Shown: positions 1-64,000, counted from the first letter of the stretch. The stretch: DNA of 64,000 nucleotides from Marinicella sp. (GCA_965230295.1 OZ246001.1:1088001-1152000); one strand, 5' to 3'. A program made the numbers and translations. Notes: a model not told the origin generated them from the sequence alone.

Positions 1-1
1 A

Positions 2-1540
2 CTGACCGTGGACCTGCCTCAAGACCATGCACCCATAAAAATTGTTTACCAAACCATGCCTCAAGCATCCGGCTTACAGTGGCTATCACCTGAGCAAACC
101 AGTGGGCAGCAGCAACCATTCATGTTTTCCCAATCACAAGCCATTCACGCCAGGAGTTGGATACCGCTACAAGACACGCCTTCAGTCAGGGTGACATACA
201 ACGCCACCATCAGGACCAAACCAGAAGCCAGGGCTGTATTGAGTGCCGACAACAACAACCAAGCCACCACAGATGGCGTTCATCATTTCACCATGGACCA
301 AGCCATTCCGGCTTACTTGATTGCCATCGCTGTTGGCGATTTGGAGTTCAATCCCATCAGTGAGCATGTGACCGTGTATGCAGAACAAGAGGTTTTGGCT
401 GCTGCTGCCTATGAATTTGCGGCCACCGAAGACATGATCACAGCCACAGAAGCCTTGTATGGCCCATACCGTTGGGGTCAATATGATTTGTTGGTGTTGC
501 CACCCAGTTTTCCTTTTGGCGGTATGGAAAATCCCAAATTGTCTCACATCACCCCAACCATCATTGCCGGTGACCGATCACTTGATTCTCTGATTGCTCA
601 TGAATTGGCGCACTCCTGGTCAGGAAATTTGGTCACCAATGCCTTGTGGCAGGATGCCTGGCTGAACGAAGGATTCACCACGTACATCGAATCCAGGATC
701 ACCGAAGCGGTGCACGGACGTGAGCGCATGGTCATGGAAGGTGCTTTGTCATACCAAGCACTGGTGGCATCAATGCAAGACATGAGCGAACAACAGCAAA
801 TGTTGGTGGGGTTGACACCAAGCGAAGATCCAGATGACCATTTCACCTCAGTCACATATGACAAAGGCCGATTCTTTCTGGAATGGATGGAACAACAAGT
901 GGGCAGAAATGCATTCGATGAATTCCTCAACAAGTATTTCAATCACTTTGCTTTTCAAAGCATCAGTACCACAGACTTTTTAGACTTTTTCAGCCAACAT
1001 TTGTTGCAGGATCAATCTGATAAAATCACCATGAGCCAAGTGAAAGCCTGGTTGTTTGAACCTGGCATCCCTGAATTCTTCACGCCACCAACCACCGAAA
1101 GGTTTGCGAAAATTGATACCGTGGTGAAGGCTTGGCAACAAGGCGTCATAGAGACCGATCAAATCAACAGCCAACAATGGACCACCCAAGAATGGTTACA
1201 TTTTTTACGGGCATTACCAGATCAGTTGTCACAGCAGCAACTGCAAAGCCTTGACCAAACATTCGGCTTTACCCAAAGACAGAACAGTGAAATCGCCCAT
1301 GATTGGCTGTTGATCAGTATCAACAACCAATACCAGGCAGCCTACCCAAGACTGATTGAATACCTGAATGGCATAGGTCGTGTGAAATTAATCAAACCCC
1401 TTTATGAAGCCATGATGGATCATGAAGACTTACACAACTTTGCCAGACAGATTTATCACAAGGCCAGACCGGGGTACCACAACATTGCAACCGCTCAAAT
1501 CGATTTGATTGTGAAATATAACGGCAGTGCGATGCAATGA
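2..1540 (+). CDS. M1 family zinc aminopeptidase (leukotriene A4 hydrolase-like), 5'-truncated by window edge
   Basis: GGMEN exopeptidase motif, HELAH-x18-E (WLNEGF) zinc motif, YDKG motif and an LTA4H-like C-terminal domain ([10 protein letters not shown]). The frame is open from position 2. Confidence 0.93.
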
Positions 1541-1652
1541 TTGAGTTCAAGACTCGATCGCTTGCTAGAAGTGCATCAGGTTTATCGGATCATTAACAGT
1601 GTGGTCATTCAGCAACCAGCTAATTGATTACATTTAATATCGGCTTTGTTGA

Positions 1653-3893
1653 TCAGCTGTTCAACATTTCTTTAAGCTGGTCTTTGATTGGCAGTCGCCT
1701 GATGCGTACGCCACTGGCAGCAAAAATAGCGTTGGTTAATGCCGGAGCCACTGGTGGTAATGGAATTTCACCCACACCCGCTGGCTCATCGCCGTAATTA
1801 ACAATGTGTACTTCCAATTGTTCAGGCATATCCTGTTGGCGCAACAAAGGGTAATCATGAAAATTACTCTGAACCACTTTGCCATTTTTGACAGTAATTT
1901 CCAGATTCAATGCCGTGCTCAAAGCATCGATGGTCCCTCCTTGCATCTGAGCTTCGACGCCTCTGGGATTAACTGCAAACCCACAATCAATGGCCCCTAT
2001 AATGCGGTGAATGGTCAACCCTCCTGTGGCCGACACACTGACCTCACATGCGTGGGCTGCATAACCTCCAAAAGTAAAATGAGTGGCAATACCAACACCA
2101 CGTCCCTGGGGTCTTGGTTGATTGAAATTAATTTTTTCTGCCACCAATTTCAACAAGGTAGATAAACGGCCCGGATTAAAAACGGGCCCACCATGATTTT
2201 CATAGGGAATGTCTCTGGATTCACCAAGTAAACTCAATTGAAAATCCAACGGATTCTGTTTGGTTTCATGGGCCAATTCATCAATAAAACTTTGAATCAC
2301 GAAGCCGTTGGCCGTGTGTGCCGGTGCACGCCATGACCCCCTGGGCATACCAGATTTAGCAGAGTGGTATTCAACATGGTAATCCTTAATGATGTTGGCA
2401 GGATAATCATCTTTATATAATTCGGCGTTGGCATAATCAGTTTCTGGCACATTGGCCCGGCGATAATACTTGCTGGCTGATGCCAACCGGTGTTGCCAAG
2501 CCACCAGTTGTCCATTTTTATTGAGCCCTGCATGCATTTCATGAATGCCAGAAGGTCGATAAAAATCATGTTTGATGTCATCTTCCCGAGACCACTGCAA
2601 CTTAATTGGCAGGCCAGTAGCCTTAGAAATAATGCAGGCTTCTGCCACATAATCATTGGTTAAACGGCGACCAAAACCGCCGCCCACTCGCGTCATCTCA
2701 ACTTTGATCATCAACCGATCAATGCCTGTTTCTGCTGCTGCCGCACGGGATGCCCCACTGGGCATTTGCGTAGGAACAATGATGTGTGCCTGGTTATCTT
2801 GAACATGGGCAAAACAATTTTGCGGTTCCAATGGTGCATGAGACACGAAAGGAACCTCGTATTGATGACTGATTCGTGTGGCGGATTGTTTATACGCGCT
2901 TGGAAAATCTCCATCATTGCGAATGGTTTGACCAGTGGTTTTAAGCAACGCTTGTAAATGAGCTCGAAATGACTCTGTTGATTCTTGTTGGAACGGGCCT
3001 GGTTCCCACTCAACCTCCAGAGCTGCCACTCCTTGCATCGCTGCCCATGTGTTTTCTGCCACAACCGCCACACCGCTGGCCAAAATGTTATATGGCGCTC
3101 CTGAAGCGGGACCATCCACCCGCAAAGTCCTGATCACACCTGGCACCTCAAGACATTTACTGTCATCATATGACTTCACACGCCCATCCAATTCAGGCGA
3201 TCTTTTAATCATGGCCACTTTCATGCCTTCAACAAATGTATCAATACCGTATTTGGCCTCACCTTTGACAACATCTCTGACTGAAAGGGCGTTTTGCGGT
3301 TTGCCCAAAATGCGAAAGTTTTTAGGGTCTTTCAGCTTAATCTTCTCATCTGACACGGGTTGTTTAGACGCCAGTGATATCAAATCAGCATAGCTGGATT
3401 TTTGTGCTGTATCTGGACCATAAACATGACCGGTTTCTGTGCGGCACTGTGCTGGTTCGATTTGCCACAACTTGGCTGCTGCAGCTATGAACTGCTGCCT
3501 GGCCTGGGCGCCCACTTCCCGCATGAACATCCAGTTGCCACTGGTGCCAGTGCTGCCACCGACGCCTTGGCCACCATATTTCCAAGTAAAACCATCGTTA
3601 GTTTTCAAAATTCCTAAAGGCATTTGTCTGACTTCAACTTGGGACCAACTCAAATCCAACTCTTCTGCCACCATCATGGGTAACACCGTTCGCACGCCTT
3701 GCCCGATTTCCGGTTGGTTACTGCCTATGACAACTTGATTGTTGGCCTTGACCTCAATGAAAAATCCCAATTTGTTATCAGCACCTTTAGACCCACTTGC
3801 GAATGCCGGGACACCAAACAACAACCCACCTGAAGCGGTCATACCTGTAATGAGGAACTGTCTTCGAGTCAACCCTGAAAATGATTTTTTCAT
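1653..3893 (-). CDS. Xanthine dehydrogenase family molybdopterin-binding subunit (isoquinoline 1-oxidoreductase beta/IorB-like)
   Basis: Tat-like N-terminus (TRRQFL) and motifs [42 protein letters not shown]. Confidence 0.92.
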
Positions 3894-4360
3894 GATTCAC
3901 CTCGCTCTTGCATGATTTTGGCTGCATGATGGATGGCTTGGGAAACCCTCACATAAGTGCCACAGCGGCACAAGTTTGTCATCGCGGCCTTGATGTCTGT
4001 GTCTGTTGGATTGGGGTTCTTGCTCAGCAAATCTGTGGCGGCCATGATTTGTCCTGATTGACAATATCCACATTGTGGCACATCATGTTCTATCCAGGCT
4101 TGTTGGACTGGTGTCAGTTTTTCACCTTCGGCAAGCCCTTCAATAGTGGTTACAGCTTTATCTTTGATCCCGCCAACGGCTGTCACACAAGACCGGATCA
4201 ACTGCCCATCCAAGTGCACCGAGCATGCACCACATTGTCCTATACCACAGCCAAATTTAGTGCCGGTCATTTGTAACTCATCTCGAATGACCCACAACAA
4301 GGGTGTTTGGGGATCGCCCTCAAATTGAACCGACTGCCCGTTTACTTTGAAATGAATCAT
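3890..4360 (-). CDS. (2Fe-2S)-binding subunit (IorA/CoxS family)
   Basis: [22 protein letters not shown] and NLCRCGTY; 4-bp overlap with the beta subunit. Confidence 0.95.
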
Positions 4361-4435
4361 AGCTACACCTGATTTGAAGTTTTATAATTATAGTAAGTGG
4401 TTCAACCAGATTGATGTAACTATAGTCATGTATTA

Positions 4436-4702
4436 GGGCCTGTTAACACTAAATAAATGACGATTGTTATGACTGAAAACATCACTATCAAGGCGCGAAT
4501 CGCGTGATTTGGCATGCCAATTGAGTGATGAGCAACGCAGGGTGTGGTGTTTTCAGCCTTAACCCATCGGGCTGGACCGGATTTTCCACCCACCGGCCTT
4601 AGCCAATCGTTCATGTGGAGTAACCACATATCACGATGGGTGGCGTTGTTGGCTGAAAAATACGGTTTCAGCAGTGGCCATTTATTTAGTATTAACAGGC
4701 CC
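4436..4702. mobile_element. Non-autonomous miniature inverted-repeat element (MITE), about 267 bp
   Basis: TAGGGCCTGTTAACACTAAATAAATG (4434-4459) and CATTTATTTAGTATTAACAGGCCCTA (4679-4704) form a 26-bp inverted repeat with 1 mismatch. The element is flanked by TA, has internal hairpins and has no transposase. Confidence 0.8.
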
Positions 4703-4813
4703 TAGCACCAATCACCCAATTTTGGCTCCAAGGTGTTTATAATAATGACCATTGCCAATTTTTCACGGGTTACCATTTAACACTGAAATCACGCTTTATA
4801 AACCTAAAATCAT

Positions 4814-5788
4814 ATGCTTGAACAAATCAGTTCCTTGTGGGACATTTTTTTACAAAAAAAATCAGCGGGACAACCGCTGGTATTAGGGACTTTGGTTAAA
4901 ACCACAGGGTCGAGTTATAAAAAAGCTGGCGCCATGATGTTGATTGAAGCAGATCGGACCACCCATGGCCTACTCAGCGGTGGCTGCCTGGAAGCTGATT
5001 TGGCAGAACATGCTGAGGCTGTCTTTAACAACCACCAACCCATCTCACTTGAGTATGACATGAGCGATGAGTCTATATTTGGTTTGGGTGCAGGCTGTGA
5101 TGGCACATTGCGGGTGGTTTTACAACTGATTGACGGAGACTATTTACCCTTCAGTGCTTTAGACCCTCGACCAGACCAAGCCACAGCAACCCAATTGTTC
5201 ATCAATTCAGATGCAAACAATGGTTCTCCAATCGGCAGTTTTTGGCTAAAGCAGCAGCAACATGTCATTGAATCAAAAACCAGAGTTCAGCGCGATGACC
5301 TACAACAAAACCAAATCCTGCATTACTTGCCACCACCCAAAGTGGTTGTTTGTGGCGCTGGCATCGATGTCACACCTTTGCTTGAAATGATGCACATTTT
5401 GCAGTGGCATGTTTATCTGGTAGATCATCGGCCAGGACGATTGAATGCTGATATACACCCCAAAGGGACACATTTGATCAAGGCAGAAAACCTGCTCAAA
5501 TCGACTGATACAAGTCATCTGACATTTGACGCAGCCATCATAATGACTCACAACCTGAAAAGGGACACTGAGTACCTTCAACATTTCTACCAGACCACCA
5601 CGCCTTGGATAGGGATGCTGGGCCCACCGCAAAGGCGCGATAAGGTGTTGGCAAGGACTCAACTGGAGATTGATGCCTTGTCAGACCGTTTACATGCACC
5701 CATCGGGCTAAATATTGGTGGCCACATGCCAGAACATATAGCGGTTTCCATCGTGGCTCAACTGCAAGAGTTCTTCAACCAATCATGA
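4814..5788 (+). CDS. xdhC: XdhC/CoxI family molybdoenzyme maturation factor
   Basis: GSSYKKAGAMM, LSGGCLE, GAGCDG, MTHN, LHAPIGLNIGG; lies next to the Mo-hydroxylase genes. Confidence 0.9.
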   Translation: MLEQISSLWDIFLQKKSAGQPLVLGTLVKTTGSSYKKAGAMMLIEADRTTHGLLSGGCLEADLAEHAEAVFNNHQPISLEYDMSDESIFGLGAGCDGTLRVVLQLIDGDYLPFSALDPRPDQATATQLFINSDANNGSPIGSFWLKQQQHVIESKTRVQRDDLQQNQILHYLPPPKVVVCGAGIDVTPLLEMMHILQWHVYLVDHRPGRLNADIHPKGTHLIKAENLLKSTDTSHLTFDAAIIMTHNLKRDTEYLQHFYQTTTPWIGMLGPPQRRDKVLARTQLEIDALSDRLHAPIGLNIGGHMPEHIAVSIVAQLQEFFNQS

Positions 5789-6345
5789 GGATCAATGGCA
5801 TCATTCTGGCCGCTGGACAATCCAGTCGCTTGGGCCATGACAAGCAATTGGTCAATTTTCAAGGCAACAGCCTGATACGACATACCGAACAACTGATCCA
5901 ACCCTTGGTCAATCAATTGTATGTGATCTTGGGTTTCAACCATGAAAACATACAGAAGGAACTGAAAACAGCAACCTGTTTGGTCAATAAGAATTGGCAA
6001 CTGGGCATGGGCAACTCATTGTCTTTTGGTATTGCGGCAGCCAAAAAAAATGCCGATGGCATCCTGATTGCCTTGTGTGACCAACCACGCATACCACAAT
6101 CACATTACATCAATATGATCACGGCTGCTAAACGGCATAACAACCACATCATCACCACAGCTTACGCTGGAATCAATGGGGTCCCGACTGTTTTCCCCAA
6201 ACATCATTTCAATGAACTGACCTCGCTGACAGGATCCCAGGGCGCTCGTGAGATCATCGAAAGGCATGCCAAGCAGGTCATCGCCCTGAACTGTGAGCAT
6301 GCAGAGTTTGATGTAGACAGCAACAACCATGTGGAGCAACTGTGA
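5785..6345 (+). CDS. mocA: Molybdenum cofactor cytidylyltransferase (MocA-like nucleotidyltransferase)
   Basis: ILAAGQSSRLG..KQL, GMGNSL, CDQP, GSQGAR, DVD; overlaps xdhC. Confidence 0.85.
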   Translation: MRINGIILAAGQSSRLGHDKQLVNFQGNSLIRHTEQLIQPLVNQLYVILGFNHENIQKELKTATCLVNKNWQLGMGNSLSFGIAAAKKNADGILIALCDQPRIPQSHYINMITAAKRHNNHIITTAYAGINGVPTVFPKHHFNELTSLTGSQGAREIIERHAKQVIALNCEHAEFDVDSNNHVEQL

Positions 6346-6448
6346 TTGATTTACTGTTATCATTGTTTACATTTTGCGTCATTGTCAGGTTGACAGTGGT
6401 TGTCAGGCTGGGCTTTAATAAGGGGTTTGTTTATGCTGGGAACCAAAG

Positions 6449-8482
6449 TTGTATAACTCAATGTTAGCCACTTTAATATTTCAAACAATCAGCGCACTAT
6501 TGATTGGTTGGTTGCTCTACTATTTTGCCAAAATATACCAGCGCAAATACCTGTTTTATTGGTCATATAGTTTTTATTCATTGACCTTATTCCTGGCTGG
6601 TTCAGCACTTGGAATTTGGTTGATATTGAATCAGTTTGACCCATCATCATTGATACGACTGACCAACTTATTCCTGCTTTCAACGGCCGGTTACATGCAG
6701 ATTGCATTTTTGATGATTGGCACCGTCTCATTGGTCAATGGGACTGAAATCAATCAAAAGACCTTTGTCAGGATTTTGATTGTTTGTATGTTGATTGCCT
6801 TGGGCATCACTTTGTTTAAAAACTGGTCGGTGGAAGAATCCACTTTGCGTTATTTCACCCGTGTTGGTTTGCGCTATTTCACGGCGGGGCTGGCCTGTTT
6901 AGGCACAGCCATATACATCTTACGCAATGACCCCAATCCATTGATAGGCAAGAAAGTGGTGACCATAGGCTTTTTTGTTTATGGTTTTGAGATGTCCTTT
7001 TTGGGTTGGCTGACCTTTGAAAATCACTTTCTTAATGGCAGTCGTCTTTTAACCAGCTTAATTCCCTATCATGGCATGTTTGAGTTGATTTTATATCCCA
7101 TGATTGGTGTTGGACTCATCATATGGTTGTTGGAAGCTGAACGCATGCGGGGCAAGAAAGCAGAAGAAAAACTCCAACACATCAATTTAACGGATGGCTT
7201 GACTGGATTACCCAACCAACAAGCTTTGAAGAAATATTTAAGCCAGTGGGTGAAAATTGCCAGGCCCAAAGAGCACATGACAATGGTCTTGTTCGATATC
7301 GATAAAATGGGTCGCATCAATGATGGAGAAGGCATCAACAAAGGAGATCAATTGTTGATAGCCATGAGTAAGAGACTGGACGTATTATCGACCGGTCAAC
7401 CGTTTTATGGCCGCATGTTTGGTGATGTGTTTGTCTTGTTGCTGAACGGTTATGGCCATTCACAATTGAATAAAATTGAAACACTGAGGAAAAATTTATC
7501 ACGTCCATTCAAACTGAACAGCCAGACCATCCACGTTGACATGAGTGCGGGGGCAACCGCCATCACCACAGATTTAGATCACGAAACCATTTTCAGGCAA
7601 GCCAATTTGGCATTACAAGCGGCCAAAATGAATGGCGGAAAACAAAGCCAGAACTTCAGTAACGAGCTGAAGTCGCCGTCTAATACCGACATCAGCTTTG
7701 AAAACGAGCTGCGCACTGCTTTTAAACAAAATCAATTCGAAGTTTATTATCAACCCATATGGTCAGATAAAAGAAACATCATGTGTTTTGAGGCCTTGAT
7801 TCGTTGGAAACATCCTCAAAGAGGGCTCTTGTCACCGGCCACATTCTTGTATTTGGTGCAACAGCTGGGGTTAATGACAGAATTGGACTACTGGGTCACA
7901 GAACAAGCATTCATTCAAATAAAAAAATGGCGCGCCATAAACCCTGACTCAGCCAAAATAACCATCAATTTATCTGCCGATACCATACAACATGGAGGCA
8001 TCGTAGAATACATCAAACAATGTTCACTGAAGCACAAAGTCACCACCCAACACATCACCGCTGAGATTACCGAGAACACTGCCATGCACAACATCGAAAG
8101 CGGTATGGATACCTTGCAAAAATTAAGAAAATTAGGCATTAAGATTGCCATCGATGACTTTGGTACGGGGTACTCATCATTGAATTACCTGCGCTCTTTC
8201 CCTTCAGATGTGATTAAATTTGACCGCTCTTTTGTTTCCGATGAAAAAAGCCATGATATCAACCACGAAATCCTCAAGGCTTTGGTGCCTTTGTGCCACG
8301 AGTTAAATAAAAAGGTCATCATTGAGGGGATTGAAAGTGGTGCTCAATACGAACAAGTGTCACAATTCGATGTGGATGGATTCCAAGGTTACTACCTGTG
8401 CTATCCGCTGCAAGAAAAAGAAGCCACAAAAATGCTGACCATCAGTAAAAAGTCATTACTCAAATCCATGATGAATGCTTAA
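6449..8482 (+). CDS. Membrane-bound GGDEF-EAL protein (degenerate GGDEF, probable c-di-GMP phosphodiesterase)
   Basis: About 7 hydrophobic N-terminal segments; TDGLTGLPN; the GGDEF position reads FGDVF; intact EALIRW, DDFGTGYSS, IKFD and EGIE motifs. Confidence 0.88.
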   Translation: MYNSMLATLIFQTISALLIGWLLYYFAKIYQRKYLFYWSYSFYSLTLFLAGSALGIWLILNQFDPSSLIRLTNLFLLSTAGYMQIAFLMIGTVSLVNGTEINQKTFVRILIVCMLIALGITLFKNWSVEESTLRYFTRVGLRYFTAGLACLGTAIYILRNDPNPLIGKKVVTIGFFVYGFEMSFLGWLTFENHFLNGSRLLTSLIPYHGMFELILYPMIGVGLIIWLLEAERMRGKKAEEKLQHINLTDGLTGLPNQQALKKYLSQWVKIARPKEHMTMVLFDIDKMGRINDGEGINKGDQLLIAMSKRLDVLSTGQPFYGRMFGDVFVLLLNGYGHSQLNKIETLRKNLSRPFKLNSQTIHVDMSAGATAITTDLDHETIFRQANLALQAAKMNGGKQSQNFSNELKSPSNTDISFENELRTAFKQNQFEVYYQPIWSDKRNIMCFEALIRWKHPQRGLLSPATFLYLVQQLGLMTELDYWVTEQAFIQIKKWRAINPDSAKITINLSADTIQHGGIVEYIKQCSLKHKVTTQHITAEITENTAMHNIESGMDTLQKLRKLGIKIAIDDFGTGYSSLNYLRSFPSDVIKFDRSFVSDEKSHDINHEILKALVPLCHELNKKVIIEGIESGAQYEQVSQFDVDGFQGYYLCYPLQEKEATKMLTISKKSLLKSMMNA

Positions 8483-9702
8483 GGATTGGTTATTTTTTCA
8501 TCCATATCCACTTGTTTTCTGAACATCAGAAACAAGACCATTGCCAGTAAGGATGTGATGAAAAAACCCAACATGATGGGCGTAACCGTTGCTTCCAATT
8601 GTTGAGATATGATGATTCCTAATGTGGCTGCTATCAGAGCCGAGACCACACCTATCACCGAAGCTCCCATTCCAGCATGCGCTCCCAAAGGTAACATGGC
8701 AATGGCCATGACGTTACCAAACACCATACCAATACAGATGTTGATGACCCCTAAGTTCAGAATCAACATCCACATCGGTGGCAAACCATCAAAAGCATAG
8801 ACCAACAACAAACCCAATGTATTGGCCAACAGCATCCATAACAAAGCCCAAAAGGTGACTTGCATGGCACCGAATCTCATCACCACTTTGGCATTGAGGA
8901 ACGCCGCCAGACCAAAGAACAAGGCAATGACGCCAAATATGATCGGAAATGCATCTCCTTTGTCATACAGTTGACTGAAGAGTTGTTGAGCACTGTTCAA
9001 ATAGGCCATAAAGCCGCTGAATATCACCCCGCTGATACAGGCAAATGCCATTGATACCGGTTGTTTGACCACCCATTTAAAGGCATCAAAATGGGTTTTA
9101 AACATCAGCGGCTTGCGGTTTTTTTCAGCCAACGATTCTGGCAAACGCCACGAACTCCATACCATGATGATTAGCCCGAAAACCACATAGGTATACAAAA
9201 TGCCATGCCATGGCCCCAGCCACAACAACAAGGATCCCAACGATGGTGCAAACACAGGCACCATGATAAAAATCACCATCACCAAGGAAGTCACTCTGGC
9301 CATTTCATTACCAGAGAAGTGGTCTCGTGTGATGGCATTGACCATGATCCTGGCAGCGGCTGCCCCAATGCCCTGAAATGACCTGGCCAACAAAAACACC
9401 CAATAACTTTCCGCAAACAAACAGGCCACTGATGCCAAGACATAAATACCAACACCAAACAACAGGATGGGTTTGCGACCCAAACTGTCAGAAAGTGGCC
9501 CATAAAAAATCTGAGCTACAGCAAACCCCAGCATATAAGCCGTGATGATCCATTGCTGTTGATTACTGACCACAACACCAAAAGACTCAACAATCAAAGG
9601 CATCGCCGGCAACTGTAAATCAATGGTCAATGCCCCCAAGGAGGTCATCATTGCCATTAAGGTGATCAGCTCACCATAAGAAATACTGGTTTTTTGTTTC
9701 AT
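8479..9702 (-). CDS. Bcr/CflA family MFS drug-resistance transporter
   Basis: IDLQLPAMP, GPLSDSLGRKP (MFS motif A), LPES; about 12 TM segments. Confidence 0.9.
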   Translation of the reverse strand: MKQKTSISYGELITLMAMMTSLGALTIDLQLPAMPLIVESFGVVVSNQQQWIITAYMLGFAVAQIFYGPLSDSLGRKPILLFGVGIYVLASVACLFAESYWVFLLARSFQGIGAAAARIMVNAITRDHFSGNEMARVTSLVMVIFIMVPVFAPSLGSLLLWLGPWHGILYTYVVFGLIIMVWSSWRLPESLAEKNRKPLMFKTHFDAFKWVVKQPVSMAFACISGVIFSGFMAYLNSAQQLFSQLYDKGDAFPIIFGVIALFFGLAAFLNAKVVMRFGAMQVTFWALLWMLLANTLGLLLVYAFDGLPPMWMLILNLGVINICIGMVFGNVMAIAMLPLGAHAGMGASVIGVVSALIAATLGIIISQQLEATVTPIMLGFFITSLLAMVLFLMFRKQVDMDEKITNP

Positions 9703-9747
9703 GGCTAAAGGCCGATTTGGTCTGTCTAGTTAAAACCTGAGAATGGC

Positions 9748-11523
9748 TCAATGATCGGTGGCTATGACCACACAATTACGGCCTCTGCTTTTTGCTGTAT
9801 ACAAGGCTTTATCAGCCTGGTACATGGCTTTTTGCCAACTTGATGTGGTCTCATTGACGACGTGGCTGAGACCGACTGATGCAGTCAATTGGGTTTTCGC
9901 GCTACCCTGTTCTATGACCGTGGCTTTGATAGATTGTAACAGCAAAGATGAAAAATTATCTTTTTCTTCATCACAAATGTCATCTGTGATTAACATAAAC
10001 TCTTCACCACCCCACCGACCAACAAAACGGTCTTTGTTGACCAATGACGATAATGTTTTGGCAATTTCCTGCAAAGCATAATCCCCAAAGTCATGGTCAA
10101 ATTCATCATTCACACTTTTGAATTCATCCAAATCAATCAGCCACATCAGTCTTGATTTTGGCGGCTTGGGCAAACTGTGGCTTGCAGACCACTCTTTGAT
10201 GGCACGGCGATTACCAAGCTGTGTCAAACTGTCGGTCATTGCCATCCAGGTAAGGATTTTCTTGGTACGATGTTGCCACCACAAAAAAGCCAGTAATGCA
10301 GTGAGGATGACCCCGGACAAAATAATGACCAATCTGCGGTCATGCTCTGCTTCTTGAATCCTGATGAGATCATTCGCTCGATTGCTTTTTAACAAAGCCA
10401 ACTCTTCTCGTTGTTGACTGGCATCCAGTCGAACTTGCATTTGCGACATCACCTGCTGATTGAAGGTATCTTGCACCTCTTCATCGGTTTTTCTGGCCAG
10501 TTTATGCATCTCAATGGCCGTCGATAGCAGGCCCAGGCGTTCATAAGTCACAGCCAGGCTGTGCAAGGGATTGGTACTGGCTAAAATGGCTTGCTTGTTT
10601 TTGGGATCGGTATAGTAATCTTTGACTTGATTGGCGTATTGTAATGCCAATTCATTGTCGCCTTGCTTGGACAGTATGGCAGCCAATGTACTTAAAATGT
10701 TGTGGTAATCATTGAACGCATTTTCAGCTTCAAGGTAAATGTTTATCGCCCGTTGCGCATAGTCCTTTGCAGTATCATACGCTCCCAGTCCGGTATGTGC
10801 AGCGGCCAAACCAGAATAGACTTGTGCCACTCGATTGTTTGGCCAGTGCTCGTTGATCATACTTTCAACCTGTTGGAACACTTTCAAGCCTTCTGTGAAT
10901 CGTTGTTGTCCATTCAAGGTGGTGGCTAAATTAAACAGGACGGGCGGTTGGTATCTGTAGTCATTGGTTTCATCCATCAGCTCCAAAGCCTGATAATAAG
11001 TTTTAATGGCTTGTTCATGTTCTCTGATTTCAGAGTTAAGCACACCGAGGTTAACCAACAGTGGAATCTGCTCTTCTTTCAATGACATGGCTGTCGCATC
11101 TGCCATGGCGGCATCATAATTCTCGGTTGCACTGATGCGGTCACCCACACGGTGATAGATACCACCTGCTCGACGCAGTAATTTAATGCTTTGTATGGAC
11201 TCGGGTAAATTCAAAGCCAATTTTTCCAACTGAAAAGCACGCTTTCTGGCTTCTTCTGTCGAATCAATGACGGCCATGGCCCAACCCAAACAACCAAGAA
11301 TTTGGCCATACTGAGGCGTGGTATTTAGAGCCGTCATGGATTCCAGCAACTGTTCTGCCAAAGCGATCGCTTCATTGGGCTTGTTGTCTTCCAAAGCATT
11401 ACACTGCTCAATTTGTTCCGCTATGGGATCGGCACCTTGTTGCGAATTAACGGATACAGAGCAAAACAACAACACAGCTAGGAGTAAGCACAGATGCTTG
11501 ACTAAGATACAGTTGGGCTTCAT
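9748..11523 (-). CDS. Diguanylate cyclase with periplasmic TPR sensor
   Basis: Signal peptide, TPR-like helical repeats, a single TM segment, then DSLTQLGNRR, GRWGGEEF, ADKALYTAK..GRN. Confidence 0.9.
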   Translation of the reverse strand: MKPNCILVKHLCLLLAVLLFCSVSVNSQQGADPIAEQIEQCNALEDNKPNEAIALAEQLLESMTALNTTPQYGQILGCLGWAMAVIDSTEEARKRAFQLEKLALNLPESIQSIKLLRRAGGIYHRVGDRISATENYDAAMADATAMSLKEEQIPLLVNLGVLNSEIREHEQAIKTYYQALELMDETNDYRYQPPVLFNLATTLNGQQRFTEGLKVFQQVESMINEHWPNNRVAQVYSGLAAAHTGLGAYDTAKDYAQRAINIYLEAENAFNDYHNILSTLAAILSKQGDNELALQYANQVKDYYTDPKNKQAILASTNPLHSLAVTYERLGLLSTAIEMHKLARKTDEEVQDTFNQQVMSQMQVRLDASQQREELALLKSNRANDLIRIQEAEHDRRLVIILSGVILTALLAFLWWQHRTKKILTWMAMTDSLTQLGNRRAIKEWSASHSLPKPPKSRLMWLIDLDEFKSVNDEFDHDFGDYALQEIAKTLSSLVNKDRFVGRWGGEEFMLITDDICDEEKDNFSSLLLQSIKATVIEQGSAKTQLTASVGLSHVVNETTSSWQKAMYQADKALYTAKSRGRNCVVIATDH

Positions 11524-11710
11524 AGGCTATTGGTCAAATACACACACAGTATCATGCTAACTGATTATGTCTGTTGTTTCCATCAGATTTATTCAGCTGA
11601 CCCAAAAAGCATCCTTTTTTTTCATTTATGGAAATGGTTTTGATGAAATCCCGGCTTTATTGCAAGAACCAAACAAAGAATGTCAGTTCTCTTTCATTGT
11701 TAATGCTTCG

Positions 11711-12784
11711 TCAACCACAACAACTGTCTTTTTCAGGCTGATCGTCTTCACTATTTTCTCTTTTTGTCATCAATGGCAGAAAAGCCAAAACCAATAACAA
11801 CAAAGCACTGCCAAGGTGAATCACATTCGGCAGCATGGCATGATCCATGTCATGACTGGTTAAAAAAGTCACCTGATCTGCCATCAGGTTGACCACCACA
11901 CCAATCAACAAAGCACTGCTGATGATGCCTGACAGATATAGCCACATGGTGCGTTGTCCCATTTGTTGTTGGACCACACCTAAGGTGGCCATGTTGGTGG
12001 CTGGACCTGCCAACAAATAGACCAAAACCGCTCCAGGAGAAATGCCAGCCATCAAAAACCCTGCAGCGATAGGGGTTGATCCTGTGGCACAGACATACAT
12101 GGGTATACCGACAAACAGCATCACCAACATGGCCAGCCAGCTGTCACCCCACTTCAACAACCAATCTTCTGGCACAAATGCCTGAATGGCGGCAGCAAAC
12201 AACAAGCCAATGACCAACCATTTCAAAATACTTTGGTACAAATCTGTGAAAGCATATTTAACCCCACTGACTGCCTCTGTCATGATGCCCTGCCTGATTT
12301 CTGCTGTCTTGACTGGCTCAGCTTCACCGCCACAGCAAGCACTTAGTTTTTGTTTTTCCACATGGGGACTTTCAGGCACAAACCAATATACCAACAGACC
12401 AGTCACCATTGCAGAGACTAAAGCTGCAAGGGGGCGTATGATTGCCATGAACGGCCCCATCATGGCGTATGTGATGCTGATTGAATCCACACCGGTTTCT
12501 GGCGTTGACACAAGAAACGAAGTGGTGGCAGGTTTTGAAGCTCCTGCTTGGCGCAATCCCATGGCTGCAGGTATGACTCCACAGGAACACAAAGGCAATG
12601 GCACCCCCATCACTGCCGCTTTGAAAATGGATCCCATCCCTGGCTTGGTTAAGTGGCGTTGTAAAAAGGCTTGAGGCATCAAACTTTTGAACAAACCACC
12701 AATCAATAAACCCAACAGTAACCACGGGGCGGCTTCCAACACCAAGTCCCACAATGCAGTCAGATAAGTTAACAGGTATTGCAT
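11711..12784 (-). CDS. SO_0444-type heavy-metal (Cu/Zn) permease, DUF318/ArsP family
   Basis: PLPLCSCGVIP, STPETGVDS, PMYVCATGSTP, GPATN; CC motifs. Confidence 0.88.
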   Translation of the reverse strand: MQYLLTYLTALWDLVLEAAPWLLLGLLIGGLFKSLMPQAFLQRHLTKPGMGSIFKAAVMGVPLPLCSCGVIPAAMGLRQAGASKPATTSFLVSTPETGVDSISITYAMMGPFMAIIRPLAALVSAMVTGLLVYWFVPESPHVEKQKLSACCGGEAEPVKTAEIRQGIMTEAVSGVKYAFTDLYQSILKWLVIGLLFAAAIQAFVPEDWLLKWGDSWLAMLVMLFVGIPMYVCATGSTPIAAGFLMAGISPGAVLVYLLAGPATNMATLGVVQQQMGQRTMWLYLSGIISSALLIGVVVNLMADQVTFLTSHDMDHAMLPNVIHLGSALLLLVLAFLPLMTKRENSEDDQPEKDSCCG

Positions 12785-12820
12785 AAAATTCTATCCAATA
12801 TGATGTTGCTATTATACCTT

Positions 12821-13534
12821 TTATCTGCGTTTTCTGAAGGTCGGATTGTGCGGTGGATGGTAATGCGTTCTGCGCCAAAAATGCTTACCACCCAGTTTGA
12901 GCCACACGGGCAATGACAACAGCAAACCGACAACAAAACCACCAATGTGGGCCCAATAAGCCACGCCGGAACCCGCCACAGTCGTGGATACCCCTGAAAA
13001 CAATTGCATGGCCATCCAACCACCCAGAATCACAAAAGCTGGCAGCGTGATGATGTGGATAAAGACCACCAGGAAGATTAAATAGTCTACTTTGGCTTTG
13101 GGGTATAACAGCATGTAAGCCCCCATGACTCCCGCAATGGCACCAGAGGCACCCACAGTTGGGATCATAGATTCAACGTTGAACAAGACATGGAACAGGT
13201 CAGCCCCCAAACCACTGAACAGATAAAAAAGCAGAAATTTGCCGTGCCCCATCGCATCTTCAACATTGTCACCAAAAATCCACAAGAACAGCATGTTGCC
13301 TGCCAAGTGCATGTAACCTGCATGTAAAAACATGGAAGTGAAGGCAGTATGTAGCTGTTCTCCTTGAACCACTTCCCCAGGTACCATGGCCCAATTGGCA
13401 AAGAAGCCAGACAAGGCATGTGGGTCATCTAAAATTGGCATATAGCTGATAAAGACCAAGACGTTGATGGCCATCAATGTCCACGTTACATAGGGTGTTT
13501 GACTAGACGGGTTGTGGTCGCGGATGGGAATCAA
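12821..13534 (-). CDS. Rhomboid family intramembrane serine protease
   Basis: MIPIRD start, FLHAGYMHLAGNM, GASGA catalytic Ser, WAHIGGF catalytic His. Confidence 0.93.
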   Translation of the reverse strand: MIPIRDHNPSSQTPYVTWTLMAINVLVFISYMPILDDPHALSGFFANWAMVPGEVVQGEQLHTAFTSMFLHAGYMHLAGNMLFLWIFGDNVEDAMGHGKFLLFYLFSGLGADLFHVLFNVESMIPTVGASGAIAGVMGAYMLLYPKAKVDYLIFLVVFIHIITLPAFVILGGWMAMQLFSGVSTTVAGSGVAYWAHIGGFVVGLLLSLPVWLKLGGKHFWRRTHYHPPHNPTFRKRR

Positions 13535-13558
13535 GGGTGTTTGGTGTGGTTAATCGAG

Positions 13559-14089
13559 TTAAAGCATCGTTGTGGCCCACAACAACACTGGCACCAACAC
13601 CCCCAACAAGGCGAAAAAATAAGCCATCCTTAACAGCCGATATTTCCGCCTGAGGATCAACCCAATTTGATATATGTCGTTGATCAACATGTCTCTGGCT
13701 GCCTCGTTATCAACCAAGGTTCGTTGCATGTAATCATTGTATTGTTGCTGTGAAAACTGGGTAAAAAACCCAAAGAACAAAGGGTTGTTGATGTGCTCAA
13801 TATCGGGTTGTTTTTGACCACTGATGTTTTTCGGAATCAGCACCATGACTGTCAACACCATGGGCACCAATTCCATGGCCATAAACACAGCCAGCACGAT
13901 GAGCAATGAACTTTCTGTTTCTATCAGAGTGATGACTCGGGTGAGTACCACGGTAAACATCAATGCCAAGGTACCAATCAAAATATTGGCCTTTTGATCA
14001 GCCATCAAATTCAACTGCGTCTGATTCTGATGTGCGGTGCGCAAGGTTTGGATCACATCATTATTGGCTGGATTATTGTACTGAGTCAT
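13559..14089 (-). CDS. DUF5706 / Pycsar transmembrane effector family protein
   Basis: MADQKANILI, two TM helices, NPLFFGFF, DIYQIG..LRRKYRLLRMAY and a final TM helix. Start moved to the ATG at 14089. Confidence 0.8.
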   Translation of the reverse strand: MTQYNNPANNDVIQTLRTAHQNQTQLNLMADQKANILIGTLALMFTVVLTRVITLIETESSLLIVLAVFMAMELVPMVLTVMVLIPKNISGQKQPDIEHINNPLFFGFFTQFSQQQYNDYMQRTLVDNEAARDMLINDIYQIGLILRRKYRLLRMAYFFALLGVLVPVLLWATTML

Positions 14090-14282
14090 AGTTATTCTGA
14101 GCAACCATATTGATGGCAGTATAACACCTGTGGTTGGTACAACGTCATCAACAAATAACAGTTGATTAACTTTTGCATCATAGATATTGTATAAAATAAT
14201 GTCTTCATTGCATGGTTGTTGTGGGTCATAGCCTTTGACAGGACCATAATATTTTTATCATCTATTTATTGAGAATCAGAAA

Positions 14283-17261
14283 ATGCATATGACTTTTAAG
14301 ACTTTGATGTTGGCTGTTGTGTTGCTGTCTATGACCACAGTTCACAGTGAATCGCTCAACATCCAAACCAAGCATCAGCACAGTAAAAAAGCATTCAATC
14401 ACACACAATTCCCGATGTCTCCATTGACTGACCGACTTGAAATCGCCGCTCAATTACTGAAACATGAAACCGGAACATTGCAACCGTTAACCAGCTGGAA
14501 ACTGTATTCACAGGTAAAAACTCCTGGCGGAATTGAAGTTTTTAAGTTTCAGCACTTGCTCAATGGTTATCCGGTTATGGGGGATTGGGCGATGGTGGTG
14601 TTGAATGCTACAGGTCAACCACTGATCACAGAAACCTCAATGGTCATGGTAGATAAAGAACCTGTTTCATTGCCGTTAGACAATGATCGCTGGTTCCAAG
14701 CCACCCATACCAAAGCCGGGCAACAACAGCACACGGCAACCAAGAACCGTATTTGGTATAAAGACAACAATCAATTGATTCCGGCATTGATCAGCCAAAC
14801 CATCATAAGCCAGGATCAACAGCCCCTGTTGTATGCCTTTATTCATGCTGCCGAGGACGGACAGCTACTACAGAAAACATCGTTAACTCACGCTGTTGCT
14901 TACAACTACAAAGTCTATGCAGATAACAATGGTTTACCAGCTGACAGCGTATATGGGTCTACCCAACCACACCCCACAGGCATCCCTGACGATACACAAC
15001 CCAGCGTATTTGCCGATCAAGTCATCGTCAATGTAGAGGAAATTTCCGTTACTGTGGATGATCCCTGGTTACCAGCTGGCGCCACAGAAACAGTGGGTAA
15101 TAATGTCGACATATTTTTTAATTCATTGTTGTTACCTGATGGCACTTACGACAACAATTTCTCTGATGGTTTGGCTTACGGGCCGGGCTTTCAGCCAATT
15201 GATGGTGATTTCCGGGCACAATTGGGTGCTGGTTCAACCTTCGATTATACTTATAACCCGGCCATCTCCGCCGACGATTTTTATCAGCTATTCAGCGACC
15301 CAGTACCATCAAACCCTTCACCCGATGACCCACAAATCAATGCCAAACTGGTACAAGGTTTCTACATGGCAAACGTCATGCGTGATATATTCTATGACGC
15401 TGGTTTTACAGAAGTTGCTGGCAACGCACAAGAGGATAACTATGGCCGCGGCGGCATAGAAAACGACCGCATGATCATCCATGGGAATTGTTTATCTACC
15501 TTTGTATTCACCCCAGAGGACGGGGTTCAACCGGTGATGTGCTTAGGTCGAAACAGTTCCAGTTCAACCAACAAAGATGCCAGCTTTGATTATTCAATAT
15601 TTGCCCATGAATGGTCACACTATATGTACAAAAGGTTGGTACAAGGCCCAAGCTTGCCATCGGGCAATCAGGGCAGCAGCTTGAACGAGGGCTGGGCTGA
15701 CTTAGTGGGCATATTCATGACATTAGATGCTGCTGACTTCAACGCCCCCACCGCTGCAGGTTTTGACAGTGTTTATACGGTTGGAGGGTATTTTAATACC
15801 GATTACAGCCTCAACTACATTGCATATTTTGACCCCAATGGCACCCCGCCAGATGCGCATTTTTATGGTATCAGAAGGTGGCCTTTTGGCGCATCTAATC
15901 CCCTGACATTTCGCCACATCGAGCACTTGCAAGAACTGCCAAACACCCACCCTTATTTTGACTGGAAGGGCCGCTCAAAATTCAATTCTGAATACCATTC
16001 TGCCGGTGAGATATGGGCCGCCAGCACCTGGGATTGCTTCAGAAATATCCTGGCAGATCGCACTGATCGCACTTTCGCTGAGAACAAGAGTCAACTTGCC
16101 GCCTACATCGTCGGCGGTATGGCTGCCACACCTCCTGATCCAACTTATACCGAAGCCAGAAATGGTTTATTACTGGCCATCAACCAATCAGACCCGACAG
16201 ATTGGCAGACCTGTCGCCAGGCTTTTGCAGATCGGGGTATGGGATCTGGTGCCATTTCACCAGACCGTTTTTCAAAAACACATGCGAATGTGGTTGAGCA
16301 CTTTGCCAATGACGACCTTGAAATGACCGTGGTTTCTGCTAACTTGACTGATGATCTGGTTTCATTTGACAATGATGGAATTCTTGACGAATTCGAAACC
16401 GGAAATCTCAATCTGACCCTAAAAAATACCGGCTTCAAAACCATCGAATTCAGTTCAATCGAATTAATCAGCAGTGCCGATTACAGCTTCCCTGCTGCTG
16501 CCAATGAGTTTTTTGATGTGCCTCCCGGTGGAGAAATCGAAGTACTGTTACCCATCAAATTACTGCATAACAGGCAATTCGATGATACTGAGTTTACCCT
16601 GGTGACCGCCTTGTCAACTGACAATGGCAACACTTCTGGCGGCGGTGATACTGTTTTGAGTTTCAAAACACATTTCAACCAGGCTTCATCTGATGCTGCG
16701 ACAGAAACATTGGACTACGAAGCAGCCATGAATTTATGGGCTGAAGAAACCCTGTATCAATATCCTTTCATCAATCCACATTATGAACGTCGAGAGCTGG
16801 CCGGAAATACAAACGTGGTGTTACAGATTGGCGAAGTTTTCGGTGGCTTTGAAAAAACCCTGACCAGCCCCTGGCTGACTTTGGATCCGTTGAATCCAGA
16901 AGTCAATTTAAGCATTAACCACACTTACCTATTAGGCGATACCGGGCAACAGCTTAATGTTGAATACAGTTTCGATGATGAAAACTGGCTTACCATGAGC
17001 ACCCAAAACAACAACCCTGCCATTTTTCTTGGCGACGACCTGAATTACCCAACACTGGGTTTTGAACCCCTGTCTATTCCGGACCTTGACGGCAACACCC
17101 AGTTTAAAATCCGTTTTTATATCAATGCATTCACTGACTATACACCAACTGAAGCCGTTTGGATGATAGATAACATCAGTTTGGATGGTGTCACGGAGCA
17201 GCCTTTCTTAACTGTCACCAGCCAGAGCTCAAATGACTTGATCTTTGTTGATGGTTTTTAA
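14283..17261 (+). CDS. Secreted M36 (fungalysin-like) metallopeptidase with C-terminal beta-sandwich domains and a terminal DLIFVDGF motif
   Basis: Signal peptide, FTP-like propeptide, GNNV, GFTE.AGNAQ, AHEWSH zinc motif, NEGWAD, GIRR.P, EYHSAGEIW, PTYTEARN, FADRGMG. Confidence 0.9.
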   Translation: MHMTFKTLMLAVVLLSMTTVHSESLNIQTKHQHSKKAFNHTQFPMSPLTDRLEIAAQLLKHETGTLQPLTSWKLYSQVKTPGGIEVFKFQHLLNGYPVMGDWAMVVLNATGQPLITETSMVMVDKEPVSLPLDNDRWFQATHTKAGQQQHTATKNRIWYKDNNQLIPALISQTIISQDQQPLLYAFIHAAEDGQLLQKTSLTHAVAYNYKVYADNNGLPADSVYGSTQPHPTGIPDDTQPSVFADQVIVNVEEISVTVDDPWLPAGATETVGNNVDIFFNSLLLPDGTYDNNFSDGLAYGPGFQPIDGDFRAQLGAGSTFDYTYNPAISADDFYQLFSDPVPSNPSPDDPQINAKLVQGFYMANVMRDIFYDAGFTEVAGNAQEDNYGRGGIENDRMIIHGNCLSTFVFTPEDGVQPVMCLGRNSSSSTNKDASFDYSIFAHEWSHYMYKRLVQGPSLPSGNQGSSLNEGWADLVGIFMTLDAADFNAPTAAGFDSVYTVGGYFNTDYSLNYIAYFDPNGTPPDAHFYGIRRWPFGASNPLTFRHIEHLQELPNTHPYFDWKGRSKFNSEYHSAGEIWAASTWDCFRNILADRTDRTFAENKSQLAAYIVGGMAATPPDPTYTEARNGLLLAINQSDPTDWQTCRQAFADRGMGSGAISPDRFSKTHANVVEHFANDDLEMTVVSANLTDDLVSFDNDGILDEFETGNLNLTLKNTGFKTIEFSSIELISSADYSFPAAANEFFDVPPGGEIEVLLPIKLLHNRQFDDTEFTLVTALSTDNGNTSGGGDTVLSFKTHFNQASSDAATETLDYEAAMNLWAEETLYQYPFINPHYERRELAGNTNVVLQIGEVFGGFEKTLTSPWLTLDPLNPEVNLSINHTYLLGDTGQQLNVEYSFDDENWLTMSTQNNNPAIFLGDDLNYPTLGFEPLSIPDLDGNTQFKIRFYINAFTDYTPTEAVWMIDNISLDGVTEQPFLTVTSQSSNDLIFVDGF

Positions 17262-17353
17262 TTGGTAAACATCAAGGTTGCTAATTTCAGTCGGTTTTTA
17301 CATGACCACTGCTGTTGGTTATAATTATAAGATTGACCATCCCGTAAATAACC

Positions 17354-18133
17354 ATGAAAATCATTAAATACGCCATTGCCTGGTTGGCATCAATACTGAT
17401 ATTTACCCAAGTGAATGCCACTTTTTCTATCGTTACCGTTGACCCGGTTACGGGTCAGATAGGCAGTGCAGGTGCGACCTGTATTGGTGCTGAGGATGGT
17501 GCCATTGTGATCAGCGACATTGTACTTGAAACCGGTGTGATACATACCCAATCGTTCTACCTCCCGAACAATCAGAACAATGCCAGAAATCGCATGATTG
17601 CCGGCGACAGTCCACAACAAATCATGGATTGGTTGTTCAACAATGATGCCAACAACGACCCCAGTGCACGACAATACATCGCAGTGGATTTAAATGATGG
17701 CAGCCCAAGAAGTGCCGGCTTCACCGGTCCTGCCTGTTTCACGGAGTTTATCCATGTTACTGGGCCCAATTATGCCATCGCGGGCAACATCCTGATTTCC
17801 GAAGATGTGGTCACTGATATGGAAACCGCATTTTTGACAGCACAGGGATCCTTGGCCGAACGATTGATGGCCTCCTTACAAGCTGCTAAACGGGTCGGCG
17901 CAGACGAGCGCTGTGAACCTTTTGGCATCAGTTCCGCATCGGCATTTATACGAGTTGCCAGACCCTGTGATAAAGACAGCTCATTGGGCAATTTACCACT
18001 GGATCTGAATGTTTGGGTTGAGGACAGCAACCAAATATTCGAGCCCATTGATGAACTACAAAATCAGTTTGACAGCAGTTTGCCACTTGAAATTTGTGAG
18101 TTCGATTTGATTTTTTACGATGGTTTTGAATGA
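17354..18133 (+). CDS. Secreted DUF1028 (Ntn-hydrolase-like) protein with terminal DLIFYDGFE
   Basis: Signal peptide ending VNA, then mature N-terminal TFSIV (Thr nucleophile position); RQY, AGNIL, LAERLM..L.AA..G.D.RC. Confidence 0.85.
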   Translation: MKIIKYAIAWLASILIFTQVNATFSIVTVDPVTGQIGSAGATCIGAEDGAIVISDIVLETGVIHTQSFYLPNNQNNARNRMIAGDSPQQIMDWLFNNDANNDPSARQYIAVDLNDGSPRSAGFTGPACFTEFIHVTGPNYAIAGNILISEDVVTDMETAFLTAQGSLAERLMASLQAAKRVGADERCEPFGISSASAFIRVARPCDKDSSLGNLPLDLNVWVEDSNQIFEPIDELQNQFDSSLPLEICEFDLIFYDGFE

Positions 18134-18159
18134 GTCAGACTTATTGATTTTTGATGGTG

Positions 18160-18534
18160 CTATTGTGATTGCCGAATAATGACCGAGGCTGCCAAAGCCA
18201 ATGTAACCATTACCAAGCCAATCAGCACAGGTAAACGACTCATCTTTCGCTTCGGTATCGTCACCCTCAAATCGCTTTCTGCAATGACATAAATCGACAC
18301 GAATGTATCCCACATGGTTGCTTTGACTGAATTGAACTTTTCCAACCGGGTTATTTGCACGGATTTTTTACCCAAACTTTTCTTGGTTTGAACCTCTAGC
18401 TTCCCAAGCTGTGTTGAACGCTTTGCTGGCTCAACCATGAATTCATAAGTCATGGGCACGCTGCTGAAACTGCGGCTGAACAATTCGAGTTTTTCACCGG
18501 CCTTGATTTCAATCATTTCTTTGGCTTGACTCAT
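18160..18534 (-). CDS. Hypothetical protein with C-terminal TM helix
   Basis: 124-aa ORF filling the gap; hydrophobic C-terminus; no recognised motif. Confidence 0.6.
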   Translation of the reverse strand: MSQAKEMIEIKAGEKLELFSRSFSSVPMTYEFMVEPAKRSTQLGKLEVQTKKSLGKKSVQITRLEKFNSVKATMWDTFVSIYVIAESDLRVTIPKRKMSRLPVLIGLVMVTLALAASVIIRQSQ

Positions 18535-18615
18535 TTTTGACTCAGGTATGAATTAAGACCATGATGCCAGCACCACTGCTTTAAATCCTGAAAAACAGAT
18601 GAAATTTACAAAAAA

Positions 18616-19047
18616 TCAATCCACGTCTTGCACAATGACCACTTCCTCATGGAAAGTGATGTTGTGTTGGGCGCACAATGTTTTTAATTGATCAACTGGC
18701 ACATCTTTGAGCTTAACAGGTTCTCCAGTCTTCAAAAACAGTACCGGAAAAGTACCACCATCCTCGTTCCAGACTTCGACTTTTTCTATGTCATGCCAAG
18801 GGTAATTAACCACACTGCGGTTAACTTGAGAATAAGCCGCAAAGCCAAAGGGGGTGATGAACGTCTTGGGGTTTTTGTTGGGGAAAAAGCGCAGTTTGAT
18901 CATGTTGAAAATCAGGATGATGGGAATCAAAATGATCATCAAAAGCAAAATGGGGATCATCACCAACAGGATCAAAATAAACACCACCCAACTGAGCGGG
19001 CTGCGCCCATTGGGCATGTTACTGAGTATGACTTGTGCCAATTTCAT
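18616..19047 (-). CDS. Hypothetical membrane protein (N-terminal TM, PH-like tail)
   Basis: 143-aa ORF; AAGGA RBS upstream; long hydrophobic stretch; YPWHDI. Confidence 0.65.
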   Translation of the reverse strand: MKLAQVILSNMPNGRSPLSWVVFILILLVMIPILLLMIILIPIILIFNMIKLRFFPNKNPKTFITPFGFAAYSQVNRSVVNYPWHDIEKVEVWNEDGGTFPVLFLKTGEPVKLKDVPVDQLKTLCAQHNITFHEEVVIVQDVD

Positions 19048-19064
19048 GGTATTTCCTTAACTCT

Positions 19065-20504
19065 TTAACCAGCACCCAGCAGGGCTTTGGTTTCTAAAAA
19101 TTCTTCGAAGCCTTGTGGACCCCGTTCACGACCATTGCCAGACTGTTTGTAACCTCCAAATGGGGCCGTGCGGTCCATTTGTGCCCCATTGATGTGGATC
19201 ATGCCAGCTCGCAGTTGATTGGCAACATGGTTAACCCGGTCATTATCAGCTCCTGAAACATAACCGGATAAACCATAGTCATTGTCATTGGCCATCGCTA
19301 TGGCCTGTCGTTCTGTTTCATAGGGCATGAGACACAACACCGGACCGAAAATTTCATGGCGGGCGATTTGCATGTCATTATTGACACGGGTGAAAGCCGT
19401 CGGTTGAACATAATAGCCAGTTTCCAAGCCTTCAGGTTTGCCAACGCCCCCGACCAATATTTCAGCACCTTCATCAATGCCTTGTTGTATCAAAGTTTGG
19501 ATCCGATCCCATTGTAATTGTGACACCACGGGTCCGGCAAAAGTGGATTCCTCATGGGGATCTCCCACTTTGATTTTTTGCATGGTGTTTTTAACGATTG
19601 CTTCGGCTTCAGCCAAGCGTGATGCAGGCACCATCATGCGCGATGGTGCGTTACAGTTCTGACCCGAATTAACACACATGGTTTTAACACCTCCCGCCAC
19701 AGCCTTACCAAAGGCTTCGCTCGACAAATCATCCAGGATGATGTTGGCAGATTTCCCGCCCAACTCTTGGGTCACGCGTTTGATTGATGGTGCGGCATCT
19801 TGTGCCACTGCAATACCGGCCCTGGTTGAACCGGTGAATGAAACCATTTGAATACCCGGGTGTGATGAAATGGCCGATCCAACCACAGGACCATCGCCAT
19901 TGATCATGTTGATCACGCCGCTGGGGACACCGGCAGCGTGTAACACTTCCATCAGTAGATACCCAGAAAATGGTGCCACTTCTGAGGGCTTCCAAACCAC
20001 GGTACATCCGGTCGCCAGTGCCGGGGCCAATTTACAGCCAATCTGGTTCACGGGCCAATTCCAAGGCGTGATGAAGCCACAAACACCGATAGGCTCTTTG
20101 CGGATCAAGGACGACTCTTGTTTGAATTCAAACTCAAAATTATTCAGAACATCTATGGCTGATTTGAAATGCAGGTAGCCAGAAGCCGCTTGATTGGAGC
20201 CACTGAGCCACTGCGGCGCGCCCATTTCTTCGGTGATGGCAGCAGCGATGTCAGCCGATCTTTTTTTGTATTCTGCAGCCACTGATTGCAACAAGTCCAA
20301 ACGCTGTTCCTTGGAAGTTTGGGAAAAGCCTGTAAAAGCGGCTTGGGCTGCTTTAACAGCCGCATCCACATCGGCTGCCGTACCCATTGATATGTGACCA
20401 GCGACTTGTTCTGTGGCCGGGTTGATCACTGCCAATTGCTCGCGGTTTTCTGGCGTCACCCATTGGCCATTGATATAAAATTTTTGATAGTTTCTCATGC
20501 GCAT
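19065..20504 (-). CDS. Aldehyde dehydrogenase family protein
   Basis: ITPWNWP, KPSE, FTGST, ELGGKS, catalytic Cys in NSGQNC, EIFGPV, PFGGYKQSG. Confidence 0.95.
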   Translation of the reverse strand: MRMRNYQKFYINGQWVTPENREQLAVINPATEQVAGHISMGTAADVDAAVKAAQAAFTGFSQTSKEQRLDLLQSVAAEYKKRSADIAAAITEEMGAPQWLSGSNQAASGYLHFKSAIDVLNNFEFEFKQESSLIRKEPIGVCGFITPWNWPVNQIGCKLAPALATGCTVVWKPSEVAPFSGYLLMEVLHAAGVPSGVINMINGDGPVVGSAISSHPGIQMVSFTGSTRAGIAVAQDAAPSIKRVTQELGGKSANIILDDLSSEAFGKAVAGGVKTMCVNSGQNCNAPSRMMVPASRLAEAEAIVKNTMQKIKVGDPHEESTFAGPVVSQLQWDRIQTLIQQGIDEGAEILVGGVGKPEGLETGYYVQPTAFTRVNNDMQIARHEIFGPVLCLMPYETERQAIAMANDNDYGLSGYVSGADNDRVNHVANQLRAGMIHINGAQMDRTAPFGGYKQSGNGRERGPQGFEEFLETKALLGAG

Positions 20505-20516
20505 CTCTACTGGTTG

Positions 20517-22724
20517 TTAGGGCTTCAGGTGTTTGATGAAATAATCAGCGATGGTGCTGTAAACATGGAACTGCGGTTTGCTGCCACTGATGCCATGCTT
20601 GCCACCTGGGTAAATCATGGTGTCAAACAAAATGCCTTCATCTTGCAGGACTTTGATCATCTTGGTTGAGTTCAAAAACAACACGTTGTCATCGGCCATA
20701 CCATGAATCAACAACAATGGTTTGTTGATGTTTTTGGCGTTATCAAAAGTGGCTGTGGTTCGATAGCCATCCGGGTTCAATTGCGGTGTCGACATGTAAC
20801 GTTCTGTGTAGTGGGTGTCATACAGAGCAAAGTCTGTCACCGGTGCCACCGATACGCCCAAAGCGTAATCATCCGGCGCGTTGGTCAACGCCTTCAAGGT
20901 CATAAAACCACCATAACTCCAACCAAAGATACCCACTTTATCGGCATCCACAAAAGGTAAAGATTTCACATGGTTGGTACCCACCAACTGGTCTGCCAAC
21001 TCGGGCGTACCCATTTTTTTGTACAAAGCCGATTCAAATTTCATACCGCGGCGATCACTGCCCCGGTTATCGATCACAAACACCACAAAGCCTTGTTGGG
21101 CCATGTACTGCTCAATCCATCGGCCCCATGATTTGGTTACATACTGTACATGAGGTCCACCATAGACATATTGAAAGACCGGGTATTTTTGTTTCGGATC
21201 AAAGTCCCTGGGTTTGATCATGCGGTAATGCAAAGTGTGCCCGTCTTCAGCTGTTAAGGTACCAAACTCGTTGTCCAGATGATTCTTTGCATAGGGGTAA
21301 TAGGGGTGGTCTCTGTCCACTTTGTTTTCATTCAACCACACCACCCGTTCTCCGGTGGCTTTGTGCAATGAAGTTTGTGGCGGGTGATTGCGATCTGACC
21401 ATTGGTCAATGTAGTGACTGGCAGACCCATCCATGGTGATGGCATGAAAGCCTTCACGTTTTGAAATTTTTTCAGGCGAACCGCCTTGCTGATAATTCAA
21501 ACGGTACAGGTGTTTTTCCAAGGGTGAGGTCAAGCTGCCCGTGAAATAAACCCATTGATTGTCTTCATCAATACCGACCACGTCATCAACCACCCAATCG
21601 CCATCGGTGAGTTGTCGACTTAATTGGCCTTCTGCACCATACAAGTACAGGTGCTTGAATCCACTGCGTTCCGAGGCCCAAATAAACCCACCTTCCTTAA
21701 GGAATTTAAGGTCATGATGCAGATTAATCCAAGTATCACTGGTTTCTTTCACGACCGTTTTGCTGCTGCCTTTGAGGTCAGCAAATTTCAAGGCCAAAGT
21801 CTGTTGGTTCCTGCTTTGGATCTGATAACTGACTTGTTTTGAATCGGGTAACCACCCCACCCTGGCGATATAAATGTCTGGATTCTTGCCCAAGTCCACC
21901 CACTGTGTTTTGCCGGAGGCAACTTCGACCAAACCCAATTTGATGGTGACATTGGCCTCACCGGTGTACGGATACCGCTGTTCAATCACTTCAATGTCAT
22001 CGGCATTGATTTCATAACGCTTGGTCACTGCCACCGGCGCTTCATCAACCTGCAGATAGGCGATGTACTTTTCATCAGGCGACCACCAATAACCCGTATC
22101 TCGATCCATTTCTTCCTGGGCCACAAATTCAGCCATGCCATTTTTAATCAACCCTTCACCGTCGGTGGTTAACTGTTGCTCTTCGCCGGTTCTGGTGTTG
22201 ACCACAAACACATCTTGATCACGGATGAATGACACATGATTGGCTTTGGGTGAAAATTTGGCATCGGTTTCAAAAGACTCGGATGCCGTTAATTGTTTGG
22301 TGTTCTTGTTGGATAACTGATACACATACAAATCACCATTCAAAGGGAACAACAAGGAGTCGCCGTCCTCAGACCAGGCATAATCAATGATGCCTTTGAC
22401 ATCAGCCAGGCGTTGGCGTTCGCGGCGGGCCTTTTCTTCCGCTGACAAGACTTCTTCGCCTTCCAACAAATCATTGGAGTCGACCAACAAACGTTTTTGT
22501 TCATCAGCAATGTGGTATTCCCACAAATCATACTGGTCTTTGTTTTCTGCCTTACCTTGCAAAAAAGTCACCCTCGAGCCATCTGGAGACATCTTCAATG
22601 CCCTTAAGCTGGGGCCGGATAAATCAGGGCTGGCAAAAATACGCTCTAAAGTCAGCGTCCCGGCATTGCTATGTTCTGTTTGGATGGTCATAATTAATGT
22701 AAGTAGTAGACAAGTGAATTTCAT
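20517..22724 (-). CDS. S9B dipeptidyl-peptidase IV family serine peptidase (secreted)
   Basis: Signal peptide from the ATG at 22724; AQEEM double-Glu motif; YGGP; GWSYGG; DDNV; H in GGKHG. Confidence 0.93.
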   Translation of the reverse strand: MKFTCLLLTLIMTIQTEHSNAGTLTLERIFASPDLSGPSLRALKMSPDGSRVTFLQGKAENKDQYDLWEYHIADEQKRLLVDSNDLLEGEEVLSAEEKARRERQRLADVKGIIDYAWSEDGDSLLFPLNGDLYVYQLSNKNTKQLTASESFETDAKFSPKANHVSFIRDQDVFVVNTRTGEEQQLTTDGEGLIKNGMAEFVAQEEMDRDTGYWWSPDEKYIAYLQVDEAPVAVTKRYEINADDIEVIEQRYPYTGEANVTIKLGLVEVASGKTQWVDLGKNPDIYIARVGWLPDSKQVSYQIQSRNQQTLALKFADLKGSSKTVVKETSDTWINLHHDLKFLKEGGFIWASERSGFKHLYLYGAEGQLSRQLTDGDWVVDDVVGIDEDNQWVYFTGSLTSPLEKHLYRLNYQQGGSPEKISKREGFHAITMDGSASHYIDQWSDRNHPPQTSLHKATGERVVWLNENKVDRDHPYYPYAKNHLDNEFGTLTAEDGHTLHYRMIKPRDFDPKQKYPVFQYVYGGPHVQYVTKSWGRWIEQYMAQQGFVVFVIDNRGSDRRGMKFESALYKKMGTPELADQLVGTNHVKSLPFVDADKVGIFGWSYGGFMTLKALTNAPDDYALGVSVAPVTDFALYDTHYTERYMSTPQLNPDGYRTTATFDNAKNINKPLLLIHGMADDNVLFLNSTKMIKVLQDEGILFDTMIYPGGKHGISGSKPQFHVYSTIADYFIKHLKP

Positions 22725-22780
22725 GTTAATTGAGGGTATCAAAGGCCAACAGTTATACCAGAATACAGGGCATAATTCAT

Positions 22781-23569
22781 GTGAAGAAATACCTGAATGA
22801 TCAAAAATATATGGGACATTTCCACAAAAGCAACAACACGGGTTACCAAGACGCACTGATCAAAGAGGCCGAAGGATTGAACAGCCTCAAACAAGTCTTG
22901 GAATCCAATGACATCAAGATCAAAATTCCAGCCGTTTTTCAGGTCGATGAACAGGTTTTAGAAACTGAACACATCAACCAACTGGCGGGCGCCAAACAAC
23001 AATGGTTTGACCTGGGTGCTTCATTGGCCAGATTTCACACGGTGCAACAAAAGTCATTCGGATGGTCTGCCAACAACTACATTGGCCTCAACCCACAACA
23101 GAATGTGTGGTCAGATGACTGGGGGCGTTTTTTCTGGCAACACCGTTTGGGTTATCAAATACAGTTGATCCGAGATCCGAACATCCAATCCAATTTCGCA
23201 AAAGCATGGCATGACTGCAAAACCAAACTGGTTGCCTTCCTGAACAAGCATTGCAACCACGCCAGTCTGCTGCATGGCGACCTGTGGAATGGCAATGTCT
23301 TGTTCGACAACCAGGATGCATGGCTGATCGATCCAGCGGTGTATTGCGGCGATGCCGAAGCCGATGTGGCCATGACTGAATTGTTCGGCGGCTTCCCTGC
23401 CGCCTTTTACCAAGGCTACCAAAGCACCCAACCACTCAGTGAACACTACCCTCTGAAGAAAGTGATATACAACCTGTATCACCTGTTGAACCACTACAAT
23501 TTGTTTGGTTCAGGGTATTTGGCGGGTTGTGAACGTGGGTTCAGAACCATTGAACAGAGCCTGAAATAA
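22781..23569 (+). CDS. Fructosamine kinase family protein
   Basis: EAEGL, FGW..NNYIG..PQ.N, LLHGDLWNGN, IDPAVY, MTELFGGF, YHLLNH.NLFG. Start uncertain (GTG 22781 or ATG 22811). Confidence 0.88.
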   Translation: MKKYLNDQKYMGHFHKSNNTGYQDALIKEAEGLNSLKQVLESNDIKIKIPAVFQVDEQVLETEHINQLAGAKQQWFDLGASLARFHTVQQKSFGWSANNYIGLNPQQNVWSDDWGRFFWQHRLGYQIQLIRDPNIQSNFAKAWHDCKTKLVAFLNKHCNHASLLHGDLWNGNVLFDNQDAWLIDPAVYCGDAEADVAMTELFGGFPAAFYQGYQSTQPLSEHYPLKKVIYNLYHLLNHYNLFGSGYLAGCERGFRTIEQSLK

Positions 23570-23972
23570 CAGTCATTCTGAGCGAGTGCAACGAGTCGAA
23601 GAATCTCCTGAGGCTGGCGCACACTTCAATCCCGGAGATAACCAATTGGCTGGGAGATCCCTCGGCTGCGCTCGGGATGACAATGACCAGTCATTCTGAG
23701 CGAGTGTAACGAGCCGAAGAATCTCCTGAAGCTGATAATGACCATCCTAACGTGGACTGAAGCCCACGCTCCATAGAATCGAATTCCCGGCGCAGGCCGG
23801 GATCCAGCGTCTTGGCGTACGATAAACAAATGACAAGTTGGCAATTATACCAGGCACCAATATACACAAGCTTAGCAGGCCAATCCAACGTTGACCGAAG
23901 TCCCCGCTCCGAAAACATTGTGATCCTCGGACTTCCTAAAGGGACCTACTTTTGGCGGCCTGAGGATGACGG
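23570..23972. repeat. Cluster of REP-like palindromic repeats between convergent genes
   Basis: 47-bp direct repeat at 23570-23616 and 23688-23734 (3 mismatches); inverted partner at 23653-23681; hairpin TCCCGGC-GCAG-GCCGGGA at 23785-23802; GGAG-type REP copies at 23749-23772 and 23887-23910. Confidence 0.8.
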
Positions 23973-23997
23973 AAGATGGGGTATTACCTGTTTATAT

Positions 23998-25869
23998 TCA
24001 GCCCGCTTTCTTCAAATACACCAACAGCAGTGAAACTGCAGCTGGGGTCATGCCCTGGATGCGAGCGGCTTGGCCGATGGTTTCGGGTTTGATTTGGTTG
24101 AGTTTTTCGGTCAACTCACCACTGAGGCCTTTGATCACACTGTAATCCAAGTCTAATGGCAAAGGCTTGTTTTCATGGGCTTTGGCTTTGTCAATTTCTT
24201 GCTGTTGGCGATCCAGGTATCCGGCGTACATGGTTTGAATCTCAACCTGTTCCAACACCTTTTCAGCCTGTGAAGGCAGTGTGATCTCATCCAATTCATT
24301 GAGCATGCTGATGTTGACTTCAGGTCGGCGTAACAAATCATAAGCACTGGTTTCTTTGCTCAACACGATGCCCGTTTGGGTCATGAACTTTTTACCCAAG
24401 GCGTTGTTGGGACTTAGAAACATGGTTTTGAGGTGTTCTAATGACCCTTCAACATGGGTTCTTTTTTCACTGAATGCAGTCCAGCGATCGGCGCCAACCA
24501 AACCCAATTCACGGCCTTTTTCGGTCAGGCGAAAATCGGCGTTGTCTTCGCGCAGCATCAAGCGGTACTCGGCCCGCGAAGTGAACATGCGGTAAGGTTC
24601 ATTGGTGCCTTGGGTGATCAAATCATCGATCAGAACACCCATATAGGCTTCATTCCTCGCCGGCGTCCAGGCAGGTTTTCCTGCCACGCTCAGGGCGGCA
24701 TTCATGCCCGCAATCAACCCTTGAGCACCAGCTTCTTCATAGCCTGTGGTGCCATTGATTTGACCCGCGAAATACAGGTTCTCGACATATTTGGTTTCCA
24801 GTGAGGCTTTCAATCCGCGCGGGTCGAAGAAATCGTATTCGATGGCATAACCCGGGCGGGTGATGTGGGCATTTTCAAAGCCTTTGATCGATCGCACCAA
24901 CTTGATCTGTACATCAAACGGCAATGAAGTTGAGATACCATTGGGATACAGCTCATGCGTTCCCAAGCCTTCTGGTTCAACAAATATCTGGTGTGAGTCT
25001 TTATCCGCAAAGCGCATGATCTTGTCTTCGATCGATGGACAATACCGCGGTCCTTTGCCTTCAATAACACCCGAATACATGGGCGAACGGTCCAAACCTG
25101 AGCGGATGTGCTCATGGGTTTGTAAATTGGTGTGGGTGATGTAACAACTGACCTGATCGGGGTGGTCGTCCAAGGAACCCATGTATGAGAAAACCGGGCG
25201 CGGCGTATCACCTGGCTGTTCTTCCATCACGGAAAAATCCACCGTTTTACCATCGATGCGGGGCGGTGTGCCTGTTTTCAATCTGTCCACTTCGAAAGGC
25301 AAGGCCCGTAATTTTTGCGCCAGTACCGTGGCGGGTGGATCACCTGCCCGACCGCCAGAATAATTGGACATACCGATGTGTATTTTACCGGCCAAAAAAG
25401 TACCCACTGTCAGCACCACTGTTTTGGCCATATAGATCAAACCCATTTGGGTCACACAGCCTTTGACCTGATCATTCTCAATGATCAAATCTTCAACACC
25501 CTGTTGGAACATGTACAGGTTTTCCTGGTTTTCCACCACCGACCGAATAAACCCCCGGTATAAAGCACGATCACATTGTGCTCGGGTGGCACGCACTGCA
25601 GCACCCTTCCTTGAGTTCAGCGTACGCCATTGGATGCCGGCATGATCAGTGGCCTCAGCCATCACCCCGCCCAAAGCATCAATTTCTTTGACCAAGTGTC
25701 CTTTTCCAATGCCGCCAATGGCTGGGTTACAGCTCATTTGGCCAATGGTGTCTACATTGTGAGTCAGCAACAGTGTTTTGGCACCGACACGTGCAGCCGC
25801 CAAGGCCGCCTCGGTTCCGGCATGGCCACCGCCAACTACAATCACATCAAATTCTTGGTCGTACTTCAT
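23998..25869 (-). CDS. mnmG: tRNA uridine-5-carboxymethylaminomethyl(34) synthesis enzyme MnmG
   Basis: [58 protein letters not shown]. Confidence 0.98.
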
Positions 25870-26033
25870 GGGTCTAAATATATTCAAAGCAACCTGCTAT
25901 TTTACCTTGAGATTGCACATACTCAAGGAAAACCAAGCAATATCAACCTTAATTGAGCTGATAAGCGGAAATTACTGGCAGAATCTAGACATTCTTTAGT
26001 AGGATGGTCAAAGAATGACTTGAGGTTCGAACC

Positions 26034-28253
26034 ATGAAAAATTTATTGTTGCTACTGATTGGTGTCATGCTAAGTTATCAGATTAATGCAAGGGTGCCTG
26101 CAACAGGCCAATGGTTTTCGCCCAACCACAATGGCCATGGCATTGACTTACAAAAAGCAGGACAAGTTTATACAGTCATTTTTTATACCTATGATGAGGA
26201 CAACAACCCAACCTGGTTCCTTGGTGTCGCAAACTGGCAATCAGATGATGAAGTCGCCACCTTAACGGGCGATTTCAATTCATTTAATCACGACCCCGCA
26301 GCAATAAACCCAATCCAATTGGTCGGCAAAGCCGGTGAATTCGAATTGACTTTCGATCAACCACATGCAGCCTGTGAAAGCCTTGAAGCAGCACATCATG
26401 CCCTCTTCACCTGGCGCATCAATGGACAGGAAGGTGCGTGGTGTATGGTCAACGTCCTGGCACAAATCAATGTCAGACAAATGGACTTTACCGGTCATTA
26501 TTACAGCGGAGAAGCAGATACTGGCTGGGGTTTTTCATTGGATTACCAAGGCTATGAAGGCGCCCAAACTGCAGCTGCTTTGGTTTATTATTATGACCAA
26601 TCCGGCTATCCCAGGTGGTCCATCGGCTCGGGGTTGAGTACTTCTGGTGACAGCACTTTAATCATGAATAATGTGATTGGGTATTGTCGCACTTGTACAC
26701 CCACAGACTTACAAGTCAGTCCAATTGGTCATCTGGATGTCAATTTAGATTTCATAGATCACCAAAGAACAGGATCCGCCAGTTTACAACTGACTTATCC
26801 GAACGACACAGACACTTCATGGCAAAGAAGTGATGCGCCTTTGTTCCCGTTAAGCGAACTCGAACCAGGCATCCTGCCACTACCAGAAACCATTGATCAA
26901 AGTACGCTTACAGCTGTTATCGATGTGTCTGTGGTTCCCATGACACCTGGATTCCCAATATGGGAACACCGCAATGTGGTCTTTGAAAATGGTCTTATTA
27001 CAGACATCAATCAAGACCCGCAATTTGCTTCTGAATTCATTGGCACAACAATTGATGGCCGAGGTTTGCACCTGGCTCCGGGTATGTCCGAGATGCACCT
27101 ACACATCACCACTGGAGGCAGGGAGGCGGCTGAACAAGCTGGTTTATTAATGATTGCCAACGGCATCACTACTGCACTCAATGCGGGCAGCACTTTTTCA
27201 ATCAGCGTGCCAGAATTGGCCGATAAATTCGAGCAAGGTGAATTGATTGGCCCCACTTTTTATACCGGACAAGTGGCTTATGGTACCAGAGATGGAGCCG
27301 GGCCGGATCACACGGTTGCATCGGCAGAAGAAGCCACACTGTATGCCGAGTTATTGCATGCTGGTTCGTATGATTTCATTAAAGTATATTGGCAACTCAC
27401 GGTACAAACCATCAACCAGTTTTTTGTTGAAAGTGAACGGTTGAATTTACCCATCATCGGCCATTTACCACGAACACAACTCATGTTTCGGTCCCTGTCT
27501 CAGGGACAAAAACTGGCTGTCCATATTCAAGAGCCCTATGTGACTCACCTGAATGGAGTCAGGGATGAAAGTAAATTCCCCGAAATTTCAGAAATTTTCC
27601 TCGAACATGGTGCTTATTTATCACCGACCCTCGCGGTGTTTGAATCTTATGTGATGATTTCAAATAACCACGTCGCAACATACAATGAATACATCAACCG
27701 CGAGGGTAACCAATACACGCCCCAATCGGTTAAGCAAATTTGGCAAAACTACTTCAATCAACCCTACATACAAGTGGCCGATCGTGAAAATTTACTGGAT
27801 TTGTTTGATTTCTTCATGAAGATGACCAAAGCACTGTATGATTCGGGTGTGCCTTTACTCAGTGGCACCGATGCCACAGGATTTCCGGGGGTGATGGCTG
27901 GCTATGGTGTACATGAGGAACTGCGATTATTGAACGAAGCGGGCATTCCAGTGGATGAAGTTTTCGCCATCACCACCCGCAATGCCGGTCAATTCATTGC
28001 CGACACATTGGATGAACCGGTTAAATTTGGCACCATAGAAATTGGCAACAGAGCTGACATGATCCTGACTACAGAAAATCCCTTAAGCTCATTGGAGACA
28101 ATCAAAAAACCCATGGGGGTGATGGCCAGAGGGCGGTTTTGGTCTCAAGAACACTTACAAGATCTGCTGGACAGTTTACCCCTCAATCAGCAAAAAACCA
28201 TGCCAGCAGAGAACCAGGCGCTGCCCTACTGTAACCACCACAATGTCTTGTGA
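26034..28253 (+). CDS. Secreted amidohydrolase with duplicated N-terminal beta-rich module
   Basis: Signal peptide; two TGxW/Y...GxG...YxYD..xxPxW repeats; amidohydrolase motifs EMHLH, IKVY, GH, GTDA, G.IE.G.RAD. Confidence 0.82.
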   Translation: MKNLLLLLIGVMLSYQINARVPATGQWFSPNHNGHGIDLQKAGQVYTVIFYTYDEDNNPTWFLGVANWQSDDEVATLTGDFNSFNHDPAAINPIQLVGKAGEFELTFDQPHAACESLEAAHHALFTWRINGQEGAWCMVNVLAQINVRQMDFTGHYYSGEADTGWGFSLDYQGYEGAQTAAALVYYYDQSGYPRWSIGSGLSTSGDSTLIMNNVIGYCRTCTPTDLQVSPIGHLDVNLDFIDHQRTGSASLQLTYPNDTDTSWQRSDAPLFPLSELEPGILPLPETIDQSTLTAVIDVSVVPMTPGFPIWEHRNVVFENGLITDINQDPQFASEFIGTTIDGRGLHLAPGMSEMHLHITTGGREAAEQAGLLMIANGITTALNAGSTFSISVPELADKFEQGELIGPTFYTGQVAYGTRDGAGPDHTVASAEEATLYAELLHAGSYDFIKVYWQLTVQTINQFFVESERLNLPIIGHLPRTQLMFRSLSQGQKLAVHIQEPYVTHLNGVRDESKFPEISEIFLEHGAYLSPTLAVFESYVMISNNHVATYNEYINREGNQYTPQSVKQIWQNYFNQPYIQVADRENLLDLFDFFMKMTKALYDSGVPLLSGTDATGFPGVMAGYGVHEELRLLNEAGIPVDEVFAITTRNAGQFIADTLDEPVKFGTIEIGNRADMILTTENPLSSLETIKKPMGVMARGRFWSQEHLQDLLDSLPLNQQKTMPAENQALPYCNHHNVL

Positions 28254-28367
28254 CGTATTTAACCACCTTTGGGCTTAATAGGCGCAACAAATAAATGACC
28301 TGCCTCAGGGAGCTCTGATGGGTCTAGGGTGAAATTTTGTCTGTTACCGAATAAGAATTTTCTTGTT

Positions 28368-28760
28368 TTAGCTTCTTATGCGATAGCAGACATAAGGTGC
28401 AACCAATATCCAGACCAACACCAGTATCCATACCCGTCCTCTGAATAAGTTATAGTCCATAAATAGCCGCGACCAAGAATGTCCTGCCACAAAATGGCCA
28501 AAAACAAATTCAAAAATGACCGTCATGGTTAACCAAATTCCACCGATCAATAAGGCTTGTTTAACAGATTGAATATTGAAAATACCCGTTAAGAAATATA
28601 TATAGATACCAAACAGGATAATGGCTATCAATGTAGATAATTGGTGAGCAGCCAATTCTGACATGTACTGGGCATATATTTTTTCCCGAATGATGCCATT
28701 GATAATCGCCAGTATGACCATACCAACCCAGGCGAACATGTAAATCAATATTGTTTTCAT
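28368..28760 (-). CDS. Hypothetical 4-TM membrane protein
   Basis: 130-aa hydrophobic ORF (NG.IRE, FEF.FGH, DYNL..GR.W pattern); AT-rich. Confidence 0.75.
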   Translation of the reverse strand: MKTILIYMFAWVGMVILAIINGIIREKIYAQYMSELAAHQLSTLIAIILFGIYIYFLTGIFNIQSVKQALLIGGIWLTMTVIFEFVFGHFVAGHSWSRLFMDYNLFRGRVWILVLVWILVAPYVCYRIRS

Positions 28761-28806
28761 TTTTTCCGATACTTCAGTTCATTTGGTTTAACCGGATTAC
28801 ATCAGC

Positions 28807-29250
28807 TTAATATGAACTGAAATACCAAACGGCCAAACCCAAGTTCAGCACCATCATCACAAAATCAGTGACAAAGATAAACAACAGGGTGCCTTTCAAC
28901 ACCTGCCAAACGCCACCACCTTTTCTGTTTTCTAAGGCAACCGGCAAGTTATAAAAGAACTGGGTGCCATGGGCCACAGCAAATACCAACAACAAAATCG
29001 CCCTTTGTTGATTGGTTGGAAAGGTGTCCAGATTCAACAACAACAGCAAATTACAGATTGCAAAAGCCAGATTAAAACCACCAAGAAATTTACCGGATTC
29101 TGCCAGTACAAAAAACACCGGTGAGTCTCGGTGTTCTTTGGGCACCAGGATTTTGGCAAAGATGTGATTGCGCAAAGAAAACACATTGAATGCCATCGAA
29201 AACCAAATGGTGTTTAAAATCAGCACTGTTTCAATCATCGAACTCACCAA
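28807..29250 (-). CDS. Hypothetical membrane protein
   Basis: 147-aa ORF with 4 hydrophobic segments. Confidence 0.7.
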   Translation of the reverse strand: MVSSMIETVLILNTIWFSMAFNVFSLRNHIFAKILVPKEHRDSPVFFVLAESGKFLGGFNLAFAICNLLLLLNLDTFPTNQQRAILLLVFAVAHGTQFFYNLPVALENRKGGGVWQVLKGTLLFIFVTDFVMMVLNLGLAVWYFSSY

Positions 29251-29296
29251 CTATAATCAGTTTGAATGAGGAGCCAATTTGATACACACATGCCAT

Positions 29297-29665
29297 TCAA
29301 TCAGAATGTCCAACCAAAGGCTTAAACCCGCCATAGGCCATCCGTTCAGGGTCAAAACCCACGTCAACAGATGCCATCAATGTTTCCATCCTTGGGTCAG
29401 CAGCGACTTTTTCATTGGCCTGGTCTCGGGCTTCACGCGATGCAAAGGTCACGTATCCAAACACCACCACTTCATCGGCTGATGCCCCTGTGGCATCAAC
29501 AAAAGATCTTGTGCCAACCAAGGTCATGTCATCACCGACGAATTCCCGATAATCCAATGCCCCATGTTCAACCCATATGGCAGCAATGTCACTGGCGATC
29601 CTTTGGTAATTGCTCAAGTGCTGTTTTGGTATGGGCAAAACGAACCCATCAATGTATTCGGCCAT
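29297..29665 (-). CDS. DUF1428 (YbaA) family protein
   Basis: YIDGFV, EHGALDYRE.VGDD, SRE.RD.AN..V..DPR, RMAYGGF. Confidence 0.9.
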   Translation of the reverse strand: MAEYIDGFVLPIPKQHLSNYQRIASDIAAIWVEHGALDYREFVGDDMTLVGTRSFVDATGASADEVVVFGYVTFASREARDQANEKVAADPRMETLMASVDVGFDPERMAYGGFKPLVGHSD

Positions 29666-29852
29666 GTTGAAACCTCTGTTGTTCCCAATGCCTTGATGTT
29701 AAGGCAAGCAGTCAATCTGTTGCAAGTGGAAACAATGGAATCGGTGCTCCACAGATGTTACATTTCATGGCTTCAAATTATGTTGTTCATCAAGTCAATG
29801 TTCTATTGAGATGAGGCTTTTGAATCCATGACTTTAATTCATCTGACTCATG

Positions 29853-29914
29853 GGTCGACTGAAGTCGACCACCCAATAAAACTGAGAAATTGGGTCGTTG
29901 ACTTCAGTCAACGC
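29853..29914. repeat. Inverted pair of REP-like palindromes (REPIN-like doublet)
   Basis: GGTCGAC-TGAA-GTCGACC-ACCC (29853-29874) and GGGT-CGTTGAC-TTCA-GTCAACG (29892-29913), in opposite orientation. Confidence 0.75.
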
Positions 29915-29936
29915 ATCAAGTTACTCCAAATGATAT

Positions 29937-31319
29937 TCATGGGTGTTTCACCCACTTCCCTGCTTGCATAATGACTTTTATGTCTGTCAGTAAATTGATG
30001 TTTTTGATCGGGTCGCCTTTAACAGCAATCAAATCCGCTTTCATCCCAGCTTGTAATTGTCCCACTTGTTTTTCTATGCCGATCAATTCAGCGGCCCAAA
30101 TGGTGGCTGAACGTATCGCATCTATGGGTTCCATACCTGCATCAACCATTAACTTAAATTGTTCGGCGTTGCGCCCATGGGGATATATACCGGCATCAGA
30201 TCCAAAAGCCATGCGAATGCCCGCTTGATAAGCCCGATTGAATCGATCGGCATAATCTTCATACATCCCTTGGTTGCCTTGCTCCATATCCTTGTCTGTG
30301 AAATCCTTATTGGTTTCAACCAAATCAAAATGGGCCGCAAGCAGGTCCATCACCACAAACACACCCTGTTTTTTCAATTGTTTGAGGGCGGCATCCCCCA
30401 TCAAAGTATTGTGCTCAATGGACTTCACTCCGGCTGCCACTGCATTCAGGATGCCGGCTTCACCATGGGCATGGGCTGCTACTGCCATGCCACGCTTGGC
30501 GGCTTCATCAACAGCCGCTTGTATTTCTGCTTGAGAATACGTGGCGGCTCCAGGCATGGATCCACTGGTATAGAAGCCTCCAGTGGCTGATAGTTTGATC
30601 AAATCAACCCCATGCAAAATGTGTTTACGAACCGCTTTGCGTACTTCATCAACGCCATCTGCCACCACTTCAGCACTCGTCTCAACCTGATGTTCTGCAA
30701 CCATCCAGTTGCCCCAATCACCATGTCCTCCTGTCATGGTTATCATTTGCCCACTGACATACATCGTGGGCCCTGGGATCCACCCTGCGTTGATGGCATC
30801 ACGCAATGCCACATCTGCATAATAGGGACCAGAAACATCTCTTACTGTGGTGAAGCCAGCCTCCAGCGTCTTTTTCGCATTTTCAACACCAACAATGCCA
30901 AAGCTGGCGGCTGGTAGTGCCCAATGATCAAACTCAGACCCCATATAGGTGTTGTCTGTGAGGTGGGTGTGTACATCCATTAATCCAGGTAACAGGGTGT
31001 ATGCTGTCAAATCGACCCATTCATGTTGCTTGCTTTTTCCTGCAGCTTGATCGATGCTTTTGATCAAGCCATTTTCAATCGAAATCAGTACATCTGACTG
31101 GTAGTTTCCGGTTTTAACATCGAGAACCTGTCCAGCATGTAAATAAATAACAGCATTGCTACGTTCCTCTGCAAGCAAAACAGCGGAACTGAACAATAAT
31201 GAGCAAGCGATCATAGAAATGAACCGGTAAGATGACTTCCTGCTCAATAAAAACCCAAGCTTTTCCCTTAACTTCCCATCATGTTTGAATAATTTTTGCT
31301 TCGGCATAACCAACTCCAC
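29937..31319 (-). CDS. Secreted metal-dependent amidohydrolase (Xaa-Pro dipeptidase/imidazolonepropionase-like)
   Basis: PGLMDVHTH, AGFTTVRD, GGH.D, IKL.ATGG, AAHAHG, IEH, FGSDAG. The true start is probably downstream of 31319. Confidence 0.88.
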   Translation of the reverse strand: MELVMPKQKLFKHDGKLREKLGFLLSRKSSYRFISMIACSLLFSSAVLLAEERSNAVIYLHAGQVLDVKTGNYQSDVLISIENGLIKSIDQAAGKSKQHEWVDLTAYTLLPGLMDVHTHLTDNTYMGSEFDHWALPAASFGIVGVENAKKTLEAGFTTVRDVSGPYYADVALRDAINAGWIPGPTMYVSGQMITMTGGHGDWGNWMVAEHQVETSAEVVADGVDEVRKAVRKHILHGVDLIKLSATGGFYTSGSMPGAATYSQAEIQAAVDEAAKRGMAVAAHAHGEAGILNAVAAGVKSIEHNTLMGDAALKQLKKQGVFVVMDLLAAHFDLVETNKDFTDKDMEQGNQGMYEDYADRFNRAYQAGIRMAFGSDAGIYPHGRNAEQFKLMVDAGMEPIDAIRSATIWAAELIGIEKQVGQLQAGMKADLIAVKGDPIKNINLLTDIKVIMQAGKWVKHP

Positions 31320-31417
31320 TCCAGTCTAACTGTCATTGATTATATCGTATGATCAATGCACTGCGATTCCCGTCATAAGCATGGAAGTCAATTTTGATAA
31401 GATTTGCCGGATCATTC

Positions 31418-31546
31418 GGAGCGTTGACTTCAGTCAACGTTATGCAGCTGCTTGATCAATGATGCACCAGCAACTCGGAATATCATCGTAAATATAAAAC
31501 TCACCACATGAAACGCACGAGATCCTTCGGCTAAGCTCAGGATGAC
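31418..31546. repeat. Two dispersed REP-like copies
   Basis: GGAGCGTTGACTTCAGTCAACGT (31418-31440) and GAGATCCTTCGGCTAAGCTCAGGATGAC (31519-31546, similar to 23653-23681). Confidence 0.7.
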
Positions 31547-31619
31547 AGTTACTTGTCAATCAAACTTTACAAGGCGAAGAACTACAGCACAAACTGTTTA
31601 GAATACCTTGATCGTTTCT

Positions 31620-32126
31620 TTAACCATCATTTTCTAACTGAATTAAACGCCCGTTGTGCCAATAATACCTACAGCATGGCTTCTCAAACAGCTGAAAACC
31701 AATTCCCGGATGAGACAGGGTAATCTGTTCATTCCAATGCCAGTGTTTACCTGCCTCAAGGAGGTATAACCTTCCCCATATTTGTTTTGGACCAAAAAAT
31801 GTTTGTCTGATCAGGTGATGTTGATAACCACTGTTTGCTGAAATAAAAAGAATCGGTGATATTTTTCCTTTTCGAGTATCGAACAGAAAAGCCATGTAGT
31901 CAATGACCCCATCGCCATTGAAATCTGCCTGTAATTGACATTTGGATGACTCATGCCCATAACCTTCAGGGAAATCTAGTTCAGTGGCGACAAAAGGCAA
32001 TCCTTGAACAGTGATGTAATTTTGAACCTTGATAGGAATCACCACTTCTTCGCAAGCCAATAAGTCATAAGACATCATCAGCATCAGCTTGACCATTAAA
32101 GTCCGCATAACTGCAATATTTGCCAA
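31620..32126 (-). CDS. Hypothetical exported protein with a DFNGDG (FG-GAP/Ca-binding-like) motif
   Basis: 168-aa ORF starting 7 bp after the sortase stop; ADFNGDGVIDY. Confidence 0.55.
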   Translation of the reverse strand: MANIAVMRTLMVKLMLMMSYDLLACEEVVIPIKVQNYITVQGLPFVATELDFPEGYGHESSKCQLQADFNGDGVIDYMAFLFDTRKGKISPILFISANSGYQHHLIRQTFFGPKQIWGRLYLLEAGKHWHWNEQITLSHPGIGFQLFEKPCCRYYWHNGRLIQLENDG

Positions 32127-32133
32127 GGATTTT

Positions 32134-32787
32134 TCACATTCGCTCTGCTGTCACCTGATAACGCAGCTTACCACCGGTTTGCAGGGCGTTGAATGGGTAG
32201 CAGGTGGTGAGGATCAACTCATCTTCGGTGTTGATCCTCACCTGTTGTTTACTGGAGTCAACAACCTTCAAGTCAATGATGCGATAAACAAAATCACCAA
32301 CTTGCGTATCGATATGGATCAGGTCATTGAGTTTGGCTTTGGCGAGAAACCCAAAATGTGAATCATTGTGCGCACTGATCAGGGTACTCAGTGCCTGACC
32401 TGGCATGCCTGAGGTGATGGATCGTGCAGGACCGAAAGCCATGTTACGCCCACTGGCGCCCTCCAACACATAGCTGGTTTCATTCAATGACGGGAACGTG
32501 AGTTTGGCCACCGGATGGGTGTCAGCCCAATCCCAAGGCTTGTGCGGCTGGCCATCTTTCAGCGTTTGCTCCCACGCATCGGCAATCAAGTATTGGGCCA
32601 AATGGGCCTTGGCCAGCAGATAGACGGAGGAACCTACCTGCCAGCTGCCCACGGTTAACAATGCAGCGATGATGATCTTGATCCATGAGAACTTCTTGGA
32701 CTTTTGACGGGCCCGGAAAGAAGCAGAGGTTTTGGATCCGAAGGTATAATCTTGAGAGTTAGAATTGATCATCATGTGCTCCATCAT
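32134..32787 (-). CDS. Class GN (marine proteobacterial) sortase
   Basis: N-terminal TM; KA.LAQ.LI..AW; PW.WADTHPVA; AFGP; catalytic H in AHNDSHF; LTTCYPF; conserved R in GG.LRY. Confidence 0.93.
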   Translation of the reverse strand: MMEHMMINSNSQDYTFGSKTSASFRARQKSKKFSWIKIIIAALLTVGSWQVGSSVYLLAKAHLAQYLIADAWEQTLKDGQPHKPWDWADTHPVAKLTFPSLNETSYVLEGASGRNMAFGPARSITSGMPGQALSTLISAHNDSHFGFLAKAKLNDLIHIDTQVGDFVYRIIDLKVVDSSKQQVRINTEDELILTTCYPFNALQTGGKLRYQVTAERM

Positions 32788-32811
32788 TCAGCGTTTCTAT
32801 GACATGCCTGA

Positions 32812-34911
32812 TCAAGCGAACCGACGGCTCATGAACAAGGCCATACTCAGCAACAGCATGCCAATCAATAAGTTCCAGCGCCAACCCAATGATCCCTGAG
32901 GATAGGGCACTTGTTGTGCCGCTTTCGCTCGGGCCATTCGGCTGGCATCCGGATTCCTGTCCACCGCCACCAAGGCTGTGAACTCAGTGATTAAATGGTG
33001 TTTCAATGCCAAAGCAATGATGCTGTCTTTCAGCAATCCATGATCACCACCCAACATCAAATCATCGGTCATTTCCTCAACTTTGTTGCGGGCCCACAAG
33101 CGGGCAATGCCAGTGGTGCGATCATCGTCTTTCAGCTTGAATTGTTCTGACCAGGCTTTTTGCTGGTTTCCACCTTCACTGAGACCACTGACCACGAAGG
33201 CAGGTGATCCCAATGCTTTGTTGATGGGCGTCTTGCTGGTAATCACCAAAGGTTGATCCATGTATAAATCAGGTATCACACTGGGGCTTTGTACCACATC
33301 AGAGGTGTTCCAAGTAACTGCCATATCGGTCAATGCAGGACGCGATAATTGGTCAAACAAGTGGCTCATCGATTCATTGACCTGATCCAATCCGGCGATG
33401 TGGGTGTATGTGCCCTTGCCAAACATCGCAGCTTTACTCATAAAGAAATTATTGGGTGCAGGTCCTATGGCTATGGTGAACAATCGAGCATCACCAATAT
33501 CCTGAGCGATCTGATCAAATATCATGGCTTCATTGCCAACCGAACCATCAGTCATGAAAATGATTTGGTTCAAGAATCCCGATTTGATGTTCTCTCTTTG
33601 CATGGCGATTTGTAATGCAGGTGCCATGTTGGTACCGCCGTCTGAACTGAACCCGTCAACAAAATCCAGTGCCATGTTGATGTTATCAGGCGTTCCTGGT
33701 CTGGAAGCCGGGAATAACGCTTTGGCGGTGGAATCAAAATCAATCACGTTGAAATAAGAGCCACTGTCCAAGGTAGACAAAGCATACAACAAGGCATCTT
33801 TGGACTGTTCCAGTGCCATGCCATGCATTGACCCGGAAGTGTCCATGACGTAGGTCATGTTCCTGGGCTGTTTTGATTTTTCTGTGACATTGGGAGGCAA
33901 CACCATCAGCAGCGAATATTCAAATCCATCTTTCTGCTCTGAAAAATAGGCTGCCTTGGGAGTTTTTTCCAATTGAGGATACCAACGCAAGACGAAGTCA
34001 TTGGTGTCATACAATTGTTGATCTTGCAAAGTGATGTTGTGCAAATCGAAATCCTGGTCGATGGCCACATTGTGATGCAATGAGCGCAATTCATCCAATT
34101 CAAAACCTGCGTCTAAATTGACTTTGATGCTGCGATACATTTCATCGCTTACGCCTTGAGTGACTGGCAAATTGGCATTCACTGCAGGTGGAATGTATCT
34201 GGGTTTGATGGCCATGGGTAAGCGCAACTCGTAATACTGTTGCAAATATTTCAAGGTCATTTGGTAGGTGATCTCGACACTGATCATTTCCTGTGGCCCA
34301 ATGTTGGCAATGTCTGAGGTGAATATATTGGGGCGGTATTGTTTCACCATGGTGGCCGTTAACCCTTCTGCTTTGGCTTGCCGGTAAATCCTTTCGGCTT
34401 GTTTTTTTTCGTGAATTTCACCTTCGATAACCCGCTCCCCAATGGTCATCTTCAATTGATAAACGGCTGACTTGTCGGCCATCGGAAACGCATAAACACC
34501 TTCAGTCACCCAATTGTCCTGATCGTTGTAAAAGGTTTGCTTGAGTTTGATGGTGGCGAGTAATCCAAACACATCAACATCATAATCAGTCTGCACCAAT
34601 TTCAAACTGTGGTATTCACCAGTGCTTTTATTGAATTCCATCATCATGCCACTGCTGATGTCATCGAAATTGACCACTTCACGAGCTGAATCAACTGGTA
34701 ACGTTTGGGCCTGAACGTTGATGTGGTACAAAGTGGTATAAAACATGGCCAAGGAAAAGATCACCACATCCTTCCAATTCAAACCCAGTTTCTGATACTT
34801 GCTGGGCGGCTTGGTGACTTCTGCTTGTTCACTGTCATCCTTTTGATTTTGTCTTTTTTGAGCCAATTGTTCCAATTCCCATCGGATTGATTTTCTGCTG
34901 GTTGATTTCAT
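32812..34911 (-). CDS. Marine proteobacterial sortase target protein (VIT + vWA domains)
   Basis: VIT domain (Q.F.N..EGVY.FP...AV), vWA MIDAS DTSGSM, GGT.M, FMTDG, APN; C-terminal YPQGS followed by a hydrophobic helix and RR. Confidence 0.92.
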   Translation of the reverse strand: MKSTSRKSIRWELEQLAQKRQNQKDDSEQAEVTKPPSKYQKLGLNWKDVVIFSLAMFYTTLYHINVQAQTLPVDSAREVVNFDDISSGMMMEFNKSTGEYHSLKLVQTDYDVDVFGLLATIKLKQTFYNDQDNWVTEGVYAFPMADKSAVYQLKMTIGERVIEGEIHEKKQAERIYRQAKAEGLTATMVKQYRPNIFTSDIANIGPQEMISVEITYQMTLKYLQQYYELRLPMAIKPRYIPPAVNANLPVTQGVSDEMYRSIKVNLDAGFELDELRSLHHNVAIDQDFDLHNITLQDQQLYDTNDFVLRWYPQLEKTPKAAYFSEQKDGFEYSLLMVLPPNVTEKSKQPRNMTYVMDTSGSMHGMALEQSKDALLYALSTLDSGSYFNVIDFDSTAKALFPASRPGTPDNINMALDFVDGFSSDGGTNMAPALQIAMQRENIKSGFLNQIIFMTDGSVGNEAMIFDQIAQDIGDARLFTIAIGPAPNNFFMSKAAMFGKGTYTHIAGLDQVNESMSHLFDQLSRPALTDMAVTWNTSDVVQSPSVIPDLYMDQPLVITSKTPINKALGSPAFVVSGLSEGGNQQKAWSEQFKLKDDDRTTGIARLWARNKVEEMTDDLMLGGDHGLLKDSIIALALKHHLITEFTALVAVDRNPDASRMARAKAAQQVPYPQGSLGWRWNLLIGMLLLSMALFMSRRFA

Positions 34912-35033
34912 GTCGTCCTCAAATGGTTAACTTGAAGGCCATTTAATCAAGCAAAAAGGTCCTTCAGCTGCCACGTAAATGATGATTTATGGCAAGTTCT
35001 GACCAAAAAATGCAGGACCCGTTCTGTCCATTG

Positions 35034-35069
35034 AAAAAAAAGCCGTTGCATTGCTGCAACGGCTTCTTT
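35034..35069 (-). terminator. Rho-independent terminator after the 35089-36372 gene
   Basis: AAGCCGTTGCA-TTGC-TGCAACGGCTT hairpin next to an A8 tract (U8 on the minus strand). Confidence 0.85.
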
Positions 35070-35088
35070 GTCTAGGCTCTGATTCCTG

Positions 35089-36372
35089 TCAGAAGGAAGG
35101 ACAGGTAGGTGGAATAACTGGACCTTCAAATCCAGTGGCGAAGATTAAATCTCCTTCAAAACCGGATTTGAAAATAATGGGACCTGCCGGGCCCCCTCCA
35201 CGATTCTGGGAACGCGGTATTGCGAAAGGCAAACTACTGCCATCACCAAATGGATAAGGATCAATGCTGTCAGGCAAAGTTGTGATGGTTCCATCACTGA
35301 CATTAATCCAGCGACCCGTGTTTTCACTGGCAAAAATGGCCACCAGTTTATTTTGTTCACTGAACATCAAACTGGTCAGAACACCGGTTGAACTGCCTGG
35401 ATCAGGGTAGTTGGTACAACTGGCTTGCATGGTATTTGAGTCCACTTCGATCAGCACATCAGTGGTATCAAATGACATGGTATCCAAAGCATAGTAATTA
35501 CCATTGACCGGACTGACGGCGAAATCATTGATGCCATAATCCAACATGCCCGTACTGCCCAAGCAATCTGTGACTGCCTGATCCGCGTTACCATTGGCAA
35601 TAAAATCCGCTACAACACATTGTGAAAAGGTGTTGGTGCGGTCTCTGAATTGATTCATCACAGCAGCACAAGTGGCATCTGTGGTGGTATCAGCTTCTGA
35701 CCATGCAGCAGGAATCACACCGCCGTTGGCTGCAGTCAAATCAGCACTGGTTACTTGCCCAATCATGATCCGGGGCACCTGGTATAACACCTCTCCAGTG
35801 CCCGCCATCACATCAGCACTGGATTGATAGTTGGTTTTATAACCCAATAAATACATGTTGCCTGATTGATCAAACGAAGAGGCCGTGTGTACGATTGGAA
35901 TGACTTGCTCATTGTCTGGAGGTAAAACAAGGTCTTCCGCTGGTGGTTGTATTGAACCAATGTTTTGGTAGCCACCATCATTGCCTATTCTAAACACATT
36001 GACATCATCAGCCACCATCATATCCCCAGGTTGACCTGGTGAAGGAAATGGCATGGTTAATTCCAGATGGGTGCCTATACCCATTGAATCAGTAGGCATC
36101 AAGCCATATAAGAACCGGTCACTTGGATTCAAGCCCAAACCATCAATGGGATTGGGTAAAGTGCCACAATTATTCAGTGTATTGACAAAAGTCTGATCTG
36201 ACATGTTGGTACACTGCCTGTACAATCGGCTGTTGCCAAATAAATCAGAACTGATGCTGAAAGCTTGATTGTCTGTATCCTGAAAGGAAGTGGTGATATC
36301 CGGAACACACAATGGACCACCCGCTTGCGCACCAGAGGCAACAAACAGACCCACACACAGTAATTTCTTCAT
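35089..36372 (-). CDS. Secreted beta-propeller-like protein (DUF6923-like) with two tandem IFxxGFE motifs
   Basis: Signal peptide (..AQA); blade-like motifs GLGLNPSDRFLYG, FDQSGNMY, DFAVSPVNGNYY; C-terminus PIIFKSGFE-G-DLIFATGFE-GPVIPPTCPSF. Confidence 0.7.
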   Translation of the reverse strand: MKKLLCVGLFVASGAQAGGPLCVPDITTSFQDTDNQAFSISSDLFGNSRLYRQCTNMSDQTFVNTLNNCGTLPNPIDGLGLNPSDRFLYGLMPTDSMGIGTHLELTMPFPSPGQPGDMMVADDVNVFRIGNDGGYQNIGSIQPPAEDLVLPPDNEQVIPIVHTASSFDQSGNMYLLGYKTNYQSSADVMAGTGEVLYQVPRIMIGQVTSADLTAANGGVIPAAWSEADTTTDATCAAVMNQFRDRTNTFSQCVVADFIANGNADQAVTDCLGSTGMLDYGINDFAVSPVNGNYYALDTMSFDTTDVLIEVDSNTMQASCTNYPDPGSSTGVLTSLMFSEQNKLVAIFASENTGRWINVSDGTITTLPDSIDPYPFGDGSSLPFAIPRSQNRGGGPAGPIIFKSGFEGDLIFATGFEGPVIPPTCPSF

Positions 36373-36626
36373 AGTACCCCTACTCGTTATTATTTGAATG
36401 AACCTGATTTATTATCGACGAAACGAAGCCAAAATGTTGAATTTATTACTTATTGTTCTAAAAAAATTAAAATATTTGCTGTCTTTCGCTGATAATGACA
36501 GATAATTTGGAGATGTGACAATCTTTGTTGATGTCACAGATTGTAAAATCACCTAACAACAAATTGACGGCATGAAAATTGATTGCTATCCTGTATACAA
36601 TTAAATACTAACAACGAGGCAATATT

Positions 36627-37133
36627 ATGGGATTTTTTGACTTTTTGGCAGATGCTGGATCTAAAGTATTTGGCAGTGATGAAGAAGAAAAGGATGTGAC
36701 ACTACCTATCATCAAGCACATTGAAAATGCGGGTGTAGACATCACCAACATGAAAACCAAATTTGCAACTGGCGTGGTGACCCTTTCTGGATATGTCCCC
36801 AATCAGGAACAAAAAGAAAAATCAGTATTGACTGCTGGAAACATTGCTGGTGTTGCCAGGGTTCAAGACAATTTAATCTTGGGCGCCCCTCCTGCAGATG
36901 TGGCTGAAGCTGAAAAAGCCGAAGCTGAAGTGGCAGCCGCCGAGGAAGGAAAAGCCGGTGAAGAAGCTTGGGAATCAAGAACTTATACGGTTCAATCTGG
37001 TGACACTTTAGGCAAAATTGCCAAAGAATTTTATGGCAATGCCATGGAATACCCCAAGATTTTTGAAGCCAACAAACCAATGCTGTCTGACCCCGACAAA
37101 ATTTACCCCGGTCAAGTATTAAGGATTCCTTAA
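36627..37133 (+). CDS. BON-LysM protein (Kbp/YgaU-like)
   Basis: MGFFDF..DAG.K.FG; BON domain (GN.AGV..V.DNL); LysM YTVQSGDTL..IA..YG..Y..IFEAN..DPDKIYPGQVLRIP. Confidence 0.92.
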   Translation: MGFFDFLADAGSKVFGSDEEEKDVTLPIIKHIENAGVDITNMKTKFATGVVTLSGYVPNQEQKEKSVLTAGNIAGVARVQDNLILGAPPADVAEAEKAEAEVAAAEEGKAGEEAWESRTYTVQSGDTLGKIAKEFYGNAMEYPKIFEANKPMLSDPDKIYPGQVLRIP

Positions 37134-37157
37134 AAAACTGTTTTATCAGGGTGTGGA

Positions 37158-37198
37158 ATGGCCGCTTGGTGCTGCATGCATCAAGTGGCTATTTTTTT
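37158..37198 (+). terminator. Rho-independent terminator
   Basis: ATGGCCGCTTGGTGC...GCATCAAGTGGCTAT stem (with G-U pairs) running into T7. Confidence 0.7.
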
Positions 37199-37219
37199 GT
37201 CATGGGAAATATGAAAAAC

Positions 37220-37957
37220 TCAGAATTTGATCAGTTGTTTAATCACCACATCCGCAGCACGAATACCAAAGCTGCTGATCACCATGGGGCTGGTGCCGTA
37301 ACCCGAATCACAATCGAGCTTGAATGATTGTTGGTCAGCTGTATCACAAAATGGCAGGATCATTGCCTGGTCTGAATAAACGGCCTTGATTTTAAATTTC
37401 TTTTTGTCTTTCAGTCCATGGTGCTTGCGCAGTTCATAACGCACTTTTTTCAGCAAGCGATCACCCGCAGTTTGGGCCAAGTCAGCTTGTTGAATGCAGG
37501 CAGGATCAGTTTTGCCGCCCGCACCACCGCAAGTGACAACAGGTATTTTTTTCTTCAGACACTCAGCCAACAACAATACTTTGTGCTTTACTGAGTCAAT
37601 CGCATCAATCAAGTAATCAAACTCAAGTAACAATTCATCGGCATTGCTGGCCATAAAAAATGCTTCTTGTGCATGGACCTGACAAGCTGGATTGATGTCA
37701 TGTATCCGTTTGGCCATGGTGACAACTTTAGATTGGCCCACCGTACTGTCTAAAGCATGAATCTGGCGATTGATGTTGGTCACACACAATTCATCGGCAT
37801 CAATCAAAGTGATGGTGCCCACACCGACACGTGCCAACATTTCGGCCGCCCAACAACCCACACCACCGACACCCACAATGGCCACATGAGCTGATGCCAA
37901 CCGTTGTGCCTGGGCTGTACCAAATAACCGTTCTATACCACCAAATCGTTCTTTCAT
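37220..37957 (-). CDS. tcdA: tRNA threonylcarbamoyladenosine dehydratase (ThiF family)
   Basis: RFGG..RL.G, GVGGVG.W.AE.LAR.G.G, TNINRQ.HA, DAID..K, GGAGG..DP. Confidence 0.9.
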   Translation of the reverse strand: MKERFGGIERLFGTAQAQRLASAHVAIVGVGGVGCWAAEMLARVGVGTITLIDADELCVTNINRQIHALDSTVGQSKVVTMAKRIHDINPACQVHAQEAFFMASNADELLLEFDYLIDAIDSVKHKVLLLAECLKKKIPVVTCGGAGGKTDPACIQQADLAQTAGDRLLKKVRYELRKHHGLKDKKKFKIKAVYSDQAMILPFCDTADQQSFKLDCDSGYGTSPMVISSFGIRAADVVIKQLIKF

Positions 37958-38718
37958 AAGTTGAATAATTTCTGGGTATTGGCCGCTGTTTGTTGCGCCA
38001 AAAACATGGGGCCAATGTCTTTGATGGCGGCCACTTCTTGATTTACACGCAGTAAATCAATGGGTAAATTGCGTTTACCATAACGGTCATGAAAGGGTTG
38101 ATCAGGTCCATCGGTTTCCAGCAAGATGCTGGTCACTGGAACAGCTTGGACCATAGACTGCAGTTTTTTGGCTTTGGGGTTACAGACGGCAGGCCCAAAA
38201 CCCAAACAGACACCTGCATCAGTGATTTGTTTGGCTTGTTCAACCGAACCATTGAAACTGTGCATCACTGCTTTGAAGTAATCATGTTTTTTCAACAACT
38301 GAAACACGTCATCAATGGCCCCCCTGACATGTAAAATTAAAGGCAGATTAAAATGCTTGGCCAAGACAAGTTGTGCTTCGAAGATTAGCTTCTGCTTATC
38401 TCTATCTAAATCCTTGAGATAATAATCAAGCCCACATTCACCCACAGCCACAGCACCAGAACCCTGCAATGAATTTGCCAGAAATTCCAAGTCAGTGGCA
38501 TTGTGCTCTTTGATGTAATATGGGTGTAAACCTAATGCATACAACACGGCATCATGTTCTTTGGCTAAATTTAAAACTGCAGGAAATTGATTAACAGTGA
38601 CAGCAGGGACAACAAATCGACTGACACCTGCCAATTGCGCCATTTTGATTAATTGATTTCGATCATAATCAAAACGCGCATCGTCCAAATGTATGTGTGA
38701 ATCTATCAGCTGAATCAA
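37954..38718 (-). CDS. TatD family hydrolase
   Basis: DSHIHL, GLHP, VGECGLDY, LH.R, HSF.G, LETDGP. Confidence 0.93.
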   Translation of the reverse strand: MIQLIDSHIHLDDARFDYDRNQLIKMAQLAGVSRFVVPAVTVNQFPAVLNLAKEHDAVLYALGLHPYYIKEHNATDLEFLANSLQGSGAVAVGECGLDYYLKDLDRDKQKLIFEAQLVLAKHFNLPLILHVRGAIDDVFQLLKKHDYFKAVMHSFNGSVEQAKQITDAGVCLGFGPAVCNPKAKKLQSMVQAVPVTSILLETDGPDQPFHDRYGKRNLPIDLLRVNQEVAAIKDIGPMFLAQQTAANTQKLFNL

Positions 38719-39635
38719 ATCACAGGTTCCAAAAACATGCGTGGCATGACATCACCCCAATGCACATAGTGATCAACCAACAGAAAGGCAAACAACAACA
38801 TCAAATACCAAATGGAATATTTAAATGTCTGCCAGGCCAACAGTGGTGATTGGGTGCGTTTGAGTTCAAAGGCCATCCACAAAAATTTACCGCCCAACAA
38901 CAAAGCACCGGTTAAATAAATCAATCCGCTCATGCCAGTCAGGAATGGAAAGATGGTCACTATCACCAAAATGACGGTGTATAGCAAAATGTGTAATTGG
39001 GTAAATTCAACACCATGAGTCACTGGCAACATGGGTATGGCTGCTTTGGCATAGTCTTCTTTGCGGTAGATGGCCAAGGCCCAAAAATGGGGCGGTGTCC
39101 AGGCAAAAATAATACCAAACAGGATCAAAGCGTCTGCCGTGACATGCCCAGTCATGGTTGACCAACCCAATACCGGGGGCGTGGCGCCAGCCGCTCCGCC
39201 AATGACAATGTTCTGTGGCGTTGCTCGCTTTAAAAAGAAGGTGTAAACGAAGGCATACCCAATCAACGACAAAAATGTCAGAACGGCGGTCAACACATTC
39301 ACGAAATACACCAATACGGCCATGCCAATGAGGGTCAGCACTGTGGCAAATAGCAACACCTTTCCGGCTTGTAATTCACCACTGGGCAAGGGTCGATGTT
39401 GCGTTCTGAGCATGATGGCGTCGGCTTTTTGGTCAGCCCAATGATTGATGGCTGCTGCGGCACCTGAGGACAGCCCAATACCTATCAGACCCCAAATGAC
39501 CAAAACCCATTCAGATTCAGGAAAATTGCGCATAGACAGCAACATTCCAACAAATGCGGTGAACAAAATCAGCAGCACCACTTTGGGTTTGGTCAACTCA
39601 AGGTATTGTTTAAAATGACTCATCTGTTTTATCAA
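38715..39635 (-). CDS. cyoE: Heme o synthase (protoheme IX farnesyltransferase)
   Basis: LTKP, D..M.RT..RPLP, LKR.TPQNIVIGG.AGA, WTPPHFWAL, DY..A.IPMLP. Confidence 0.96.
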   Translation of the reverse strand: MIKQMSHFKQYLELTKPKVVLLILFTAFVGMLLSMRNFPESEWVLVIWGLIGIGLSSGAAAAINHWADQKADAIMLRTQHRPLPSGELQAGKVLLFATVLTLIGMAVLVYFVNVLTAVLTFLSLIGYAFVYTFFLKRATPQNIVIGGAAGATPPVLGWSTMTGHVTADALILFGIIFAWTPPHFWALAIYRKEDYAKAAIPMLPVTHGVEFTQLHILLYTVILVIVTIFPFLTGMSGLIYLTGALLLGGKFLWMAFELKRTQSPLLAWQTFKYSIWYLMLLFAFLLVDHYVHWGDVMPRMFLEPVI

Positions 39636-40603
39636 TTCGATCTGGTTTTGTATAACAACAGTACGACGTTAACCAACAACAAAGCCGCCACGCCATTGTG
39701 CAAGGTGGCAACAACCAAGGGTAAAGAGTATGTCACATTGATGATGCCCAAAGCAATTTGAATCACCAACAACAGCAACAGGCTCAATCCCAAAGGCATC
39801 AATTCCCGGTTGCGGGTTAGCTTAAAGATCAACCAAGAAAAATAAATGGTCAAGACCACAAAACCAATCCGGTGGGCCATTTGAATGGCCATTCTGGCGG
39901 GGCCGTCTTTGACCCCAAACTCATAATTTGGGCCGTACTTCTTGAACAAATCAAAGCCTTGTACAAAATCCATTTCGGGGATCCATACACCGTTACACTG
40001 AGGGAAGCCGACACAAGCCAGTGCTGCATAGTTGGCACTGGTCCACCCCCCTAAGGCGATTTGAAAGACCAGTAATAAAAGGCCAACCACTACCATCCAT
40101 TGTTTGACATGACCGGCATACCGGTATGGCGTGATCCCAGGTGTTCTGGTACAGGCCAACCATGTCAATAATGCCAAGGTGGTTAAGCCACCAAGCAAAT
40201 GGCTCATGACAATACTGGGGTGTAATTTCAGTGTCACAGTCCACATCCCCAAAGCCGCTTGAAATAAAATCACAAAACAAATCACCAAGGGTAAGGCGTA
40301 AGATTCAATCTTGCGTCTGCGAAATGCCCAGATGAACAAAGCCAAAACCGTTAAGGACAAAATACCAGCAACGTATCGATGGGCCATTTCCTTCCAGGCT
40401 TTGCCCACTTCAACAGCCCGTTCTGTGAAAGTCTGGTTGGCTTTTTCAATTTCATGCGCCTCATTAGGCCAGGCCAAATGTCCATAACATCCTGGCCAAT
40501 CAGGACAACCCAGGCCGGCATCAGACAAACGCACATACGCACCTAATATCACCACAAATAAGGTTAACCCAACGGCAAACCAAGCCAAATGTCTGTATTT
40601 CAT
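39632..40603 (-). CDS. ctaA: Heme A synthase (COX15/CtaA)
   Basis: GAYVRL..AGLGCPDWPGC, EMAHR, HLLGG, ALAC..FP.C, HR, HN. Confidence 0.93.
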   Translation of the reverse strand: MKYRHLAWFAVGLTLFVVILGAYVRLSDAGLGCPDWPGCYGHLAWPNEAHEIEKANQTFTERAVEVGKAWKEMAHRYVAGILSLTVLALFIWAFRRRKIESYALPLVICFVILFQAALGMWTVTLKLHPSIVMSHLLGGLTTLALLTWLACTRTPGITPYRYAGHVKQWMVVVGLLLLVFQIALGGWTSANYAALACVGFPQCNGVWIPEMDFVQGFDLFKKYGPNYEFGVKDGPARMAIQMAHRIGFVVLTIYFSWLIFKLTRNRELMPLGLSLLLLLVIQIALGIINVTYSLPLVVATLHNGVAALLLVNVVLLLYKTRSN

Positions 40604-40604
40604 A

Positions 40605-41186
40605 TCAATCGCCTTTTCTTTTAACCAATAAGGACAAATCCCTGATGATTTGTGTTGATGTGTTTTCCGGGGTAAAGGCCATCATCAAAAAACCTTCCGG
40701 TGCCACCACGTACAAGCCTTGTCCTTGTGTCAGTGACACTTCGGACAAGCCATCAAATACCGATCGCAAGGACTCATTGCCATTTATCGAGACTTTTTGA
40801 ACATGAGGGAATCGATCATTATCATAGTTTGAGTAATCATCTGCCATCAGCATTAAATTCATTTTTTCCGAGCGGTGACCTAAGCTTAACCGGTATTTGT
40901 GTAAATCATTTTCCAGTTCTAAGCACTGTTCATCACAAGTGATCGGTACACGACGAATCAAGGTCCAATGACCATCCAAGGCAGTGACCCACTGTGCGTC
41001 GCTGTAATCTGCCAATTTAACCAATGGAGAAACAAAATGTCCGTTGTTTTTGGTCTTATCCGGCTGGTAATCAATCAATCCTGAACTGAGTAAATAGGCC
41101 ACCACCACGGGTGCAACAAACAACAGGGCAGTGAAGATGATGGTTAATCTGTTTTTAGTTTTTGCTTGCATCTTTTTCTTTGGCAA
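40605..41186 (-). CDS. Cytochrome oxidase cluster membrane-anchored protein (thioredoxin/SCO-like)
   Basis: N-terminal TM, N.G, CxxxC (CDEQC), DL..L; conserved position in the cox cluster. Confidence 0.75.
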   Translation of the reverse strand: MPKKKMQAKTKNRLTIIFTALLFVAPVVVAYLLSSGLIDYQPDKTKNNGHFVSPLVKLADYSDAQWVTALDGHWTLIRRVPITCDEQCLELENDLHKYRLSLGHRSEKMNLMLMADDYSNYDNDRFPHVQKVSINGNESLRSVFDGLSEVSLTQGQGLYVVAPEGFLMMAFTPENTSTQIIRDLSLLVKRKGD

Positions 41187-41883
41187 AATGTTTTTTCATA
41201 AAGATCCCATAGACCAAGCACAACACCAATGACATGGTGAACCATTGAGCGGCATAGGCTTGGTGTTTGGCTACGGTCATTCTGGGAAGTTGCCATTCCC
41301 GTTTATAGCCATGAGGCATTCCCGGGTCCAGCTTCAATACCAAGGGGAGGATTATACAGCCAACACCCGTGTTTTGCTCACAAAGTCTTTGTTTTAAGGT
41401 CTTCAAGGTGGCCGTTTGGTCTAAATAGGTGACATGTTGGATGTCCTGATTCAGTATCAATTGCTCGCCCAATTTGACCCCTGGCCTTGGCCAATCAGCC
41501 ACCAGGCCCTCCAGTGAATCGAATTCATCGATCACATCAAAATCTGTTTGTTCCTGATCATGCCAACCACGATTAACCAACAGCCACAGACCGGCTGTGG
41601 TTTTGAATGTGGTATACACGAAAAAACCGACCTGCCCATCCATGATTTGGTTATCCAGTAAAAAATGTGTGTTGCTGTAATGTCCCGAGAACTTAACTCG
41701 CTCAAATGCCAGTTGAGCCATCCATTGTTGTTCAGTTTCAGGCTCTTGAACCTCACCCACAGATAAACGTTCATTGATGATTCTTTTTTCTTCAGCTCGA
41801 CCCAATTGCCAGAATCCAGCCCACAACATCACCAACAAAATCGTCAGCCACAAAGTGCTGAATATCCAGGGGAAGGTTTTCAT
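41155..41883 (-). CDS. SURF1 family protein
   Basis: GFWQL.RAEEK, LDNQ, LVNRGW, H..YA.QWF. Confidence 0.92.
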   Translation of the reverse strand: MKTFPWIFSTLWLTILLVMLWAGFWQLGRAEEKRIINERLSVGEVQEPETEQQWMAQLAFERVKFSGHYSNTHFLLDNQIMDGQVGFFVYTTFKTTAGLWLLVNRGWHDQEQTDFDVIDEFDSLEGLVADWPRPGVKLGEQLILNQDIQHVTYLDQTATLKTLKQRLCEQNTGVGCIILPLVLKLDPGMPHGYKREWQLPRMTVAKHQAYAAQWFTMSLVLCLVYGIFMKKHFAKEKDASKN

Positions 41884-41886
41884 TGC

Positions 41887-42099
41887 TCAAGGTTTGAGAA
41901 ACACTGGCTGGTTGGGTTCAATCCAACCCATTTTTGCGGCCAAAATGATGAACAGAAACAACAAGACGCTCAAGGCCACTCGAACAGTTAAAAACCGCAC
42001 AGTATTTTGACTTTGACCCTTACCTTTCACCAAATAAAACATGGCAGAGCCGAGGCTGAACAGGATGAACAGTAGCATGACAACAATGAGGTATTTCAT
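41887..42099 (-). CDS. Twin transmembrane helix small protein (DUF2909/HIG1-like)
   Basis: SLGSA.FYL...LT.RV.LS...GWI.P. Confidence 0.85.
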   Translation of the reverse strand: MKYLIVVMLLFILFSLGSAMFYLVKGKGQSQNTVRFLTVRVALSVLLFLFIILAAKMGWIEPNQPVFLKP

Positions 42100-42148
42100 A
42101 AGTGGGTATCGCTTCGTTTAAGTGGCGTTATTTTAATGGATTAAACGT

Positions 42149-42175
42149 AAAAAACCCATCAAAGTGATGGGTTTT
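42149..42175 (-). terminator. Rho-independent terminator after coxC
   Basis: AAAACCCATCA-AAG-TGATGGGTTTT hairpin with an A6 tract. Confidence 0.75.
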
Positions 42176-42201
42176 CAACGTCAGAATTATGTTTTATCGA
42201 T

Positions 42202-43074
42202 TCAGATGATGTAGACAAATATAAACAGTCCCAACCAAACCACATCAACAAAGTGCCAGTACCATGCCACGGCTTCAAAACCGAAGTGACTTTCTGGACG
42301 GAAGTGACCTCGAATCACCCGAATGGTGATCACCGCGATCATGATGGCACCTAATGTCACATGCATGCCGTGGAAACCGGTCAACATAAAGAAGGTGGAT
42401 CCATAAATACCTGAAGATAGTTTCAAGTTCAGGTGTTTATAAGCTTCAACATACTCTTCTGCTTGATAGAACAAAAAGACGGCGCCCAAGATCACTGTCG
42501 CAATCAACCAAATGATCGTTTGGCTGCGGTTATTGGCCCTTAAAGCATGGTGTGCAATGGTGATGGTGACCGAACTGGCCAATAACAACAAGGTGTTGAT
42601 CAAGGGTAAATGATAAGGGTCGATCAGCTCAAATCGGCCATTCAATTCTCCAGGACCATTGGTTGGCCAGACCCCTTCATAACCTGGATAGAGGACTTCG
42701 TTGGTCGATAAACCAGTACCTTCACCACCCAACCAGGGCACTGAAAAGTTACGTGCATAAAACAAGGCGCCAAAGAAGCAGGCAAAAAACATCACTTCTG
42801 AAAAAATGAACCAAATCATACCCATGCGAAATGAGGTATCAACCTGGGTGTTGTACAGTTTGTCTTCGCTTTCTTTGATGACTTCACCAAACCAACCAAA
42901 CATCATCCATAAAATGATGGCAATTCCCAGATACAAAACCCAAGGCGTTCCCGGATTCTCACTGTTCAATTGATTGATGGCACCCAATACGGTTACGGTT
43001 AAACCAATGGAACCAACAATTGGCCATTTGGCCAGATGTGGCACGTAATATTGATCTTTACTAACTTCTGACAT
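42202..43074 (-). CDS. coxC: Cytochrome c oxidase subunit III
   Basis: FIFSEVMFF, NT.LLL.SS, FFMLTGFHG.HV, WYWHFVDVVW. Confidence 0.96.
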   Translation of the reverse strand: MSEVSKDQYYVPHLAKWPIVGSIGLTVTVLGAINQLNSENPGTPWVLYLGIAIILWMMFGWFGEVIKESEDKLYNTQVDTSFRMGMIWFIFSEVMFFACFFGALFYARNFSVPWLGGEGTGLSTNEVLYPGYEGVWPTNGPGELNGRFELIDPYHLPLINTLLLLASSVTITIAHHALRANNRSQTIIWLIATVILGAVFLFYQAEEYVEAYKHLNLKLSSGIYGSTFFMLTGFHGMHVTLGAIMIAVITIRVIRGHFRPESHFGFEAVAWYWHFVDVVWLGLFIFVYII

Positions 43075-43092
43075 GCTAATTGCCCCTAATAT

Positions 43093-43662
43093 TTAAATTT
43101 TTTCATGTATGGCATCACCAGCAGCCTGTTGTTCTGCGGTCATGCGATTTTTGTTAAAAAAGGTGTATGACAAAGTCAACACCTCAATGTCTTTCGGTAT
43201 GTCCGAACTGACGATAAAAGTCACCGGCATATTTTTCTTTTCACCAGGTGTCAGCAACTGCTCGGTAAAACAAAAGCACTCTGTTTTACTGAAATAAAGA
43301 GATGCTTCGTTGGGTGCCACGCTGGGAACCGCTTGACCAGTGACATCGATTTCAGCAATGTTTTGTGCAATGTACTCTGTTGAGTACAGTTTACCAGGCA
43401 CCACTTCCATGGAAAATTGTTGTGGTTTGAATGACCAGGGCAAATCACTGTTGACCGTGCCATCAAACTGTACCGTCACGGTGTGGTTGGCAGTTTGGTT
43501 GGTCACGTCTTCAGTGGCAATGACCCCTGTTTTACCATTCAAACCAGTGACTTCACAAATCACGTCATACAAAGGCACCAATGCAAAACCGAAGCCAACC
43601 ATAATGGCGGACACCAACAGGCCTTTCCTCAATACCCGACTGTTCGCTTGATCACGTTGCAT
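43093..43662 (-). CDS. ctaG: Cytochrome c oxidase assembly protein CtaG/Cox11
   Basis: VPLY..C..TG.NG, K.ECFCF, LSYTFF. Confidence 0.95.
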   Translation of the reverse strand: MQRDQANSRVLRKGLLVSAIMVGFGFALVPLYDVICEVTGLNGKTGVIATEDVTNQTANHTVTVQFDGTVNSDLPWSFKPQQFSMEVVPGKLYSTEYIAQNIAEIDVTGQAVPSVAPNEASLYFSKTECFCFTEQLLTPGEKKNMPVTFIVSSDIPKDIEVLTLSYTFFNKNRMTAEQQAAGDAIHEKI

Positions 43663-43780
43663 GAGTCACCACTATATAGACTGCCCAAGAAAAGAACCCC
43701 AAAGCCACCACTGCCAATATCAAGGCTGTCTTTCTGGCGGCTTTGCGCTGTGCTTGGATTTGTTTATCGTCCTGGTTCAT
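43652..43780 (-). CDS. 42-aa small membrane protein between coxA and ctaG (absent from the ORF track)
   Basis: Hand translation gives MNQDDKQIQAQRKAARKTALILAVVALGFFSWAVYIVVTHAT*. It starts 7 bp after the coxA stop and overlaps the ctaG start. Confidence 0.75.
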   Translation of the reverse strand: MNQDDKQIQAQRKAARKTALILAVVALGFFSWAVYIVVTHAT

Positions 43781-43787
43781 CGTTCAA

Positions 43788-45407
43788 TCAGTGAACTTTA
43801 CCATGAGCCATCTTATCCAGGTCTACTGGACCAAATTCTTCGAACGTGTGGTATGGCGCTGGAGAAGGAACAGTCCACTCCAAACCTTTGGCACCTTCCC
43901 AAACTTCATCAGTCGCTTTTTCACCACCTTTAACGGTTTTCCACACAATGTAGATGAAGAAGACTTGTGCCAGACCAAAGGCAAACCCGCCGATCGATGA
44001 CCACATGTTGAATTCTGCAAATTGGGTGGAGTAATCCGGAATACGACGTGGCATACCTGCCAAGCCCAAGAAATGTTGTGGGAAGAACAAGACATTGACT
44101 GAAATGGTTGACCACCAGAAGTGAATTTTACCCAACCGTTCGTTGTACATGTGGCCAGACCATTTTGGCAACCAGTAGTAAGCGCCGGCAATGATGGCAT
44201 AAACGGCGCCTGTTACCAGTACATAATGGAAATGCGCCACAATGAAGTAAGTGTCATGGTATTGCAAATCAACTGGAGCCAAGGCCATCATCACACCAGA
44301 AAAACCACCAATGGTGAACAGAATCACAAACGCCAGTGAGAACAACATGGGCGTCTCAAAGGTCATTGAACCTTTCCACATGGTCGCCACCCAGTTGAAG
44401 ATTTTCACCCCTGTTGGCACCGCAATCATCATGGTGGCATACATGAAGTACAACTCACCACCCAACGGCATCCCGACTGAGAACATGTGATGCGCCCATA
44501 CGATGAATGACAAGAAGGCAATGGCAGCTGTGGCATAAACCATCGATACATAACCAAACAATGGCTTACGAGCGAAGGTAGGTATGATTTCAGATACCAC
44601 ACCAAAGGCCGGCAGAATCATGATGTAAACTTCAGGGTGTCCAAAGAACCAGAATATGTGTTGGAACAACACCGGATCACCCCCACCAGCGGCATTAAAG
44701 AAGCTGGTGTCAAAATAACGGTCAGTCAGTAACATGGTCACCGCTCCGGCCAACACAGGCATCACAGCAATCAACAGGAATGCAGTGATCAACCACGTCC
44801 AGACAAACAATGGCATGTTCAAGTAACCCACATTAGGGGCACGCATGTTCATGATGGTGGCAATCACATTGATCGCACCCATGATGGACGAGATACCCAT
44901 CAGATGCACTGCAAATACCAAGTATGCCACGTTGTGACCACCTTGAAGCACCAAAGGAGGATACATGGTCCAACCACCTGCTGGCGCACCACCTTCCATA
45001 AATAAGGTTGATGACAACAAAGTAAAAGCAAAAGGCAGGATCCAAAATGACCAGTTATTCATTCTTGGCAAGGCCATATCAGGCGCACCAATCATCATTG
45101 GAATCATCCAGTTGGCCAAACCTACAAAAGCTGGCATGACCGCACCAAATACCATGATCAAGGCATGCATGGTGGTCATTTGGTTAAAGAAGTCAGGTTC
45201 TACAAATTGCAGACCTGGTTGAAACAATTCCAATCGAATGATCATCGCCATGGCGCCACCCAAAATAAACATGGCAAAAGCAAAGATCAAATACAAAGTA
45301 CCAATGTCTTTGTGGTTGGTGGTCATCAACCATCTTTTCACAAAGCCTTTGGGTTTGTGGTCATGGTGGTCGTGAGATACTTCATCATGTGTGATATCGT
45401 GACTCAT
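43788..45407 (-). CDS. ctaD: Cytochrome c oxidase subunit I (A-type)
   Basis: TTNHKDIG, GWT.YPPL, WFFGHPEVY, WAHHM, AHFHY, GMPRR. Confidence 0.98.
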   Translation of the reverse strand: MSHDITHDEVSHDHHDHKPKGFVKRWLMTTNHKDIGTLYLIFAFAMFILGGAMAMIIRLELFQPGLQFVEPDFFNQMTTMHALIMVFGAVMPAFVGLANWMIPMMIGAPDMALPRMNNWSFWILPFAFTLLSSTLFMEGGAPAGGWTMYPPLVLQGGHNVAYLVFAVHLMGISSIMGAINVIATIMNMRAPNVGYLNMPLFVWTWLITAFLLIAVMPVLAGAVTMLLTDRYFDTSFFNAAGGGDPVLFQHIFWFFGHPEVYIMILPAFGVVSEIIPTFARKPLFGYVSMVYATAAIAFLSFIVWAHHMFSVGMPLGGELYFMYATMMIAVPTGVKIFNWVATMWKGSMTFETPMLFSLAFVILFTIGGFSGVMMALAPVDLQYHDTYFIVAHFHYVLVTGAVYAIIAGAYYWLPKWSGHMYNERLGKIHFWWSTISVNVLFFPQHFLGLAGMPRRIPDYSTQFAEFNMWSSIGGFAFGLAQVFFIYIVWKTVKGGEKATDEVWEGAKGLEWTVPSPAPYHTFEEFGPVDLDKMAHGKVH

Positions 45408-45422
45408 AATAAATCCCCTAAA

Positions 45423-46577
45423 TTATTGTTTCATGCTTTTGACAGTGGCTGGCTGAACAACGTCGCCGACTGAATTGCCAAAAGAATTTCGTGTGTAAGT
45501 AATGGCTGCAGCGATGTCAGTTTCTGACAACAAACCACCAAAAGCTTGCATGGCAGTTCCTGGCTTACCATTCAAAACCAATTCGATTTGATCAGCAGCA
45601 GGTCCGACCACCAGTTCACTGCCAGCCAGAGCCGGAAAGGCCGGAGCCATGCCAGATCCATTGGCTTGGTGACAAACTGCACATTGGCTGTTGTAAACTT
45701 CTTCACCTTTGGCCATCAATTGGTCCATGGTCCATTCAGTTTCAACCAGTTCAGCCTCTTCGGCTTGCTCGCCTTTTTGATCAGCAACCCATTGGGCATA
45801 ATCTTCTTTGCTCAAGACTTCAACCACAATCGGCATGAACCCATGGTCTTTGCCGCATAACTCAGCACATTGACCGCGGTAGGTACCAGGGGTTTTCACA
45901 TTGGTCCAGGCTTCGTTAACATACCCAGGTATGGCATCTCTTTTCCAACCAAAGTCAGGAACCCACCAGGCATGAATCACATCATCAGCCGTTAACAAAA
46001 AGCGGATGTTGGTGTCTACTGGAATCACCAATGGGTTGTCTACATCCAACAGGTAGTTTTCGACGGTGTTGGGATCAACGCCTGAGCCTTTTTGTCTGGC
46101 CAGGTTACTGTCTTTAGACAGGGTACTTAAAAAGCTGATGCCTTCTTCCATGTAGTCGTATTTCCACTTCCACTGGTAGCCGGTGATTTTAACCGTCATG
46201 TCAAACTGCATGCGCTTGCCATCATCATCGGTTGGGTTTTCCATTTGGATCAAGGCGCGGGTTGCTGGAATCGCAATCACCACCAAAATCAAAATCGGAA
46301 TGATGGTCCAGATCACTTCAGCTGTGGTGCTGTGGCTGAATTGTTCTGGCTTGTACCCTTTGGATTTTCGGTGGGTAAAGATTGAAACAATCATTGCCCC
46401 GAACACCACGATACCAATCACGATACAAATCCACAGTGTGAATGTATGCATCCCATAGGCGGTTTCACTGAATTCCGTGACGCCTTTTCTTAAATTCAAT
46501 CCATATTCTGCTGCTGACATGGACGAAACCAACAATCCAGCAATCAGCATCATGAATTTCATTTGTGCTTTTTTCAT
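45423..46577 (-). CDS. coxB: Cytochrome c oxidase subunit II with C-terminal cytochrome c domain
   Basis: YQWKW.Y, DVIHAW, CuA ligands CAELCGKDH.FM, CAVCH heme c motif. Start set at MKKAQ. Confidence 0.96.
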   Translation of the reverse strand: MKKAQMKFMMLIAGLLVSSMSAAEYGLNLRKGVTEFSETAYGMHTFTLWICIVIGIVVFGAMIVSIFTHRKSKGYKPEQFSHSTTAEVIWTIIPILILVVIAIPATRALIQMENPTDDDGKRMQFDMTVKITGYQWKWKYDYMEEGISFLSTLSKDSNLARQKGSGVDPNTVENYLLDVDNPLVIPVDTNIRFLLTADDVIHAWWVPDFGWKRDAIPGYVNEAWTNVKTPGTYRGQCAELCGKDHGFMPIVVEVLSKEDYAQWVADQKGEQAEEAELVETEWTMDQLMAKGEEVYNSQCAVCHQANGSGMAPAFPALAGSELVVGPAADQIELVLNGKPGTAMQAFGGLLSETDIAAAITYTRNSFGNSVGDVVQPATVKSMKQ

Positions 46578-46740
46578 AAATTTTACCCTAATGAATTTTT
46601 GAAAACCAAGACCTTGAACGTGTGGCAATGATTATTGTTCGATGCATGCCACACATAACACCTCACAAAAGCTCGTCATTTCTATGACTCAGGCCAATCA
46701 TAAACCCATGTTTTCATTGAAAGTTTAAATGTTCAATGGA

Positions 46741-46757
46741 TGCGACTAAATGTCGCA
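46741..46757. promoter_or_regulatory. Putative RegA/PrrA/RoxR-type binding site upstream of the cox operon
   Basis: Perfect palindrome TGCGAC-TAAAT-GTCGCA matching GCGNC-N5-GNCGC. Confidence 0.6.
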
Positions 46758-47004
46758 CAGGTCAGACGCGGCAATTCTACCATGTGATATGCCAAATATC
46801 TGCAACTAGTGTTATTTTTTTGTTAGCAATGGACCCAATAATCTTGAATTAGGCAATGAATTGATGCCACCCGTCCTTTGCCCAATGGTTCAGTTCCGAA
46901 AAAAATAAAAAAAGTTGTGTTGTTTTACACAGCTCAATCATCTCAATAACGAAGCACCAGATATTTGACGGTGCTTTGTGAACATTTATATGAGGAAACA
47001 GACC

Positions 47005-48096
47005 ATGAAAAATGACTACTTACTAACGATTTTATTATTATTGATTTCGCTACCGATTTTCGCGGCAGAATTTTGTGTCACAAGCAGTGCTGGATTACAA
47101 GCGGCCTTGAATTCGGCTGCAAACAACAACCAACACGATTTGATTAAAATTGCAGAAGGCTCTTACACCACCCCAGGTAGTGAGTTCAGCTACACTGAAA
47201 GTGTCGGCTGGGATCTAGAAATTTCAGGTGGCTGGACTGAGTTTTTTGGCAATCCATGTGGTCAACAACTTTCTGGCAACCCATTCAATACAGTTTTGGA
47301 CGGTGACAGCAGCAACCGGATCATGAACATCCGTTCAGGCGGCTCTTCAGACATCACCATCAGCAGTTTGGCCTTCATTAACGGTGGGACTTCAAACCTA
47401 TCAAATGGCGGAGGTTTGCGATTCTGGCCAACCAACACGAACAATCACACCGGGAAAGTGGTTATTGAAAGATCTGCATTCATCAACAATACGGCTGAAG
47501 AAGCCAGTGCAATTTCCTTTCTCAGTGCAGGGTTACGGAATCACATACGCAACAATATATTCGTTGTAAACAGCACAACCAACGGTTCAAATACTGTCGT
47601 CATCAACCAGGACTTGTCAGCAGGCATTTACTTCACCAACAACACCATGGTTACCAATTCCGGAGATGCGGCCAACAACCGCGGTGGTTTAAGAATTTTC
47701 ACCACCTCGACATCAAATGCTTACGTGGGAAATAACGTGCTGTATGACAACGGCAGTGAGGATTTTAGAGTCACCGGCTCAGGACAGGTATACTTGCATT
47801 ATAACAATGTTGACCTGGTTTTCGGCGCAAGCTCAAGCAGCCTCATAGGTAATTTTTCTGCAGATCCCGAGTTCAATCCAGGCATATTAAACTACACACC
47901 TTCATATGGATCACCCTTGGTTAACCAAGGGTATGACCCTCCCAATATTGTTCCATTTCCAACACCTTTTAATCTGGCATGGTTTGAAGGCACAGTAGAT
48001 ATCTTTGGCAACCCCAGAAAACAAGATGGGAAAGTCGACATTGGAGCGGTTGAGACTGAGCCAGAACCGCCTATATTCGCAAATGGGTTTGAATAA
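47005..48096 (+). CDS. Secreted beta-helix protein with a choice-of-anchor-Q-like C-terminal domain and terminal PPIFANGFE
   Basis: GAGGA RBS before the ATG at 47005; signal peptide; Asn-rich beta-helix repeats (GGGL, FINN, N..N); GSPLVNQG...D.FG.PR..G.VDIGAVE. Confidence 0.8.
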   Translation: MKNDYLLTILLLLISLPIFAAEFCVTSSAGLQAALNSAANNNQHDLIKIAEGSYTTPGSEFSYTESVGWDLEISGGWTEFFGNPCGQQLSGNPFNTVLDGDSSNRIMNIRSGGSSDITISSLAFINGGTSNLSNGGGLRFWPTNTNNHTGKVVIERSAFINNTAEEASAISFLSAGLRNHIRNNIFVVNSTTNGSNTVVINQDLSAGIYFTNNTMVTNSGDAANNRGGLRIFTTSTSNAYVGNNVLYDNGSEDFRVTGSGQVYLHYNNVDLVFGASSSSLIGNFSADPEFNPGILNYTPSYGSPLVNQGYDPPNIVPFPTPFNLAWFEGTVDIFGNPRKQDGKVDIGAVETEPEPPIFANGFE

Positions 48097-48102
48097 GTTC
48101 CC

Positions 48103-50685
48103 TTAATCTAGCAGGTGCTCTTGGCCATCAATGGCTTCGAGCATCTGTTGCAGCTTGGTTTCAGCTCTTGCGACTTCTGCATGATCCTGGCCCAAAAAAT
48201 CAATTTGCGCTTGAATCAATGCTTTTTGCGCCAAAACCGCAGATTGATCTTGACCAGCCTGAATCAGGCCATCAACCTGATGACCTTTAACCAAAATGAA
48301 ATACGGGTTGTTGCGTCCAAATTGGGCGACCAACCCAGCCAATGCGTTTTCCCAGACTGGCAACCCCAATGTCACTTGATTCAAACCCATGTGGCTGACT
48401 GCAATGTTGTCTTGCAACAACAAGGTGATTAAATGCCGCTCACCCAAACCCTCCAGTGCAACGGGAAGGCTTTCATCGCTGATTAAAAGGGATTCTTCGT
48501 ATCGACTGGTGTTGTTCAACAATTCACCCAGGTTATAGGCCAGTTTCAAGGTTTCAATGTGGTCATTGCCCATCTTTTCGTTTGCATTCTGGTAAGCTGT
48601 TCTCATCAGATCCTCACCTTCAATCATTCGCCCCAATGAAACGTAAGTATTGGCTAAATTGATATGGGTTTTTATCGCATCTTCACTTTCAGCACCCTCT
48701 AACTGAGTAACCAATTCAGCAGCACGCTCTTGATAAACCAAAGCCTCATCAAGCTTTCCTTGACGTTGTAAGTTCCCGCCTAAGTTAATCAACATAATCA
48801 AATAACCATGATTATCCTTGCCAAAATATTGCTCTGCCAGCTGCATAGACTGTACCAGGATTTCCTCAGCATCTGACCACCGTCCCAAGTGATTCAGCAC
48901 CAATGCCAAATTGTTATTCGCAGCCAGAACATTGGTGGGTTTGGGACTGTCTGTAGAACCCAGTGTGGCCAGAGCTGCACGCGCAACTTGTTCGGCTTCA
49001 TGAAACTTGGTTTGTTCGATATGGGTAACTGTCAATGCCATCAAGGCCAAGAATTTTGTGTTTTGATATTTCGTCTGCCGGGGTATTTGATCCAATAATT
49101 GATTCAACATCACTTCTGCTTTGTTGTATGCCCCTGATCGCCTTTCAGCATCAGCTGCATCCACTTTCGCATGCAAATTCAAATCCATGAATTGTGGCTC
49201 GGGGTCTGTGACATCAATGATTTGTTGTAATAATTTTTGACCGGCTTCATTGCGGCCTAATATCTTTTCGGTCCTTGCCACTTGTAATTTCATTCGCAAC
49301 ACATCTCTTAAATTGGCATCAGGATCATTTTCAAGAAGTGACAATCCTTTTTTGAATTGTTGGTTACTTTGGACCATTAATTTCAGGTTTTGGTATGACT
49401 TGCCGATGGCCTCACTGATGGCTGCCAGCGCCAGAGGCTGAGCAGCAAAACGGTCTGTAGAATTCTTGGCTGCCAAATCCAGCATATCAGCAACCCTGAC
49501 CTCTCGACCTTTGCCAACATCAAAGGTTGAACCCAAAATCTCTTGCAAGAATTCATTGACTGCTTCTGCTTTTTGCTGTTCCTGAACAGCTTTCTGCCGT
49601 TCAACATTGGCAAAATACAAACCCGAACTGGCCAACACCAGGCCGAACAACAATGAGCCTATGATGCCCATCACCATGCGCCGTTTTTTTCGCTGCACCG
49701 GCTCTTCCCTAACCAACTCAAGCGCCTTAATGATCACACTGGCTGTTGGCCTGGATTGTGGATGCGGGTTGATCATGGCCTGAATCAACCTCAGCATTGA
49801 TGTTGGCATATCTGGCCTGAAGCTTCGCAGTGATAAATAAGCTGAATTCTGGTGTGCCTGGGCAATGTCGAGTATATTTTCACCTTTGACCGGATATTGA
49901 CCACTGGCCATTTTAAACAGCAAACAACCCATGGCATAAATGTCACTGGCTGGACTTTTGGGCGAATCAGCAAACAATTCTGGTGCCATCAGCATGGGGG
50001 AACCTACTGAGTGATTACTGGGGTGATTGGAACCACTTTCCAAACCTGCACCAAAATCCATCAACACATATTGATCATTCTGATCCAACATCACATTGGC
50101 TGCTTTGACATCACCATGAACCAAACCTGCCTCGTGAACAGCCTTTAAAGCTTGGCTCAATGCGACACCTGCACTCAATAATTCTTCTAATTCGACACGG
50201 GTGTGACCCTCTAAAGTTTTTCCTAAAATCAAATCAGACCAGAAACCCACCTGCCCATCATGTACGCCAGCACCATGAATCGCCAGCACATGCCGGTTTC
50301 GAACTTGGGCGATGCGTTGGGCTTCTTCAATAAACAGTTTACTGTGAAAGCCAGCCAGTTGATCAGGTTTTAACAGTTTCAGTGCCACATCCCTGTTTAA
50401 CACCGGATCAAATGCCCGGTAGACATCTCCATACCCACCTTCGCCCAATTGTTCAATGACCTGGAGGTGACCCCATTCAAACAGGGCCACCACAGCATTT
50501 TGTGATGGCTGCTGATAAACCTGATGATGAGACGCAAACACTTGCTGGATGTCATGGATGCGCTTCAGCTGCTGCAAGATTTCATTTTCAGACTCGTTAT
50601 GAATGTCTTGTGTGTCCCAATCGACCGGCTCATCTGAAGCCATTTGATTCAGCAATGCCTGCCATTTGTCACCGGGGTCATTCAC
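48103..50685 (-). CDS. Hanks-type Ser/Thr protein kinase with TM segment and periplasmic TPR repeats
   Basis: LGEGGYGDVY, VALK, HGDVKAAN, DFG, APE, SDIY..G; one TM segment; NLA/NLG TPR repeats. Confidence 0.93.
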   Translation of the reverse strand: MNDPGDKWQALLNQMASDEPVDWDTQDIHNESENEILQQLKRIHDIQQVFASHHQVYQQPSQNAVVALFEWGHLQVIEQLGEGGYGDVYRAFDPVLNRDVALKLLKPDQLAGFHSKLFIEEAQRIAQVRNRHVLAIHGAGVHDGQVGFWSDLILGKTLEGHTRVELEELLSAGVALSQALKAVHEAGLVHGDVKAANVMLDQNDQYVLMDFGAGLESGSNHPSNHSVGSPMLMAPELFADSPKSPASDIYAMGCLLFKMASGQYPVKGENILDIAQAHQNSAYLSLRSFRPDMPTSMLRLIQAMINPHPQSRPTASVIIKALELVREEPVQRKKRRMVMGIIGSLLFGLVLASSGLYFANVERQKAVQEQQKAEAVNEFLQEILGSTFDVGKGREVRVADMLDLAAKNSTDRFAAQPLALAAISEAIGKSYQNLKLMVQSNQQFKKGLSLLENDPDANLRDVLRMKLQVARTEKILGRNEAGQKLLQQIIDVTDPEPQFMDLNLHAKVDAADAERRSGAYNKAEVMLNQLLDQIPRQTKYQNTKFLALMALTVTHIEQTKFHEAEQVARAALATLGSTDSPKPTNVLAANNNLALVLNHLGRWSDAEEILVQSMQLAEQYFGKDNHGYLIMLINLGGNLQRQGKLDEALVYQERAAELVTQLEGAESEDAIKTHINLANTYVSLGRMIEGEDLMRTAYQNANEKMGNDHIETLKLAYNLGELLNNTSRYEESLLISDESLPVALEGLGERHLITLLLQDNIAVSHMGLNQVTLGLPVWENALAGLVAQFGRNNPYFILVKGHQVDGLIQAGQDQSAVLAQKALIQAQIDFLGQDHAEVARAETKLQQMLEAIDGQEHLLD

Positions 50686-51248
50686 TTCATGTTCTCTGCA
50701 AGTTTATACAAGGATCGTGCCACAATCATTCTGGCTGCATTGGCTGAAGAACATTCAATAGCAGCAGCAATTTCAGGGTATGAATAGCCCAATTCAACAC
50801 GCAATATCACCGCTTCCCTTGCTTGCTCGGAAATCTTCATCAACGCATTCTCATATTTTTCAATCACTTCAGACCCGATCGCTTTTTCTAAAGCAGAAGT
50901 GGCTGTGAGGTCATCACTTTCTTGATGTTGTTGTTTGAGCAAGTCCCTTTGGTTGCTGAATCGACGGATTTCCATGCGGATGTTATTCAGCAGAATTTTT
51001 CTTAAATAGGCCAGGAAAGCCCCTTCTCTGATCGAACTGAATGAGTCCAATTTGTTCATTGCTTTGATCAATGTATTTTGTACCATGTCATCGGTCTCAG
51101 CCAAATCACGGGCATAAGCCGGTAGTCGACCATGCGCCCAACGCCTCAGCATGGGCAAATAAGTGTTGCACAATTGTTCACGGGCCAAATCATCGCCTTT
51201 TTTAACTCTGGCCAACAAGGTAGCCGTTGATTCAAGTTTTGCCCGCAT
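50682..51248 (-). CDS. ECF RNA polymerase sigma factor (kinase-associated)
   Basis: Sigma region 2 (GD..A...L..Y...L.RWA, DD.VQ, F.AYL..I..N) and region 4 (SY.EIA); 4-bp overlap with the kinase. Confidence 0.9.
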   Translation of the reverse strand: MRAKLESTATLLARVKKGDDLAREQLCNTYLPMLRRWAHGRLPAYARDLAETDDMVQNTLIKAMNKLDSFSSIREGAFLAYLRKILLNNIRMEIRRFSNQRDLLKQQHQESDDLTATSALEKAIGSEVIEKYENALMKISEQAREAVILRVELGYSYPEIAAAIECSSANAARMIVARSLYKLAENMK

Positions 51249-51512
51249 ATTCAGTTCATAGTAAATCTAATACCATTATATAGCATCCTTAATGCCTCTT
51301 ATGCTTTGCAATAATTTAATTAAAAACTTGCAAACTAACTAAGCTCGCCAAGCCGGTTGGTGAGCTTAGCGAATCAGAGGCGAAGTGTGCGAAATAATAA
51401 GCCATGTTCGCAGCGGCCGCTTTCACTTTTTTCGGAGATAAAAGTGAATGAAGTCCCAAGAACATTCCTTTATAATCCACGCAGCCTTAATAATTTTGTT
51501 GGAACCTCGATC

Positions 51513-54500
51513 ATGACACATCAAGCCTTACCATTCTCAGCGCACTACTTAATGGACGAAGAAGCATGGGTGAATCAACTGCTGGATTTTGCTAATCCAG
51601 GTGCCGGGAAACGACAAGAAATAAAACAATTGGCCACACAATTGGTGAAAAATGTTCGGGCACAAATTGATGACATGGATGGTGTCGATGCCTTCATGAA
51701 AGAATATGACTTGTCTTCTAAAGAAGGCATCCTGTTGATGTGCCTGGCAGAGGCCCTGTTACGCATTCCAGACAAATCCACAGCCGATAAATTAATCAAG
51801 GACAAAATCCTCGAAGCTGACTGGAAATCTCATCTAGGTAACAGTGAATCTCTGTTCGTCAATGCCTCCACTTGGGGCCTGATGCTAACCGGTAAGATCA
51901 TCGACATCGATGAAAGCAAAGGTGGCATGGCTCGAGCGCTTGACAAGTTCATCAATAAAACGGGGGAACCGGTGATCAGAAAAGGCATCCACCGTGCCAT
52001 GCAGGTGATGGGCAAACAATTCGTGATGGGCCGCAACATCAAAGAAGCCATCAAGCGTTCTGGCAAAAAAGGTTTCAGAGATTACCGTTATTCCTATGAC
52101 ATGTTGGGTGAAGCTGCGTTGACTCAAGACGATGCCGAACGTTATTTCATGGCATACATGAATTCGATTGCCAGTATTGCCGATGCCAATAAAAAACGCC
52201 ACATCAATGATGCTTCAAGTATCTCGATCAAACTATCTGCCTTACACCCAAGATACGAAGTGGGCAATGTCAACCGAGTGATCAAAGAATTGGCGCCTAA
52301 AGTATTGGAAATTGCCAACCATGCCAAACAACTCAATGTGGCTGTCACCATCGATGCTGAAGAAGCCGACCGCCTGGAAATATCACTGAAAATTTTCGAG
52401 GCAGTTTATCAGCACTTAGAGGACTACCAAGGATTTGGGTTGGTGGTTCAGGCCTATCAAAAAAGGGCTTTGAAGGTGTTGGAGTGGCTGGCTGATCAAT
52501 ATGACCAACACAAACGCCTGATCCCCATTCGCTTGGTAAAAGGCGCTTACTGGGACACCGAAATCAAGCGTGCACAAGAACAAGGGCTAGACAATTACCC
52601 TGTGTTTACCCGTAAAGTCAACACCGATGTGTCATACCTGGCTTGTGCCAGATTTCTGCTGAACAACCGTTCCAGGTTTTATCCGCAGTTTGCCACCCAC
52701 AATGCCAACACGGTAGCGGCCATTAAAGTATTGGCCGGTGAAACAGGTGGGTATGAATTTCAAAGGTTGCATGGCATGGGCCAGGCCTTACACGCCCAAA
52801 CCATCAGCCCAGAAGGATTGAACCGCCCATGTAGAATTTATGCACCAGTGGGTTCACACGAAGACCTGCTTCCTTACTTGGTCAGGCGCTTGCTGGAAAA
52901 TGGTGCCAACACCTCTTTTGTTAACCGCTTGACTGACCTGACCCTGGACATTGATGCCATCACCCAAGATCCCATTGAAAAGGTACGTAAACACACTGTA
53001 CACAAGCACCCCATGTTGCCTTTACCCAGAGACATTTATGGCACCAGTCGCATCAATTCGGCTGGTTTCAATTTAGGCGATTTAAAATGTATCGAAGATT
53101 TACAAAAACATGTCAAAGCAGAATCCGCTTTAAAACATCACGCAACCAGTCTGGTACCTGGTACCGAAGCCATTGGTGAGTTGGTTGAGGTACATTCACC
53201 GGCCAATCTGGATGTGATGATCGGTAGTTACAACCGAGCACAACCCGATGACATCGATTCGGCTGTGAAGAACGCCAGTGCTGCTTTCCCGCAATGGCGT
53301 GACACCGCTGTTGCAACCAAAGCTGAATGTCTATTGAAATTGGCTGATTTAATGGAAAGGAACAGCCATGCCTTGATTAACTTGTTACAAAATGAGGCCG
53401 GAAAAACCATGGGTGATTGTATCGCGGAATTGCGCGAAGCCGTGGATTTTTGCCGTTATTACGCAGACCAAGCCATCCAGTTGTGTGGACAAGGTGAAAA
53501 AATGCCTGGGCCCACCGGTGAAAGCAACTACTTGTATCACCAAGGCAAAGGCGTGTTTGTTTGTATCAGCCCATGGAACTTTCCGTTAGCCATCTATACC
53601 GGGCAGATTGTTGCCGCATTGGTGACAGGTAACTGTGTGATTGCGAAACCGGCTGAACAAACCAGTTTGATTGGCCATTTCACAGCCCAATTGATGCACC
53701 AGGCAGGCATTCCAGAACAAGTGTTCCAGCTGGTTTTGGGTTCAGGCAGTCAAATAGGCAACCAACTGTGCCAATACAATGAAATTGCTGGCGTGGTGTT
53801 CACAGGCTCAACCCAAACTGCTCAAATCATCAACCTCAATTTAGCCAACCGCAAAAACGCTTCCATTGCCACTTTGATTGCGGAAACCGGTGGGCAAAAT
53901 TGTATGATTGCCGACTCTTCATGCTTACCAGAGCAACTGGTTAAGGATGTGATCAATTCAGCCTTTCTCAGCGCCGGACAACGTTGTTCTGCATTACGTG
54001 TGTTGTACATACAAGCTGATGTGGCTGATAAAGTCATCCATATGTTGAAAGGGGCCATGGATGAATTGTCCATTGGCAATCCACAGCTGTTCTCCACCGA
54101 TTTGGGACCGGTGATTGATCAAAAAGCATTGAGCCTATTACAAAATCACAGAACCCGCATGCAACAAGAAGGCACGCCCCTCAAAACACTCGGTGTTCCT
54201 GAAATCAATGGGCATTATTTTGCACCTCAGGCCGTCGAAATCAGCGACATAGGTGTACTGGAGCAAGAAATCTTCGGTCCATTCTTGCATGTCATCAGAT
54301 ACCAAGCCAATGAACTGGACCAGGTCATTGACGCCATCAATGGTACCGGTTATGGACTGACCACAGGCATCCATTCACGCATCGATGACACCATTGAATA
54401 TGTGGTTTCAAGAATTCAGGCAGGTAACTGTTATATCAACCGCAACATGATTGGCGCCGTGGTAGGGGTTCAACCTTTCGGAGGCATGGGCTTATCTGGC

Positions 54501-54623
54501 ACCGGACCAAAAGCAGGCGGACCCGGTTACCTCCGGCAGTTCCTCACTGAAAAAACCATCACCAACAACATTTCAGCTGTCGGAGGCAATGCCGACTTGT
54601 TGGAGTTGTCTGATGACGAATAG
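51513..54623 (+). CDS. putA: Bifunctional proline dehydrogenase / P5C dehydrogenase PutA
   Basis: LMCLAEALLRIPD, SYDMLGE, SIKLSALHPR, RLVKGAYWD, FATHN, YLVRRLLENGAN, ETGGQN, SAGQRCS. Start moved to the ATG at 51513. Confidence 0.97.
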   Translation: MTHQALPFSAHYLMDEEAWVNQLLDFANPGAGKRQEIKQLATQLVKNVRAQIDDMDGVDAFMKEYDLSSKEGILLMCLAEALLRIPDKSTADKLIKDKILEADWKSHLGNSESLFVNASTWGLMLTGKIIDIDESKGGMARALDKFINKTGEPVIRKGIHRAMQVMGKQFVMGRNIKEAIKRSGKKGFRDYRYSYDMLGEAALTQDDAERYFMAYMNSIASIADANKKRHINDASSISIKLSALHPRYEVGNVNRVIKELAPKVLEIANHAKQLNVAVTIDAEEADRLEISLKIFEAVYQHLEDYQGFGLVVQAYQKRALKVLEWLADQYDQHKRLIPIRLVKGAYWDTEIKRAQEQGLDNYPVFTRKVNTDVSYLACARFLLNNRSRFYPQFATHNANTVAAIKVLAGETGGYEFQRLHGMGQALHAQTISPEGLNRPCRIYAPVGSHEDLLPYLVRRLLENGANTSFVNRLTDLTLDIDAITQDPIEKVRKHTVHKHPMLPLPRDIYGTSRINSAGFNLGDLKCIEDLQKHVKAESALKHHATSLVPGTEAIGELVEVHSPANLDVMIGSYNRAQPDDIDSAVKNASAAFPQWRDTAVATKAECLLKLADLMERNSHALINLLQNEAGKTMGDCIAELREAVDFCRYYADQAIQLCGQGEKMPGPTGESNYLYHQGKGVFVCISPWNFPLAIYTGQIVAALVTGNCVIAKPAEQTSLIGHFTAQLMHQAGIPEQVFQLVLGSGSQIGNQLCQYNEIAGVVFTGSTQTAQIINLNLANRKNASIATLIAETGGQNCMIADSSCLPEQLVKDVINSAFLSAGQRCSALRVLYIQADVADKVIHMLKGAMDELSIGNPQLFSTDLGPVIDQKALSLLQNHRTRMQQEGTPLKTLGVPEINGHYFAPQAVEISDIGVLEQEIFGPFLHVIRYQANELDQVIDAINGTGYGLTTGIHSRIDDTIEYVVSRIQAGNCYINRNMIGAVVGVQPFGGMGLSGTGPKAGGPGYLRQFLTEKTITNNISAVGGNADLLELSDDE

Positions 54624-54625
54624 AA

Positions 54626-54838
54626 TGAAGCGTCGCTTCCCTTCTTTGGCATCAATGCCAAAACCGGCTTCGCACGCAAGATATTTAAGAGTTTTCTCTG
54701 ACAAGCTTCGCTTGCCAACTGAAAACATGTATTGAAGCGTCGCTTCCCTTCTTTGGCATCAATGCCAAAACCGGCTTCGCACGCAAGATATTTAAGAGTT
54801 TTCTCTGACAAGTTTCGCTTGCCAACTGAAAACATGTA
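54626..54838. repeat. 107-bp tandem direct repeat (2 copies) with internal hairpins
   Basis: Copies start at 54626 and 54733 and differ internally by one C/T substitution. Confidence 0.92.
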
Positions 54839-54846
54839 ATGAATTG

Positions 54847-55365
54847 TTAATTTCTTAACCAAGCCATAGGGATATCGGCTTCATAACTGCCGTCTTTATT
54901 TTTTATCCGCGTGTTTAATTGGCCTTCTTTTTCGAAACCAAGGGATTGGTAAAAGGCAATGGCTTTGTGGTTTGATTCTCGAACGATTAATTCAACCCTA
55001 AGCACATGTGGCATGTTCATCTCAATTTCCTGGAGCAGTTTTTCAAAAAGCAATCGACCCACCCCTTGACCTTGGCAGCGAGGATCGACCGCGATGGTTA
55101 AGTCTGACATGACATGAGAAAAGCAACCTGGCTCAGGGGCATAAGCATGCACTTCACCCACAATTCGATAATTCAACACAGCCACCAAGCCCATGCCTCG
55201 ATCGATCGTATGTTTGATAAATTGGCTTACATACCCTTCAGTGACTTCATGTGCTTGCCTCGCGATGCCTCCGGTTAATGCGGCCACACCTTGATAGAGT
55301 TTTAACACACCGCTTATATGTTCTTTTTTCAGCTTACTGACCACAACTGGTAAAGAATCATTCAT
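54847..55365 (-). CDS. GNAT family N-acetyltransferase
   Basis: VDP..QGQGVG..L, N..AI.FY..LGF..EG. Confidence 0.9.
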   Translation of the reverse strand: MNDSLPVVVSKLKKEHISGVLKLYQGVAALTGGIARQAHEVTEGYVSQFIKHTIDRGMGLVAVLNYRIVGEVHAYAPEPGCFSHVMSDLTIAVDPRCQGQGVGRLLFEKLLQEIEMNMPHVLRVELIVRESNHKAIAFYQSLGFEKEGQLNTRIKNKDGSYEADIPMAWLRN

Positions 55366-56504
55366 GATTTCTTGGCTTTTTTGTTTTGGTACATGGCCAT
55401 ATCAGCCGCTTGAATGATCGCCTCTGCTGACGGGTAAGAGTCATCGGCATGAATGACACCGATTGATACCCCGATACCAGCGCGTTGTCCATCAGGCAAT
55501 TCCAGAGGTTGAGAAATTTGATGCTTGATTCTTTCTGACAATTTTTTCACCGTTTCGTCTCGGTTGATATTGTGTTCAATGGCGGTTAAAACAATGAATT
55601 CATCACCACCTATTCTGGCCACCATTTGGTCTTTAGCTAAAACCTCTTTAAGCAACCGGGCCACATGTTGTAACACCCAATCACCATTGGCATGGCCCCT
55701 TTCATCGTTGATTTTCTTGAAACCGTCCAAATCAAGAAACAACACGGCAAATGCGGTGTATTGTTGATTGAGCAAAGCTGCCAATCGCTCCAACAAATAC
55801 TTGCGGTTAGGTAATCCGGTGAGAAAATCATGGTTGACCATATGATCTAATTTTTGTTGGGTCTTTTTGTGATTTGAAATTTCAGTTTTGAGCTTTTCGT
55901 TGATGACCAGTGCTTTGATGGCGGTTTTTGAAACCATACGTGACTTGTTAATCAATATCCCCCAAACAATCATCATGCTGAATGACAAACCCAGATAAAA
56001 GGGTGTGGCTTGAAACAACAAGAACAACAGCATCGGAAAAATAGTGACCAGGCTGATTAACAAGGTATAACTGGGCATCACGGCAAATCCAGTGGCACAC
56101 AAAGACACAATGGTGATCAGGATCAACACCAGATACATCACATAGTGGGCCTCAGCATCCTTTGGAAGCAGGAAAACAGCCAGACCAAACATCAGAGAAA
56201 TCAAACTGCCTCCGACCATTCGAACCAACAACCACTTTTCAGCATTGTCAGGGTTGAGATCTTCTTCATCAAATTTCACTTCAATCATCAACACCACCCC
56301 AACAAACACCAGCACCAATGCCAACCAAATCAATAAAGCCGCCCACCCCACTTCAGCAACCAACAGGATGAAAGCAACCACAACAGCAGTGATTATGGCA
56401 ACGGCAGCATTACCCGCCGAATTGCCAAAAAACAACTCCACACGTTTGAGTACCACTTGTTCAGTTAAAAATTCTGGATCAGATCCAAATATGAAACCAC
56501 CCAT
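55362..56504 (-). CDS. Membrane diguanylate cyclase
   Basis: About 6 TM segments; HDFLTGLPNR, DLDGFK.IND, RIGGDEF, AD.AMY. Confidence 0.92.
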   Translation of the reverse strand: MGGFIFGSDPEFLTEQVVLKRVELFFGNSAGNAAVAIITAVVVAFILLVAEVGWAALLIWLALVLVFVGVVLMIEVKFDEEDLNPDNAEKWLLVRMVGGSLISLMFGLAVFLLPKDAEAHYVMYLVLILITIVSLCATGFAVMPSYTLLISLVTIFPMLLFLLFQATPFYLGLSFSMMIVWGILINKSRMVSKTAIKALVINEKLKTEISNHKKTQQKLDHMVNHDFLTGLPNRKYLLERLAALLNQQYTAFAVLFLDLDGFKKINDERGHANGDWVLQHVARLLKEVLAKDQMVARIGGDEFIVLTAIEHNINRDETVKKLSERIKHQISQPLELPDGQRAGIGVSIGVIHADDSYPSAEAIIQAADMAMYQNKKAKKS

Positions 56505-56685
56505 TTCCCAGTCAGCATCTTGTTGAATAGCGCCTATGATACCACCGCTGTAAAGGCCATTGCTTAATTCAATACCATTGAGAAATTAAATAAAAGCCCA
56601 AAGGCATTCCTTAATAAGGGTTTTGTATCCCTGGTCAAAGGCGATTACAATTGAACCTTTTTTCACTCAATGTGCCTGATAGCCC

Positions 56686-58209
56686 ATGTATTTAGAGTAT
56701 TTTGAATTACAACAAGCACCCTTCTCGATCACCCCAGATCCGGAGTTTGTGTACTTGAGTGAAAAACACCAGGAATCATTGGCACACCTGATATATGGGG
56801 TCACCAGAGGTGGAGGAGCGGGCTTTGTACAACTCACAGGTGAAGTGGGAACCGGTAAAACCACCATCAGTCGGCTGTTCTTGCAGAAACTGCCTGAAGA
56901 CACACAAGCGGCCTTGATCCTGAATCCCAACATCACACCACTTGAACTGCTAGAAAATATCTTCAAAGAGTTTAAAATTTCAACCCGTGGTATGAAAGGC
57001 AAACTCAATACCATGGTGGAAAAGCTCAATGAACAATTGTTGCAGTGGTGGTCTGAAGGCAAAAACAATCTGGTTATCATCGATGAGGCACAGAACATCC
57101 CTCGTGATACCCTGGAACAATTGCGCCTGTTAACCAACCTAGAAACCGACCAACAAAAACTATTACAGATCATCTTGATCGGACAGCCTGAGTTAAAACA
57201 ACTGATGCAACGCAAAGACCTGCGGCAGTTGGCTCAGAGAATCACTTCAAGGTTTCACTTACAACCCTTGTCAAGAGCCGAAACCAAACACTATATCAAG
57301 CACCGCATAGCCGTCAGTTGTGGTGCGGAAGACTTGTTCTCCAACAACGCCATCAATCGCATTTACCAACAAACCAAAGGTGTGCCAAGAGTCATCAATG
57401 TGCTGTGTGATCGGGCTTTACTGGTCGCTTTCGCAGCCGAGGAAAAGTCGGTCAAATTGAAACACGTCAAACAAGCCATTGCTGAAGTGTATCCTGATCA
57501 AAATAAAGCCAACCATAAATATTGGATTGCCGCCATTGTACCTATTGTCTTAATGGGCTTACTCTGGTGGCAATGGCCTAACGATGAACCAACCAACAAC
57601 GCTTCTTCTCTACCCATCCCTGCCGAAACAACATTGAACAGTCTCCAAGCACCCACGGAACTTTTACAGTTACCCAGCACGGCTGTCAGTTGGCAACAAC
57701 TGTTGGCATTGTGGGGGGAAGACAGCAGCGCGGTTTGGAATCAAGCAACCTGTCCGGACATTTCACTGATTGGTATGGCCTGTTTACGCAAACAGGGAAA
57801 CATCAATCAAATCAAACAACACAATGTACCTGTCCTGCTGGCACTGAACAATGGCGAACTGGCTTTGCTCAAACAAATTTCCGCTGAACAATTGATCATT
57901 TCCACCACCCAAGGCGAACAAGCCATCAGTGAACAAGACATCAATCAACGCTGGTTTGGCAGTTATTTCATTTTATGGCCCATGGCTGTTGAGTTGATTA
58001 ATGATACAATCGGCGATGCCACCAATGCGTGGGCACTGAACATGGCCCAGGTGATAGATAACAACCCCAATATTCAAGCCACTGAATTAACAAATTGGGT
58101 CACTGATTTTCAGCGAAATAATGGCTTATTGGCTGACGGAATCATTGGTAAAGAAACACAAATGGCGTTATCAATACACGCTTATCATGGACCTAAATTA
58201 ATTGAGTAA
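56686..58209 (+). CDS. exeA: ExeA/GspA family AAA ATPase with peptidoglycan-binding domain
   Basis: MY..YF.L...PFSITPDP, GEVGTGKT, IIDEAQ, GQPEL, TM segment, FQ...GL.ADGIIG. Confidence 0.92.
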   Translation: MYLEYFELQQAPFSITPDPEFVYLSEKHQESLAHLIYGVTRGGGAGFVQLTGEVGTGKTTISRLFLQKLPEDTQAALILNPNITPLELLENIFKEFKISTRGMKGKLNTMVEKLNEQLLQWWSEGKNNLVIIDEAQNIPRDTLEQLRLLTNLETDQQKLLQIILIGQPELKQLMQRKDLRQLAQRITSRFHLQPLSRAETKHYIKHRIAVSCGAEDLFSNNAINRIYQQTKGVPRVINVLCDRALLVAFAAEEKSVKLKHVKQAIAEVYPDQNKANHKYWIAAIVPIVLMGLLWWQWPNDEPTNNASSLPIPAETTLNSLQAPTELLQLPSTAVSWQQLLALWGEDSSAVWNQATCPDISLIGMACLRKQGNINQIKQHNVPVLLALNNGELALLKQISAEQLIISTTQGEQAISEQDINQRWFGSYFILWPMAVELINDTIGDATNAWALNMAQVIDNNPNIQATELTNWVTDFQRNNGLLADGIIGKETQMALSIHAYHGPKLIE

Positions 58210-58226
58210 CCAAAAACACTAATACT

Positions 58227-59030
58227 ATGTCTTCAATCATTGATGCACTGAAAAAATCTGACAAAAACCGCACCACAACTTCTGGCGCCAATGTCAATCA
58301 AATCAAATTCAACAATGAACCGCCTGCCAAGAGTCGCAAAGGATTCTGGTTGTTGGTGGTCTTTTTATTGTTGATTGCAGCCGCTGTGTTTGCCTGGCAA
58401 AGAGGTTGGCATCACAGTGTCATCGCCAAAGCCAAACATTGGCTGGGAGATGGATCCAACAGTGAATTGACAGACACTTCTCATGAAAATAATCAAACAG
58501 TCAATACGCAACCCAAACAACAAGCCAACCCAAAGGCTACCAACAAAAAGCCAAACAACAAGTTAACGCCACCAAAAGCCAATGAAGTTAAGGCCAAATC
58601 TGTCAGCAAAGCCGAAGATAAAAAACAAACTTTGACAGCGAATCAACCACCCACGAAAGATCAGGCTGCCACCAAAGAAACCACAGACAATCAAAAAGAC
58701 TCCATCACGCTCATTTCAGACAACCAGGCGATCCCAGATAAGAAAAAGGCTGAAATGAAAAAAATAGAAGATCGCAAATCATTGGAACCCAAGCTGAAAC
58801 AAGATTACTTGTTGATTCACCAGATTGACTTTGAGATCCGCAAGAACATCCCTCCTGTCAAGCTGAACATCCACATATTCGACCCGGATCCAAATAACCG
58901 CATGGTCATCATGAACGGCATAAAATTTGTGACTGGTGATGTGATCGAAGAAATTGTTAAGGTGAAAGAGATTGTTGAAGAAGGCGTGGTACTTGAGTTT
59001 GAAAACATCCGATTTTTAGTGCCTAAGTGA
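58227..59030 (+). CDS. exeB: ExeB/GspB general secretion pathway protein B
   Basis: MSSIIDALKKS start, TM segment, low-complexity linker, C-terminal T2SSB-like domain (L..HIF...R.V..NG....GD....V.EI...GV). Confidence 0.85.
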   Translation: MSSIIDALKKSDKNRTTTSGANVNQIKFNNEPPAKSRKGFWLLVVFLLLIAAAVFAWQRGWHHSVIAKAKHWLGDGSNSELTDTSHENNQTVNTQPKQQANPKATNKKPNNKLTPPKANEVKAKSVSKAEDKKQTLTANQPPTKDQAATKETTDNQKDSITLISDNQAIPDKKKAEMKKIEDRKSLEPKLKQDYLLIHQIDFEIRKNIPPVKLNIHIFDPDPNNRMVIMNGIKFVTGDVIEEIVKVKEIVEEGVVLEFENIRFLVPK

Positions 59031-59659
59031 TCAATTTTTCAAATTTAAAGCCCAACCACTTTCCCTATGTTTCATTGGTGTTCTCATTGGTCTTTCTGTT
59101 TTTTTTGGTTTTGTCAGAATACAGCCAATTTCAGAATCAATTGATGGATCAATACGCCATCAAGACCAAAGAATATTGGAACCTCATCCAACACCAACCC
59201 ACTGAAGTCTTTCGCTTAATCACCGCCCAGTTTTTACATGGAAACATCTTGCATTGGGTGATCAACAATTCCGTATTCCTGTTATTGTCATTTGCCATTG
59301 AACGCGTTATCGGTTGGCAAAAGTTTTTATTGGTGTTTTTATTCTCGGGTATTGTAGGCAATGTATTTGCCAGTTATTTCATGCAAGATCAGGACAATTT
59401 ATTGATCGGGGCCAGTGGTGCAGTTTCTGGCTTAATCGGTTTGTGGCTGGTGATGTTTCCAGATAAAAAAATCAATTTCATCTTGCCCATAGGTTTATAC
59501 TTTCAAAAAACATCCATGCCCATCGCAGTGGTCATTATTCTGTGGCTGATCGTTCAAATCATCCTACAATTCCAACCCAACCCCTCATATGACATCGCAT
59601 GGATCAGTCACATCATGGGTTTTACAACTGGTTTTTTACTGGCTTGGTTTGTAAAATAA
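59027..59659 (+). CDS. Rhomboid family intramembrane serine protease
   Basis: FLHG..LH...N, GASGA, SH..GF. Confidence 0.88.
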   Translation: MINFSNLKPNHFPYVSLVFSLVFLFFLVLSEYSQFQNQLMDQYAIKTKEYWNLIQHQPTEVFRLITAQFLHGNILHWVINNSVFLLLSFAIERVIGWQKFLLVFLFSGIVGNVFASYFMQDQDNLLIGASGAVSGLIGLWLVMFPDKKINFILPIGLYFQKTSMPIAVVIILWLIVQIILQFQPNPSYDIAWISHIMGFTTGFLLAWFVK

Positions 59660-59686
59660 CAACAATGCACCCATTTTCAGCAGGAC

Positions 59687-60010
59687 ATGAAGAGCAAAAC
59701 CTTATACCGCATCAATTACATCACCAACAGTGAAGTGTATGAATTGTATGCCAAAGCCATCAACAGCAATGAACTGCTCGGTTTCATCTCCCTGTCTGAC
59801 TTGGTTTTTGAAGTCAATTCAGGCGTGGTCATTGACCCCGTTGAAGAGCGGTTAAAAACCGAGTTCAACGACGTCAAATCTTTACATATCCCAATTCAAA
59901 ATGTTTTAAAGATTGAAGAGGTTGAACAGAAAAAATCGTGTAAAATCAAAGCATTGAAAACACATGCCCAGACTGCAAAGTTGCCGCAACAACCAGGATC
60001 CATTAAATGA
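59687..60010 (+). CDS. DUF1820 family protein
   Basis: YRI......YE.YA, L.GF, V.DP.EERLK.EF..VK...IP. Confidence 0.85.
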   Translation: MKSKTLYRINYITNSEVYELYAKAINSNELLGFISLSDLVFEVNSGVVIDPVEERLKTEFNDVKSLHIPIQNVLKIEEVEQKKSCKIKALKTHAQTAKLPQQPGSIK

Positions 60011-61338
60011 GCCAAACACATATATTAATCGTTGATGATGAACCGGACATCCGCAACTTGATTTCTGAAATTTTGACCGATGAAGGCTATCAGGTCTCCA
60101 CTGCAGATGGTGGCCAGGCAGCCAATCAACAATTACAGCAAATTTCTCCAGATCTGGTGTTGTTAGACATATGGATGCCTGACATTGACGGCATCAGTTT
60201 ATTAAAAACCTGGAATCAAAACCAGAACATGCCATTTTCAGTGGTGATGATGTCAGGTCACGGTACCATTGAAACAGCCATTGAAGCCACTAAAATGGGA
60301 GCCAGAGACTTTGTTGAAAAACCCATCTCATTGGCCAAATTATTACAAACCATTGAACAAACATTGTCATCCAGTCATACAGATCAAGGCCTGAATGACA
60401 TCAAGCAAGAATGGCAAGTACTGGAACCCATTGGCAGCTCAGCTGCGGCCAATGAAATGCGCAGCTGCATAGAAAAATTAAGTAAAACCACCACCAACAC
60501 CTTATTCGTAGGCGACAGCGGCACGGGCAAATTAACAATGGCTTTGTTGTTGCATCACCACCGCCATCACGATAACCAGGCGGTTGTGATCATCGACAGC
60601 CTGACTTTAACCGATGCCAACATCGATGAGTTGCTGGAACAACACCACCAATTGCTCATCAAACACCACCAAACCGGTTCAATCATATTGACCAACATTG
60701 ATTGTTTGACCGCTTCTTTACAAACCAAATTACTGATTCACATCAAACAATGGCAATTGCCACACCAGAATAACCCGGTACAATTGTTATCGACCACTCA
60801 ACAAGACATCAAGCTGATGGTCAGCAATGACGAATTTGATCGTGAACTGTATGAGTTTGTGGCTGAATTCACTGTTCCGGTTTGTGCCTTGAGCGAGCGT
60901 GCAGAAGATGTCCCGGAGTTGCTAAACTTTTACATTAATTTTTTACCAGACCAAGAACAAACACCCTATCGGAAAATGTCATTTGCCGCCCAAAACCATT
61001 TGCGCAACTACAATTGGCCGGGTAATTTACGTGAATTGAAAAATCTGGTCAGGCAATTACAACTGCAACCGGGTGAGGCTGAGATTCAACTGGAGGAAGT
61101 GGCTGAACTGATGCGTCAAGCACAACAAGAGGAAAGCAACTCTTCACAAAGCACCCGTTATGATTTAGAACTCAGGGAAGCCAGAGAAGAGTTTGAACGC
61201 GATTACCTGCTGTATCATTTACGTAAAGTGGATGGCAAAGTGGGTGACTTGGCCAAAATTTCAGGCATGGAACGCACCAATTTGTACCGCAAACTTCGCG
61301 CCCTTAACATCAACCCCAAGAACGCGGATCAATCATGA
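60007..61338 (+). CDS. NtrX-like response regulator (REC + degenerate AAA+ + Fis-type HTH)
   Basis: VDDE, LDIWMP, MSGHG.IE.A, EKP; Walker A GDSGTGK; no GAFTGA; WPGN.REL; LREAREEFER; GMERT.LYRKL. Confidence 0.85.
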   Translation: MSQTHILIVDDEPDIRNLISEILTDEGYQVSTADGGQAANQQLQQISPDLVLLDIWMPDIDGISLLKTWNQNQNMPFSVVMMSGHGTIETAIEATKMGARDFVEKPISLAKLLQTIEQTLSSSHTDQGLNDIKQEWQVLEPIGSSAAANEMRSCIEKLSKTTTNTLFVGDSGTGKLTMALLLHHHRHHDNQAVVIIDSLTLTDANIDELLEQHHQLLIKHHQTGSIILTNIDCLTASLQTKLLIHIKQWQLPHQNNPVQLLSTTQQDIKLMVSNDEFDRELYEFVAEFTVPVCALSERAEDVPELLNFYINFLPDQEQTPYRKMSFAAQNHLRNYNWPGNLRELKNLVRQLQLQPGEAEIQLEEVAELMRQAQQEESNSSQSTRYDLELREAREEFERDYLLYHLRKVDGKVGDLAKISGMERTNLYRKLRALNINPKNADQS

Positions 61339-62711
61339 AAATCATTATCCTCGGTGCAGGACAAGTGGGGGCATCAATCGCTGAACACTTGTCACATGAA
61401 AACAATGATGTGACGGTGGTAGATACCGATTCAGAACGTTTGAGTGACATGCAAAACAAGTTCGACATCAGAACGGTTCATGGCTATGCTTCTCACCCAT
61501 CGGTATTGATCAGGGCCGGTGCCAACGATGCTGACATGGTCGTGGCACTGACCAATTCCGACGAGGTCAACATGGTTGCTTGTCAGGTTTGTTACAGCAT
61601 CTTTAACACCCCAACGAAGATCGCTCGCATCCGTGAAGCCGAATATGCGTCACACCCTGAAATGTTTGAGCATGAGCATGTACCCATCGATTTTCACATC
61701 TCACCAGAACAGTTGGTCACCCGTCATATTCAAGGCTTGATTGAATATGCAGGCGCCCTTCAAGTGATGGATTTTGCCCAAGGGCTGGCCCAGTTGGTCA
61801 CCATAAAAGTCAGAAAAGATGGACCATTGGTTGATCAACAACTGCGAGAGTTTGATCACCTGTTACCTGAAGGGGTTGATGCCCGAGTGGCAGCGATTTT
61901 CAGAGACAACAAGTCAGTTTTCCCGGACGGTGATGCGGTACTCAAGACCGGTGACGTGGTGTTTTTATTGGCAGCTCGCAAACACATCAACAAAATCATG
62001 GAAGCCTGGCACAAAAGTGATAAAAGCAGTTATAAAATCATTTTGGCCGGTGGCGGTAACATTGGCTTTAATTTGGCAAAAGCACTGGAACGCCAACACT
62101 CAGTCAAAATCATTGAGTACAACAAGACCCGGTCCAGGTTCATTGCTGAAGAGTTAACCAAAGCATTGGTGATTCGAGGTGACTGTACGTCAGAAGAATT
62201 GTTGAATGAAGAAAACATCAACCATACCGACATTTTCTGCGCCCTGACCAATGACGATCAAGCCAACTTGTTATCTGCATTGATGGCCAAAAAAATGGGT
62301 GCTAAAAAAGTATTGACCCTGATCAACAAACAAAATTACGCCCAATTGATCGAAAAAGACACCATTGACATCGCCATCTCACCTCAACACATCACCATGG
62401 GTGGTATTTTGGCTCATGTTCGCGGTGACTACACCGCCAGGGTACATACCTTACGCTCAGGAGAGGCTGAAGCCATCGAAGTTGAAGTCACAGGTGACAG
62501 CACCTCTTCAAAAGTGGTCGGCAAAATGATTCAGGACATCAACCTGCCTCCCGGTTGTAACATTGGTGGCATCATCCGCCAGGAGAAAGTGATGATGGCA
62601 CACCGCAATGTGGTCATTGAAAGCAAAGACCACTTGATCATGTTTGTGACTGACAAACGCAACATCAACGATCTGAAGCGTTTGTTTGAAGTGGACGCCT
62701 CGTTCCTGTGA
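61335..62711 (+). CDS. trkA: Trk potassium uptake system NAD-binding subunit
   Basis: MKIIILGAGQVG, second GGGNIG, two RCK units. Confidence 0.97.
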   Translation: MKIIILGAGQVGASIAEHLSHENNDVTVVDTDSERLSDMQNKFDIRTVHGYASHPSVLIRAGANDADMVVALTNSDEVNMVACQVCYSIFNTPTKIARIREAEYASHPEMFEHEHVPIDFHISPEQLVTRHIQGLIEYAGALQVMDFAQGLAQLVTIKVRKDGPLVDQQLREFDHLLPEGVDARVAAIFRDNKSVFPDGDAVLKTGDVVFLLAARKHINKIMEAWHKSDKSSYKIILAGGGNIGFNLAKALERQHSVKIIEYNKTRSRFIAEELTKALVIRGDCTSEELLNEENINHTDIFCALTNDDQANLLSALMAKKMGAKKVLTLINKQNYAQLIEKDTIDIAISPQHITMGGILAHVRGDYTARVHTLRSGEAEAIEVEVTGDSTSSKVVGKMIQDINLPPGCNIGGIIRQEKVMMAHRNVVIESKDHLIMFVTDKRNINDLKRLFEVDASFL

Positions 62712-62729
62712 TGTCATGAATACACTGTT

Positions 62730-64000
62730 ATGAATCCTCGCCTGATCGCAAAAATTATTGGTTTGTTGTTACTGGTGTCCAGTTTCATGATGCTGCCACC
62801 TGCATTGGTGGGTTTCATCTATCAGGATGGTGACATCTTGCCGTTTATTGAAGGCTTTGCCACATTGGCATTGATAGGCGCCATCCCATTCTTCATGTAC
62901 CGGAAGATTGACGCTGAATTGAAAATTCGCAGCGGATTTTTGGTGGTTGGGGCTTCCTGGTTGATTGTTGGATTGGCCGGCGCTTTACCACTGTTTCTGT
63001 CAAACCACATGAACTTGTCGGTGACTGATGCCATTTTTGAATCCATATCAGGTTTGACCACCACCGGGGCCACGATTTTAACCAACATCGATGAATTGCC
63101 ACACTCCATAAAATACTATCGCCAGCAATTACAATGGTTCGGTGGAATGGGCATCATTGTATTGGCAGTGGCTGTTCTGCCCATGCTGCGCATTGGTGGT
63201 ATGCAGATCTTTCGGGCCGAAACACCCGGCCCCATGAAAGACCAAAAACTCACCCCGCGCATCACCGAAACGGCCAAAGCATTGTGGTACATTTACCTCG
63301 GTATCACAGTCATGTGTACCATGAGTTATTACATGGCAGGGATGAACATGTTTGATGCCATTTGCCATGCATTTTCCACGATTTCAATCGGCGGCTTCTC
63401 AACCTACAATGATTCCATGGGTCATTTCAGCAATTCTTTGATTGAAGTGATCGCAGTGATTTTCATGGTCATTGCAGGCATCAACTTTGCCTCCCATTTC
63501 CTGGCTTGGAAATCAGCTTCAATCCGAACTTACTTGATCGATACTGAAGTGCGTGTGTTTCTTGGCTTTCTGGCGGTGGCCTCTGCCATCACCTCTTTTC
63601 AATTGTATGTTTCAGGAACCTCGGATTCATTGTATGAGTCCATCCGTCAAGGTACTTTCCAGGCAGTGTCAGTCGGTACCACTACGGGCTTCACCACTGA
63701 ATCATTTCATTTGTGGCCAGGTGCTCTGCCATTGTTACTGATTCTGTTCAGCACCATAGGTGGTTGCGCTGGTTCCACCGCTGGTGGTTTCAAGGTCATC
63801 CGCATGATTTTACTGTTTAAAATGAGCATGCGCGAGTTACATCGCTTGATTCACCCTCATGGCAAGTACCTGGTTAAAATCAATGGTAAAACAGTCAATT
63901 ACCGGGTGTTGGATTCAGTCTCGGCATTCTTTGTTCAGTTCTTGTTCTTGTGGTGTGTATTCACCTTATTGCTGGCTGGTTTTGGTGAAAACATCACTAC
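62730..64000 (+). CDS. trkH: Trk potassium uptake membrane protein, 3'-truncated by window edge
   Basis: Hand translation from the ATG at 62730 gives MNPRLIAKIIGLLLL...FESISGLTTTGAT...QWFGGMGIIV...GGCAGSTAGG.K. Confidence 0.93.
   Translation, partial: MNPRLIAKIIGLLLLVSSFMMLPPALVGFIYQDGDILPFIEGFATLALIGAIPFFMYRKIDAELKIRSGFLVVGASWLIVGLAGALPLFLSNHMNLSVTDAIFESISGLTTTGATILTNIDELPHSIKYYRQQLQWFGGMGIIVLAVAVLPMLRIGGMQIFRAETPGPMKDQKLTPRITETAKALWYIYLGITVMCTMSYYMAGMNMFDAICHAFSTISIGGFSTYNDSMGHFSNSLIEVIAVIFMVIAGINFASHFLAWKSASIRTYLIDTEVRVFLGFLAVASAITSFQLYVSGTSDSLYESIRQGTFQAVSVGTTTGFTTESFHLWPGALPLLLILFSTIGGCAGSTAGGFKVIRMILLFKMSMRELHRLIHPHGKYLVKINGKTVNYRVLDSVSAFFVQFLFLWCVFTLLLAGFGENIT

Follow-up and report, generated by a model that had tools for sequence, protein, structure and literature searches.

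Four secreted proteins of otherwise unrelated type, encoded in a 64,000-nucleotide stretch of Marinicella sp. DNA (the window), carry the same short peptide at or near their C-termini. Does this tail act as a sorting signal, and if so, which machinery could read it? The initial annotation had written the tail as [D/P]x-I-F-x-x-G-F-(E) and had considered two functions for it, docking onto a surface or S-layer scaffold and recognition for secretion. Translation recovered all four tails, which are given below together with two neighbouring genes that are not part of the tag.

14283-17261, plus strand: M36 (fungalysin-type) metallopeptidase, 992 aa, with signal peptide (translation; Pfam PF02128, E = 2.5e-42)
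17235-17258, plus strand: tail DLIFVDGF of the M36 protein, stop codon at 17259-17261 (tail matrix, 25.4 bits)
17354-18133, plus strand: DUF1028 (Ntn-hydrolase-like) protein, 259 aa, with signal peptide (Pfam PF06267, E = 9.5e-36)
18104-18130 (18104-18133 with stop), plus strand: tail DLIFYDGFE of the DUF1028 protein (tail matrix, 26.5 bits)
35089-36372, minus strand: secreted 427-aa protein of no known family (translation)
35125-35181, minus strand: tandem tail copies PIIFKSGFE-G-DLIFATGFE of the 427-aa protein, followed by the 11 residues GPVIPPTCPSF
46978-48096, plus strand: parallel beta-helix, choice-of-anchor-Q-like secreted protein, 372 aa from a GTG start (translation)
48067-48093 (48067-48096 with stop), plus strand: tail PPIFANGFE of the beta-helix protein (tail matrix, 26.7 bits)
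48103-50685, minus strand: Ser/Thr kinase with a TM segment and a TPR region (sequence; neighbour)
50682-51248, minus strand: ECF sigma factor (sequence; neighbour)

The identities first given to these proteins held in part. Pfam and NCBIfam confirmed the M36 and DUF1028 assignments; the beta-helix protein, which has 363 aa in its database form, scored 20 bits against the choice-of-anchor-Q model NF041518 and is therefore below the cut-off of 25, and the 427-aa protein, initially called propeller-like, matched no Pfam or NCBIfam family. The n-h-c regions of a signal peptide are visible in all four carriers. No cytoplasmic or membrane protein of the window ends in this way, as had been claimed; only the tail proteins score with the matrix.

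The matrix was a position matrix derived from 80 curated tails, and a score of at least 10 bits at the C-terminus was taken as a tail. With genes called by a crude greedy ORF rule, 137 of 3378 genes in the 4.0 Mb genome (one contig) end in the consensus D-[LVI]-I-F-x-[DNS]-[GDS]-F-[ED]. The four original carriers are all real, but the tail is carried by about 137 proteins rather than four, and the motif as first written captured the core of the pattern but was too narrow, because the Gly is often replaced by Asp, Ser or Asn (e.g. DLIFADDFE). Internally the matrix reached at least 10 bits in only 30 sequence windows (1,178,693 scored in total, 30,402 of them C-terminal); the reversed matrix gave no matches and shuffled C-termini gave one. 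A scan of the whole genome in six frames with the simple pattern [ILVM][FYW]..GF placed 81 of 345 matches 0-4 residues before a stop codon, compared with about 5-27 per 5-residue bin elsewhere. The tail is a real pattern, far above chance.

The ends of the carriers are not uniform. The protein stops 0-1 residue past the second Phe in 76 of the 137 tails, 4-8 further residues follow the tail in 29, and nine true copies are not terminal, being either internal or close behind the signal peptide. The tandem copies of the 427-aa protein were listed with the near-terminal and internal ones. Among the last residues, E occurs in 48 carriers, D in 28, N in 13, Q in 11, P in 8, F in 8 and another residue in 21. 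The sequences stop 0-8 residues past the second Phe with neither a hydrophobic TM helix nor an Arg/Lys cluster, which agrees with the original description.

The carriers are exported proteins of many kinds. A signal-peptide-like N-terminus was found by a crude rule in 127 of 137 carriers compared with 1209 of 3241 other genes, and by a stricter rule in 61 of 137 compared with 635 of 3241. Clustering of the 80 strict carriers gave 42 unrelated groups. Among 20 cluster representatives chosen by hand, 15 had Pfam matches, which include S8, M12, M10, M6-like and trypsin-like peptidases, a nuclease, FG-GAP, MAM and Calx-beta. Most carriers are exoenzymes, and the folds include Ntn-hydrolases, proteases, beta-helices and propellers. 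The 137 tails comprise 135 distinct 27-mers, and codon identity is 0.71 at positions 1 and 2 compared with 0.42 at position 3; this near-absence of repeated 27-mers and the lower identity at the third position indicate selection on the peptide rather than on the DNA. In addition, a tail behind a variable linker is retained in 49 of 52 homologues of the beta-helix protein, with identities as low as 30%. These data establish a tag under protein-level selection on exported proteins of unrelated folds, and they bear out the view of a modular C-terminal signal that unrelated Sec-exported proteins have in common.

The tail is limited to one gammaproteobacterial order, with named matches in Marinicella, Dokdonella, Rudaea, Aquimonas and Ahniella, which bears out the mention of Xanthomonadales-like tails in the initial annotation. 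In a sample of the class, a single pattern match occurred in 5 of 298 genomes. The DUF1028 family reveals what the tail replaces. All 28 of the nearest, short homologues carry the tail, whereas 90 of 92 long flavobacterial homologues, which are 61-76% identical, carry the T9SS CTD (PF18962); the catalytic domain ends alike in both forms, and the CTD or the tail follows it. The tail therefore stands where relatives have a genuine outer-membrane secretion signal, as had been suggested from the family identities. The M36 protein also matches NCBIfam subfamilies defined by MYXO-CTERM, GlyGly-CTERM (rhombosortase) or T9SS dependence, all below cut-off.

Like the tail, the T9SS CTD (Por_Secre_tail) of Bacteroidota is a modular C-terminal signal; its carriers, dozens to about a hundred in a genome, are folded proteins that are exported via Sec and come from many unrelated families. 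The CTD differs in being a folded beta-sandwich of about 70-80 residues that is cleaved by a sortase-like protease and serves a different machine. The tail is not such a domain: PF18962 did not match the four window proteins, the tail has only 8-9 residues, and it tracks the T2SS (see below). PEP-CTERM, GlyGly-CTERM, MYXO-CTERM and IPTL-CTERM are likewise interchangeable C-terminal tags, used by the same enzyme families (M36 subfamilies and choice-of-anchor domains), and GlyGly-CTERM cargo such as VesB is also exported via a T2SS. These exosortase, rhombosortase and myxosortase signals, however, comprise a TM helix and a basic cluster besides the motif, and a membrane enzyme cleaves them; neither feature is present in the tail, and no NCBIfam CTERM model matched it at E ≤ 10. 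The genome does encode an exosortase-H-associated protein, but only one candidate anchor-type protein was found. In its logic the tail is also analogous to dockerin-cohesin and to PTS1 (SKL-COOH read by the Pex5 TPR), in which a small C-terminal module on many enzymes is bound by one receptor domain. The analogy ends there, since the dockerin of Gram-positives is a folded domain that binds Ca and has about 70 residues, and PTS1 is a eukaryotic import signal.

The initial annotation knew of no machinery for the tail. This picture changed with a phyletic profile of 62 genomes of the order, in which genomes with at least four tails by a DNA pattern, which counts only part of the tails, were taken as tail-rich. 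The classical T2SS was scored by its PDZ-bearing GspC (PF11356) or by GspL (PF05134), which is encoded at an unlinked locus. Its genes in the Marinicella genome all lie outside the window.

654370-659829: gspCDEF of the classical T2SS
2607984-2611115: gspG-K of the classical T2SS
2630100-2632512: gspLMN of the classical T2SS

Tail-rich genomes made up 18 of the 23 with a strong GspC match compared with 1 of the 39 without, and 19 of the 24 with GspC or GspL compared with 0 of 38 without either, although Fisher p-values for this profile overstate the association because related genomes are not independent. The pattern recurs in and between families. Family f2 has 0-1 tails in 15 of 15 genomes and no strong GspC, family f8 has 0-2 tails and GspC in 0 of 14, and family f12 has tails and T2SS together in five genomes and neither in nine. 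Within a single genus, GspC, GspL and tails occur together in G407 and are all missing from G392; two tail proteins of G407 have no homologue in G392. The Xps-like T2SS (PF10741) is present in 60 of the 62 genomes and so does not explain the tail distribution. A few genomes deviate: one has five tails and GspL with no GspC match (G032), another has 25 tails and GspC with no GspL match (G343), and five (four of family f7, one of f5) have a strong GspC or GspL and only 1-2 scored tails. The low f7 values are at least partly due to a variant tail, LF.DRFE plus extra residues. Six f2 genomes have moderate GspL matches and no tails, and in two of these six (G414 and G426) a GspC with T2SSC and PDZ domains was confirmed, which belongs to a divergent second T2SS. 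We conclude that the tail co-occurs with the classical T2SS that bears a PDZ-type GspC. PDZ-GspC systems are common in bacteria without tails, and the co-occurrence may reflect only that the carriers are T2SS cargo, or joint inheritance, and not reading of the tag.

PDZ domains bind C-terminal peptides, and this domain is retained in all 20 GspC orthologues that were fetched. A loop Arg is found in 19 of 21 sequences (the 20 orthologues and G000), and Thr stands in its place in the divergent GspC of two tail-less f2 genomes. Our preferred reading is that the tail is a lineage-specific modular tag for classical-T2SS cargo, perhaps read by the GspC PDZ domain; it seems to us about as likely as not. 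A carrier would cross the inner membrane via Sec with its N-terminal signal peptide and would then fold in the periplasm. Its short, exposed C-terminal strand would mark it as cargo of the clade's classical T2SS; the tail would be bound by beta-strand addition, and the free carboxylate or the terminal acidic residue would be held by the loop G-x-R-x. We infer that the T2SS exports the tail proteins, that the tag is read by this system and that the PDZ domain is the reader. Two features that characterize T2SS substrates are present: a Sec/Tat signal peptide (crude rule, 127 of 137 carriers), and a T2SS in the same genome together with loss of the cargo where the T2SS is missing (19/24 compared with 0/38; G407 and G392).

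According to PMC12369372, the GspC PDZ domain selects a subset of T2SS cargo in V. cholerae (EpsC-VesB), and PDZ-dependent cargo selection is cited there for Dickeya (OutC-PelI). As in our proposal, export of a subset depends on the PDZ domain, and the cargo carries its signal in its C-terminal part; in those systems, however, a folded Ig or Fn3 domain on one or a few substrates serves as the signal, and a linear motif is not known. The Marinicella tail is, in contrast, a linear peptide of nine residues on about 137 proteins with a putative PDZ partner. Canonical PDZ ligands end in a hydrophobic residue, and the tail departs from this, its last residue being mostly Glu or Asp (76/137). They also lie at the free C-terminus, which would suit the 76 of 137 tails that stop 0-1 residue past the second Phe, but the 29 carriers with 4-8 extra residues and the nine non-terminal copies speak against strict recognition of the carboxylate. 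C-terminal signals of outer membrane proteins (OMPs) are read in the periplasm by beta-strand addition. The Y-x-F ends bound by the DegS PDZ and the Bam beta-signal resemble the tail as short aromatic C-terminal strands at or near the carboxylate. These signals, however, have an aromatic end and belong to integral beta-barrels, whereas the tail has mostly Glu/Asp after Phe and its carriers are soluble enzymes and repeat proteins. With Phe last in only 8 of 137, it does not qualify as an OMP signal; one true OmpW-like barrel obtained with a loose regex was discarded as a false match.

A different possibility is that the proteins leave via the T2SS whatever their tail, and that the tail is a donor beta-strand for docking onto a cell-surface scaffold or LPS. 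We regard this as doubtful, although several observations are in its favour. In many beta-sandwich domains the first strand (F-x-D-[DG]-F-E) looks like the tail, and one carrier ends in ...VFSDGFESGDTSAWSASCP; moreover, copies located after the signal peptide or between domains suit a docking peptide that is independent of position. One candidate scaffold is an uncharacterised family of 469-aa proteins, encoded immediately downstream of the Xps-type T2SS secretin. It has 11 paralogues in this genome by blastp (another count gave 12 matches), adjoins gspD in the positive genomes inspected, and was present in all tail-rich genomes of its comparison (17/36 with the family, 0/24 without). The same family, however, also occurs in 13 of 14 f8 genomes and in G392, all with 0-2 tails, and its distribution matches that of the tail less closely than those of GspC and GspL do. 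A tail is present on one of the paralogues, which may mean that the family is just cargo, and a scaffold with repeated receptor domains was not identified. Between the two functions considered at the outset, secretion recognition is thus favoured over surface docking, because the tail co-occurs with the classical T2SS.

The tail could also act before export or without any partner. That a periplasmic sensor recognizes exposed tails on cargo that is misfolded or has not been exported, and then tunes expression or degrades the protein, seems improbable. The idea has a parallel in OMP YxF C-termini, which activate DegS, and C-terminal peptides are known to be bound by TPR and PDZ domains; the sensor could be a PDZ protease or the TPR region of ECF-paired Ser/Thr kinases. 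Such kinases with TPR (9) and ECF sigma factors (PF07638; 6) were the commonest non-carrier neighbours of tail genes at 120 foreign loci, one such pair lies in the window (48103-51248), and 4 of 21 of these kinases are directly beside a tail gene in this genome, compared with 128 of 3298 other genes. Yet 15 of the 21 have no tail gene within three genes, local regulation of the neighbouring exoprotein gene explains the adjacency more simply, and a stress signal need not replace a T9SS secretion domain or follow one T2SS. It is very unlikely that the tail has no common partner and only completes or protects the final beta-element of each protein, such as an edge strand or the 'velcro' of a propeller, or just guards the C-terminus against tail-specific proteases. 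In favour, Prc-type proteases would be disfavoured by an acidic end, Cys is enriched just upstream of the tail (33/137 compared with 12.4 ± 3.1 expected), and in FG-GAP proteins only 3-8 residues separate the tail from the last blade strand (..SYVVFG). One 9-mer shared by at least 42 unrelated folds is, however, hard to ascribe to each protein's own fold, and the tail swaps with the T9SS CTD and is lost along with one T2SS. Even less credible is that the searches missed an already characterised signal. NCBIfam contains many C-terminal sorting models, and short motifs are difficult to model; but it gave no match to the four tail peptides at E ≤ 10 nor, with the four full-length proteins as queries, to any of their C-terminal parts at E ≤ 0.01. 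Homologues are named 'hypothetical protein', 'DUF1028 domain-containing protein' or 'choice-of-anchor Q' in the databases, and a full-text literature search, which covered articles outside subscription journals and supplements, found no description of the tail.

Taken together, the initial interpretation is partly supported. If the tail is indeed an address label for the classical T2SS, it would be a simple signal for this export route, of a kind that has long been sought and is not yet known.

Translation of the window ORFs recovered all four C-terminal tails that the initial annotation had described as a common tag, and each of the four proteins has the signal-peptide-like N-terminus that had been claimed from its sequence. 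The four genes are as follows.

14283-17261, + strand: M36 peptidase (Pfam PF02128 and NCBIfam), ending in ...NDLIFVDGF
17354-18133, + strand: DUF1028 protein (Pfam PF06267 and NCBIfam), ending in ...FDLIFYDGFE
35089-36372, - strand: ORF without a family match in Pfam or NCBIfam, with PIIFKSGFE-G-DLIFATGFE followed by 11 residues
46978-48096, + strand: choice-of-anchor-Q-like (sub-threshold match) beta-helix protein, ending in ...PPIFANGFE

The M36 protease is similar to NCBIfam subfamilies that are defined by a sorting signal. No sorting-signal model from Pfam or NCBIfam was found in the four full proteins, and the four tail peptides matched no NCBIfam model at E≤10. Searches of the full-text literature, exclusive of supplements with perhaps relevant secretome tables, yielded no published description of the motif. 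The homologues carry database names such as 'hypothetical', 'DUF1028 domain-containing' and 'choice-of-anchor Q'. We consider it very improbable that the tail is a known signal which was overlooked. The region adjoining the tail gene at 35089-36372 (32134-34911, - strand) encodes a small sortase-like protein with a TLxTC-type motif (LILTTCYPF) and a vWA protein of 699 aa that carries a TM segment at its C-terminus; the two may form a proteobacterial sortase-and-target pair.

The tail is a real, proteome-wide and clade-specific C-terminal tag on exported proteins. A six-frame scan of the Marinicella genome (G000; 4,008,074 bp in a single contig, 44% G+C) with [ILVM][FYW]..GF gave 345 matches, 81 of which end 0-4 residues before a stop codon. 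In a crudely called set of 3378 genes the strict motif occupies the C-terminus of 80, after six false matches (membrane proteins, an OmpW-like barrel and a RecX-like protein) were dropped by eye. The consensus of these tails is D(59/80)-[LVP]-I(70)-F(74)-x-[D37/N26]-G-F-[E39/D25/Q6]. A position matrix built from the 80 strict tails, with a cut-off of ≥10 bits, finds the tail at the C-terminus of 137/3378 genes; the 57 additional carriers are mostly of the DLIFADDFE type, with Asp, Ser or Asn in place of Gly. Of the 1,178,693 windows scored in all, no more than 30 internal ones reach the cut-off. The reversed matrix gave no C-terminal matches and shuffled C-termini gave one.

The sequence extends 0-1 residue beyond the second Phe in 76 of the 137 tails, and 29 have 4-8 extra residues. 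Non-terminal positions are found for nine genuine copies, namely directly behind a signal peptide, between domains and ahead of a C-terminal domain of ~90 aa. This last domain is common to three large proteins (1421560-1424421, 1502239-1506363 and 3172793-3178705 of the genome, outside the window), ends in a D-x-D-G-D-G Ca-binding-like motif and has no family in Pfam. In 33/137 carriers the 13 residues upstream of the tail include a Cys, compared with 12.4 +/- 3.1 expected from random windows taken in these proteins, and one group of FG-GAP paralogues ends in GF[DEG]C[IMN].

By a crude rule, which is rough, a signal peptide is called in 127/137 carriers versus 1209/3241 other genes. A stricter rule, also rough, gives 61/137 and 635/3241. 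The 80 strict carriers fall into 42 clusters with undetectable similarity outside the tail. Twenty carriers, hand-picked as cluster representatives, were searched against Pfam, which gave matches in 15 and none in the other five. They include peptidases (S8 subtilase+MAM, M12, M10+PPC, M6-like and trypsin-like), FG-GAP repeats, an LTD+Big_5+endonuclease/exonuclease protein, DUF285, ThuA, MAM and a lactonase-type propeller+Calx-beta protein. These families are typical extracellular proteins. At the DNA level the 137 tails comprise 135 distinct 27-mers, with an identity of 0.71 at codon positions 1+2 versus 0.42 at position 3; selection therefore acts on the peptide, and the codon diversity rules out that the tails arose from a repeated DNA cassette.

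Next to this abundance in one genome stands a distribution that is largely confined to one order. With the DNA pattern I-F-x-[DN]-G-F-[ED]-stop, all 24 other genomes of the same family gave 7-55 matches each, against 0-1 for the same pattern read backwards. In other orders of the class a single match was obtained in only 5/298 genomes. A public collection with one genome per species contained at least 120 loci with D-x-I-F-x-[DN]-G-F-E-stop. Among the matches listed are Marinicella litoralis, pacifica, marina and sp. W31, the genera Dokdonella, Rudaea, Aquimonas, Pseudolysobacter and Ahniella, MAGs of Rhodanobacteraceae, Lysobacterales and 'Alcanivoracaceae', and single MAGs of Thermoanaerobaculia, Alphaproteobacteria and Chromatiales. 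A relaxed pattern (D-x-x-F-x-[DNSG]-x-F-[ED]-stop), run on 121 genomes of the order, is patchy across the families sampled (f1-f12). Every genome of f1, f3, f4, f6, f9 and f11 is positive. All 14 genomes of f7 are also positive, with 1-6 matches each, a number that the pattern underestimates for the variant tails with extra residues found there (DGLFQDRFEP, PLLFSDRFESGG). Family f8 has 0-2 matches per genome, which is near noise, and f2 has one match in 1/15 genomes. Family f12 is split, with 9, 14, 24, 31 and 5 matches in five genomes, none in eight and one in a single genome.

The tail is also conserved within families. It is kept in 49/52 homologues of the beta-helix protein (100-30% identity; C-termini counted by eye), of which the nearest from a named organism is in Marinicella litoralis (67%). 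The linker before the tail varies among them, variant tails such as DLIFWGIFE and RLFTDRFE occur, and a tail is missing only in P0041, P0042 and a fragment of 217 residues. In one paralogue from another genome (L180, in G030:C31) a hydrophobic helix and RRRA replace the tail, a further case of anchor swapping within this family.

The DUF1028 protein is more informative. Among its best 120 homologues, 28/28 short forms (243-263 aa) have the tail, versus 0/92 long forms (>275 aa), which are 61-76% identical. Named sources of the long forms are Dokdonia, Aquimarina, Marixanthomonas, Aequorivita and other Flavobacteriia. In 90/92 of them the T9SS C-terminal domain PF18962 follows the same end of the catalytic domain, '...FEPIDELQ.Q[FY]D'; the tail thus occupies the exact position of a proven outer-membrane secretion signal in the closest relatives. 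Since the identity to the genes from Flavobacteriia is so high, the comparison of sequences suggests that the window gene (17354-18133) may have been acquired by horizontal transfer between phyla, with the T9SS CTD exchanged for the 9-residue tail.

The genome has three secretins, namely PilQ and those of two type II secretion systems (T2SS), which are located as follows.

857-868 kb: Xps-like T2SS, with subtype-b GspM (PF10741)
654370-659829 (gspCDEF), 2607984-2611115 (gspG-K) and 2630100-2632512 (gspLMN): classical T2SS, in three loci

GspC of the classical system contains a T2SSC domain and a PDZ domain. We compared the presence of tails with that of candidate genes in 62 genomes of the order. 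The Xps-like system was rejected as an explanation, as PF10741 is present in 60/62 genomes and is uninformative. A strong match to GspC (PF11356, E<1e-15) was obtained in 23/62 genomes, with tail counts of 47, 67, 2, 9, 14, 24, 31, 5, 1, 1, 4 and 1 in the first 12 and 16, 8, 12, 21, 1, 10, 5, 7, 18, 24 and 25 in the other 11. The 39 genomes without a strong match have 0-1 tails in f2, 0-1 in nine genomes of f12, 0-2 in f8 and five in G032. GspL (PF05134), encoded 2 Mb away in the Marinicella genome, gives the same picture of presence, and the exception of G032 disappears because GspL is present there; in G343, which has GspC, the PF05134 search found no GspL. Altogether 19/24 genomes with a classical T2SS (GspC or GspL) have ≥4 tails versus 0/38 without one, although these genomes are relatives and hence not independent, which makes the p-values no more than indicative. 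The contrast recurs between families, within f12 and within a single genus (g303), in which G407 has GspC, GspL and four tail proteins and G392 lacks all of them; for two of the four proteins, G392 contains no homologue at all.

Other candidates for the machinery were also considered. A family of 469-aa secreted proteins (C1:855496-856905 of G000, outside the window, with 11 paralogues in the genome by blastp and 12 matches in another search; also L121:2496-3905:-) is missing wherever tails are missing in f2 and f12. In the positive genomes inspected, its gene comes directly after those for the Xps-type secretin and a small lipoprotein, and downstream lie genes for an unknown protein of 411 aa, a PPIase of the parvulin type and an ABC transporter. 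None of the >3837 homologues is named; Pfam and NCBIfam gave no match, and PDB gave only a low-complexity stretch aligned to designed ankyrins. The correlation is one-way, as 13/14 f8 genomes and G392 have the family but lack tails, and we rejected it. An exosortase-H-associated membrane protein (NF041730, E 4.5e-48) adjoins the Xps-type cluster; this observation concerns C1:868007-868615 and 820214-821107 of the genome, outside the window. A simple regex found only one candidate substrate with a TM-plus-basic C-terminal anchor in the genome, and exosortase H was judged unrelated to the tail.

In the 120 foreign tail loci listed, no transport machinery was found near the tail genes; the neighbours include Ser/Thr kinase+TPR (9 loci), ECF sigma (6) and winged-helix+TPR (5) genes. 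Such regulators were rejected as tail machinery and are kept as a side observation. In the window, genes for a TPR-containing Ser/Thr kinase that also has a TM segment and for an ECF sigma factor (48103-51248, - strand) adjoin the tail gene at 46978-48096. About 21 kinases of this kind occur in the genome, and four abut a tail gene, versus a background of 128/3298.

The best-supported reading is that the tail labels the cargo of this clade's classical T2SS, which we judge about evenly balanced between right and wrong. Counting against its simple form, six f2 genomes have moderate GspL matches and zero tails, two of these six (G414 and G426) have a divergent second T2SS whose GspC also has a PDZ domain, and PDZ-GspC systems are common among tail-less bacteria. 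The most plausible reader would be the PDZ domain of GspC, which we propose tentatively. The PDZ region aligns in 20/20 GspC orthologues fetched from tail-positive genomes, and the loop that matches the carboxylate-binding loop has the form G-[VLMFYA]-R-[VLM], with Arg in 19/21 sequences and Lys or Gln in one each. The same loop is G-F-T-V in GspC of tail-less f2, a difference that is no more than a hint. A canonical PDZ ligand is disfavoured by two features: 76/137 tails end in Glu or Asp, and some tails are extended or internal. Rather than cargo of the classical T2SS, the tail could be a strand that docks proteins to the surface after export, which we regard as unlikely, or a signal for periplasmic sensing or quality control, which is improbable; a structural cap is likewise scarcely probable.

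The recognition of cargo by T2SS has been an open problem for decades. The current view, as put in PMC12369372, is that cargo is recognised by structural signals and that there is no linear one. Taken together, and with considerable doubt, the observations might describe the first linear, transplantable T2SS signal: a C-terminal tag of nine residues that the GspC PDZ domain would read and that would send ~4% of the proteome, perhaps one in five Sec-exported proteins, through one of the two T2SSs present side by side, and that could functionally replace a T9SS CTD after horizontal gene transfer. If this is true, a short, conserved and position-defined tag tied to one T2SS would open the cargo question to simple experiments, T2SS secretomes would be predictable across the whole order, to which wastewater and soil genera such as Dokdonella and Rudaea belong, and a compact export tag would be possible for biotechnology. 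Even without the PDZ domain as reader, a tag on ~137 proteins per genome constitutes an undescribed sorting system.
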